From: Haliotis rufescens
Lineage: Eukaryota
Assembly (NCBI RefSeq): GCF_023055435.1
Contig: NW_025964223.1
Coordinates: 38,440,001 to 38,504,000 of the forward strand
Length of the DNA: 64,000 nucleotides
Reading direction: 5' to 3'
A program made the position numbers and the translations under genes. Positions 1 to 64,000 of the stretch are shown here, one piece after another. The notes under the pieces are model-generated. The model ran no database searches. It saw nothing but the letters and a program-made list of their open reading frames with translations, and had not been told where the DNA came from. The stretch's first letter is position 1, and each line of letters starts with the position of its first letter.

Positions 1-2481
1 TTTCATCTCACATCCTTTCTAAAATACGGTAACGTCTGTTCATATTTACAATATTACAGTTGCAATGGCATGAGAGGAAGTTGGGCCCTATTTTTGGTAT
101 GCGAACGGCTCAAATCTTTTATAACTTTATGATTCATACCGGTCACGACTCTAAACCAGGTTCCCAGCGGATAGTTGCTTTGAAAAAAGGCTTAAGCTTT
201 CCCAGTGCATAAATATTACAAACAAGTGTAAATTGAATTTTGCTCTAAGGCGACCTGTGTAAGCAGCCATGTTGGCTCGGAACGCAAGAAAACAAACATA
301 GTTCTTTGCAGACAATCCCAGAATTCCGCTCCAAATATGGCGTGGGATAAACAAGTTTACGTGTGATCTTGTGATGTATTGAGGACGTTTTTCGCTACAA
401 CGTGTGGCCAGAGAATAGCGGTCAAGGGATATCACAAGCGTGGTCAGTTAATGTCCGGAGGATATACGCCAGATCACATGTTGCTTGGCGTGGACGCGCG
501 TTCATACCGACTAAGCCATCAGCGTGATCTGTATCACATAGTGGTCTCTGTGCGAGACTGAAGATTGAGTGCTATTTGTCGTCGGTTTTAAAATGTTTGC
601 TGGACACGTTTATACACGTCATAGCATTCAGAGATGCCACACAATGAGTGGGTTAATGTTACGCCAAGTCAGCAATAGTGCAACTATAAAACGGCGCCTG
701 TGTGTAATCAAGTCTGGCCCAGAAGTATTACGAAACCCACACGACTGGCCCGTATTGTAATACACAACATCAACTCGGGATTCAAGGCTGCATTAATCAC
801 CTGGAGTGAATTTTTTTCATTAATCTAGTTGTGGCGGTGAGACCTTTTACCGCCACCTAGCGAGAGAGACATACACTAATCAAATCGCAGTCGTGAGATC
901 GCTTACGAGACAATTAGGCTGACAGACAATTTGTTTTTGAAATTTGAAACCTTGATTGACAAGTGTGCAAGTGATATATTTAATGTTTGACATTTGGACG
1001 TTTCCCTTTGGCATTTGTTGACCATCTGTAACTTGGAAAGATGGGAAAGTTAAGCTGTCTAGACGGAACATGATGAGAGATGAAGAAGGTCAGATAAGTA
1101 ACTACCCCTATTCGCTGTTTCATCAAGACTACTTTTTGTTATTAAGGGGAGAATTAATGTGACTTGAAAAGGTACGAAATGTTTGCAATATTGATCATTA
1201 GCTAATGTTATCAGCAGATAAATATAAAGCATAATTCCGCATAAGTATCGACAGATGAATATTGGTTTAAGTGTTCGAGCAGTTGTAAAAATATGTTTTA
1301 CGGAAAATAGACAAGGAGTTAAAAACATGGGCACTGTTCTTTCCGCTTTTCGGCCGACATTCGGTGAAGAAGAAGTGTTTTCCTAAAGTGGCTGACGGGG
1401 ATGAGTGACTTAACACCCCAGTTAGCCATATTACGGCCTGTTCAGGTTAGAGTCTACGAAGGCCAGACACATCAGATGTTGGCCGCGTAAACAAACGTCC
1501 ACGACGGGCGTACACTCAGCCAGATAAAGCGTTGTAATCACAGGTTATCCAACTGACCCGTTGTTACGAGAACTATAGCATATTGAAGAAATAGTCAAAC
1601 TCTGAATAGGTCACTGGTGTGTGCACCCGTCAGAAACACGACTTTGGTTCGATTCCCTATTTTATTTAAATCATGTTTTACATGGAACATATTCTTTTAT
1701 TAAAAAAACAACAATTAAAGATCCAAATCATTAGTTTTGTCTTTGTACTAAATTTCACCTTCATCATACCATCAATCACGTGACCTCACCTGGCTATCGG
1801 AAGTGTCCAGAATCTCCAGCTTGACCGGTTCATCCCCAATGTTAACCACGGTAGTGTACTCGAAGTCTGTCGTTAACAAATACAACAGTTAATATTTCTT
1901 AATTCAGAGAAATATGAACAATTTCCATACGTTATCTTCGATGTGGCTTCATTTGAAACCTCATCACGATATGGCTGCAATATTGCCGATGCGCTGTAAA
2001 ATTATAACTCACTCACTTCATTTGAAACAGGGTCGTATATAGACACGGCCATAACAACCATCCAAGTATACTGTTGACCTTGGCCGTCTTCATTAACCGA
2101 GACCGGGTACCAGCACCGACAAAGTCTTCATTATACATACAAAGAATACTTAGCAAGGCGCCGCATGAACAAAGCGATCGTGGTCTAACATGTGCGGGTA
2201 ATTAGCACTAGTATAGCGGATAGTGAGTCTCACCTTGAAGTTGGGTGTGAACCGGAGCAAATTTGGTCTGACCTTGGGTTTACATCTTGGGTTATGTAGC
2301 ACACACGATGTTACTGTTGAGACTGTCTATTGTGACTCCTATACGTTCAAATAATCTAATAGTGTCGGATTTTAATCCGAAAACAAGATTGTGGACAGTA
2401 TATGAAATTAGGTGAGGTGAAATTGTGTTTAACGTCGCGTCCAAGATTATTGCACTTATATAGCGACGTGCATGCACGCGT

Positions 2482-2753
2482 ATGTGTGTGTGTGTGTGAA
2501 TGCTTGTACTAGTCCGGAAGGATGCCGATTTATAGTGCTAGCTCACTGAGATACCATGCCGCAGTTTAACATGAATACCCCACTCAGACACAGTATACTG
2601 ACTCCTAGCCGACCAGTCCTTGTTTTAGCCCCTTAATGCCGAGCGCCAGACAGGGTAACAACAAATACAATCTTTGAACGTCTTTTTGTATGACGCGGCC
2701 GGGACCTTCCGCTCTCAGGGCGGACGCTCTACCAAAAGACCACGGAGGCGGTC
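2482..2753 (-). mobile_element. tRNA-derived SINE (family C) with (CA)n tail
   Basis: Degenerate tRNA-like head at the right end and (GT)n at the left; body (gatgccgatttatagtgctagctcactgagataccatgccgcag...) recurs with the same (GT)n at 44906-45090. Confidence 0.6.
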
Positions 2754-2904
2754 GTTTATGAAATTAACTTGAAAGAATGAATATTGTGTTTACGCTGCAA
2801 TTAGCAATAATTCAGCTATAAAACGGAGTGCAATCGATTCTGGGCCATAAATCTGAATGATTTTGCCTTTCTGACTCGATGAATAAGAAATGTATGCCAC
2901 AGGC

Positions 2905-2976
2905 AGACATATATCTGGAATATTGCTGACTGTGGCGTTAAACAAACAAACAAACAAACAAACAAACAAACAAACA
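2905..2976 (+). mobile_element. 3' end of SINE family A with (AAAC)n tail
   Basis: ctggaatattgctgactgtggcgttaaacaaacaaac matches the 3' end of the fuller copies at 20695 and 24635. Confidence 0.6.
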
Positions 2977-3739
2977 ATCGAATCATAACTAATTCAACCT
3001 GAGGGTGATAAGAGTCATTCCTTAAAATGAAGAACACTTTAACATGCTTGTTTCTAATACATGAACTCAAGCTTAGACTCCAGTCAAGACCCATTATAAT
3101 CAACTGGTCAAATGAACGGCTGGTCGGCCCATCAACTGTAAATAATGATATCTGAACTCATATTACCTGAACCGGAACTGTATTCTCCAATATAGCGCTT
3201 AGTCAGGTAGCGAACAGTGATAGCTGAAATACAATAAGGTCTTATTGATATTATAATAATAACACCATATTCGTACTGTAGGTAGAATGAGCAAACAAAA
3301 TTAAAATATCTTAAAGTGAAACGATTTCCTAACTTTTAGTTCCTTTTCTCTCTTACATGGTATTCCCCTTATAGAATGAAGTCAAATATGATAAAATAAT
3401 GATCAAGGGAGCTCAAATAACTGGATGTATGGATGTATGAATGCAGAATTGCCTATAAACGTGTTGTGCGTGAGTATATCTTCTCTACTTTGAACTTTGT
3501 GCTATTCAAAGTAACACGGATCGAAGACGTTCTACACTAGCGTGAAAACCTACGGATATTGTCCAAAGACATTACATAAAACCTTGGATTCGAACCCGCA
3601 ACCATATGAGGCCAACTGTGTACTCCGCGTAAGAATCCTTTACTAATTAAATACGATTATAAATGTAAATGTAAATTTACATAATAAAGAATGTATTTGT
3701 GTTGTATATTTATATAGCCAATGCTGCATAATATAACTA

Positions 3740-5234
3740 TACTCAACAACAAAAGTTCCTGTGACACCAATATTTTAGTGTATTTTTCAAAAAAGTAAAG
3801 TTTGGTTTTCAGTATTGTAGTACATGTATGGAATCAAGTCACTAAAAAACCCAACTGCTACAGAAAAGCATGCATTCCATGCAAAAGTTGACTTTTATGC
3901 AAGTCCCATGCATTTCACTACCCAAGAATGGGTATAAAAACATGTGCGTTAACGGGATTCCATATGCATTGTTTAGTATCGTGCTGACAACAACCATTCA
4001 GAAAAACAACAAAATTACGCAATTATTCAACCTTACGAAATGCCACGCCTGTCCGAAAATGAGCGTCTGCGAGCCATTGGTATGCTTAAAGCAGGATCGA
4101 GTCAGCGTGATGTTGCAAGACAATTTAACGTCCACAGAAATACCATTTGGTGTTGGCAACAGACGAATGCAGTCAGAGACCATCCTCTGAGTCGCAGGCC
4201 ACGCGTAACCAATAATCGACAAGACAACTGGATTCGAACAACACACCTACACCTCCAGTTAGCAACAGTGACTGCAAGAAGCATCCCTGGCCTTCGATGA
4301 ATATCTTCACAAACCGTACGTCGCCGCCTCAGATGTGCAGGGATTGTCGCCAGAAGACCCGCCAGACGTCCCATTTTGAAAGGAAACCACCGTCAAGCAC
4401 GTCTACAGTGGTGCAGACAGCGTCTGCGCTGGGCAGCCATGCAGTGGGGACAAGTTCTATTCACTGACGAGTCTCGTTTTCACCTCAGCCACAGCGATGT
4501 ACGGATTCGAGTGTAGCGACGTCGAGGTGAACGTTACGTCAATCGTTGTGTCATGGAAGAAGAACGGTTCGGGGGCGGCAGCGTTATGGTATGGGGTGGG
4601 ATTACAGCAAGACAGAGGACCCGTTTGATAGTGGTAGAGGGAAATCTCAATGGACAGCGCTACCGCGACGAGATCATCGGCCCTGTCGTTCTACCGTTTT
4701 TGCGTCGTCATGGCCCAGGCATTACCTTTCAACATGACAACGCCCTGCCTCATATTGCTCGACTTGTTCAGGATTCTCTTCAACAAAAAACAACGTGAAT
4801 GTCATCCACTGGCCGGCTCGCTCCCCTGATCTCTCACCAATCGAGCACATGTGGGATGAGATGGATCGGCGCCTTCGACGTCAACCACGTGTTCCACAGA
4901 AACTCCAGGAACTTCGAAACATGCTCCAGCAGATATGGACAGATATCCCACAGGACTTTGTGCGACGCCTGGTCCATTCCATGAGACGAAGATGTGTTGC
5001 TTGCATGGCAACCAGAGGTGAACACACACGCTATTGATTTGTAAATTGACATTTTGGCATGTTCATGATTTTATGAAATCACGCATTTTCTGAAGTCAGT
5101 ATGGCAAATTAAACCATTTGAACACTAACAGGAGTCTTTTATCTGTTGCAAACCGAAATTGTTACAGATTTGGTAAAAAACATAACTTTGCATGAAATCT
5201 TATTCAATGTCACAGGAACTTTTGTTGTTCAGTA
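3740..5234 (+). mobile_element. Tc1/mariner DNA transposon, near full length, inactive
   Basis: 27-bp TIRs (3740-3766 tactcaacaacaaaagttcctgtgaca and 5208-5234, one mismatch); TA duplication at 3738-39 and 5235-36; internal transposase. Confidence 0.95.
4040..5037 (+). pseudogene. Tc1-family DDE transposase pseudogene
   Basis: HTH N-terminus MPRLSENERLRAIGML...; motifs FTDESRF, GGGSVMVWGGI, FQHDNA, WPARSPDLSPIEHMW, GEHTRY; stops at ~4298 and ~4514; frameshift in the A-run near 4790. Confidence 0.93.
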
Positions 5235-6024
5235 TATTTAGAAACTAGCCAATTAACTAAAAGTTCTGGTCGTGTAGAATCATCCCAAAGTAAACATTAT
5301 AAGACACTTCATATTATATGTCAAGAATAAGTGTTGATCCCGTGAACGTTCAAAACACCACGCCCAGCCGGATATACCGTAGATAATTTGTGAATGCAGG
5401 GTCCCGTTTCACAAAGCGATTGTGGCGTTCCGACTGCCATACTTTAATATGAGCGGCCATCGTAGCGTTAAGATGTCTTTGTGGGGCGGTACCAAAAGGC
5501 ATATATACAAATATCCGAGTGGATGTCAGCAGCCCTGACCACCAATTCCAGATAAGTTTCGGTTTTACTTTAATGTCAAGTTTTGTATCAACACGTGCTA
5601 TCCACGTAAAGTGATAGATTGGGCTTTAGGTTGAACACCTGGTGAATCAAAAAGGGCTGTCTGCGTCAAACAAGCGCCACAGCTAGCTAAACACAGATGT
5701 GGTGATCGGTGTGACTCGGTGTAGCTACATCCCCACATTGCTTTGAGAGAGAGTCCAACAACACGAAATACGTTTTTCACAATCTTTAATAAAAAATCTA
5801 GAATAAAAATATGTAGGGATATGAAAATCACATGCAGTGAACCTTATCGCGTAGACCCGATCTGACTGATGGTGTAGGTTGGCGCCTTATAATCTGCCTG
5901 GTGATTTCACTGTCGGTTGTTCAAGTAAGATTACGTTACCAACGATACAGAATTTCTGCGGCAGACCTTATGTTAATGAAGTGGACATGTGTAGATCATT
6001 CGGTATCTGTTGTAATACATATAC

Positions 6025-6182
6025 GGTCGGAAGGGTAGCCTAGTGGTTAAGGCGTTCGCCTGTCACACCAAATGCCCAGGTTCGATTCCTCACATGGGTA
6101 CAATGTGTGGGGCCTATTTCTGGATCCCTGGCTGTTATATTGCTGGAATATTTCTAAAGAGGCGTAAAACCATGTCAGTCCA
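6025..6182 (+). mobile_element. tRNA-derived SINE (family B)
   Basis: A-box tagcctagtggt and B-box ggttcgattcc followed by a non-tRNA body shared with 30266, 37570, 38930 and 50510. Confidence 0.8.
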
Positions 6183-8107
6183 AGCAAGTTTCTTTCAAAT
6201 CTTCAATACCTATTTCGTTGTCTGGTAGCTCAAAGTTTAGGATGTACATGCCGATACTACCACAATAGATGTCGCTGTATACATGTCCTAATAAGCATCA
6301 ATCCTGACGTCCCACATATGCGACATTAAGCATATTACATTTCAAGAACAAATTATTTATATTTAACGGCAAGGTGTTTAACATGTTAAACTGAAGCTAT
6401 TATAAAACTATTGTGCATATATTCGCTGTCAGTGATCAATTGGCGTAATATTTTCAAATGCAATCAATTAATTTTCGGATTCATTAGATAAATTTACACA
6501 GCTACGTGCAGCGTAGATAATAACAAAGTATCACAAACTTACCCGATTTGCCAACCTTCTTCTCACCTAGGACTACGATACGTAAACTCCCTACAGTGGT
6601 TTTCATCGTGAACCTCCAGCACTGTGCGTATCCTACGAAATGTGTCCGCTTCCTAACAAGACTCAAGCGAAACTACCGCAGCTTTCTACGCCCAGCACGG
6701 TTAAGTCTTGGTTGTTTACAAACCTGTAATCACGTGACACAAACAAACACACCCTGACCTTCCTAGACGAACTCGAAGTTCGGCAAACTAAAAGGAATCC
6801 AAATACCACTGTCCTTTTACACTACTGCAAGACAGATCGCGGGATTAACCGGGACATTTTAAGATTCATATCTTTTCACATTAAGGAATAATTTGCGGCG
6901 ATGGTATTAAAAGATTTCAATGAAAGTGTTTTGAATCGATACAGATGCAAGATAAAGGTGGTCGCTGGCCAACACAGACTATTGGTCGTATGCATACAAT
7001 ATCAAGGTCCCAGACATGTTTAGAAAGGAATCTCATATTCAGTGTATAACAAACACCGACGGTTTGTCGCATAAACATGGCGAAAAGGGTAGGAAAAAAC
7101 AATAGACCTTGCAAGGTTTCCAGAAACCGTCTATCTTGACACAGTTTTTTTGTCACCGTTTGTCCTAATTTGGGACTTAATGAGAAGATCAAGCAGTCGC
7201 AAACTGATCCAAATAATGTTGTTGCCTCACCTTGAACTTGAGTGTCGTCACGCTCACAATCTCGTTGTAATCCCGTGGACTTGTTAGGACGTATAGCGTC
7301 CAACATACCTACGCCGCATGTAATGATCAGAGGTTGGAGAGGAAGGTTTCACATTGATGTAATTTATTGCAAGCTTGGAAAAAGAAATGTACCAATGATT
7401 GTGACTGCAATTTGACTCATGTGAAACGCCATTGTCAGCTGGATCGCTATGTGGATGTGGATGTACATAGGAATATAAGGCGTGTTTCTTTTCCACGCTT
7501 GTTTGTTTTCGTCTTGTAATAACATACAATGTAGAGTAATTGCTAACATTGGTGTGTGAAGTTAAAGGCTTGCAGGAAGCCTAGTTCTAATATTTGAACC
7601 CGATGACTATTGAATCTCAGATGATTATCAATGAGATAGCAAGTAAACAGGTATTGGAATTACATATGCTGAAAAAGTCAACGGGGTCATCAACATTTTC
7701 GCCGTTGTCATTCAAGATTTGAGAAAATACCCTTTTCCGATCATTCTTTTGCACAAGATCAAGATAAGTGAGATAACGTTGGTAGCTTTTCAAACTGAAA
7801 AATATTTAACACAGTTACTTAACTTTAAGTTTTGTCTTTTGCAATAATACCTCGTCCATTAGTATTAACTTCATGGAACCTATCAGATACAGACCAATCA
7901 ACTGCAAGGTGACGACTTTGACTTCATAAAAGAAATGAATGTAACTTCTGAATCCAGTTTGTATCTGTTTCAATCAAAACAATTTTAATGATGCTTTGAT
8001 TGGTTTAATATATTCTAACTATGTATAACCGAATCTGGATTAGACAATCCAGTGATTGATATTATGTACATCATTCCATTTAAGTTACACCTCTTACGAC
8101 AAGCGAA

Positions 8108-9808
8108 GGTATTGGGACCAAGACTACCCTTTAGTACACTGCCTGTCGGTATTGGGACCAAGCCTACACTGTAACACACTGCCTGTAGGTATTGGGACCT
8201 GGTCTACCCTGTAACACACTGCCTGTCGGTATTGGGACCAAGCCTACACTGTAACACACTGCCTGTAGGTATTGGGACCACGTCTACCCTGTAACACACT
8301 GCCTGTAGGTATTGGGACCACGTCTACCCTGTAACACACTGCCTGTACGTATTGGAACCACGTCTACCCTCTAACAAACTGCATGTAGGTATTGGGACCC
8401 CGTCTTCTCCGCAACACCCTGGCTGTAAGTATTGGGACCTGGTCTACCCTGTAACACACTGCCTGTAGGTATTGGGACCACGTCTACCCTGTAACACACT
8501 GCCTGTACGTATTGGAACCACGTCTACCCTCTAACACACTGCATGTAGGTATTGGGACCCCGTCTTCTCCGCAACACCCTGGCTTTAAGTATTGGGACCA
8601 CGTCTACCCTGTAACACACTGCCTGTAGGTATTGGGACCACGTCTACACTGTAACACTGTGCCTGTAGGTATTGGGACCACGAGTTCTCAGCAACACTCT
8701 GCCTGTAGGTATTGGGACCACGTCTACCCTGTAACACACTGCCTGTAAGTATTGGGACCACGTCTACCCTGTAACACACTGCCTGTAGGTATTGGGACCA
8801 CGTCTACCCTGTAACACACTGCCTGTACGTATTGGGACCACGTCTTCTCCGCAACACCCTGACTGTAAGTATTGGGACCACGTCTACCCTGTAACACACT
8901 GCATGTAGGGATTGGGACCTGGTCTACCCTGTAACTCACTGCATGTAGGTATTGGGACCACGAGTTCTCAGCAACACTCTGCCTGTAGGTATTGGGACCA
9001 CGTCTACCCTGTAACACACTGCCTGTAAGTATTGGGACCACGTCTACCCTGTAACACACTGCCTGTACGTATTGGGACCACGTCTACCCTGTAACACACT
9101 GCCTGTACGTATTGGGTTCACGTCTACCCCGCAACACACTGCCTGTAGTTATTGGGACCACGTACTACCTACAACAGTCTGCCTGTAGGTATCTGGACCA
9201 CGAGTTCTCAGCAACACACTGCATGTGGGTATTGGGACCACGTCGTCCCCGCAACACACTGCCTGCGGGTATTGGGACCACGTCTACCCTGCAACACACT
9301 GCCTGTAGGTATTGGGACCACGTCTACCCTGCACCATTCTATCTGTAGGTATTGGGACCACGTCTACCCTGCACCATTCTATCTGTAGGTATTGGGACCA
9401 CGAGCTCTCAGCAACACACTGCCTGTAGGTATTGGGACCACGTCTACCCTGCAACACACTGCCTGTAGGTATTGGGACCACGTCTACCCTGCACCATTCT
9501 ATCTGTAGGTATTGGGACCACGTCTACCCTGCACCATTCTATCTGTAGGTATTGGGACCACGAGCTCTCAGCAACACACTGCCTGTAGGTATTGGGACCA
9601 CGTCTACCCTGTAACACACTGCCTGTACGTATTGGGACCACGTCTACCCTGCAACACACTATCTGTACGTATTGGGACCACGTCTACCCTGTAACACATT
9701 GCCTGTAGGCATTGGGACCTGGTCTACCCTGCAACACACTGCCTGTACGTATTGGGACCACGTCTACCCTCTAACACACTGCCTGTAGGTATTGGGACCA
9801 CGTCTTCC
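8108..9808. repeat. 40-bp minisatellite (ggtattgggaccacgtctaccctgtaacacactgcctgta)
   Basis: About 42 head-to-tail units visible directly. Confidence 0.97.
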
Positions 9809-10787
9809 CCAGATCTACCCATGCATTCATATCTATATGCATTCGTTCAAATGACCCCTGTTTTCGTATTTCGAATGAGCCAAATAAAAGCCATTCCTTG
9901 TTATATTTTATTTAGGATATACTATGTGTTTTCGGATCTGCGGGTGCAGTTGTTTGTAATGGATGCGCAGAAAATTTATTAAAAACCAACGGCGCAGGAA
10001 AAAGTTGAACTCTGGAATGCTAAATCCATTGACACGCCCTAAAGATTTCCGAGATCCCATTACACTTAACAAAGTGTAAAACCAATCAGATTACAGCACA
10101 ATTATGTTACGTCTGTGTGTGCAGATGTATACAAGATGAAAGAATGGACTCGGGTATCTCTCAGATACTTGACATCTTTTTCACATATTTCCAACTATAT
10201 TCCTGTGGTCATAAAGTAGATTTAACTTTATGTCAATACATACATCCTTCACAAATAACCACACGCTGTAAAGGAAAAACTTAACTTGACCTTGACTGCA
10301 GTCAGAAGGCATGACACAGAACTCACCACAAAACCAGCTCGTAAAATCACCAACAATTTGAGTCACTTCTTTGAAATGGCAGAGCCTTGAATCCAACCAT
10401 ACGTACATGGATAGCTATAGCTTTACTGAGATGTGAAGTTAACCTTGAAGGCTCTGAAGTCGATATCTTAAGCCAGGCGGGAGCCTGCCCCTGCGGCAAG
10501 GTTAGGGAGGCTAGAAGATCGCCTTGTTCACTCAGTTTACCGGGAGCATTGCATAATACTCGGCTGTTTGACTTGCGTATACTCGCTGAGTGCGGGACGA
10601 CCCAGTTGACTGAATCAGTCGCTGAAGAAATGTCGTTCCTTACGTCATGAAGTAGGAAAAAGGAAAAGAATACGTTGCCAGCGTAGAGTAAATAGTTGAA
10701 GCCTTCCATGTCGACGTGAAATACCTGCGACGGGGAGGCGTTGTAAGAAGAAGGTAGCCGGTGCCTGATGGAAGGGCGGGAGACAGA

Positions 10788-11113
10788 GTGGTTCGACATT
10801 GGTGTGGCAGTGTATAACGTGGTTCGACACTGGTGTGGCAGTGTATAACGTGGTTCGACACTGGTATAGTTGTTTTGAATGTGGTTTGACACTGTGCAGT
10901 ACTTTGAGTGTGGTCCGACACTGGAATAGAAGTTGTGAGTGTGGTTCGACACTGGAATAGTAGTTTTGAGAGTGGTCCGACACTGATGCAGTAGTTTTGA
11001 GTGCGGTACAACACTGGTCAAGAACGTTTGAATTCCGTTCGACACTCGACACTGGCATTGTAGTTTAAGTGTGGTTCGGCGATGGTGCAGTAGTTTTGAG
11101 TGGGGTTCGACAT
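10788..11113. repeat. 31-bp minisatellite (gtggttcgacactggtgtggcagtgtataac), degenerate
   Basis: About 10 units; period 31 at 10788/10819/10850. Confidence 0.9.
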
Positions 11114-11967
11114 GGCAAACACTGTTCACTGTCTATAATTGGAGGAGCAGTGAAACGGCAATGCACATTATCAAGTTAATTATCAGAATTCATATTCAAA
11201 TTCAAACATTTGATAAATCTGATAAATCATGCTTGTTTTAAAAGCAGACTTAAATGAGAATCGGCTGTGTTATTTGACTGATGGTCATGTTTGCTGTAGT
11301 CGACCCATGGCGTTGTACGCTAGCATGGTTTCAATCTGGTTTTCTTTTCTTTACAGTTCATCGTGGTATAGCAGAATTGTGTTGACTACGATGTCAAGAT
11401 TCACCCACGCACTCACACAACCAAGCAAAACGCGCGCATGCCCGATCGGTCACTCGCAGAGGAATATAATGGTGACTACTTGTGTCATTAAGAGACAATA
11501 AGAGAGTGATGGTGATCACCATATGCTCGCCATACCTCACACAGTGGCTGTTTAGTGGGTGGACAGACTCTGGTAATTAAATCCCTCATATGATGGAAAT
11601 ATATTAGATCCTTCTCGCCATGTACATAAACGGTTTCTTGATAAACGGGTCGGGTCGTTATACAGTCAAGCATTGCAAATTATACGTAGCGCGGACATAG
11701 AACTAACAACACATACATGCAATAGAAGATGGCAAGAGTGAGAAATACGTGTCGCTCTTTCTGTGCAAACCTTGGAAACACTTCTGAAAACATCCGATTG
11801 ATAACCATTATAATTTTCTGTGAGGTGCACTATAGTTGAGAGGAATGTCGAGACATGCAAGACTCGTTGCCATCCAGTAGTCGTGAAGGTATATCAAGAT
11901 GACTGTTACACACATGTAAATAGATTTTACAGAGCTTATCCATTAACTCTGAATGCAGTGTATATCA

Positions 11968-12495
11968 CATCACCATTCGGAACCCCTAGTACCATTCCTA
12001 CACCCCAAACTCCCATCTCTACATCACCAATTAGGAACTCCAAGTGCCATTCCTACACCCCAAACTCCCATCTCTACATCACCAATTAGGAACTCCAAGT
12101 GCCATTCCTACACGCCCATCTCCAATCTCCACATCAACAATTAGGAAACATCAAGTGCCGTTCCTACAGTCTCGTCTCCCATCTCACCACCACCAGTTAG
12201 GAAACATCCAGTACCATTCCTTCACCCCCATAGCCCAATTCCACATCAACAATTAGGAAACACCCATTACCGTTCCTACAGTCTCATATCCCATGTCACT
12301 ATCACCAATTAGGAAACACCCATGACCGTTCCTACACGCCCATCTCCTATCTCATATTAGGAAACATCCAGTACCATTCCTAAACCCCCATCTCCCATCT
12401 CGACATAAACAATTAGGAAAGACCCAATACCATTCCTTCACCCCCATAGCCAAGGTCTTCATCAACAATTAGGAAACACCATTCCTACACCTCTA
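11968..12495. repeat. ~55-bp minisatellite (caattaggaactccaagtgccattcctacacccc...)
   Basis: caattagg recurs at 12028, 12083 and onward; about 9 diverged units. Confidence 0.9.
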
Positions 12496-13204
12496 ATTCC
12501 CTTCCCTACGCAAATAATTAAGACGAGACGTAAATAACACCCTCAAATACAGACCCGTTCACGCATCTCTATTTCTTCGTCTTATAGAACAGTACACAAA
12601 TGAATGATTTCAACAAAAACACGAAAGAGACAAAACACGTGACTTATTTTCGGACAGTCTCTTTCTGCAAATTTTAACAGCGCCTAATTACATCACAGAA
12701 AAGCCAAACATGCCAGTTATCTGCCCAGTGTGGTCTTCGTATTTGGAGTTGAGTGTTGTTATTTGTCACGAGCACAGAGTAACTGCCTAGAGCAACATGA
12801 GGTTGGGTTATCCGAGTGTGATATGTTCGCACTTAATACATTGAAGGTGACGACTGACACAGACTTTACATTGTTGTCTGGCAACGTCTCAACTCTGCTC
12901 GACTGGAGCAGCGACATCTGAAAGTATGAGTGTGAAGCTTGCGAAACATCTTCAAAGCATCTGCCAAAATGAAATCATTCGAGAAGTATTTTTCACAAAG
13001 AATCACCCCGCGCGACCTGCGAGCCAAACATGGTTTAACGTATATGTTGGAAATGATATATTCAATTAAACTAGACATGTACAAGGTTTATATATGTAGT
13101 GTATATTGGTAGAGAGAAAGCTAGACTGACACTGACTGTCACTCCTGAAGTACCTAAAATATCTTCTTGAACAGCCTTGTTTTTCATCCATACTTGATTG
13201 TTCT

Positions 13205-13450
13205 GTTTGTTTGTTGTTTAACGCCGCACTCCATATGGCGGCGGTCTGTAAATAATCGAGTCTGGACCAGACAATCCTGTTATTGATATCGTGAGCATTG
13301 ATCCACGCAAGTGGGATACGATGACATGCATCAACCAAATCAGCGAGCCTGACCACCCGACCCCTTTAGTCGCCTCTTGCGAAAAGCATAGTCACCTCTT
13401 ATGACAAGCATGGGTCGCTGAAGACCTCTTCTATCCCGGATCTTCACGGC
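13205..13450 (-). mobile_element. SINE family A, near full length
   Basis: (GTTT)n tail, body tctggaccagacaatcc...gagcctgaccacccga, end cccggatcttcacgg; several copies in the window. Confidence 0.85.
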
Positions 13451-14619
13451 TGCAGTGTAACATTAATGTACACACATATCTCCCATCCGGAGATGAGGTT
13501 CACATAATCAAACCCGTACTTTTCGTTTTATATGAATCAAGATCTAAAGTACTTTTTATCAAGGAAACAAATGCAACTTTGCAATTGCATTCATACCTAA
13601 CTAAGCAAGACGTTCTTCACCAACAAACTGACGCATCTCGGCAAGAAAACCATTCCCCTAAGCTTATTGCGGTGTTAGCATGATGCGTAATGTGGATGTG
13701 GTGACTCAACCGCTGTCTTGTCAGGGGGTAAGGATTCGCCCCTGACAAGGGCTGACCCACAGCGATCACTGTTTGACCGCAACATTCACTCAAGTCTCTG
13801 CAACAAATATTATCCTAATTGAATTGGCTGGTTGAATCATGTCGAGTGTGTGAAGACAGTCGGCGGATTATTTGCCAGCTGTTTGTAAAGCGTGCTATTC
13901 TTCTACTATTTAGACTTACACCTGTTTAAGCAAGTTTGATGCATGTTTAAACTAGTCTTCAAACGTCAGATCGTGAGACCGTAATCGAATACATTCAAGA
14001 AATAGTGGGAAAAATGTCTGCAGGGAGAAACCTGTGACATTGGATCATTAAACACAACGATCAAATCATGTGCTATTCTGAGCTAGTTGTTGTATGTATG
14101 TATTGTGGGAACGCACATCTTACACATACATGTAGACATAGATGTTAAGGGACATATAGAGAAGGAGATAGGATCAGAGCCCATGTTTGACCCACTGCAG
14201 GGAAAAACAGACACGTTGCAATGGCTGACAGCTAGCCTTGTTTCCTTCTTACAGTTGCAAGTGTTGGGCTTCTGACATCGACAAATACATAAATATAACT
14301 GAAATGAGTGAAAATGGAGATTTTATTAGCAAGTCCGTGACCAAAAATGTCCACGATTGTAATTGTTTTTATCTACTGTATCGTCTCCTATATGGAACAA
14401 GTTTGGGTGAATGACTTCATCATGCACAAGTATTAGAAAAAGCTTCATGAAAACTTCTAAAACCAACCCTTTTGTACACATTTCATACTTACTTATGCAT
14501 TTACTGTTGTCGGAAGTCCCAAACATGCTCAACATAACATGCATGTTTAATTGTCATCTATTTGAACTTAACTGATTTGGGTATAAAGTTTTGTTTAGTT
14601 CATTAACTATGCACATCGC

Positions 14620-15090
14620 GGGGGCCGATATATATCCCCCACGTTGGAATATTGCAATCAGAATGTCCACTAGGAACAACTCCTGAACCGTTGAATATTT
14701 CTAGATAAAACTTGTTGTACAGATCAGCCTAGGGTGGGGTGAACTGGTGCTTTTTGATGAGTTGGGATATTTATGTTTTGTGTTTTTTGCTTGTTTTCAT
14801 GGCGACAAGTTGGACGAGGGTAGAACTTAAAATAAAAAATAAACGTTGAATATTTGTAGATGAAACTAGCTGTACACATCAGTCTAGTAATAAACTGGAG
14901 AATTGGGATTTTATTTTTCATTTTATTTGTATGTGTTCATGACAAGTTGGACTTATACTGAAAACGAAGGAAGGTCTCGTTTCCGGAGCAGAAATCCAAA
15001 ACGTTTGAATATTTTGTTGTTGAAATTTGCTATACAGATCAGTGTAGTGATGAATTGGTGCCTATTGATGCTTAGGGATATTGAAAAATA
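14620..15090. mobile_element. Putative non-autonomous Helentron/HINE-like element with ~3 degenerate internal repeats
   Basis: Recurring ttgaatattt...gaaact..tgtacagatcagt.tag..tgaactgg blocks at ~14690, ~14845 and ~15005; classification is by resemblance only. Confidence 0.35.
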
Positions 15091-17817
15091 CTGAACAGCG
15101 TCATTTTGTCTTCACTGAACTGAAGGTATTCAATGGCAGTGAACCAAGAGTGGGATATAAGTAGCCAAACTTGAATAGCACCAGAACGCGGGATATGTCA
15201 CCTGCTGATGACTCTTGTTTGAAGTGTGACCATACCGTACTGCGAACGGGGTCATGTTGGATTTCCCTTGCACATGAAATACCCAACGCACTCTGTATGA
15301 TTTAAATACCATCCAAATCTCGCTAGAAAATCTGAATTACACCCACGTATTATCTGAGAAAGTATTCATCATATATCATTTCATAGATGATTTAAAACTC
15401 TTCTCAGATAGCTAAAGTTGGCCTTTTTTATGCACTTACATGAAGCAAAGGTAATAGCTTTTTAGTTATATAATAATCGAATTACACTGGCGCGGTCCAA
15501 AGTAGGTTAAGAAAATCGGTTATATAATCAAAGTAAGTTAGATAGAACCTTGACTCGTACACAAGTACAGTGACTTTAAAATGAAAGTTCCTAGCTAATT
15601 GGCGAGTTTTAATTGTAGTTGTGATAACGGTGCCAATAGTCAAAGACATTTGGATATGTTTTGTTGATAATATATACCTGTAGGTGTGAGATACCATTTG
15701 TATATCTGATGTCAACTGGCACCTAGACACGAAGAAGAAAATACTCGGAAACAGAAGTTCGCAAACGGGGATAATTGGTATTGACCTCGTCTGAGAGAGG
15801 AGTGATGTGAAATACAATCATGATTATTTGTATCGCTTACAGAATACCCTTTCTATGTAATAATGTATTCTGACAGAAGCATCTTGCTCCGTCACACTGA
15901 ATGGAAGACAAAACATTATCTGTGAGTGATCTGACTGACAGATGTAGCATGTCAATTTCAAATCGAAGGTAAACAAACACGGAGATGTTATGCCTCACAA
16001 AAATAAGTATTGGGCTGTCACTGAAAATAAGGTTAAGTACAGTTGTCATCCGCCACTGTAGTCTTGAACAGAGGACAGATGTTATAACACGACGTCGTAT
16101 ACACGTGCATTAACCCTCAATTGGCCTACCAGAAGCGAGCATCTTGATGCATAAAACTTTACTTTCAAAACACGTGGCTCTGTAAGGCAAGTTGGCATGT
16201 CTTATCAACCTGCACTAATGTTAATAATTGAGCACAAGGGAAGGGCAGGAGTGGCGTAGCCACGAGTAAATATATTTCTTTTCCCCCGTCACGAAATGAG
16301 AGAAACGTGATATTTCACTCGACACATGGAATACCCTATTTATTGTATACTTTTTGTGTAGTTGACTTCAGGAAAATTAAACTATTTCATTACAAATGTG
16401 AAACCGTGGAACGTAAATTCCCCCTACCTAACACACAGGGGCGGTTCACCACCCCTTGTATTTGCCACTTAAAAAGTAGTTTCGTGTTTGCCAAATCTTA
16501 AAAAAGTAACAAAAAATATTTAGGGTCACGAAATTTCTTCATCATACATTTAGGTTTGATTATATACAAAATCAACTTTAACAAAACATATTCTTGAAAA
16601 CTATGACACTGCTGTTGGAAACGAAAGAATACACGCTGGTCAAGTAACAAATATGGCTCCTTGCGAAATGAACAGTCTCGATTGACGAATTAAATGAGAA
16701 ATTAACAGATTATAACAAAACATTTTCAAGAGTATAACAAACGCCAAGAAACGATATTTATTCCATAAATTACCATCTGTTACTATTTTGCCTTGTCAAT
16801 GTAGCATCAACGTAAAAAGGAAGTCAAAGTGCGGGTCGTGCACTTACGATAAAGGGAGACAATTTGAGGGGAGGTAACTCGTGTATGTCAATAGTTCCGT
16901 CAAAGTGTTATGTTCACAGTATCAAGTGTTATGTTCACTGCAGTGAAATATTAAGTGTTATGTTCACTGCAATGAAAATGTCATTTTTCTCAACTTCAGA
17001 AAACTAAACTCACTCTTTCACACTGAAGTATATATTAAAAGACAGTCGACATAAGGTGTCATTACCACAAGACATAATGGACACACTGTTTCCTGTAAAC
17101 ACTCAAACCCACCTGGATTTGATTGTTTAAGCGAAGTTGTACTTATCCAGAAACTCTATTTAGTATTGACGACTCTACATCTTTATGTAAACAAGGAAGT
17201 TTTATGTCGCTTTGTTTGACGCCATGACGTCCCATCGCGACAGCATAAGGTACAATATGTCATTCTGTCTTTAAAATAAAATGTAAATTAACACTGACTA
17301 ACAGCTTGATGCCAAGCCCCGAGTCTCAGCCTCACAAAGCGCCCGCTGGCCAGCACCATAGAGAGAGAAAACACATGGTCAGCGCCAGCACCAGTGCATA
17401 TTTAATACGTTCGTGAAACAACTCTGAGATGCATTCCAGGTTACAAGATGTCGATGTTCCTCAAACTCAAGACGTTCCACTGAAGGATTATCTGGCAAAT
17501 ACGACGTCTGAAGTAAAGATGTGGGGAGAGGTTATGTCTCCACTACACACGGTCGATGTTTGTGTGAACAGGGCACAGCTTGTAGAGAAGAATCGTTGTT
17601 TCAATAAGACGTTTGTCAACACACATGGAGGTGTCAGGTTACTCATTGGACAACACTCTCACACGGGTCAGGTGGTGCACGCGCTCTGACGTCACCAATA
17701 CTGCTAGGTGAGCTAATTAGTGAGAGTGGGTTTTCAGAGAGCTTGTATCAGGTAAATCATATGTAGAGAGTACAAATTGTAGGATATTGAAATCCGTGAA
17801 TGTATCGATCTTATTAA

Positions 17818-19156
17818 GACACATGTACACGGGGAGCTTGGTGTGATGTAAACACATATATACAGTGACAGCTTGGTGTGATGTAAACACACATATTCCC
17901 CAACAGCCTGGTGTGATGTAAACACATGTTTACACTGACAGCTTGGCGTGATGTAAACACGTGTGTACACTGACAGCTTGGTTTTATGTAAACACAGGTC
18001 TCCACTGACAGCTTGGTGTGATGTAAACACATATACATGGACAGCGTGGTGTGATGAAAACACATCTATACATTAACAGCTTAGTTAGATGTAAACACAT
18101 GTATTCACTAGCTAACAGCTTGTTGTGATGTAAACACATCTATACATTACCAGCTTAGTGTGATGTAAACACATTATACACTGACAGTGTGGTGTGATGT
18201 AAACACATGCATGACATGTTTAGCTTGATGTGATGTTAACACATATACATTGACAGCTTGGCGTGATGTAAACACATGTGTACACTGACAGCTTGGCGTG
18301 ATGTAAACACATATATACCAGGACAGCTTGGTGTGATGTAAACACATATATGCACTGACAGCTTGGTGTGATGTAAACATATATATACACTGACAACTTG
18401 GCGTGATGTAAACACATATACATGGACAGCTTGGTGCGATGTAAACACTTGTGTACACTGACAGCTTGGTTTGATGTAAACACGGGTCTCGGCTGACAGC
18501 TTGGTGTGATGTAAACACATATATACACTGACAGCTTGGTGTGATGTAAACACATGTATACACTGACAGCTTAGTGTGACGTAAACACAGGTATACACTG
18601 ACAGCTTGGTGTGATGTAAACACGGGTCTCCACTGACAGCTTGGTGTGACGTAAACACAGATATACACTGACAGCTTGGTGCGATGTAAACACATATATA
18701 CACTGACAGCTTGGTGTGATGTAAACACATATATACACTGAAAGCTTGGCGTGATGTAAACACATATACATGGACAGCTTGTTGCGATGTAAACACGTGT
18801 GTACACTGACAGCTTGGTGTGATGTAAACACGGGTCTCGACTGACACCTTGGTGTGATGTAAACACATATATACACTGACAGCTTGGTGCGATGTAAACA
18901 CGTGTGTACACTGACAGCTTGGTTTGATGTAAACACGGGTCCCGGATGACAGCTTGGTGTCATGTAAACACATATATACATTAGCAGCTTAGTGTGATGT
19001 AAACACATATATACACTGACAGCTTGGTGTGGCGTAAACACAGGTATACACTGACAGCTTGGTGTGATGTAAACACGTGTGTACACTGACAGCTTGGTGT
19101 GATGTAAACACATATATACACTGACAGCTTGGTGTGGCGTAAACACAGGTATACAC
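17818..19156. repeat. 35-bp minisatellite (acagcttggtgtgatgtaaacacatatatacactg)
   Basis: About 38 tandem units; the overlapping long ORFs are repeat artefacts. Confidence 0.97.
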
Positions 19157-19792
19157 GGATCCAGATTTCGACATATGAATAAGGTTGTACTTTTTTTGTC
19201 TTTGTTTTCTTTCCTTTTAAATTCTCCCTTTGCCAAATTCTACAGAAAACTTGATTCCTTTCCAAAATTGATCCAGAAAAATAAGTTCAGGGGTCGCGAA
19301 TCTGACAGAGCTTCGGTTTGGAGGTGTAACTGTTACACCAGGAGTGTGTGCCTTTGTGTTTGCGCAATTTCATAACTATTTCCTTTAAAAAGATAGCCCT
19401 TCCATAAGTTATTCAGCGTAAATAAATCACAACAATTAAGTTATAAAGCTGCTGGACTGTTTTGTATATGTTCCATTGTTTCCTGGGTTTTGTGGTGGGT
19501 TGGGAATAGGGGTGGTGGTATGTATGTTATTTCTTTCTTGTAAAGGGTAAGTGTACAATACTATGTGTGGTATGATGGCCGCGTCTATGGAATTCGGTGG
19601 GTTTTACCGCTAGTGTAAGTAAAGGCTGACTATGCTGTTCTGTATTGTTCTGTAATCTGTACTATAGCTACGTAATGTACTGTACTGTAATGTACGGTTC
19701 TGTGTTGTACTGTTCAGCTTAAAACTGTATTGATTTTGTTCAACATTGTACTTTACTTCTATGCATGTCTCTGTACTCTACGGATCTGTCCT

Positions 19793-20211
19793 TTATCATC
19801 CAAAACTGGCTCCCCCCCGAGATATCGCTTGGATGAGATCAAGCGATATCTACACTGTAGATATCGCTGCAATGAAATTACATCACAGGGCTTTGCAGAC
19901 CTTTGTGACGTCACTGGTTACCATGACGTCACAATCAAATGACATCGCTAATGGTTCTGCTACTGAAGCTGTTGCCAATGCTATTTACACTGAAGACACT
20001 GCTAATTACTGTCTACAAATTGAAAAAGTTGGAAGAATGATGTTGGATGATAAATTAAATCTCACCCTCGTGTCTTTTGATATCAAATATATATATAATA
20101 CACTCGTTGATAAAAGTGGCAAAAATCCTCGGCAAGCCTCGGAATTTTTCCACTTTTATCAACCCGTGTTGATATATTTGATATCAAAAGACACGAGGGT
20201 TAGATTCTCTA
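19793..20211. mobile_element. Non-autonomous DNA element with a long subterminal hairpin, inserted in a (TGTAC)-rich tract
   Basis: Imperfect palindrome 20058-20206 centred on cctcggcaagcctcgg; the same low-complexity TGTAC/TACTG tract lies on both sides. Confidence 0.5.
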
Positions 20212-20694
20212 TGTATTGTACTTCTAGTTTAATACTGAACCGTTGTGTTCAATACTGTACTTCTTTGCATGTTTTTGTACTGTACGGATCTGTCCTGTAT
20301 TGTACTTTTCTGTTTAACTACTGCACTGTTGAGTTATACTGTACTACTGTACTTTACTGTGCGGTTCTGCTTTCTAGAAACGAGGGTCGGGAACTCATTA
20401 GGAAAATAGCACATATCGTCTTGTCGATATACAGAAAAGGGTCGGTCAAAAATCAATGGCGTCGTTGCAGGAGCTGTTGCAAGGGTGCGGTCACAGACGT
20501 CGGCAAAACGATCTCTTACATCTTTCCGCACATACATGAACACATATTGAAGAAGCTATCAAATATCCTACTGCTGTCAACACGCATTGAATAACTGTGG
20601 CCTTATGGCATTAATGTGAGATTGTTTGCCCTGCTTTGGGAGCTCCTTGGATTGAGTGAACATAAGGTGTGATGTCGAACATGTTTATAAATTA

Positions 20695-20928
20695 TGGCAA
20701 CCCATGCTTGCTGTAAAATCCGATTATGCTTGTCGCAAGAGGCGACTGCCGGGATCGGGTGGTCAGGCTCGCTGACTTGGTTTTTGCATGTTTTCGTATC
20801 CCATTTGCGTAGATAGATGCTCATGATATCAATCACTAGATTGTCTGGTCCAGACGTGATTAATTTCAGACCGCCGTCATATAGCTGGAATATTGCTGAG
20901 TGCGGCGTTAAACAACAAACAAAAAACA
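20695..20928 (+). mobile_element. SINE family A
   Basis: Same body as 13205 and 24635; (AAC/AAAC) tail. Confidence 0.85.
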
Positions 20929-23329
20929 TAAATAATGGCTACACGCCAACTGTCACAATGACTATTCACATACTACTTTAAACCCGCATCGTTGATGAAT
21001 CTAGAGAACATGCATGTTCATCATAAAGACGAAAGTTTTATGTATGATCGTTCTTGGCAATAAAATGTTTAAGGTCAATGTGGTTGTTGTATTCGAGTAA
21101 ATGCCAAACAATATGTTTGAGTTGTTCTTCCCCAACAAGTACAAGTCCCTTTCAAACAACCCACAGTTGTGACAAAGCATGTCAATGAAATCAGGTCCGT
21201 ATGCCCTTTCAATCCAGACAATATTTACTGCTACTGTGAGTTGACCTCACATCAATCCGTCTAGGTCAGTATTTGGGCCCCGTTAATCTCCAGCCGTAGG
21301 GGAAACAATAGTTTAAGATCACTCACATTTTCTACGACTGTCCTTCTGTTAGGGAGAGCCTAAAATATCCCAGTGACCCTTAAATGCCAAGGTCACAATA
21401 GTGTACCTATTGCCAGTATTGCCAAGTGGTCGTGGCTATTTCTTGAGCCACGGCATTGGCCACATTCACGGCGTACCAACTTCCATGACAGGAAGCACGG
21501 AGCATGAAAGCCCAGTTGTTACACTGTCACAGTCCATTTCTATATGGGAATTAAATATGAAGTAGTTTTCTGAACAATTAGATGTGCAAAAAAATCCGTC
21601 TGAAATTTTTTGGGCTGCCATCGAAGAACATGTAATTATTGTCTTCGAAAATATGTTACTATTGAAAGAGAAACTGGAGAACAAGCGCGATGTCTCTAAA
21701 ATAGAGGGACAACACATTCAGGGATCAATGCACAATAGTGGTTGTGAAAAAAGTTTAGACGGGGACGATTTTGGTTTATTTTTCAAAAGAAGAAACCAAA
21801 ATTGATTTTGTTTGGGTGCATTTCACGAAGGGTTTGTGAAATATCAAATTTCATTATAGCATGGACAATGCTTGCAGTATTGAGACAATGCTACCATCGG
21901 TTTCAAATGATAAAACAATCTATGAAATTTAAACAAGAAGCGTTTGAAGTTGTGAGTGATGGAAAGCAGTACAATACATTTACACAAAATTCATATATAG
22001 TTTCAGATATAATTGTACTGACTTGAATATGAAGCATCTTACAAAGACAATAAATTACTATTTAATATCGAAAAGTTTTTTGGGGAGAAAACATCACGCA
22101 ATTCAATAGTAAATGGGAATGTCTTAAATTACACTAAAAAACAAAAACACCTCACCGAGCCACCACATTAAGTTTACGTTGTTTCACATGTTTGATTTGA
22201 TGTTGTTGTTGATTATTGTCAGCAATTTTCAAACCATATATCTCGGCGGCCTGAAAATAATAAAGTCTGTTTCAGGCAAACCAGTGATTGACATTATGAG
22301 CAAACGCCCCTTGCTGTCGGGGTACGAATGACCCTCCGATCCATTTAGTCGCCTTATACGACAAGCGGCTGCTGCGCAGGGGTTAGTAGTTTGGAATAAC
22401 CATTTGATACAATGTAGAATCAAAAGCAGAAAGTGTTATGGACTAACTCTTTGAAAACGTCACCAGTTTCACACAAACGGGCTAGCATAAGTAGTTTCTA
22501 ACGCTGACATAATCAGGCATCGCACGGAATAACGAAGCATTGTATGACTTGATATAAAGAACACGTTATAAGAACAATATTTATATAATATGATATATAT
22601 TAATGTTTGTATCCATTACACTACTAATGATGAAAATTAATTATGAAAATACAATTACCATCAATACAATTACTCTCACTTCTCTTTTTGAGTACACGAG
22701 GATGTGACGACAGCAGCTGCAGGTCATGGCCTCGCTCCATTTACACATGACAAGGTAAGAACACGAACCCTACTTGAATCCTTTTCCAGAAATAACAACC
22801 TTATTAAAATGTTTTTGATAGATAAGACTAGCGAAAGCTTGGAATATATAATTACATTCATTTACAGACTTTTGACTGTTTTGATCTATCCTCAACTAAT
22901 AACAAGCTTTGTCAAATGTCACACGACCAAATAACGATCTTGTAACAGGCCGCCATACGCCCAGCCAACGTTAATGATCATAAGATACCTTTGTGATGGG
23001 CTCTTCCCTGTTTAATCAATATGTATTTCATCCCTTTCCATACGTGGACACATATCATACGCATGTCACTGGTCATTGTCCGTATATTTGTGTAACCAGT
23101 GACCGATGTCAGTTCGCACCTGATAGCGACACTGACACTTCGAATGTAAGCATGACGTATTCGTAATTTGATATATTGCTCTTGATACACAGAAACTTTG
23201 GATTACATGAAGGACAATGACGCCAAGTCCAAATCTAATATTCTGAGTAAGTGTGACAGTGGACAATATTTTTGTAAACGATTCATATGTTTGAAAACAA
23301 AAGAAGATTGATTGCGCAACAGTAACTTT

Positions 23330-24409
23330 ATGGAGATGTATTTTAATACTCGAACTGTGATCTCCTCCACATACAGTGTGCTTGTTATCATATTGATATT
23401 TATGTTGTTTAACGTATGTGTGTGGGTATCAAATAGTCTAGTGAGTTGTGTGACCAGCGGTCACTTCATCATGGAGACTCTCTCCGGACATCGGAACACT
23501 GACCGACACATGGACAATATACATGTTATGCGTGTAAATAGATCCCTAAAGTCGAGAAGTGTCACGATATATCCAAAAACGGATTCCTTAAATTTTACTT
23601 TGAATAATCCTGAAGTGTGTAAAGGGAACATCCGAAACTCGGTGGACGGTGTGTCTGTGTTGTTCCTTGTGCACAGCGCTCCTCGTCATTTCAAAAACAG
23701 AGAGAACATTCGTTCAACGTTTACGAACCAATCATATTTCAAGTTACACACTGTCCGAGTGATTTTTATTGTAGGAAAATCCAAGTTTAAAATACAGAAT
23801 ACAAAACTGGCTGCTGAACATCGGAAGTACGGTGACGTCATACAAGGTGACTTCCGGGATTCGTATCACAATCTCACATTGAAGGCCGTTGCAGGATTTC
23901 ATTGGATAACTAAATACTGCCCTGACGTCAAAGTTGTCGCAAAAATTGACGACGACACCTTTGTGAATACTGTGATGTTACTTCAAACATACTTTCCGTT
24001 TCTCGCCAAGAGGAGGAAGAGTCTGATCTGTCATCGCCTTCCATTCATGAAAGTGAACGCCCGGGGTATATGGACTGCTATGGAAATCGCGACCACCCTG
24101 AGGTATTACCCAACATACCCTTGGCACCACTGCAGTGGGTACGGCGTGTTTGTTAGAGGAGATCTGATTGGTCCGTTGTGTAAGGCCGCCACCATAACGC
24201 CACTCCTGTGGGTGGACGATGTCTATGTAACAGGCATGCTAACATCTAGAATTAATGGAGTTACATTTAAACACGCCCCTAATCGGATGTTGAATCACTG
24301 TTTTCATAAACGAAACTGTAACATGCTGTATGGCAATGTTCCTGTTAACGACATACCAAGAATTTGGAAGTACATATTTACGGTGCGGTATCAGAATCCT
24401 TATGTGTGA
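23330..24409 (+). CDS. Beta-1,3-galactosyltransferase-like protein (CAZy GT31), 359 aa, single coding exon
   Basis: Type II transmembrane segment (VLVIILIFMLFNVCVWV); LFLVHSAP...NRENIRSTF, EHRKYGDVIQGDFRDSYHNLTLK, KIDDDTFVN (DxD), CSGYG, DDVYVTG; acceptor caacag just before ATG 23330; candidate 5'UTR exon donor aag|gtaaga at 22754. Confidence 0.93.
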   Translation: MEMYFNTRTVISSTYSVLVIILIFMLFNVCVWVSNSLVSCVTSGHFIMETLSGHRNTDRHMDNIHVMRVNRSLKSRSVTIYPKTDSLNFTLNNPEVCKGNIRNSVDGVSVLFLVHSAPRHFKNRENIRSTFTNQSYFKLHTVRVIFIVGKSKFKIQNTKLAAEHRKYGDVIQGDFRDSYHNLTLKAVAGFHWITKYCPDVKVVAKIDDDTFVNTVMLLQTYFPFLAKRRKSLICHRLPFMKVNARGIWTAMEIATTLRYYPTYPWHHCSGYGVFVRGDLIGPLCKAATITPLLWVDDVYVTGMLTSRINGVTFKHAPNRMLNHCFHKRNCNMLYGNVPVNDIPRIWKYIFTVRYQNPYV

Positions 24410-24455
24410 CGTCACTTGGTGAATGTTTGTGCTGCATATGTTGATGCTGTACACA

Positions 24456-24626
24456 CAGTGAAACTTATTTAACTCGAAGTCCTAGGGGCCACCTAACACA
24501 TATCGACTCATACATAGTTCGAGACAAGCGGAGGGCCGATATTCGAACAATCCGATATAGATTCTACCGGGACTATAAAGGTCGATATAGCGAGTTAATG
24601 GTATTCGAGTTAACCAGGTTTCACTG
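24456..24626. mobile_element. Tc1/pogo-type MITE
   Basis: Imperfect TIRs cagtgaaacttatttaactcgaa / ttcgagttaaccaggtttcactg, followed by TA on the right. Confidence 0.7.
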
Positions 24627-24634
24627 TATTACAA

Positions 24635-25120
24635 ACCCGTGAAGATCCGGGTTAGAATTGATCTTAAGCAACCGATGCGCGTCATAAGAGGCGACTATGC
24701 TTTTCGTAAGGGACCGACCATTTGATATTCAGCTCTTTTCTCAGCTACAGATACAAAAATATATTATTTTATGTAAAAGTATGTGACTGAATGTTTTTAA
24801 GAAACATACCTTGCAACAATGTAACATTTAAAGTAGACAATTATTTTTTCAACAGTCTGAAGTTGAATGATCTTTTTCAAGAATTTTAGGGGACGATGTA
24901 TTGTTTTCGATAAATAGAATATCAAATGATCGGCCCCTTAGAGGCGACTAACGGGACCGGGTGGTCGGGCTCGCTGTAATCGAATTCCAATTGCGCTGAT
25001 CGACGCTCATGATATCAAACACTGGATTGTCTGGCCCAGACTTGATTGTTTACAGACCGCCGTCATTAAGCTGGAATATTGCTGAGTGCGGTATTAAACA
25101 ACAAACAAACAAATAAACAA
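24635..25120 (+). mobile_element. SINE family A with 14-bp target-site duplication, interrupted by a MITE
   Basis: TSD tcactgtattacaa at 24621-24634 and 25121-25134; (AAAC)n tail. Confidence 0.9.
24710..24937. mobile_element. PIF/Harbinger-like MITE nested in the SINE
   Basis: TIRs gggaccgaccatttgatattc / gaatatcaaatgatcggcccc; TAA/TTA flanks; splits the SINE motif cgtaagaggcgac. Confidence 0.75.
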
Positions 25121-25813
25121 TCACTGTATTACAATGAGACTGGTATCTAAATATATTGTTTGCGAATAGTTCAAGCAAATGCTACAGAACAAACATCGTT
25201 ATTTCAAATAAAAACAAATCTTAAATTCGATGTTTTTACTCTTCCTTATGTTACGAGCGTTGTCTCAGAACGTATATAGCATTGCACGCTATAATATTGA
25301 GGTAGTTCATTCATGATGGATCGTAATGGCAAATGCTTACCAACACATTAACTGTGTCATACGCAAAATGTTTCTTGTTCTTTATTCAGCTTTTATGACA
25401 CATCAATCAGGATTAATCGATGCTGATTTTCTTCACCGAGTTCGGTGAACAAAGTACCTGTCATTGGCGACTCAATGGCGGGTAACTCTATATTATCGCG
25501 GGATCACTATTTTGTGTGTGATACGTGTGGATTATGTGGTTTACATCACTTCCTGTTTTTGATTATGCATAATCAGTATTCATACGACCTAGGTTGGGTC
25601 AAAGGACATCGTCCAAACAAGTGGATTCTTTTCTATCCAATTTCGAATGGAGTTAGGGGCAATTGCACGTACAAAACATTCCAGAAACTATCATAAAAAA
25701 GTTCATGTGTATACTTACGCTCAGTCGTGACATAACGCAACGAGACCTGCCTTCGATCATGCGATGAAATATTGTGCTTATTTTTCCGTAAGTAAACAGT
25801 CGAAGGGAATGTA

Positions 25814-26189
25814 CGAGGGGTGTTCATTAAAGATTTCCCCTGACCCACTTCCGATGGACCGAGTGGAATGAAACTTGGCATAGGTATTAGTCTTTCTCCA
25901 CATAGGAACCATATGATGGGGCATCTTCTCCATAAGTTGCTTTCATTTCATCGAAAGTTTCTTTTGTGTGCGACCTTTCAAATATAAAAACCTAACCACT
26001 GCTCGGTATTCTACTGGCTCAATTGTCACACCCTACTCGATCATAACACCTGTAAAAGTGGTAAGATTAATAGTTCGGTGCTGCAAATTCAAACAACCCA
26101 TAGATACATGTATCATTACACATGTGAAATTTCAACCAAATTTGATAACCCTAAGTGGTTTAGGGGAAATCTTTAATGAACACCCCTCG
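25814..26189. mobile_element. mariner-type MITE
   Basis: 37-bp TIR cgaggggtgttcattaaagatttcccct... (first 28 bp perfect) and TA duplication on both sides. Confidence 0.92.
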
Positions 26190-27329
26190 TAGATTACGAG
26201 ATTTACCGATACTGCGATAATATAGAGCCCGCGATAATATAGAGTCATACTATAGTGTTAAAGCTTTATTTGAATAACCACTACACACTGCCACCGTGAA
26301 ATGTTGTATGGTAATGTATTTAGAGATACTGTCACTTAATACATCATTTTGATGATGGTGACAGTGTGTTCCGGTAGTGAGTACAATTTGTAATGACCTA
26401 TAACGTTCTCGACTATCCACACTGTCAGGCTATGATGTCACACATAGAACCAAGCAGTTGAGCCTGTCTACCCGATCATAATCGCCTCTTACGACCAGCC
26501 TAGGTGACTGGGGACCCCTCGATAAGAAAGACGTTGTATAGACGCCTTGGTGAAAGTACAAGGCAGATGCAGCAAGCATAGTACACAACGTGACGCTGAT
26601 GAAGCCTTTTACGAGCGCTTCAATCAATGCACTGGTTTCAGTGGTCTCCATGGTGAATACAAGGACAGTTTGTCATACACGTTGCTTTCAAAGTGCTAAA
26701 TTAATGAGATAAACTTTGAGTCTTTTAACAAACACAGTTTTGCTTCGAGGAAAACCACATGAAATTAGGTTACTGAACTGATAAAAGTGACGTCAAAGCT
26801 ATGCTTTGTTTGTTTAACGCCGCACTCAGCACTATTCCAGCTATATGACAGCAGTCTGTAAACAAAACAAACAACACAAGCATGGTAGACAGTATGCCTG
26901 TAACGTTTATTTGTTAACAATCATTTCAAATCTTATATTTCAAGATGCCACATCATGTAAGTCACAGTGTTGTATCCTTCGTCAAGATTAGTGACTCCAC
27001 TTGTCCCAGTGTGATATGACTGTCTAAACAGTTTGTGTCATATATTATTGTGTCTTTAGGTTGGAGGATGGGGTCAGTTTTCAGTAATCGATCAACCATC
27101 AAGACCCCCTTTAAACTTCTAGAATGTAACACTTGTCAGTCAATATTGTGTATGCCCACCACAGGCATCAATGCCCGCCCCAACTCCACGACGGGCAGAA
27201 GATATGAGACGTCTCATCATAATAAGTGTGATTCGACGACACTCTTCTCAAAGGGCCTGTGTTAACTGATCCTTGTGCGACCTGGTCCTGCTCTAATCTG
27301 TCAAGTTGATCCCACAAGTGTTCTAATGG

Positions 27330-27595
27330 TGTTTGTTTGTTTGTTGTTTAACGCCGCACTCAGCAATATTCCAGCTTTATGACGGCGGTCCGTAAATAAT
27401 CAAGTATGGACCAGATAGACAAGTGATTGACGTCATGAACATCGATCCACGCAATTTGGATACAATGACATTTATCGACCAAGTCAGCGAGCCTGACCAC
27501 CGGATCCCGTTATTTGCCTCTTACGCCAAGCATAGTCGCCTTTTACAGCAAGCATGGGATGCTGAAGACCAATTCAACCCCGGATCTTCACGGGT
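27330..27595 (-). mobile_element. SINE family A, full length
   Basis: (GTTT)n tail through cccggatcttcacggg head. Confidence 0.88.
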
Positions 27596-27712
27596 CTTCT
27601 ATTGGTGATAAGTCTGGTGGTTGTGCTGGATGAGGTAAGATGTTGTATGAGGCCTTGTGTTATCTTGTTGAAACTGACAAAATCAACAGATCTGTCTTCA
27701 CGTGGCTACATA

Positions 27713-28625
27713 TGCCGCATTGACAGGGCTACAATTGCCACATTGACAGGGCTAAAGAAGCTGCATTGACAGGGCTAATGATGCCGAATTGACAGGGCTT
27801 ATGATGCCACATTGACAGGGCTAATGATGCCACATTGACAGGGCTAATGATGCCGCATTGACAGTGCTAAAGATGCCACATTGACAGGGCTAATGGTGCC
27901 ACATTGACAGGGCTAATGATGCCATCTTGACAGGGCTAAAGATGCCGCATCGACAGGGCTAATGATGCCACATTGACAGGGCTAATGATGCCGCCTTGAC
28001 AGGGCTAATGATGCCGCATTGACAGGGCTAATGATGCCACATTAACAGGGCTAATGATGCCGCATTGACAGGGCTAAAGATGCCGTATTGACAGGGATAT
28101 TGATGCCACATTGACAGAGCTAATGATGCCGCATTGACAGGGCTAATGATGCCACATTGACAGGGCTAATGATGCCGCATTGACAGGGATATTGATGCCA
28201 CATTGACAGGGCGAATGATGCCGCATTGACAGGGTTAATGATGCCACATTGACAGGGCTAATGATGCCGCCTTGACAGGGTTAATGATGCCACATTGACA
28301 GGGCCAATGATGCCGCCTTGACAGGGCTAATGATGCCGCCTTGACAGGGATATTGATGCCACATTGACAGGGCTAATGATGCCGCCTTGACAGGGCTAAT
28401 GATGCCGCATTGACAGAGCTAATGATGCCGCATTGACAGGGATATTGATGCCACATTGACAGGGCTAATGATGCCGCATTGACAGGGCTAATGATGCCGC
28501 ATTGACAGGGCTAATGATGCCACATTGACAGGGCTAATGATGCCGTATTGACAGGGATAATGATGCCGCCTTGACAGGGCTAATGATGCCGCATTGACAG
28601 GGCTACAGTTGCTGCCTTCACAGGG
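27713..28625. repeat. 23-bp minisatellite (attgacagggctaatgatgccrc)
   Basis: About 39 tandem units. Confidence 0.97.
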
Positions 28626-30265
28626 AAAATAGAGAATACTTCTGTAATATTATCTGTGGTGTAATTTTACAACTTCAGTCATTTTTACACTGTGACAAAA
28701 TGTGTTTAGAATGTAAACACGTGCATGACATGTTTAGATAAAAAACACCTTAAGTAAGGTGATTAAATTGTACAGGGAATGCACATTTGGTGTGTTCTAT
28801 CGGAAAACGTTTAGGGTCTAAACGCATGAAATGAGTTATCGTCTCACAGCCTCAACACCACCTGAACAGAACATCCCCCATCTTCCCGAGTCAAGGGAGT
28901 TAACTGACTGTTAAAAGTCCAGTTTACACCCTTGCCGAACAAGGCTGGAATTCTGAGGCTCGATCGTAGGTCAGAAGTGGCGATGACGAGTTATGTTCCT
29001 TCTATTTACCCCCTCCTATTGACCAATCAGTTTCCACCTCTCATATCAAATGCATTTGCTTGAAACAAAATGACGGCAACCAGTCAAAGTGAGTGAGTTG
29101 GGTTTAACACCGCTTTCAATTTAATCAATTTATATCAAGTTGTGTCAGCTTGATTCGGGAGGAAAGCCAGAAGTGATACAGGTCTCAGACTTTTACCACT
29201 GTGGTGACACCAAGGCCAAAAACTCAGAAACGTAATCAGGTTGAACCGGGATTCGAACTGACAATCATTGGTTTCTAGTGGGAATTCCAGCGCCTGAGAC
29301 GACTGGGCCACCCGTGATCAAGATCTTTGTTGTAATAACATTGGTCTTACCTTGCTAAGTGAATCAAATCACTTGAGCATCTTGATAAAAAACATGAAAA
29401 GATTTGGAAAATATCTGTCGATGGTATACACATGCTCTGCAAATCCTGCATTTGACCGAAATCTGCAAGGCAATCACCACGTTGTTTATGAGCCGAATGT
29501 CGATTTCATTACGCACTTTTAATTGGAAAATGAATATGCTCGTCAGTCCAACCATAATTCCAATTTTGTTCCGCAAAGGTGGAAACTGGACTTTGAGAGT
29601 CAGTTAACGCAATTGCCTCGGGAAGATGGTCAAATTACTTTATCACTTAAACAGGCATCACATATTGTCAAACTCCTAACAATCATTTGAGCAGACCGTG
29701 ATTTTTGTGTTATATTTTACGAGCATTTTCGGAAACATATATTAAAGATAACCACTGAGTGGGAACAACTTGTGGTAATTAAGTGACGTTTATTGTCGTT
29801 AACATGATGACGCATGCATGATGTCCACCATGACTCCTCGCTTGGTCATATTGAAATTAAATTTTAAATAGTTAATTTTCACAAAATTTAACAGAAAAGT
29901 GACAGACAATTTTCATTTCATGACAGGCAATACATGCGGCCCAGAGTGGTTGCTGCTGTGGTGGCTGTGTGTTCCATTGTACAAGATTTCATTATCTGCC
30001 ACGCAGACAATGGTTGAAAACTTTTTTGGAACAGATCCAACAAGAGAAATGTCATAGCTTGATGAGTCGATAGCTCTGATTGGCTCTTGAAAACTCCCTT
30101 ACCACACCCCGGCGCAGTGATAACTTAGCATAACACCACTGCCGCAGGCTAATTTGCATATCACGTGACCTGACTTTTCTCAGAACAGAACAGAAATCAG
30201 AACAGATTTGCCTAATGCAAGTGTTATATAGGTATGCTACATTTTACTACAACTGTGACAATAAG

Positions 30266-30429
30266 TAAGTGAGTGAGTATGGTTTTACGCCGCTTTTAGC
30301 AATATTTCAGCAATATCACGGCGGGGGACACCAGAAATGGGTTTCACATATTGTACCCATGTCGGGAATCGAACCCGGGTCTTCGGCGTGACGAGCGAAC
30401 GCTTTAACCACTAGGCTACTCGGCCGCCC
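30266..30429 (-). mobile_element. tRNA-derived SINE (family B), well preserved
   Basis: (GAGT)n tail; ggaatcgaaccc (B-box) and aaccactaggcta (A-box) on the reverse strand. Confidence 0.88.
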
Positions 30430-30643
30430 ACTGTGACAGTGAAGTACATGAAAATATATATTTATACATCAAAGTGACCATATGGCTAGGTCTCCGGCGG
30501 CTTCGATGACAGCACGGCCGGAACCGTACAACCAATGTAAACAAATGAGAACTAAGCAAATGGAAATAGCTTTTTCACTTTTAGGATATTTTCTAAAACC
30601 GTTCTATCACATATGTTTATCTTGACGTGTAGACTTGTAAAAA

Positions 30644-31812
30644 ATGAAACAGATGAAGGACATATATAATATCTTAAATGGAAGCTTGGGCAACATAATT
30701 GTCCAAAAAGAAACTGAAACGGATCAAGGTATTATGAGACAGTCTATATGGTTTAATAATGAAATACAAATAGGAAATAGTCCAATCTTTTATAAACATT
30801 GGTCAAGCAGAGGTGTAGCTTTCATTGGGGATTTAGTGGATGACAAAGGTAAAATTTATGTATTTGATGCTTTTGTGCATATATATGGAATCCAAACAAA
30901 TTATATAGAATATTATGGAGTTGTAAATGCAGTCAAACAATTTTGTAAGGCAAAGGAATACAATATTTTCAATTCTATATCTCTTCAACCAAGCATGCCA
31001 CTCAACATATCACATCTTCTAAACCAAAATATGGGTAGCAAAAATTTTTACAAGTCTTTATCAGCACAGGAGTTTGTTAAATTCCATGTCATTGAAAAAT
31101 GGGAAAGTGTGTTAAATAAGACATTTAGTGAAACAAATTGGCAAGAACATATAGTGATGGCAAAAAGGTGCACTCAAAGTGAGGATATTAGATGGTTTCA
31201 GTTTAAGATTATTCACTACATTCTTACAACTAACAAATATTTATATAAAATTGGATGTGTTGATTCTCCTATGTGTACTTTCTGTACAAATCAACCTGAA
31301 ACTATGATCCATATGTTGTATGATTGTGAAGATGTAAGAAAGAGTTGGGAGAGACTGTATATCTGGTTAAAATCCGTTGTGGAAGGAACGATTGATTTAA
31401 ACAGAGAAAATGTTTTGTTTGGATTTCAAGGCAAACACAACAAACCCATTGAATATTGTACTTTTAATAGCAAAACAAGTTATATACAGGCAATGTAAGT
31501 AAAGATCAAGGCCACATTTTGAACACATACAGCATGAGATAAAAAGTTATTGCAATGCTACAAAGGTAATTTGTCATTCACAAATTGTAACTATGCAAAC
31601 TTTTTTAGTTTTTGGTCTTCCTTCCACACTTTTATAAAAACTGAACAGTGATACACTGATACAGTACGTGGACTTTACAGGCAAGAATTTATTGTATAGA
31701 AAGATGTACATTTTTTGAAAACCATGTACCACAATTGTATTGAACAAGACATGTATATATAAATGTTGTACCTGCTGAGATGAATAAAGAGGGAAAATAA
31801 AAAAAATGAAAA
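30644..31812 (+). mobile_element. 5'-truncated L1/Tx1-clade LINE: ORF2 C-terminus (zf-RVT), 3'UTR and A-rich tail
   Basis: IWFNNEIQIG...W..RGV..IGDL; FQFKIIHYILTTNKYLYKIG...CTFC...ETMIHMLYDC zinc motif; frameshift near 31445; aataaa and A-rich end at ~31783-31812. Confidence 0.88.
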
Positions 31813-31816
31813 AGTT

Positions 31817-33700
31817 AACACAGCCTGTACAAAGGCCATACGACTGATAGTACAATAACACAACCTGTCCAATAACCACACGTCCTATATTACAATAACA
31901 AGCCTCTCCAATAACCACACAGTCTATATTACAATAACACAACCTGTACAATGGCCATACAATTGATAGTACAATAACACAGCCTGTACAATGACCACAC
32001 CGCCTTTATAACAATAACACATCCTGTACAATGATCACACGGCCTATATTACAATAACACAGACTATTCAATGACCACACGGTCTATATTACAATAACAC
32101 AACCTGTACAATGGCCATACAATTGATAGTACAATAACACAGCCTGTACAATGACCACACCGCCTTTATAACAATAACACATCCTGTACAATGACCACAC
32201 GGTCAAAATTAAAATAACACATCCTGTACAATGACCACACAGTCTATATTACAATAACACAGCCTGTACAATGACCACACGGTCTATATTACAATAACAC
32301 AGCCTGTACAATGACCACACGGTCTATATTACAATAACACAGCCTGTACAATGACCACACGACCTATATTACAACAGCACATCCTGTACAATGACCACAC
32401 GGTCTATATTACAATAACACATCCTGTACAATGACCACACGGTCTATATTACAACAACACATCCTGTACAATGCCCACACAGTCTATATTACAATAACAC
32501 AGCCTGTACAATGACCACACAGTCTATATTACAATAACACATCCTGTACAATGACCACACGACCTATATTACAACAACACATCCTGTACAATGACCACAC
32601 GGTCTATATTACAATAACACATCCTGTACAATGACCACACGGTCTATATTACAACAACACATCCTGTACAATGATCACACAGTCTATATTACAATAACAC
32701 ATCCTGTACAATGACCACACAGTCTATATTACAATAACACATCCTGTACAATGACCACACAGTCTATATTACAATAACACAGCCTGTACAATGACCACAC
32801 AGTCTATATTACAATAACACATCCTGTACAATGACCACACAGTCTATATTACAATAACACATCCTGTACAATGCCCACACGGTCTATATTACAACACCAC
32901 ATCCTGTACAATGACCACACGGCCTATATTACAACAACACATCCTGTACAATGACAACACAGTCTATATTACAATACCACAGCCTGTACAATGCCCACAC
33001 GGTCTATATTACAACAACACATCCTGTACAATGACCACACAGTCTATATTACAATAACACATCCTGTACAATGACCACACGGCCTATATTACAATAACAC
33101 ATCCTGTACAATGACCACACGGCCTATATTACAACAACACATCCTGTACAATGACCACACAGTCTATATTACAATAACACAGCCTGTACAATGACCACAC
33201 AGTCTATATTACAATAACACAGCCTGTACAATGACCACACAGTCTATATTACAATAACACAGCCTGTACAATGACCACACGGTCTATATTACAATAACAC
33301 AGCCTGTACAATGCCCACACCGCCTGTATGACAATAACACATCCTGTACAATGACCACACCGCCTATATAACAATAACACATCATGTACAATGACCACAC
33401 CGCCTATATAACAATAACACAGCCTGTACAATGACCACACGGCCTATATAACAATAACACAGCCTGTACAATGACCACACCGCCTATATAACAATAACAC
33501 AGCCTGTACAATGCCCACACGGCCTATATTACAATAACACAGCCAGTCATGACAATACGGCCTATAGTACAATAACACAGTCTGTACAATAACCATCCGA
33601 CCTATATTACAATATCACAGTCTGTACAATGACCACACGACTGATAGTACAATAACACAGCCTGTGCAATGACCACACCGCCTGTATAACAATAAAACAT
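31817..33700. repeat. 40-bp minisatellite (acaataacacatcctgtacaatgaccacacggtctatatt)
   Basis: About 47 tandem units starting right after the LINE tail. Confidence 0.97.
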
Positions 33701-34448
33701 CCCGTTCACTGACCAATCAAAAAAATAATTAAAAAAATAAATATCTTAAATGGACTGTTAAGGTGTGAAAAATAGTCACATGGCGCTGGTCTGGGGCAGA
33801 GGTACAATGCTGGGGGCTTGGAACCCCTGATAGGAGAGTGCTCTCTAATGTAACAGATGCGCCACTCCACGGAAAGTGTAAGTTCCATTTGGATTGGACT
33901 CTTAGAAATTTAGAGTTTTCCCTCTCCAGGAAAACGTGATAACGTCTTCTAGCATCTATGTCTCGTAGTATATGTATATTCGATATTGTTCGGTAATTTT
34001 ACTTGAAACCGCACCCAGTTCTCAATTCTTTTGAGATTTGTGATCATAGGTTGTATTCGGGATTCAGTGGTGAGCAAATGAGACTCACTGTGAAAAATTA
34101 GATGGTATTCGGTATTCAGTGTTAAGGAATGGTATTTGGGGGATTCAGTGATGTTAACCCGGATAAACGTTTGTTCTAAGTTACTTTATGGCGGGAATCA
34201 TAGTTAAATATGGACATAATGTAAAACACACAGGTACGTTAAAACATGTAATACATACAGAGATAGCAAAGGCGATAAGCGTTTGAGTTAATTGAACTTA
34301 ACACCTGATACAGGAGGATGTGCGTATTCATCTTAAAGTATTATATAATAATTTAAGTATTGCGACATACAGTGAAAGATGATCTACGCTCTTTGGCGAG
34401 GCCAGCTACTCTAACAGGGTCAGGGTGACAATTTATTCGTTCGGGAAG

Positions 34449-34663
34449 GATAAACCGAAACTGAAAGTACAAAGTATCACAATACGTCTTATTCAACCCT
34501 ACAGCCACCGCGTGCTGGTATGACGCATGCTTTATTGATTGCGCTTCTTGGAAATGTAAGGGATTGTGCTTATTTTCACTTTCTGTTTACCTATCCTAAA
34601 GCATCTAAGATAGCGACTACAGCACAACACATTTCCTGATCGACAAGGAAGGACACGTCCTGG
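34449..34663 (+). promoter_or_regulatory. Promoter and non-coding first exon of ART copy 1, with ISRE/IRF-E, CRE/AP-1 and GAS-like motifs
   Basis: AAACCGAAACTGAAAGT 34452-34468; TGACGCA 34521-27; TTCTTGGAA 34545-53; reverse AAACAGAAAGTGAAAA 34573-88; donor tgg|gtatgt at 34663/4; all conserved in position in copy 3. Confidence 0.65.
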
Positions 34664-34816
34664 GTATGTTGAAACACTACTATCATTTTCTTTTTCTCAT
34701 TTATTTTAGAAAATATCTAAAAAAATTATGCCTTTACAATACATGATTTCAGTCTCGATGTTGAGGGAAAAGACTGAATGAAGGAGTAATATTTTCTGTG
34801 TTTTAGAAGTCAAAAC

Positions 34817-35992
34817 ATGGCAACTATTACCTTTTACCACTACACTGACAAGGCTGGGAAGGACGCTATCGTCCGTCAGAAACGAATCCGCCAAAGTGAT
34901 GGGGCCAACGATGCACGGTATGGGACAGGTGGGTCACAAAACAACAAAAGTATTATTCTACATATTTTACCTCACAATCCGGTTTAAGACAAACAATCCT
35001 GTAAATGAAGCTAAACTTTTGTCACATTGATCACTCACTGGGATTGACCTGAATGACGTCAAATAACATTGATAACGGTCGGACAAGTTTGAAGTTGTAG
35101 GGCAACATGGCGCGTTCTGTTCGACTTTAGAACTTTCTGATTTCACAAAAACACGAGTTGATAGACGGATGGCGATAGGTTAATTGTCAATAATCAATGG
35201 TGATACATCGATTTAAAGTAAAGTATCCGATTCAATAGTTAGCATCTTTGGTGCGATACACTATCGATAGTTTCGACAGATGTAATTAGATTAACTATTA
35301 TGATAATCATTAACTTCTTAAATCGATTTGTAACCAAACTGCACCTTATTTCAGTGTATCCATTCAAAACGATTTTATCAAACATTGAAAAATAAATATT
35401 TTGAGCGTTTCGTTTAATTTGATCCCGTGCATAGAATACTCAAGGAGACCAGAAAATCTGAAAATATAATGTTTATCTCCTACAAAACCGTCTCCTATCA
35501 TCTTCCAAAGGAATCTTGAACTTATCAAATAATGCAAGGAATGTGGGAAGGAATTCTTCATATTTTCGCCATACTGCTGTAATATTTATATGATGTTTGC
35601 ACAAGTATCGTATTAACAATTTCAAACCTATTTATATCATGCCTGAACACGTACCGTAATAACTATTGCAAGCCTACTGCAGTAAGAAATGTGCCTCGGT
35701 GTTCCAGTACTCACTGATTTCTAACTGCTCATTCATTCCAGTGTAATTGTTTACAGGTGTGTACGGAACAAGCCTATCTCCGTCTGAAGGACTCAAGAAA
35801 ATAGCCTGGAACAATTGGGATGGTATTGTCAACCTAAACAAGGGGATGCTCATGAGAGCGGCATGGGCAATCGAGGTGAAGCTACCAAAGTCCCAGGTTA
35901 AAGAAGTTGGGTCAAAGCGGGATATCTTGATTTACACTGGCGGTGACCTTCAACTTGACGACTACGTCTGGGAGGTCATCCAGGTTGCCTAG
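34817..35992 (+). CDS. Stand-alone Tox-ART-HYD1-like ADP-ribosyltransferase, copy 1 (115 aa, no signal peptide); join(34817..34928,35757..35992)
   Basis: Spliced protein MATITFYHYTDKAGKDAIVRQKRIRQSDGANDARYGTG|VYGTSLSPSEGLKKIAWNNWDG...WAIEVKLP...KRDILIYTGGDLQLDDYVWEVIQVA; GT-AG phase-1 intron; acceptor ttttag at 34806 and aaacATGG context; H8 (YHYT), Y40 (GxGVY), D93 (RDI). Confidence 0.85.
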
Positions 35993-36872
35993 AAGTGAAC
36001 GAGGATATGGTCGCATTTGCATTATTAAAAGTTTTATTACTTTACAAACTGAATCAGAAAGATAGATTAAGAATATTACGTGCTACAACATAAGATGAGT
36101 GCAGGATGTACACAATGTATGTATTATTCTGAAAAGCAGAGGTGTCGGCAATGTAGAGAACAGACCAGTTACCAACATGACACTCAGTGGCTTAGTTTGT
36201 TACTAACTCAGCTCAGCAGTAAATATTGACCTTCAATTGTACTCCGTGTTCCTTATTTATTCGTCAGTGTATTTATCACAACTCTCACATGTTTCAGTGA
36301 TATAATGATTTACGTGACAGTGTTGCGTAATTCTTAACATACAGCTGAACAATTGTACTCCGTGTTCCTTATGTACTCGTCAGTGTGTTTATCACAACGC
36401 TCACACGATAAACAATATGTCACTGACACATTGACATAATAAATGTACTTCTTCATCCACTCGAACATGCTGCAAACAATTGAAACAATACAAAATACAT
36501 CACAGACAACATACATAATCCAGTATTGTATATAGAGTATTTGGGATCTCATGTTTAAAGTTTTTCTTGCACGTTGCATGCTTATTATAATTACTTGCAT
36601 ATTTTATGTTCTGATTCATATTAATATGTATTTAATTAACATATACATATTATGTGTAACATTAACTTAATGCATTTACTGCCATTTAATGGTTTAATAT
36701 CACAAAAGACAGCCCAAATTACCCCTCTTTTAGTGCAGCCTAACGTGAAGACTGGACTAATTCTAATGAACCAAGATGAAATTGGCTTTAACGTACGTTG
36801 CGCTCAAGATTACTGCACTCATATAGCGACCTGCATGTACATGTAGTGTTATTTTTAGGGTTAGTGTAAGCG

Positions 36873-36959
36873 GTTGTGTGTGCGCGTGTGCGCGTGTGCG
36901 CGTGTGTGAGGCTGTTTGTGCGCGTGCGCGTGCGCGTGCGCGTGCGTGTGCGTGTGTGC
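36873..36959. repeat. (GT/GC)n alternating purine-pyrimidine microsatellite
   Basis: Visible directly. Confidence 0.9.
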
Positions 36960-36995
36960 ACTAGTGAGTAGTAATGCCGGTTTTATATAGCTTGC

Positions 36996-37333
36996 CAACT
37001 CACGGCAAAAAATGCAGTTTCCGGTATCCGGATGCCTTCACTTATTCAAAACGCATCAGGGTATCCGGTGGCAAATGCCTTGCCGGATACCAGATCCGTG
37101 GTAATCGTCATTGGACACCTCACCGGAAAGCATGCCTCCTGGAATCCGGGTATCCGGCACCGGATACCTCACTGGATACCTCAATCTGGGTGTCCAAGGA
37201 TCCGGCAGCAGATACCTCATTCTGAGTTTCATTAAGTGTGAAACACCTAAAAATATATTTGAAACTAACCAAGAAAACTGAACATTGCTGAAGGTATCCG
37301 GCAGGTATCCGGATGCACTTTTTTTTCGAGATG
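36996..37333. mobile_element. Non-autonomous TIR element with many GTATCCGG/CCGGATAC internal motifs
   Basis: Imperfect termini caactcacggcaaaaaatgca / tgcacttttttttcgagatg; about 10 gtatcc/ggatac motifs in both orientations. Confidence 0.5.
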
Positions 37334-37569
37334 TCTTTTTTCTAGTAAATAATGTTAGCCTGGGCATATCAGGTAGCTGTTGTAATATTCTGTGTTACTT
37401 TAGTTGAAAATATCCCCTTACATTTGAGATCAATGGGCATGTTCTTTTGGTGAAAACATCTTCAATTTCATATATATTTCATTTTAGATGTTCAGAGTAT
37501 TGAATGAAAAACTATCTGTCCTGGTGTGATGATATCCTTAAATTTCATCTTCATATTCCCAGTTTTGTC

Positions 37570-37692
37570 TAGCCTAGTGGTTGAAGCGTTCGATTCACCA
37601 CATCGGTACAATGAGTGAAGCCCATTGCTTGGTGTCACCCATCATGATATTGTTGGAATATTGCTCAAAATGACATAACACCATACTCACTC
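37570..37692 (+). mobile_element. SINE family B, internally deleted
   Basis: agcctagtggttgaagcgttcgattc...ccatactcactc. Confidence 0.7.
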
Positions 37693-38929
37693 TGAAACAA
37701 AAAACAAAAAGTCATTGGCTGTGTGCTCACTTGGGCCTTTGTTCCTGGTGAGATTAAAAGATTATTTTGGAACGGTATCAGTACTTGGTACATCTAGACA
37801 GACGAGTTTCATTGAAGTTTGCAACAGAATATAATTGCCCCAAGTAGATGCATAAGACTTGTGGCATCCACAGAAAACACCTAATAAAGTATCGGTACAT
37901 AAAAATATCAATGTCATTTTTCTACTGACATGGAACTAAAAACTTTGTTCGGTGAGATGTATTAATTGTAGGAAAACATTCAGGGCATTAGTATATTTGA
38001 TAAATGTTCAGCACCTATGTTATGGCTGATCAATATTATATTCCTTTATGCTAATGAAGCAAAACAAAGAATTTGCTTAGATAAAAAATCATATTTATTG
38101 ATTTTATTATGACAGTTCATTGGTTCAGTAACCAGAGGCGTTTGCAAGAACTTTCAAAAACAGAAACAGATGCTTCAATGCCATTTTCTAAATAAACACA
38201 TGAGTCAAGTGTCAGAAGAATTTCAAAGTAGAAGTCAATTATGTTTGTGCAGTAAACCACAAAAGTCATTCAGATTTGTATAGTCAGTGTCGGTGTACAC
38301 CACATAAACATAGTCACACTGCTGTGGTATCAATTCCTTCAGATTTGATTAGCGTCGTAATAAAACAACCCACAGAATCACACTGATGTGGCATTTTTCA
38401 TTCAGAATAATCACTTTCTGAGGTGAACCTGTTGGTTGTTCTGGGGAGGATTATTCATCATCCGTTGAGTCCTTTGTATGACTTATCTGAGCTGGTGTCA
38501 CTGTGAAATCCAGGTACCTGAAACAAGTTATAACATCTTTAAAAGCTTGTTATTAAAACTATAAGAAACACACATGTTTTGACAAAGGGTAAAAAGTTGT
38601 TTTCTCGATCAGTAAGGTCATGACAATTTATCAAGCAACTGATATTTAACCATGGTAACCAATCTTAGAACATCTAAATAAGCCATAGCAAACCGTAAAT
38701 TTTACAGAAAATACAAAATTGTATCTGATCTTCTAAAAACAATTCCTGTAGTGCCACAAGGCTCACCTGAAGTTTTTCTGGAATGTTTGCATTACATGAA
38801 CAAGGAAGGGTAAACAAGGCAATGCAAAATTGCATAAAATAGGTTCTTATACATAAAAACAGAACCATTCATAACTATCAAAATTGTCAATCACACAAGT
38901 CATGTAAGTCATCTCAAAATACTATATAA

Positions 38930-39087
38930 TGAGTGAGCAAGTTTGTATAGTTTCACACGGCTTTTAGCAATATTCTAGCAATATCTCGACGGGGACACCA
39001 GAAATGGGTTTTCACACAGTACCGATGTGGGGAATAGAACCCGGGGCTTCAGAGAGCGCTTTACCCACTAGGCTACCCTATCATCCC
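38930..39087 (-). mobile_element. SINE family B
   Basis: Matches 30266-30429. Confidence 0.78.
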
Positions 39088-40435
39088 AAATACAAAAGAA
39101 AGTAACATTAGGATATCATACAACAGATATTTTCGCCAAATATCAAGTCATTATACAACTGATTGAATTAGAGGAGCAAATACATTTCAATGAAGCAGCT
39201 GAATCAGGCTAAATTTGAATCGTTCCTTGCTTTAGTTGCAATGGGAGCCACATTGGAAATAATAATCTCACTTATTATTGATATTTTATATCTACCATTA
39301 ATTGGTAGGCCAGAATAGACACTGATAAAAAAATTCAACTGAAAAGAACTACCTGAACCATCAACTAAAAACTATGTATATAACATTTTAGGGACCGGTC
39401 ATGTACTGGTATGTTCTTATACATTTTTACACGACTCTCCCAGAAAAGGAAAAATGCAAACCACTTTATATTTTATTATCCATTTTTCATAAACCTTCCC
39501 TAGAGACTGTCATATATTTGGGTGGCCTTCCCTGTTTGTTCTGACCTTAATTCGGCTACTGGCAATATTCATGAGTAAAGTCATTATCATATTTTTATCA
39601 TTTACCCTATCGTTTTTGAAAATTAATTTAATATGAAGATTAACAATTACACGAAAAACTGCCAAATATATTGTTCTGGCAAAGTGTAATCACAATTAAG
39701 TAGTTCTGTTCGGTTTTGGAACTTTTCAATGGTAATTGTAAATAAATGTGTATATTTCCTATTCGAATACTCATTTGAGTGTTATAAAGTTAAACAGTAT
39801 TGGATCTATCGTCTGTTTCTAAATACAGTGGAATCCAACTTTGACTTGCGTGACATAATTAAATCATACCCCAAGTTCTTTATGCATTGCTATGCATTGT
39901 TATGCATCTGCATAGAGTGGCCAATGTCCTTGCCTGACATGTAGTTTGCTACAAGGGAGAATCCATTAAGTACAGGTTGTGTCCAGACAAACTGTCTGAT
40001 AATCTCAAAGGCGGCCTTGGTAGCATCAAGGATGTAGCTAATCCTAAATAAACATTAAACAAGTGACCTCATCTCTTCTACAGAACATATGATCAATGCC
40101 TGCCCCACCTTTGGTGTAAATCATCTCGCTACGATCACAACAGCTCATCAGCAAGACGAACTCAATGTCAACTCATTGTGGATTAGGGATTAACAGGGCA
40201 ATTAGTGTCGAGTGGGTATTATCACTCGCAATTGTCCGTTAATTACTTAATTGACTAGTGACGGCTTCTCCAAATTAAGTAAGCAGCTCTAAAAGCCCCC
40301 AACATTAAAAACTCAACCAACCCCGCCCAAAAAGTAAATAATCTCGCCAACCACTTTTCGGCCCTTAGCAGTAACACCAACTTTAGCCAAAAATTCCAAG
40401 ATAAACTTAAAACAGAAAAAAACAACACAAAACAT

Positions 40436-41552
40436 GCACAATATGTCCCTATGGTCTGGAGTTAGATGTTGTGTTAGTCCCGGTGCTGGGGCTCTGTATG
40501 GGGTTGACACAGGCACAACATGTCCCTATGGTCTGGAGTTAGATGGGGTGTTAGACCCGGTGCTGGGGCTCTGTATGGGGGTTACACAGGCACAACATGG
40601 CCGTATGGTCTAGTGTTAGATGCAGTGTTAGACCCGGTGCTGGGGCTCTGTATGGGGATGACACAGGCACAACATGTCTAGAGTTAAGTGTGGTGTTAGA
40701 CCCGGTGCTGGGGCTCTGTATTGGGGTGACACAGGCACAACATGTCCGTATAATCTGGAGTTAGATGTTGTGTTAGTCCCGGTGCTGGGGCTCTGTATGG
40801 GGTTGACACAGGCACAACATGTCCCTATGGTCTGGAGTTAGATGGGGTGTTAGACCCGGTGCTGGGGCTCTGTATGGGGGTTACACAGGCACAACATGGC
40901 CGTATGGTCTGGTGTTAGATGCAGTGTTAGACCCGGTGCTGGGGCTCTGTATGGGGATGACACAGGCACAACATGTCTAGAGTTAAGTGTGGTGTTAGAC
41001 CCGGTGCTGGGGCTCTGTATTGGGGTGACACAGGCACAACATGTCCGTATGGTCTGGTGTTAGATGCGGTGTTAGACCCGGTGCTGGGGCTCTGTATGGG
41101 GATGACACAGGCACAACATGTCTAGAGTTAAGTGTGGTGTTAGACCTGGTGCTGGGGCTCTGTATTGGGGTGACACAGGCACAACATGGCCGTATGGTCT
41201 GGAGTAAGATGTAGTGTTAGACCCGGTGCTGGGGCTCTGTATGGGGATGACAGAGGCACAACATGTCTAGAGTTAAGTGTGGTGTTAGACCCGGTGCTGG
41301 GGCTCTGTATTGGGGTGACACAGGCACAACATGTCCGTATGGTCTGGAGTTAGATGTTGTGTTAGACCCGGTGCTGGGGCTCTGTATGGGGATGACACAG
41401 GCACAACATGTCTAGAGTTAAGTGTGGTGTTAGACCCGGTGCTGGGGCTCTGTATTGGGGTGACACAGGCACAACATGTCCGTATGGTCTGGAGTTACAT
41501 GTTGTGTTAGACCCGGTGCTGGGGCTCTGTATGGGGTTGACACAGGCACATT
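40436..41552. repeat. Minisatellite of mixed 77- and 68-bp units with a 299-bp higher-order repeat
   Basis: Core gttagacccggtgctggggctctgtatgggg..gacacaggcacaacatg; variant gttagtccc recurs at 40473 and 40772. Confidence 0.95.
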
Positions 41553-43611
41553 CTGGAGTTGTTCTCAGTGTACAGTTATATGGGCCTTCGCGTTCTCTCA
41601 GGGCGAATCTTGGATTTTCCGCGACCATATGTTCCTGGCACTCACAAGGGGCGCAACTGTGCACAGCGAATTGAGACGACTGGGCCAACAATGAAAGGAT
41701 TCAACAAGGATCGTTTTCAACACTACACACAGGAAGGATAATTCAGCAACGTGAGTATAACACTGCGCAGATAATGAAATAACAGCCGATTAACCATGTA
41801 GCTACCTTGACTTCACTTCCGACACCAGTATAAAATATGAATACAATTGCGTGTTTGGGGATTCGAACGCGCAACCAACATGGGGACACATATTAAAGGG
41901 CCGACATCCACACATATACAGTGATTTATATTTATCTCAACATTCTCAACCTGATAACCATATTACCAGACACAGGTTTCGGTTATCACCAATTAGACAT
42001 GACAAGCATTGCATAATGTTAAAGTGCAATAACATTGACAAACGGCAAACTAGTGCATCAGAATTGAATGGATAAGAATTACAATGACCATAGCAAGCAT
42101 GATGGCGCCTCAAATAACGCAGAAATCTTTCAGCAGCTGGTACCCCTGTGATAATGCCATTTTGCTGGGAAACACATTTAGACGGATTTTATTCTGACGT
42201 TATTGGATTTGTTATTAATGACAATAAATCCCAAACTACCACTCACTCCGTTTGTTAATTGCTCGGCGTGTCTCCGTCCCTTCATGACAAATATGTATAA
42301 TCTTTAGTATGTGTTATTGTAGTGCAGTTGATTTAAACATATTGAAATTTTGTCATTACGAATTTTTATTTTGTGTGAGGAAGAATTTAATTGATACCAT
42401 ATGTTCAATTTATGTATTCATAATAAACATATAAATATGTTGATTCAGTCGAACACTACAGTGCTTGTTGTTCTGAGTAACAAGGTAAGAACTGCTTCTG
42501 TTCTGATTTCTCTTGCATTGTTTGATGTAAGTGGCTGAGGTATGTCTTCATTGAAACAACAAATATTTTCTGACGATAAGGAACGTGGTTGGACATTTCT
42601 ATATAAGAAGCGACGTTCCGGTGTAGGTTGTAACACCGATATAGAGCAGGACATTTTACCCAATCCGCTGAAGAGACCTGGTAGGTTAGACTTGGCCTGC
42701 ACCGGATACACGTCAAACGTATGGTCTAAATAATTTGTTGTGGCCGATCTTGTGTTATTTATGGCAAACATCGTCTAGATCACCCAACTCAAAGTGTGAT
42801 ACTAGATACATGTCAATATAAAACATCATACTCGGTTATCTGCCGAAACGGATTCAATTGGGCGTGAGAGGCGAAATAGCGCTGACAATATGAATGGATC
42901 ACTGAAAATCAGTAGTGACACCAAGTGTTTACGAAAGGTAAGCCTACCTCCTGGCCTACTGGTAGCACCAGCCACTCACATAACTTGCATAATTTACTAT
43001 ACTCACCAGTCACACATCCACCCTAGGTTCATCTCCATCAAAGGGCCATGGCTAAAGGGTGATGAAAAACGAAGGACAGTACAACAGCAATCATTATCTC
43101 ATAGATGTGATATCAAAACTAGATCAGAAGGCATGCAATTTATCCATGCAGAAACTAGTGGTTGCATCAGCCTTGATGGGACAGAAGTCAGTGATGCATA
43201 CAGAAAAGATATCTCGCCCAAAACACCTGGCATAAACACGGCAAATGTATCTTTGCATTTTCATTGTTGTTGCATTTTTATTGCATTATGACATTATGTA
43301 AAATCACTTCCAACCATTCTCTTCATACAGTGAAACACCTCCAGGCCGGAAGTCTTCATATAATAAATGTTGCATTACTACTAACCAATAATTTGTAAAT
43401 CAGGAAATATATACATTGGGATTAACGGCTTCCACTGCACCTATACAGCAAATATAATTAAGACAGCTGACAGGAAAAGGGATAGAAATACAAGCAGAAA
43501 AAAGGTATTGAAATTATTATGGAAACCGTTTAAATAACTATCTTGAATCACTAGATCCACACCAGCTCGATATCAGCTCTTAAAATAGTCGCAAACTGGT
43601 GACCCTGTTTT

Positions 43612-43825
43612 ATTTGTTTGTTTCTTCACGCCTCACGCAATATTCCAGCTATGTGACGGCGATCTGTAAATAATCGAGTCTGGACCAGACAATCCATTGA
43701 TTGGCATTATGAGCATTGGGATACGATGCATGCATCAACCAAGTCAGCGAGCCTGACCTCCCGATCCCGTTAATCGCCTCTTACGACAACCTTAGTCGCC
43801 TTTTACGGCAAGGGTTACTGAAGAC
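43612..43825 (-). mobile_element. SINE family A
   Basis: Matches 13205 and 27330. Confidence 0.82.
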
Positions 43826-44223
43826 GTGTCCTGGCGACCCTGTAAGATATACCATCGATATAAGTCACATTATCTGTTGATTGATGTGAGTACGTTATTC
43901 TTATTGTCGCCCTATTTTCAATGAATTACGTTTTTACAAATATTTAAGTTTCGGTAGAAATCATTTTGAAACTAAAAAGGAAGGGAACAACGTTACACAA
44001 CAGGCTAGTTTAGAAACAACAGTAGGGGTGACTACCTGGCCTAAGGTCCTTAGGCATATATACAGCCAAGTGGACTGGACAGTATAGATATGCAAGGACA
44101 TTCCTTGGTCCTTGAAATATTGTCAACTTGTACAATGGATTGGAAGTCCGAATGGAAATACACCCTTCTATTCCCAGGGAATATCCTTGCATATCTAACA
44201 GGTCCACCTTAAAAATTGTCTAC

Positions 44224-44404
44224 CAGCAACCCAGCTTGTCATAAGAGGCGACTAAATGCATCGACCACATGGATGATAGCATGGCATTGTATCCCAATTG
44301 CGTGGACAGATGCTCATGATACCGATCACTGGATTACCTGGTCCAAACTCGATTATTCGCAGATCGCCGTCATATAACTGGAGTGCTGTCATATTGCTGA
44401 GTGC
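44224..44404 (+). mobile_element. SINE family A, degenerate
   Basis: cttgtcataagaggcgacta...ctggattacctggtcca...atattgctgagtgc. Confidence 0.72.
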
Positions 44405-44441
44405 AAATGATATATTGTCAATATGTTTGCACAGTACCAAG

Positions 44442-45609
44442 ATGGAATTGAAGACGCAGTGTATCTGTCTCCAGATCGTGTTTTTGCTGATATCCCGTGA
44501 GTATGATAACAATTTGTTGTAATTTCGGTGAAAAGGCCAAGAAGACCACTGTGTTTGTGGTATTTGTTTCAGCTGGTATTATGACAACTGCTGACAGATC
44601 ATAATACCGATAATCGTATCGACATTTACAGTGGCTGCAATAGTTCTACATGAGCCAATACTTCTAATTAATTGCCGTCATCAATTGTTCATGAACAATT
44701 ATATTTTCAGTCACCCCTGGGTATGCCACAGTCTTCTATCACTACACGGACGAAGCTGGCGCGGACGCTATAGAAAAGAGTGGCTACATACGACAGAGCA
44801 CAAATCCGAGATACGCTCATTTTGGAAAAGGTATGTATAATGCAAATCATATTACAAACGCGAGGTTCAGGATTACATGCATATTTATAGGGACACGCAT
44901 GTACCTGTGTGTGTGTGTGTGTGTGTGTGTGATTCCACACTAATGCCGCTTTTATAGTGCCAGCCCACTGAGATACCATACCGTAGTTCAACATGGATAC
45001 CCCACTCAGACACAGTATACTGAACAGTCCTTGTTTTACCCCCTTATCGACGAGCGCAAGAACAAGTATAATCTTTTAACGTCTTTTGTACTATATCATT
45101 GGTAAACGTTACCTTTATGTCAAAATGATAAACATTTAAATATCCTGTCAAGGAAAGAGGGGGTATCAGATGGGCCCTTTTCCAACGGGGTCTGCATGCT
45201 ATCAGAAATTTCAAAATGTTAAAAATAAACGTTATTTTGTATGAAAGCTGTGAACGAGTATTAGACTTTCATCATAACAACACTTCATATTTTGGCTTTA
45301 ATGACGTACACAATTTTTGGATCAAGGAAGCGTCACCGAGAACTGTTTGTATCAGCGCCTTACTGACAATCTCTAATGATTTCAGGAGTGTATGGCACTG
45401 GAATGGGTCCTGCCTCGGGCAAGGCGGCAATTGCTAAAAACAACTACCAAGGCGGATGGGAGGCTAACTTGAGAAGAGGGCGAGTAGATTATGCATTCAG
45501 GTTCGACTTGCCCAGTTATAAAGTGAATCGGGTATCAAAGGATCGTGACATTCTCCTGTACAAAGGTGATCTCATTCTCAAGGACAACCCCTATAAAGTG
45601 TACGCGTGA
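44442..45609 (+). CDS. Tox-ART-HYD1-like ADP-ribosyltransferase, copy 2 (132 aa, predicted signal peptide); join(44442..44496,44711..44830,45386..45609)
   Basis: Spliced protein MELKTQCICLQIVFLLISLTPGYATVFYHYTDEAGADAIEKSGYIRQSTNPRYAHFGKG|VYGTGMGPASGKAAIAKNNYQGGWEANLRRGRVDYAFRFDLPSYKVNRVSKDRDILLYKGDLILKDNPYKVYA; donors gtgagt (44497) and gtatgt (44831), acceptors ttttcag and atttcag, all phase 1; second intron at the same Gly codon as in copies 1 and 3; aataaa at ~45757. Confidence 0.82.
44906..45090 (-). mobile_element. SINE family C fragment inside an ART copy 2 intron
   Basis: Matches 2482-2690. Confidence 0.65.
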
Positions 45610-46939
45610 AATTCACAGTGTCGTTGATATCCTTCGTGGCAACAGAGCGTTCTTTGATAATCGCATTTCCCATTGCTCTTGGATTGTCACCAAAATCATG
45701 GTAATTTTGAACAAGAAGAAACGTTAAGTACAATATAATGTCAAACACATTAACTGAATAAAAAATGAATATCGATATTGTTAAATAAATAGTCAACACT
45801 TATTAACACTTGTTGTTTGTACTTTGGTCTTCTACCACAGATAACGAAAAGTGTATTTTGTATTTGTGGAAAAAATAGTTTCAGGGAAAGGTTGACAAAT
45901 ATGTACGTTTCAGAAACACAATCTGCGTTCAACACATTTCAATTAACAGATATTATGACATCGTTTTAGGGAAATATTGCCAGTATATCTTTAGGCATGA
46001 TAAATATTTTAGAAGATTGACAAGATGATTCTTCAGCACCAATGACCAATGATACACTTGCGAGGTTGTAGTAGTATGTTGTAGTATTCAAGTAAGGATA
46101 GATGTAGGTGAAGCTGAATTACCAACAGCACAGCAAGTTCCTATTAGTAAATAGACAATGAGAAAAGGAACCAATTTCATATGCAGTGTTCAAGTAATTC
46201 TGATTAAAATTAAGAATTCAATTTCAAGAATTAATTTTTGTAAATAGTTAAATAAGGGCATTTAGCCCGTAGATGTTCACAATACAGTTTGTTTGTCAAA
46301 CCTTTTGGGCTTTTCACACAAACTTACGAGCTTCAGATGACCAGAAACTGTATATATGTATTCCTTTATTATTAATGTTTATAGATTTTACTTGTGAATT
46401 ATCAGGACTATGGTGCGTTTGACATTGTTCGGACTTACACTAATCCAAGCTAAATCCCGGGCGGAACTACTTTAAATACAAATATAAAAAATAACTCTTT
46501 TCCCCCTCAAGAGATGTATTCATGGCGCAGTGGAGAAAATGTTTCAGTTCAATGTTCAGAGAAGTTTTACCAAGATGGCTTGTGTGAGACTTAGGAGTGA
46601 ATGAGTGTGTGAACGTGAACAGCCTAACAGTTATTCAATCCTAGGCGTTCCATCTTCACGGAGAAGAACGGCCTAACGTAATGGAGGTTCTATTGACGCT
46701 TACACCTTGGTGAATCCCAACCACACGACTAATGTAACCATAAAGCATTAATTATAATTTGGGAGAATCTGAGATTCATCCCAATTCTGTGAGCAAATCG
46801 AAGTATTTCACAAAATCATTTGATACCAACTGGGATCACAACTTTAAATTCATTATGGGTGCTGTCGATATTTTGCCCAACATTGGACCGATAGAGATAG
46901 GCACCTGTTGAATGTCTTGCAGAGAGGGTTAAATCTGTG

Positions 46940-47790
46940 TATGATGTTATCATTGGTATTATGCACAAACTGAAAATGTGGAAACATAATTCGAATGAAC
47001 CCATTCTGCCCCATACAGCTGTTAACCAAATTTTGGCTGCCCAAAGTAAAAAGCTTCCAGGTGTTCCCACTGACAGTGCCTCACCATATCATAAACATTA
47101 CATGTTAGCATCACTACATTAATTGTTTGATCAAGAACTTGGTATAAATGACAGATGAAATAATGCCACATAAAAGCCCAGTTTGTTAACTGAGGAAACA
47201 ATCTGCCACATCAAAACATATGTACTATAAGCCTTTGGCTTGACACTAAAACCCGAAGACGTGTCAATTCCTCTTTTGTACTGGATTTCAAAGCTCCGAA
47301 AATATCCATACACAGAGACAAATATTGCTGGGTCTAGCAAATGTCTCAAAGATTACCATAATCATTGGTACGACCAGGGAAGGCCTTTCTTCTGTTCACA
47401 GAAAGTATTTTTGACAAGTGGAAGTAGTATGTGTAGATTCTCAAAATCTCAAAGGATTTGCTTGATTTGCTTGATGTCTCAATAAAGACACAAGTTCAAT
47501 TATGTCAAAACATTTGATTTTCACTTTGTACTCCACTGTTCCAAACGACAAACCAAAGGAAAACCTTTATTCTGTAATCCTTGGGCCATTTTCAATAAAC
47601 GTTGCGGTGTCTCTATTTTCCGGATAATTTGTCAAATATGAAATCAAGTGTCTGAAGTTACCGAGAAATAAATACGTGAGATGCTGGACTTCCTCCTAGG
47701 TGCAATCTATGTGACATTTGGGACTAGAACATTTCAACAAGAGGTAGGTGTACCCATGGGTACCTATTGTGCTCCACTACGAGCTGATTT
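46940..47790 (+). mobile_element. Decayed Penelope-like retroelement RT fragment
   Basis: VPTDSAS (cf. VPADKA), IPLLYWISKLRKYPY...IAGSSKC, TFDF..LYSTVP, EMLDFLLGAIYVTFG..TFQQEVGVPMGTYCAPL; many stops and frameshifts. Confidence 0.8.
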
Positions 47791-48429
47791 GGTTGGGTTT
47801 TATATGCTATAAGCATTATCCCGCGATATGCCAAGGAGAGGCACGGGCCACCGAGCCGTGGATGCCCGTGCCTATAATAAAAACAGAAGATGAGATTGGG
47901 TTAAATGGCCGAGGGTGTGCAGGTACTAGTGGGCTACTTAGCTGCTAATTGTGTATACCAAAATGCTACCGTTGCCATGGCCACGCGCGTGGCCAACGGC
48001 GATTGCAGCTAGCGCTGCTGGCCTGAGACTGCTTCCGCTGTCCGGCCCCCACGGTAGCATATTTAACCGCTACCATTGCTTGGAAACTCCCACGCTGCCA
48101 AAAGCAGCTCCACGCTGCTGGCCTAAGTCAGACTACCGCTGCCCGGCCCCAGGTAGCCGGCCAAAGCAGATCCCACTGCCCGGCCCCATTAGCAAAACCA
48201 TTGTGCGGCTCCCGCGCCGCGGACCCAACTGTCAGCTACCGCTTGACAAGACGACTTCCGCCGCCGGGCCCATATACGTGGCAATTGTTTGCCCCAACGT
48301 ATGTTATTTTACGATTCCCCGGCTGAAAAGTCGGGAAAGACAAGGTTCCCACTGAGAAGCAGGTAACCCCGAAAAGGTTCCCGCTGAAAAGCAGGTAGCC
48401 TTAAGCACGAGTATTATTTTGGAAGCAAG

Positions 48430-48873
48430 TTAATTTGTTACTAGCAGTGTAGCCCACAAGAACCCCGCCACAAAGCACCAGAGTGCTACCCCACACCCAC
48501 GGCCACGCGATACGCGGAGATAGCATTGTTGCCCGGCTTGCCTATGTACTGAAAGGAAACACAAACCTGTGGAGATAACAAGCGCCCGGGCTTGCAATAA
48601 ATTGTCCGTAAACACACACAGTCCTTTGTTACTGAGGTGGACGCCCTCCCAGGCGTTCCATGTCTTGTCTGATGCCAGGATCTGGGGATGTGGCACCATT
48701 GTACCGCCGAGCTCTTTGACTCGGTTGGCCAGTCGACGGTTGATATTCTTCCGCATCCCCTCGATCTTTAGTGGGTCCCTGGCATCGTGCCAGTAGCGCC
48801 TGTGCAGCATTGAGGATACGATGATCTTGGTGTCAGGAAGCTGGGGTTGTATCCGAAGGATTGATGCCACCAT
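48430..48873 (-). pseudogene. SGNH/GDSL hydrolase C-terminal half carried by the retrotransposon
   Basis: LPDTKIIVSSMLHRRYW...RKNINRR...EGVHLSNKG (block V, cf. DGVHL); the N-terminal GDS block is absent. Confidence 0.72.
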
Positions 48874-48874
48874 G

Positions 48875-50188
48875 TCAAGGTAGCGTCAAGTCCCGTGTAG
48901 TTCCATCCGTCACCCACTGGGGTGGCCATGCGCCGTTAAACCATTTGCCCTGCATGTAGGCCCCAAAGCCGGCGCCACCCGCTGCGTCTGAAAACAGCTG
49001 GAGGAAATCGCTGTCCACCCATAGTTGGTCCTGAAACACTGAAATGCCTTTATAACTCGTAAGAAATGTTAACCACATTTTAGGTCTTCCTTGACCCAGC
49101 TGGTAATCCTAATGTGGTGAAATGGTTGCTTACCTTTGCTAAGCAGATCGGTTAGCCTGCGGCTGAATGCCCTTGCCATTGGTATAGCCCTGCACATAAA
49201 GTTAAGCTTGCCTATGAGGGACTGAAGGGCCCTTTTTTGTGACCTTGATGTTACCTGTTGACAGGATGTCTTGGATTTCCCTTGTTGCCTCCTTGATCTT
49301 GGACTCTGGGATTCTGATCTGCATTGCAATGGTGTCGATTTCCAGCCCTAGGAATGTCAGTTTGGTTGTGGGGCCCACCGTCTTGTCGTGCGCAGTAGGA
49401 ACCCCAAGCTGTTCTAGTGTATTCACGCATCCGTTGAGGTTGTCTGAGCAGTGGCTGGTGCCTGCTGTGCCCCCCGTTAGGAAGTCATCCAGGTAATGCA
49501 TGATCTGACACGTTGGAAGATGCGATTGCATGCACCATTTCAAGAAGGTACTAAACGTTTCAAATATGGCGCAAGATATGGAGCAGCCAAATGGTAGGCA
49601 TTTATCGAAATAGAACTCACCTTCGAATCTGATGCCTAGCAGCTCGAAATCGGATGGGTGGACTGGTATAATTCTAAAGGCCGACTGAATGTCGAATTTT
49701 GCTAGTAGTGCTCCCTTTCCCAGTTGTTGAACCATATGGGTAGCTTCATCAAATCTGGCGTACACAACGGAGCAGGCCTCTGTGTCTATGAAGTTATTTA
49801 TAGATTTACCCCTGGGATAGGATAGATGGTGAATTAGACGGAATTCCTCCGCATGCTTACCCAGGTGCTGACCATATCCTGGCTGCTTCTTGGGCACCAG
49901 GCCTATTGGGGATACTTGGAGGTTGTCTAGGGGGGTGTCCTTGAAGGGGCCCGCCATCCTGCCAAGGTCGACTTCCTTTTGTAGTTTTTGTTTCACGTAG
50001 CCTGCCGTGTCTTGGTGCGTGGCTGAACGCAAGTTTCGTGCCAGGCGACCCGTGCGGCTTCCCTGGAACTCGAGCTTAAAGCCAGAGCTAAAACCTACCC
50101 ATAAATAATTTGCATCTCTGTAATTGACCCTAGCATATTGGCGTAACCAGGGTGCCATTTCATTGAGATCCACGGGGGAAGGGGCCAT
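48875..50188 (-). pseudogene. Ngaro/DIRS RT-RNase H ORF, frameshifted and truncated
   Basis: SPIGLVPKK, FRLIHHLSYP, KFDIQSAFR, LPFGCSIS, YLDDF, LTFLGLEID, LQSLIGKLNF; frameshifts near 49230 and 49075. Confidence 0.9.
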
Positions 50189-50509
50189 TGAATTTACCTG
50201 CCTTGACGGCTGGTTTTCTGTTAGGCAAAAGGCTGATTGGGCTTGTATGGGGTCGGTTGGACCCCATTCCCTCGAAAGCAGGTCCTAGAGCTATGGGAAT
50301 GTTTGCCACACTTACCGCATTTGTGAGTGTACTTACAGTTGACCCTGCTACAGCCAAATTTATTGAAATCCCAGCATACCTGACTGGCGATGTACGTGAG
50401 ATGCTGGACTTCCTCCTAGGTGCAATCTATGTGACATTTGGGACTAGAACATTTCAACAAGAGGTAGGTGTACCCATGGGTACCTATTGTGCTCCACTAC
50501 ATGCTGATT

Positions 50510-50652
50510 TGGTTGGGTTTTTTATGCTATAAGCAATATTCCAGCAATGTCAACACCAGAAATGGGCTTCACACACTGTTCCCGTATGGGCAATCGAATC
50601 CAAGTCTTCGGCGTGACAAGCGAACGTTTTAACCATAGATAATCACCGCCCC
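50510..50652 (-). mobile_element. SINE family B
   Basis: gcaatattccagcaat...caccagaaatgggcttcacaca...gtcttcggcgtgacaagcgaacg. Confidence 0.75.
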
Positions 50653-51227
50653 AAAAATGTATATAAAAACCAAACAATATTACAATGTCATACACACCGA
50701 GTTGCGGTTTGAGTCAATAACTCAATAAGGGTTGTTGTAAATGATCCAACACCAAACTCTCACTCCGTTTGTTAACTGCAAGATGCGCCCCACGCTGTTG
50801 ATGATAATCTATAGTATGAGATGTTGTTGTAAAGTAAATTTATATTTTTTACTAAAATTGCCAACTTGAATGTTGATTGTTTGATATGAATAATTTTAAT
50901 GGATACCAAATGTTCTATTTATGTAAGTGTCTAAGGGCGTACGTTTCGGCCCTCGGATGGTAGCTCAGGGCGATGACTGAAGACAAAACTCAGGGGTGAA
51001 GTTTAAGACGACAGCAGACATGTTTATTGTTGATGGGTTGGTATAAATCGATAGGGTACAGGTTGATAATAATGTAACGCACATCGGGACCGAGTGGTCA
51101 ATGTTCCCGGTGCGGGGACCCGCTTCTGTGTATTCTCTGGCATTAATAGACATTAATAGATAGCGCTACGGATTAAACGTCCCGCCTGGAGGTGCATTAA
51201 AGGTCCTGCTTATAATTGGAGGAGATA

Positions 51228-51600
51228 CGCCGAGTGTTTGCTAAGTTAAACTCACACCTTCACCAAATTTCAAAACACCAAACCGGTAAATGCCTCCACT
51301 GCAACTTAAAAGAAACGCCTGAACACGTAATGCTATATTGCACACATTACCAGCAACACAGAAACAACACCCCAATCCACACAAAATTGCAACAATCAAA
51401 GCACTAGGCATATATCTAATCAAAACAGGCCTACTTGGCCACATTTTAAAAAAAGTACAGCAAACAAACTGCCAATAAACCCTAAAATTCTAAACCTATA
51501 AAAACACACAAACTGCACCTAAGCCCCCCCCCAAATTAAGTAAGCAACCGTAAAAGCCCCACCTAGGTTGCCTCGCCTTTTCGGACATACCTTTTTCCAC
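51228..51600 (+). mobile_element. LINE (I/Nimb-like) ORF2 C-terminal CCHC knuckle and 3' end
   Basis: LNSHLHQISKHQTGKCLHCNLKETPEHVMLYCTHYQQHR; the 3' motif ccaaattaagtaagca....taaaagcccc also occurs at ~40270. Confidence 0.65.
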
Positions 51601-52717
51601 CAAACACTAAATGGCCTTGCGGGCCCGTGCGCGAAATAAGCATATGTCGGAAAGCGCACGTTAAATTCCCAATTCAAGTAAGTAAGATTGTCTGCTGTAT
51701 ACAATGGGAATAGAATTTCGGTGCATTTTAGAAACATATTGAAACAATTAGGTATTTTGGATAAATTAAGAAAAAGTATTGAAATGGTTTGCACTATAAC
51801 AATACCCCTGAACGTCATGGAGATTTTGTCCTCAAGGGCGTTTTAAAAATAGTGACAATATTTAGTACAAGTATACAGTAAAATGCATGTGACATCAACA
51901 GGTTGACAAGTAGTTGTTCCAAGCACTGGTCGTGACTCAGATGAATAAAATGACATTAGATAAGATATACATGCTTGTACAAGTAAACAAGTGAATAACA
52001 GCATTGTCAATATCCGTGAAACAACTATTCATGACATCAACAAGTTGAGGAGGTTACGGCTCGTACACACAAAATACAGGTGAGCGGAGATTCCGGCTCA
52101 TACACAAAGAACACTGGAAGAGTTTCCACCGAGCGGCACATCCTGTCTGCGGTCGCCCTTGCAGTCGAAATACAAGACTGCTGGTTGCATTTAGTATCAC
52201 AGGTATCACGTTGAAACAGACAATAAACATAAGATACACTGAAGACGTAGAAACAAAAACATAATGTGCGTAAAGCATTGTCGTTTGCATATGAAAGTAA
52301 TATTTTCATGATAACAGTAAGAGTCCAGACTCGGCAAGGCTAGCAGGTGTGAGGTGTGACCTGCGCTAAAAAGTAGAATGTGCATGCAAAACCTAACCAA
52401 CTTCTTAAGTCTAAACTGGAATGTAATGATATTTGAACGAATCATATTTTTTTGTGCCCGAGACCATTAAAGGTTTGATCGCACGAATGTACATCAATTT
52501 CGCTGCTATCATTATGAAGCACAAAATCACGCTGACAAAACAAAGAGTTAGGATACAGCCCGTATACACAGCCTCCACTTAATAAGCTTGATAATCAAGG
52601 AGGATCCCTAACTTATTATACTTCTACAATCGCTGCTACTACATGGAACCATTTTATCTGTTTTCATAATGGGTACAAATAATTTCAGTGCTTACATACT
52701 AAAAAAGGAATAAATGA

Positions 52718-53512
52718 CGGGAGCTCGGTAATGGTTTGGGCGTGTACCTCTCATGATTGCAGGTTGGATTTGGTCACCATCAGGGGCAACTGAACAGGGG
52801 CTCAGTACATCCGGGACGTTTTGAGGCAAGTCGTTGTTACTCATTTTGACAAACACCATCTTGCTACTCGACCTCAGTACATGGATGACAATGCCAGGCC
52901 TCATCGTTTGCATACAGTCGTGGATTACATGAGGGCAAATGCAATAACGACTCTACCCTCGCCAGCAATGAGCCCAGATTTGAACCCCCTTGAACATGTT
53001 TGGGATATTCTGGGGCGGCGCATACAGGCACGAGATCCTCCTGTACAAGATTTACGCCAATTGGAAGCAGCATTGCATCAGGAGTGGTTGTTGTTGACCC
53101 ATCAACAGATCCAAGTCTGACTGGAGGCATGAGACGTAGGGTGGAATGCGTCATCCGGGCACGTGGCAGTTACACCCGCTACTGATCTGTTTCACGTGTC
53201 ATGTCAAGTAGAGACTTGAAGGAACATTTTCACATGAAACATCAAATGTAACTCGTTTACTTAATCCTGTAGCTCCATACTTTTTTTAGGTATTGGCTAA
53301 AGTCAAAAACAGTACTTGTGTTACAATGATGTTTTTGTCAGTAAATTTCAATCACAACTTACCAATATCTTCTTTATTTGATGTCAAATGTATGTTCTAT
53401 CCGATGACATTGGTATGGCCCAGCTCCTGTGATCAGTTATCCCATGCCATGATTTTTGCCATTTGTCATGGTTCAGAAATAGGGGTGTGCTTAACTTTTT
53501 TCTTTGTGTATG
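52718..53512 (+). mobile_element. Second Tc1-family element, 3' half only
   Basis: SVMVW, MDDNARPHR, SPDLNPLEHVWDILGRR, GGMRRRVECVIRARGSYTRY (ends 53185); probable right TIR ...gtgcttaacttttttctttgtgta. Confidence 0.88.
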
Positions 53513-54339
53513 TATTGTCACACACAAATATCGGCAGGCACATGCTGAAGAGTCTTGAGTGTTGTAGCATGGTTGGAAGTTGATGTACTCGCATGATTAC
53601 ATGAATATTGTCTGGATGTTATTGTCAATAATTATCACGATTGCTGGTTCAGGCTGCTGACATTCAGGTAGGCTGGGCTGTCTGCCTGTCGTCTGTCAAG
53701 ATGGCGTCTACGCTGCTTTTTTCACCCATCACCTCTGAACTACCATTTGCTTTGCTGCGGTAGGTTGGTAGGGGGGTCGTGCATGAGTCACAGCAAACTC
53801 ACACTACCCGGATTCTCCACCATTTATAATAAACCTTATGACCTGTATAATACCTTTAAGGTTTACGTTTGGTCTAGGCTGATTATAATACCTAGAATTT
53901 GATGTCGGGGAATTAGCTTGGAACCGCACACCTTACGACAACAAAGAGAAGCATCTATTAGTGGCATGTCTTTATTCGGTATATCTCATCAGTGAGGTAC
54001 CCTGAATAAAGACTGTTAATTATACCACAGATGCTCTTAGGTCATGGTCGCATGTTCAATTATCACTAACTTAAACAATACCTACACAATGTTGCTAATC
54101 TAATGTGCTGACTGTCTGAATTTAGAGGTTACCTCAAAGTTTTGAAGGACATGGGTTTGCAGAAATGACTAAAATGACATAAGTTTTCTCGGAGAGAATG
54201 TTATCACAAAATAATGTTTACTTCTCTCGCCGGACATGTAGTCTTAACGATTAGCATATAACCCTTATACACTTAATCTTGGGAATGAAGGCAGGCGTAT
54301 ATCAACATTGACTGATAATAGACTTCGGATGGAACATGC

Positions 54340-54510
54340 ATGTAGCAAAGCAACAGAGTGGAAACGAACAGTGAAGAAGATGATCGCAGAGCACCAGACA
54401 TCATCCTGGACCCATCGTCTGAAGACAGACCTGGATCTATGTCACTTCGACGAGATCCAACTCAGCACCCAACCACACATGGCATGGTCAGTAGCTGTAA
54501 CTTTCCTATG
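54340..54510 (+). mobile_element. Short non-LTR retrotransposon ORF2 C-terminal remnant
   Basis: KATEWKRTVKKMI..HQ..SW..RL..D.D...F..IQ...QPH..W resembles invertebrate LINE tails; by resemblance only. Confidence 0.4.
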
Positions 54511-54529
54511 GAGGAATATAGATAAAAAT

Positions 54530-55692
54530 TATAAGGGTCAGCTCTAGTATAAGGATAAGGGTCAGCTCTCTGTTTTAGGATTAGGGTCAGCTCTGTGTTT
54601 AGGATTAGGGTCAGTTCTAGGTTTAAGATTTTGGTTAGCTCTAGGTTTAAGATTAGGGTCAGCTCTCTGTTTAGGATTGGAGTCAGCTCACTGTTTAGGA
54701 TTAGGGTCAGTTCTAAGTTTAAGATTTTGGTCAGCTCTAGGTTTAGGATTAGGGTCAGCTCCAGGTTTAGGATTAGGGTCAGCTCTCTCTTTAGGATTAG
54801 GGTCAGTTCTCTGTTTAGGATTAGGGTCAGTTCTAGGTTTAAGATTTTGATCAGCTCTAGGTTTAAGATTAGGGTCAGCTCTCTGTTTAGGATTAGGGTC
54901 AGTTCTCTGTTTAGGATTAGGGTCAGTTCTAGGTTTAAGATTTTGGTCAGCTCTCTGTTTAGGATAAGGGTCAGCTCCAGTTTTAGGATTAGGGTCAGCT
55001 CTCTCTTTAGGATTAGGGTCAGTTCTCTGTTTAGGATTAGGGTTAGTTCTAGGTTTAAGATTTTGGTCAGCTCTAGGTTTAAGATTAGGGTCAGCTCCTG
55101 GTTTATGATTAGGGTCAGCTCCCTGTTTAGGATTAGGGTCAGCTCTAGGTTAAGGATTGGGGTCAGTTCTCGGTTTAGGATTGGGGTCAGTTCCAGGTTT
55201 AGGATAAGGGTCAGCTCTATGTTTATGATTAGGGTCAGTTCTCTGTTTACGTTTAGGGTCAGCTCTATGTTTATGATTAGGGTCAGCTCTCTGTTTAGGA
55301 TTAGGGTCAGTTCTAGGTTTTAGGATTAGGGTCAGTTCTAGGTTTAAGATTAGGGTCAGCTCTAGGTTTAAGATAAGGGTCAATTCTAGGTTAGGATTAG
55401 GGTCAGTTCTCTGTTTAGGATTAGGGCCAGCTCTCTGTTTAGGATTAGGGTCAGCTCCATGTTTAGGATTAGGGTCAGCTCTAGGTTTAGGATTAGGGTC
55501 AGCTCTAGGTTTAGGATTAGGGTCAGCTCCAGGTTTAGGATTAGGGTCAGCTCCAGGTTTAAGATTAGGGTCAGCTCCAGGTTTAAGATTAGGGTCAGCT
55601 CCAGGTTTAGGATTAGGGCCAGCTCTCTGTTTAGGATTAGGGTCAGTTCTCTGTTTAGGATTAGGCTCAGTTCTAGGTTAAGGATGGGAGTC
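54530..55692. repeat. 24-bp minisatellite (gtttaggattagggtcagctctct) containing TTAGGG
   Basis: About 48 tandem units; the 242-aa ORF is an artefact of the 24-bp period. Confidence 0.97.
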
Positions 55693-58000
55693 ATACTTTG
55701 ACAAAACCCATACATGAAAACAGGAGATCTAAAATAGTGTTTGTCTAACAACTTATAACAATGTTAATATCGGGTGTTACCACCATTTGTGGGGATACAG
55801 GGGAGGTAGCGGTGGCGCAATGCCGACACCAGATGATTGAAAACAGCCTCGGGGATGTTGTTCCAAATGAGGTGGGGTAAAAATATTTATGCTTCATAAC
55901 CCTCACCCCACACCTGACAATGAGCACCTGATACAATCATTGTGTGCTATTCACATTAACAAATCACGTGTGTATATCATGCCTCCAACAAACACGCAAA
56001 CATTGAAATTGTGCTCCGTGCATGAACATGCACTGCAAATTGTGAATCACGACCTTAGAGTCGAGGAGATGTCTTCATGAATGATGTCTTTCATGTACAG
56101 AAAGATGCATTATTTAATTTCTTAATAAATATATTTACAGTAACTTTATGTGAAGCACAGTTACTATTTTGTTAGTATGATATATACAGGAACAGCGAAG
56201 GCGATAAGTGTTAAGTTACTTGAACGTATACGTAATGCCTGATAAAGGAAGATGTAAGTGAATGGATACAACAAATGGATCCATATCAAGATATAAGTCA
56301 ATAAATTTTCTGTAGTTTTATCATAAAAAATCGAATCGATCGTGTTTGGCGTCTGCATCAATCACAGTGGGCGGAGCTTATTTACGGTTGCGCTATAAAT
56401 AGCAAAGCACATGGTCATGTATACATGTGACACATTCAATGCATTTGTGGTCAAAGTGTATTGTGTTGTATATTTGTACGGCAGAACAGCAGCAGAACAT
56501 CAGTTTCGGTTAATGTAACAGTAACGATACTTAAATACGAAATTGACGACGCGATTCTATCAGTTCAATCCGAAAATTACAGATATTTGTTTAGTTTTGG
56601 TCATTTGCATTCAACAGTTAGATTTGTGCCACACAATAATCAGTTTATATTCATAAAACTTAAATTATTACACAGATTTTTCAACTAGTGCTTAGGGAGG
56701 GGCCTAATTTGAAGCACCAGAAGTTGCGCCAATATTTCTCTGCTTGACTACATTAGATGAATATGTCACGTGTATCAACATAACAATGCACATAAGCAAC
56801 TGGTAAATAAGTAACGAAATATACTAGATGTTTTGACCTACAGAAGGCGTATCCAGATAATATTGTACTTAAACGAAAACTCAAATACACATATTCCAAG
56901 AAAACTTTAATTATGAATTTCCTTTTCTTTCACAGAATTTTCACACACAAAACTGAGTTTGATCATTAGATGCACACTTGTCCCATGTATTTTTTGTTCG
57001 GGGTATTTGGGTACACTTCGCGCACATGTTTTAAAATACAATCTGGGATCCGTTTCCCGTTTTGTCCACACCAATCCTTCAGCTGCTGCAACGTTTAATT
57101 CCGTTTCTTCAAGGCCAAGTATCTACGATCTCTCCAAACACTTCGTTTATTTAGCTCAGTCCAGAAGCAATGTGCCAATCAACAGGGATCTGGGTCACTG
57201 GGACCCGCCAAGTTTCACGGATCGAGTTACTTCGGTATGAGGAGCTTCATCGGACAAGTGAGACTTTGCCAAAATACATTGCTACTGGGCAATGAAAAAA
57301 CGACACTTGAAAATATTTTTGACCATTACCAGGGTTTTTTACACGATCGTTGTCATCCAGATTCCAGATGAGGCAAGACGAACACAACGAAAAAAAACAT
57401 TGTTGAAATCACCGATTGCCGTATATATTGTGAGAAATGCTATTTATAAACTGCAGATATACCGTACACCACAGGAAAACGATTGGTGTCCCAACACATA
57501 GTATGTTTCTTGTTCATTTACACTGCTCTTTTGTATCACGACGAACGTATTTCGTTCTCGTCCAGAGATCTAGAACTATAATTTGTGTGTTGGACTGTGT
57601 TGGATAATTCGTGGAAATTCCACGGTATCATTTTATGAAGGTGTGAAGACGACATGGCAGGTAGGTTTTGAAAAGTCTTGTTGAAAAGTCTTGGAATCGT
57701 TTGGTAGATATTTATATTACCATTAAAACTTACGTCCTTGTTGTCAAACGGCCCACGTGGGTGGGTGTTTACATGACGTCACCCGTTTACGCATTAACCA
57801 ATGAAATGTATGTGTTAGCATGACGTCATATTGACCTGTCAGATCACTTGTATAAGCTCCGCCCACTAGAGTGCGGTAGTTACTACCGCAGATGGGGCTT
57901 TAAGTATGGCAACATATGTACAGTGAAAGAGGATCTAGGGTCGCTGGCGAAGGCAGCTACACTAACAGTGTCAGGGTGACATTTTATTCATTCGGCGAAG

Positions 58001-58246
58001 GGAAAAACGAAATTGAAAGTACAAAATTCTATATAACGTCCTATTCAGTCCAGCAGACACATTATCCTATCACGTGTTTTGGGCGTTTATGACTTGTATG
58101 ACTCATGTTTGTTTATTGCCTAAATGCGTTTCGAGGAAACGTAAGGCATCACTTTCTGTTTATCAATATAAAGCCTCTAACCTAGCGACTACAACATAAC
58201 TACATGTAAACTCATTTCCTGACCGACAAGAAAGGGCGCGTTCCGG
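58001..58246 (+). promoter_or_regulatory. Promoter and non-coding first exon of ART copy 3, with ISRE/IRF-E, AP-1, GAS and TATA motifs
   Basis: GGAAAAACGAAATTGAAAGT 58001-20; TGACTCA 58099-105; TTCGAGGAA 58130-38; reverse AAACAGAAAGTGA 58149-61; TATAAAG 58167-73; donor cgg|gtatgt at 58246/7. Confidence 0.68.
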
Positions 58247-58382
58247 GTATGTTGAAATACATCTGTCATTCTTTTAGAATTTATCTAAACAGGCATGTCT
58301 TTTGAATACATGATTTTAGTCTCTGTGTTGAGGAAATGACTGAATGAAACAGTAATATTTTCTGTGTTTTAGAAGTCAAAAC

Positions 58383-59549
58383 ATGGCAACTATTACCTTT
58401 TACCACTACACCAACAAGGCTGGGAAGGACGCTATCGTCCGTCAGAAACGAATACGCGCAAGTGATGGGGCCAAGGATGCAGTGTTTGGAAGAGGTGTGT
58501 CACAAAACAACAAAACTATATATCTACATATTTTACCTCACAATCCGTTCAGATTAAGATAAGGAATATTGTAAATGGAGATAATCATGGGTCACATAGA
58601 ACATTGGCTGGGATCGCTAAACAAAGAGTTGTTTCTTAATGATAGTTGATTCAACTATCGATCAGGAGAAACATGTTGTTCAACATTTTGTTTAAACTGT
58701 ATATTTCTAATATCATAATGTGTATATATGTTTAATGATCGTAGAGTATAGAATATATATCAATTTTAGTAAAACTATTAATCTGAATAATGTCAACTAA
58801 CATTGTAAAAACTAAATGGCTTTAACTGTTCCAATTAGAACTTTCTCATTGGTCAAGTATAGATGGGCTGGGTGACAGATGGCGACAGATTCATTGTCAA
58901 AAGCTCGATTGTGAAACATCTAAAAGTAAAAGTATCTGGTTCAATAGTTAACATCCTCGCTGTGCGTGTAGCACGTTTATCGACATTTTCGATGGATGCA
59001 GTAAGATAAAATATTCTGATAATCATTTACCTTACAAATGTGAGTGGAGTGTGAGCTGCAATCAGACTGGTTGAAAAACGCTGTTGACCAGCAAATCAGA
59101 GCTACTTTCTGAGCGCCCTATCATCTTCCCTCGCAATCTAAGGAACCTCGGACATAATAATGCAAGGAATGTGGGAAGGAATTCATCAAACTTTCACTAT
59201 GTGGCTGTAATATTTACATTATTCTTGCAAATAGTAAATATGCGCGCGCTTCTCTTTTCTAATTTTCATCTTTCTACCTTTATGCTCATTTCAGCGTAAA
59301 TGTCTGTTTACAGGTGTGTACGGAACAACCCTTTCTCCGTCTTCAGGACTCAAGAAAATAATCTATAACAATTGGGATGGTCGTGTCGACCCAACCAAGG
59401 GGATGCTGGTGAGAGCGGCCTGGGCAATCAAGGTGGAGCTACCAAAAACCGACGTTAAAGAAGCTGGGTCAGAGCGAGATATCTTGATTTACACTGGCGG
59501 TGACCTTCAACTTGACGATTACGTCTGGGAGGTCATCCAGGTTGCCTAG
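58383..59549 (+). CDS. Stand-alone Tox-ART-HYD1-like ADP-ribosyltransferase, copy 3 (115 aa, no signal peptide); join(58383..58494,59314..59549)
   Basis: MATITFYHYTNKAGKDAIVRQKRIRASDGAKDAVFGRG|VYGTTLSPSSGLKKIIYNNWDGRVDPTKGMLVRAAWAIKVELPKTDVKEAGSERDILIYTGGDLQLDDYVWEVIQVA; 94/115 identical to copy 1; same exon structure. Confidence 0.85.
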
Positions 59550-59949
59550 AAGTGAACGAGGACATGGGTTCATTACATAATTTAAGGTTTCAATTCCTGA
59601 CAAACTTAATCAGAAAGATATGCTTTAAGAAGATTCCGTGTCACAGGATAACTGAGTGCAGGGTATACACTATGTATGTGTTATGCTGAAAACCAGGTGT
59701 GCCGGACATGTAGAGATCACACCAGCTACCTACATGTCACTCAGGTGCTTATTTTGTTACTAGCTCAGCTAAGCAGTAAACGTTAATCTTAAATTGTGTT
59801 TCTCTGTGTTCCATTATTTATTCGTCAGTGTATTTGATACACAACGTTCATACGTTTCAATGATGCAATAACTTATGTGACTGTTTGGGGTATTTTATTA
59901 CGTGTCGTCTTTCAACCTGAAACAATAAGTTAGAAATACAGAAAGCGAG

Positions 59950-61286
59950 AAATACAATGGCAGTACATGTACACAATAAAGTGGTACATTGTAGTACAAA
60001 ATACAATGGCAGTACATGTACACAATAAAGTGGTACATTGTAGTACAAAATACAATGGCAGTACATGTACACAATAAAGTGCTACATTGTAGTACAAAAT
60101 TCAATGGCAGTACATGTACACAATAAAGTGCTACATTGTAGTACAAAATTCAATGGCAGTACATGTACACAATAAAGTGGTACATTGTAGTACAAAATTC
60201 AATGGCAGTACATGTACACAATAAAGTGGTACATTGTAGTACAAAATACAATGGCAGTACATGTACACAATAAAGTGGTACATTGTAGTACAAAATTCAA
60301 TGGCAGTACATGTACACAATAAAGTGCTACATTGTAGTACAAAATTCAATGGCAGTACATGTACACAATAAAGTGGTACATTGTAGTACAAAATACAATG
60401 GCAGTACATGTACACAATAAAGTGGTACATTGTAGTACAAAATACAATGGCAGTACATGTACACAATAAAGTGGTACATTGTAGTACAAAATACAATGGC
60501 AGTACATGTACACAATAAAGTGGTACATTGTAGTACAAAATACAATGGCAGTACATGTACACAATAAAGTGGTACATTGTAGTACAAAATACAATGGCAG
60601 TACATGTACACAATAAAGTGGTACATTGTAGTACAAAATACAATGGCAGTACATGTACACAATAAAGTGGTACATTGTAGTACAAAATACAATGGCAGTA
60701 CATGTACACAATAAAGTGCTACATTGTAGTACAAAATACAATGGCAGTACATGTACACAATAAAGTGGTACATTGTAGTACAAAATACAATGGCAGTACA
60801 TGTACACAATAAAGTGGTACATTGTTGTACAAAATACAATGGCAGTACATGTACACAATAAAGTGCTACATTGTAGTACAAAATACAATGGCAGTACATG
60901 TACACAATAAAGTGCTACATTGTAGTACAAAATACAATGGCAGTACATGTACACAATAAAGTGGTACATTGTAGTACAAAATACAATGGCAGTACATGTA
61001 CACAATAAAGTGGTACATTGTAGTACAAAATACAATGGCAGTACATGTACACAATAAAGTGGTACATTGTAGTACAAAATACAATGGCAGTACATGTACA
61101 CAATAAAGTGGTACATTGTAGTACAAAATACAATGGCAGTACATGTACACAATAAAGTGCTACATTGTAGTACAAAATACAATGGCAGTACATGTACACA
61201 ATAAAGTGGTACATTGTAGTACAAAATTCAATGGCAGTACATGTACACAATAAAGTGCTACATTGTAGTACAAAATTCAATGGCAG
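59950..61286. repeat. 49-bp minisatellite (aatacaatggcagtacatgtacacaataaagtggtacattgtagtacaa), very homogeneous
   Basis: About 27 near-identical units. Confidence 0.97.
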
Positions 61287-61447
61287 AACACTGACAATGG
61301 CATATAAAAAATTTAAAATATACTAGCATAGGAATAAAATTTACCTAGCACCAACAGTGATCAAACTTTCAAAAAAGTCTGGATATCACTGATCATAACA
61401 ATGATCATACCACACACGCTAGTAGATAGAAAGTAATACCTTCCGGA

Positions 61448-61747
61448 CAAAAGCATTCCTGTGGAGCGTGGAGTACCAACAAAAGCATTCCTGTGGAGCA
61501 TAGAATTTCAACAAATTCCTGTGGAGCATGGAATTTCCATCAAAAGTATTCCTGTGGAGCATGGAATTTCTAACAAAAGCATTTCTGTGGAGCGTAGAGT
61601 AAAGAAACAAACAAAAGCATTCCTGTGGAGCATGGAATTTCTAACAAAAGCATTCCTGTGGAGCGTAGAGTAAAGAAACAAACAAAAGCATTATATTCCT
61701 ATGGAGCGTAGAGTAAAGAAACAAACAAAAGCATTCTTGTGGAGCAT
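61448..61747. repeat. ~35-40-bp degenerate tandem repeat (aacaaaagcattcctgtggagc...)
   Basis: attcctgtggagc-like core recurs about 9 times. Confidence 0.88.
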
Positions 61748-62901
61748 ACCACAGAGGCCAGTCAAATCACACAATAGAAGCAAATTTTGCTAAAGGAGAC
61801 TAGCAGTAAGGCTGGCTCTGTATATATTCGCTCTGTTCAAACATGTAACTATGTCACCGCACATTAGTATCAATACACTAGGGGTAGCTCTCGCTCACCC
61901 ACTCTTTACACGCAAGAGTGAATCTATTCGTGTGTGGGTTTTAGCCGCTGAACCTGTTAACCCTTTCACCGATGTCAATTCATTTTTCTCTACTTCAATC
62001 ACGTTTCACTAAGTGTTAAAATATTATGTTATTGTTCATAGCGGTATTCATTAACCTTTATCTATTAACCTTTATCTATTAACATTTCTATCACTCTTTA
62101 ACTTTTTATCTGTTTCAGTGTGCTAACGTAACACTAAGGGTTAAATGTTGCTTTTAGACGATCACCAACTAGATAATATCGCTGTTACTTGTTTTCGCCA
62201 TTATGTTAGAACTTGAGTAGAAAGTATACATTATACCCATCTGCAGATGTGTAATTCGTATGTTTTCTGCTTTATGACATATAACTAATTGATGTAATAG
62301 TAATAATGAAAATAAGTGAACTTACCTTATGACTGTACAACACTGTTTCATTAATCATTCCTCCATATATTCCGTTTGAATTAACCATTCGCTCAGTTCA
62401 TATTTGGTTTAATCATATTTATTCCATCAATTGTACATGGCTGGATTTAATTTCTTCTTATATATCATCATGTAGTAAACTTAGCTGGAAAAACAACGGT
62501 CAAACCGTTCGGCTACACCAGATACCTGTAGACGAACGGCTTACCGGTGTAAGGGAGGTAATACACTATTGACAGTGAAGAAACAATGAACGCTGGCTGG
62601 CATGAATACATACACCGAAAGACGGATGAAGCGAGCGGCCTGCCCTCGTGATCCAAGGGAGGTAACTCGTATCACACTAGTGGCTCATATCACATTGATA
62701 GACCAAGAGAGCGAATAACTGCGAATTGAAACATAAAACATACACACATTCTGATTAAAAATATGCTTTTATTTGAGAAAACACAGTGAGATGCTCGCGT
62801 ATGTGTCGATAATACCCGCGATGCAATCTACGCCGAAGCAGTCTTTTCCTTTCTCGTCTCACTGAGCATTGTATCCCACGATGGCTGAAAAGGAAGGGTA
62901 A

Positions 62902-62902
<1 letters not shown>

Positions 62903-62934
<32 letters not shown>
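62903..62934. repeat. (AAT)n microsatellite
   Basis: Visible directly. Confidence 0.95.
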
Positions 62935-62935
<1 letters not shown>

Positions 62936-64000
62936 GCCAAAGCACTTAAAATAGTCCTCCAAAGCAGATAGAATTTGTTCGCGATCTTCAATCAGTTTTC
63001 TAAATACACTGCTTTTCAAGGAAATGGTTTTCCTTTCCTTTTTGCTGTTGTAGTTTGAAAGATGCACCCAAGCATCATCACGGAACAACTTGATAGACAG
63101 CCAATGGCCAGCAGCCCACTCAAACGTAGTGTGGATGTGATTGTCAGACGTTTTCGAGTAAAGTGTCTTCTCCCGAAATGAACCACTAACACGTTATATT
63201 TATACTCACTCTGCAAGTAAGGTGATTCAGCATGTTGTCACTTTCTCACGGGAAAAACTACTTCATTATGTTGCCTTGTTCTTTTCAAATGGTATCAACT
63301 GGTACACCTCGCATACAAATGGTGTATACATATACTTCTGACTCACTATACTTTGCTTGTGAGTGATAGTATACGATTTTTAATTAGTACGTTTTCTAGA
63401 TACTCCCCTGTTTGACCAGACAGCAGCCCTATTGACTTAACAAGAACGAATCCACAAAGCCACCACTTGTTACTCTCTCATTTTTAATCAATATCGAGTT
63501 TTTAGTAACACACTCTCTATACGGCTCTTTCATTAAGTGTATCCCTTTTATGTTGTCTTTCATAATGGAACACCTGTGCTTTTAAAGTGTCACGTTTTCA
63601 GTACCATCCCATGGTAAACATTTTCTCAAAAATATTGTATAGCTTGTGTACTCGGTCAAGGTGATTCAGCAGTTCTTAGTACTACCCTATTATACACCCG
63701 CTTGATACATCTGTCTTGAAGCAATCTGAAACTGTTTTGAATAGCAGCCAAACCAATCATGTTCATTGTGTGTAGCTGTTTGCACTTAAATTTGAACTTA
63801 TATTTCTATAGAGCTCCAAAATGTTTAGTTTTGGAATAAGAAGTCCGTCCACTTTATTTTTTTCACCATTTCCGACTGAGGAATTGCCAAGGCAACATCA
63901 ACCAAAAGTGTACAGGAAACGTTAACCATTAACGTGCATCCTTAGGATAGGAATCTTCAGCAAAAGAGCAAGTACTCCACTTTTACTGCATACTTACACT

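Follow-up and report, generated by a model that had tools for sequence, protein, structure and literature searches.

Within the window, by which we mean the whole 64-kb stretch of DNA analysed here, two duplicates of ~2 kb (copy 1, 34352–36332; copy 3, 57899–59895) each encode a 115-aa leaderless protein with an ADP-ribosyltransferase (ART) fold (Pfam Tox-ART-HYD1). Copy 1 is a leaderless gene of three spliced exons, the first of them short and non-coding, a structure which is supported by RNA-derived contigs and mirrored in copy 3 upon alignment, the homology between the two starting at 34352/57899. The two genes bear the identifiers LOC124125330 and LOC124125321. The PF15633 match falls in exon 2 of both copies, with 25.8 bits in copy 1 (E 1.7e-5) and 24.8 bits in copy 3. 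In the accessible part of Zhang et al. 2012 (PMC3482391), Tox-ART-HYD1 appears as a bacterial polymorphic-toxin family and is listed for bacteria only. The gene segments are as follows.

34352–34589, plus strand: copy-1 promoter, the duplicated segment 5′ of the RNA 5′ end (copy-3 alignment, 79.2% ungapped identity)
34590–34663, plus strand: copy-1 exon 1, non-coding, without ATG, including CCTAAAG (X1 contig)
34807–34928, plus strand: copy-1 exon 2, ATG at 34817, without signal peptide, HYD1 signature FYHYT (RNA splice joint, Pfam)
35757–36236, plus strand: copy-1 exon 3, stop codon at 35990–35992, poly(A) near 36236 (contigs in 4/4 runs)
44442–45609, plus strand: copy 2, a paralogue with a signal-peptide exon (secreted), listed as a contrast
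57899–58162, plus strand: copy-3 promoter, counterpart of 34352–34589 (alignment)
58373–58494, plus strand: copy-3 exon 2, ATG at 58383 (tblastn, 86% identity to copy-1 exon 2; boundaries by alignment)
59314–59793, plus strand: copy-3 exon 3, coding to 59549 (3′ end inferred by alignment)

Copies 1 and 3 are both transcribed, which for copy 3 was judged from an X2 contig continuing into its 3′UTR. Spliced transcripts were present in all four coded runs, with k-mer depths of hundreds to thousands in three of them, and part of the stretch was present in 14 RNA-like runs from 4 studies. The exon 2/exon 3 joint (34928/35757) was recovered in 4/4 runs from 4 studies and the exon 1/exon 2 joint (34663/34807) in one of the four, by the X1 contig, which is spliced GT..AG, covers 34590–34662 and shows adapter letters immediately 5′ of 34590. 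The copy-1 5′ end at ~34590 is thus given by a single contig in a single run, and contig ends flanked by adapter were also found within the mRNA (X8); no contig from any of the four runs lay on 34087–34589. At the other end of the gene, a loose A-run was seen 3′ of 36236 in X8, and one X2 contig extends to 36600. The stretch's words were almost missing from three runs that bear the same species label, a faint sign that expression may vary; the transcripts in all four coded runs fit constitutive expression as well.

Given a 5′ end at ~34590, all listed copy-1 motifs, apart from the CCTAAAG word treated below, fall between −138 and −1. The promoter had therefore been correctly located by the original prediction, with motifs at most 138 bp 5′ of an RNA-supported 5′ end, and the motifs themselves were found where it had placed them and in identical order in copies 1 and 3. 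The transcription start that it proposed near 34625 was wrong, since the RNA contig begins at 34590.

34452–34468, plus strand: copy-1 distal triple GAAANN element AAACCGAAACTGAAAGT, −138 to −122
34521–34527, plus strand: copy-1 bZIP (AP-1/CRE-like) word TGACGCA, −69 to −63
34545–34553, plus strand: copy-1 GAS-like palindrome TTCTTGGAA, −45 to −37
34574–34589, minus strand: copy-1 proximal reverse GAAA element, reading AAACAGAAAGTGAAAA on the minus strand, −16 to −1
34576–34589, minus strand: copy-1 proximal block TCACTTTCTGTTTA, the same block as in copy 3
34595–34601, plus strand: CCTAAAG at the copy-1 TATA position, +6 to +12
58004–58020, plus strand: copy-3 distal element AAAACGAAATTGAAAGT (sequence)
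58099–58105, plus strand: copy-3 perfect AP-1-type heptamer TGACTCA (sequence)
58130–58138, plus strand: copy-3 GAS-like site TTCGAGGAA (sequence)
58149–58162, minus strand: copy-3 proximal block TCACTTTCTGTTTA with only a AANNGAAA half-site (alignment)
58167–58173, plus strand: copy-3 TATAAAG (sequence)

Among these motifs, the GAAA-repeat element alone is less frequent than expected by chance for a word of its kind. In the 64-kb window, GAAANNGAAAGT is found three times versus 0.20 expected, a count reached by 0/100 shuffles, and a slightly relaxed form, GAAANNGAAA[GC]T (eleventh base G or C), was absent from 100 kb of arbitrary DNA of the same genome. Within 140 bp, copy 1 contains two full GAAANNGAAA sites versus a background of 11 per 100 kb, and the expectation for the 12-mer in a 240-bp promoter is ~0.001. 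The predicted resemblance to an interferon-stimulated-gene (ISG) promoter has backing for the ISRE-like word, which is statistically rare, but the GAS-like, AP-1/CRE-like and TATA parts are without statistical support: TGACKCA is found 14 times in the window versus 17.8 expected and is not rarer than chance, and TTCNNNGAA is common (26 in the 64-kb window, ~one per 2.5 kb). A third conserved GAAAG block, TACAGTGAAAGA, was also observed at 34368–34379, which presumably resembles a PRDM1-type site.

In the proximal element, the full GAAAGTGAAA (34574–34583, minus strand) is present in copy 1 only; the copy-3 site is only a half-site because a 12-bp deletion took the third GAAA unit. TCACTTTCTGTTTA makes up 14 bp at the core of an identity run of 15 columns, joint longest in the promoter. 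As for the TATA position, CCTAAAG was considered as a copy-1 TATA box and rejected, since it sits inside the copy-1 transcript (contig from 34590), contradicting the earlier TATA reading for this copy. The copy-3 TATAAAG would be a TATA box only if transcription of copy 3 starts ~30 bp further downstream than that of copy 1.

Comparison of the two copies showed different motif spacing, caused by indels of 26, 7 and 12 bp. Core positions are kept in 26/27 and spacer positions in 4/8 cases (Fisher p=0.006, shuffle p=0.012), a contrast that is biased because the motifs were chosen for their presence in both copies. The proposed confinement of substitutions to spacers applies to the ISRE-like 12-mer (1/1) and to the GAS-like site (2/2), in which TTC..GGAA is retained in both copies and two spacer bases are changed, but not to the bZIP site, which differs at a core position (T/G, base 5). 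Ungapped identity amounts to 79.2% for the promoter, 79.5% for exon 1, 79.8% for the 3′UTR and 84.1% for intron 1, and intron 2 shows 58% in global alignment with alignable patches of 73–77%. There are four identity runs of at least 12 versus 2.7 expected (P=0.23), the blocks being no longer than chance. The promoter overall is no better conserved than the UTRs; therefore, conservation alone proves little. Motif conservation no higher than in flanking DNA had been set beforehand as a ground for refutation, and it was indeed not higher, in a comparison of low power between two copies at 79%.

The exact copy-1 13-mer CGAAACTGAAAGT (34456–34468) has only 66 occurrences in 1.33 Gb, and its sharing with viperin and an Ifi-6-16-like cluster, both of classical ISG type, represents the best new support for the regulatory reading at the sequence level. 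Two of the 66 matches lie at the viperin locus, adjoining a perfect GAS; one of them, ~950 bp 5′ of the ATG, belongs to a cluster GAAACTGAAAGT-7 bp-TTCCTGGAA-7 bp-ACTTTTTCTTTC, and the module is located downstream of TATAAAAG. Three matches fall in the Ifi-6-16-like cluster, one of which is found 114 bp 5′ of TATAAAAG. Next comes a short presumed exon that has a GT donor and lacks an ATG, and this putative promoter lies 1.44 kb 5′ of an Ifi-6-16-like coding exon. By chance, 0.016 matches would be expected in the ~330 kb around all mapped ISG-type loci. Ten of the 66 are clearly fortuitous, with 5 falling in LRR coding sequence and another 5 in a tandem repeat. The copy-3 variant of the 13-mer has 43 matches genome-wide versus 35 for a control, none of them near mapped ISG-type loci.

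Across eight immune loci (64 kb in total), the only GAAANNGAAA[GC]T is the one at viperin, and the 12-mer is absent from the scanned windows of the two IRF genes, STING, STAT and two other Ifi-6-16 loci. GAAANNGAAA is missing from the 5′ region of the secreted copy 2, nor is there any between 39452 and 56918. Likewise, no ISRE 12-mer was found within 4 kb upstream of the start-codon exon of two other leaderless HYD1 paralogues (both on one other contig), or within 4 kb upstream of one secreted HYD1 paralogue.

Two IRF genes, STAT, STING and viperin are present in the genome, in agreement with the IRF and JAK/STAT components that the original prediction had cited for molluscs. According to the accessible parts of the respective sources, poly(I:C) raises abalone viperin and IRF-1 mRNA (bioRxiv 10.1101/2025.04.14.648835), oyster IRF2/8 activate ISRE reporters (PMC5557890), and ISRE binding is stated for oyster IRF1 and scallop IRF1/2 (PMC13524488).

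Taken together, the sequence claims of the original prediction were partly confirmed and its interpretation was partly supported. Because a rare IRF-type motif is common to them and to the viperin and IFI6-like genes, copies 1 and 3 are plausibly infection-induced ART genes. We see an even chance that both are under a compact IRF-type promoter and co-regulated with viperin and IFI6-like genes, carriers of the same 13-mer, in an antiviral programme. The compact promoter, TATA-less in copy 1, would drive transcription chiefly through the IRF-type site at −138 to −122, with its three GAAANN units in a run. Another GAAA element, in reverse orientation, would adjoin the start site, and an abalone IRF would bind the GAAA sites; STAT and AP-1/ATF may optionally contribute through the GAS-like palindrome and the bZIP site. 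If this co-regulation holds true, the two ART genes would belong to the abalone interferon-like antiviral programme.

Alternatively, the shared motifs could reflect identity by descent from a fairly recent duplication (~79%) together with a chance motif, the genes being constitutive or tissue-specific rather than infection-induced. This is possible, if somewhat doubtful: promoter identity equals UTR identity, identity runs do not exceed the expected length (P=0.23), the GAS-like and AP-1-like words are frequent, transcripts occur in 4/4 runs, other HYD1 paralogues are without the motif and CGAAACTGAAAGT is found in coding sequence and repeats too, yet the 12-mer is expected ~0.001 times per 240-bp promoter, two full sites being present in copy 1, the exact 13-mer stands by viperin and in the Ifi-6-16-like putative promoter against ~0.016 expected, and every GAAA core survived while intron 2 went down to 58% (patches 73–77%). 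It is unlikely that the GAAA sites are real but serve lineage-specific or basal haemocyte expression, through an IRF1/8-type or PRDM1/Blimp-like factor, and not an acute antiviral signal, as the site is common to viperin, a gene inducible in abalone by poly(I:C), and three same-species runs are nearly without the stretch's words, a weak hint of variable expression. High transcript depth in the coded runs and the presumed PRDM1-type likeness of the TACAGTGAAAGA block would nevertheless suit such a role. So would the function in haemocyte proliferation reported for oyster IRF1 and IRF8 in the accessible part of PMC13524488. A mainly stress- or bacteria-responsive promoter acting via the bZIP site (TGACTCA/TGACGCA), with incidental GAAA repeats, appears very improbable given that the heptamer is no rarer than chance and its one between-copy substitution affects a core base, even though copy 3 has a perfect AP-1 heptamer and the Ifi-6-16-like putative promoter, too, contains a bZIP-type word in the stretch from ISRE to TATA box.

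Vertebrate ISG promoters (viperin/RSAD2, IFIT, ISG15, GBP, IRF1) carry ISRE and/or GAS. The proposed IRF-type ART promoters are similar in having a GAAANNGAAA(C/G)T element no more than ~150 bp from the transcript start, along with a TTCN3GAA palindrome close by and elements in either orientation. In contrast, binding in abalone would be by IRF alone, as we know of no interferon, ISGF3 or IRF9 in this animal, and the GAS-like word of the ARTs is without statistical support. Closer to hand, the putative promoters of abalone viperin and the Ifi-6-16-like gene carry the identical 13-mer CGAAACTGAAAGT as copy 1, in flanking DNA not homologous to the ART flanks. Viperin combines ISRE, GAS and a reverse GAAA element inside 50 bp; the Ifi-6-16-like copy has a presumed short non-coding first exon, like that of the ARTs, with its ISRE ~114 bp 5′ of the TATA box, a true TATAAAAG, and a GGAAGTTTCC word at the GAS-like position of the ARTs. 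Among molluscs and crustaceans, as far as the accessible parts of the sources go, canonical ISRE is reportedly bound or activated by invertebrate IRFs, whose targets include the oyster CgIFNLP promoter (CgIRF1/8) and shrimp Vago via LvIRF (PMC5557890; PMC13524488; PMC4602278). Mammalian ISRE reporters or cytokine-like genes served in those studies; the candidate target here is a predicted effector-type enzyme of a gastropod.

Finally, the abalone ARTs belong to another ART clade, with a 115-aa stand-alone Tox-ART-HYD1 domain, unlike PARP9, 12, 13, 14 and others. These vertebrate ADP-ribosyltransferases are interferon-induced, and the abalone genes would resemble them in placing an ART-fold protein under an antiviral transcription programme.

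By self-BLAST and global alignment, the window contains a pair of duplicates of ~2 kb, each with one small gene encoding a leaderless, HYD1-type ADP-ribosyltransferase (ART), here called copy 1 and copy 3.

Duplicated segments in the window
34352-36332: duplicate of ~2 kb with copy 1
57899-59895: duplicate of ~2 kb with copy 3

At the protein level, the two coding exons of copies 1 and 3 share 86% and 80.5% identity, and those of copy 1 are more distant from their counterparts in the third gene (copy 2, at 44.7-45.6 kb; 53% and 41% identity), in which an extra exon encodes a hydrophobic leader. A genome-wide DNA search using a 491-bp promoter query retrieved no promoter copies beyond those of copies 1 and 3. 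Three other HYD1 paralogues were found in the genome, one at C445:27.7 Mb and two on contig C479, and the ISRE-like 12-mer described below was not found within 4 kb upstream of any of the three.

To define the transcribed part of copy 1, contigs from four RNA-like runs (four studies) were placed on positions 34000-36600. The splice joint 34928/35757 (GT..AG) was seen in all four runs, and the joint 34663/34807 in one of them (run X1, depth 2401). This contig has its 5' end at 34590, immediately preceded by sequencing-adapter letters, and none of the four runs provided a contig on 34087-34589. Exon 1 thus defined contains no ATG; the first ATG of copy 1 lies at 34817, and the copy-1 protein is therefore without a leader. 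The position 34590 relies on one contig from one run, and a further run (X8) shows an adapter-flanked contig end within the mRNA, so that the true start may lie slightly upstream of 34590, and not at 34625. The original prediction had placed the transcription start of copy 1 near the latter position, which the X1 contig already includes as transcribed sequence. At the other end of the gene, a loose A run past 36236 indicates the poly(A) site, beyond which one contig of run X2 extends to 36600. An X2 contig that departs from copy 1 at 36010 matches the letters of the copy-3 3'UTR from there on; it is chimeric, the assembly having switched between copies in the conserved last part of the coding sequence, and copy 3 is therefore transcribed as well. 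The assignment of the DNA upstream of copy 1 as its promoter is thus supported by RNA.

All of the motifs proposed for an interferon-stimulated-gene (ISG)-like promoter upstream of copies 1 and 3, in the order ISRE, AP-1/CRE, GAS, ISRE and TATA, are present in both copies as described. In copy 1 they are arranged as follows.

Promoter words and first exon of copy 1 (negative positions relative to 34590)
-138 to -122: distal GAAA element, 17-mer AAACCGAAACTGAAAGT
-69 to -63: TGACGCA
-45 to -37: GAS-like word TTCTTGGAA
-14 to -1: proximal block TCACTTTCTGTTTA
34590-34663: exon 1, without ATG

The GAAA repeats were judged as ISRE/IRF-E-like by a match to GAAANNGAAA(C/G)T that is rarer than chance, and both copies carry such a match. 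The 12-mer of copy 1 is situated at -133 to -122 from the RNA 5' end at 34590, that is, within a few hundred bp of the transcript, and that of copy 3 is placed by alignment only. The word GAAANNGAAAGT occurs three times in the window compared to 0.20 expected, and GAAANNGAAA[GC]T was absent from 100 kb of background sampled from this genome at arbitrary round coordinates, where the shorter 10-mer GAAANNGAAA has 11 matches. The third GAAANNGAAAGT match (23991-24002, minus strand) runs antisense within a 365-aa ORF and was taken as chance. The proximal element of copy 1 is a complete reverse GAAAGTGAAA, and its counterpart in copy 3 is reduced to the half-site AANNGAAA after a 12-bp deletion.

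A GAS site was defined as a TTCN3GAA word that is rarer than expected or better conserved than the bases around it; the GAS-like site is found in both copies, which differ at two spacer bases, and TTCNNNGAA is an ordinary word, occurring 26 times per 64 kb in the window and 29 times per 100 kb in the background. For AP-1/CRE, defined as TGA(C/G)TCA or TGACGTCA, copy 3 has a perfect TGACTCA and copy 1 has TGACGCA, with one core base changed; TGACKCA is equally ordinary (14 in the window, 17.8 expected). A TATA box was defined as TATAAA some 25-30 bp upstream of the transcription start. The CCTAAAG of copy 1 (34595-34601) corresponds to +6 to +12 of the RNA contig, and being transcribed it is not a TATA box, which rules out this reading for copy 1; no TATA-like word is visible in the sequence around -30 of copy 1. 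Copy 3 carries the word TATAAAG. Of the proposed ISG-like architecture, the GAAA element thus stands as a rare word, the GAS-like and AP-1-like parts appear to add little, and the TATA part likewise contributes little and fails for copy 1.

A further argument had been that these motifs are conserved above the surrounding promoter DNA. We measured conservation as ungapped identity between copies 1 and 3, two sequences only; intron 2 is given as identity in global alignment.

Identity between copies 1 and 3 by region
Promoter: 79.2%
Exon 1: 79.5%
Intron 1: 84.1%
Coding exons: 89-91%
Intron 2: 58% (global alignment)
3'UTR: 79.8%
100 bp beyond the poly(A) site: 80.2%

Within intron 2, self-BLAST detects alignable patches at 73-77% identity. 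In what is a weak test on two sequences, the promoter (79.2%) is no more conserved than the 3'UTR (79.8%), and its identity runs of at least 12 columns are not in excess (4 compared to 2.7 expected, P=0.23). Given a promoter identity like that of the UTR and the lack of a run excess, the motifs appear essentially no better conserved than flanking DNA, an outcome that the original prediction had itself named as speaking against it. The motif cores are kept at 26 of 27 positions compared to four of eight degenerate positions (Fisher p=0.006), a contrast which is ascertainment-biased because the motifs were selected for their presence in both copies. Two of the promoter's four longest identity blocks fall outside the proposed motifs: the block at 34368-34379, TACAGTGAAAGA, is a third conserved GAAAG core, and GTCAGGGTGACA at 34419-34430 is part of a TGTCA..TGACA palindrome.

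The occurrence of the same word at antiviral genes of the species speaks more directly to the GAAA element. The genome encodes two IRF genes, located on C595 and C79, a single STAT gene, STING, viperin and several Ifi-6-16-like genes. In a scan of eight immune loci (64,149 bp), a single 12-mer was encountered, ~950 bp upstream of the viperin ATG, and the windows scanned at the other seven loci had none. ART copy 1 and viperin have the same 12-mer, which at viperin belongs to a cluster with the stored-strand sequence GAAACTGAAAGT-7 bp-TTCCTGGAA-7 bp-ACTTTTTCTTTC. Between this ISRE/GAS cluster and the viperin ATG sits an insertion of ~370 bp with terminal inverted repeats and TA-run flanks (L013, G000:C598:276500-282500, locus positions 870-1245). 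The viperin gene (L011) also contains an inverted partial copy of its first coding exon together with a copy of the cluster that duplicates the module only in part.

Genome-wide (1.33 Gb), the exact 13-mer of copy 1, CGAAACTGAAAGT, has 66 matches, compared to 46 for the reversed control. The matches that could be placed include one at ART copy 1, two at viperin and three in an Ifi-6-16-like cluster on contig C556, with a chance expectation of ~0.016 matches in some 330 kb around all mapped loci. One of the C556 matches lies 114 bp upstream of TATAAAAG, followed by a short exon that lacks an ATG and has a GT donor; the distance from the motif to an Ifi-6-16-like coding exon is 1.44 kb. This match is 2.2 kb outside the scanned locus window and was seen only by the genome-wide 13-mer search. 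The remaining two are found 9.2 and 14.6 kb upstream of the next Ifi-6-16-like exon, one of them having lost the TATA part. Exact-word matches can also be incidental, and ten further placed matches illustrate other contexts of the word. Five fall within the coding sequence of five tandem LRR-type genes (G000:C583:10340872-10387053) and are incidental, and the spacing of the other five (G000:C112:68745762-68754080), always a multiple of 1577 bp, points to a tandem repeat of that period. The variant 13-mer of copy 3 occurs 43 times genome-wide compared to 35 for its control, with no match near the mapped loci. The exact 13-mer is thus shared by ART copy 1, viperin and the Ifi-6-16-like cluster, and, judged from sequence, the GAAA-repeat element is a credible candidate IRF site shared with two ISG-type genes of this genome.

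According to previous reports, oyster IRF2 and IRF8 activate human ISRE and IFN-beta reporters (PMC5557890), ISRE binding is stated for oyster IRF1 and scallop IRF1/2 (PMC13524488), and poly(I:C) raises viperin and IRF-1 mRNA in abalone (bioRxiv 10.1101/2025.04.14.648835). A search of article text found no mention of the three LOC gene ids, among them LOC124125330 and LOC124125321 of the two ART genes.

As to the encoded proteins, exons were searched as separate pieces and whole-protein steps were performed on the NCBI models. The models of copy 1 (P0001) and copy 3 (P0003) are 115 aa each, are both named 'uncharacterized protein' in Haliotis rufescens, and score 34.4 and 30.6 bits, respectively, against PF15633 (Tox-ART-HYD1; cut-off 25), in a match which spans positions 2-46 only of the 97 in the profile. 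The exon-2 pieces alone score 25.8 (copy 1) and 24.8 bits (copy 3), and none of the three exon-3 pieces matched PF15633. Zhang et al. 2012 (PMC3482391) list this family for bacteria only; the relatives that we found are from Haliotis rubra and Pomacea canaliculata, along with three metagenome proteins. In the 10-sequence alignment, the putative catalytic residues H8 and Y40 are conserved in nine and ten of ten sequences, respectively, and NNWDG is invariant except for W58 (at least 90%). A structure model from this alignment (pLDDT 84.7, pTM 0.81) gave no Foldseek match in the PDB at E<=0.001. In a wide VIA-align search, nearly all of the 50 matches listed are ART-fold proteins; among these, 6b (Z 8.5), Tpt1 (8.0), TreTu (6.9), TreX (6.7) and Scabin (6.6) are followed by PARPs, DarT and diphtheria toxin. 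The predicted model therefore has an ADP-ribosyltransferase fold, though at middling Z-scores.

From the promoter sequence, copies 1 and 3 may be infection-inducible, a reading whose chances we consider evenly balanced. It is possible, if rather unlikely, that abalone possess an IRF-driven, interferon-like regulon marked by the triple-GAAA word, in which a horizontally acquired bacterial polymorphic-toxin domain (Tox-ART-HYD1) would act in the cytosol, together with viperin and IFI6-like genes, as an ADP-ribosylating effector that is induced by infection. If so, it would represent an invertebrate counterpart, independently originated, to interferon-induced PARPs; and were the two genes controlled by IRFs, an animal would be using an ADP-ribosyltransferase of bacterial toxin type as an inducible defence enzyme inside its cells. 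Little is known about the effectors of the 'interferon-like' response in molluscs, and abalone herpesvirus is a problem in aquaculture; the 13-mer common to viperin and IFI6-like genes would be a simple sequence handle for the abalone antiviral regulon.

Several additional features were observed around the gene copies. Just upstream of the start of copy-3 homology, a promoter-like block at 57750-57900, oriented towards copy 3 and without counterpart upstream of copy 1, contains two perfect TGACGTCA, one CCAAT, one CACGTG and TATAAG. Between copies 2 and 3, a minus-strand ORF of 328 aa (49202-50188) has a YLDD-type reverse-transcriptase motif, as read by eye. A very young tandem array (59950-61290; 98-bp period, 97-98% identity) begins 55 bp past the copy-3 duplicate, and older arrays are located at 8107-9810, 17816-19159, 27695-28626, 31803-33715, 40432-41550 and 54528-55693.
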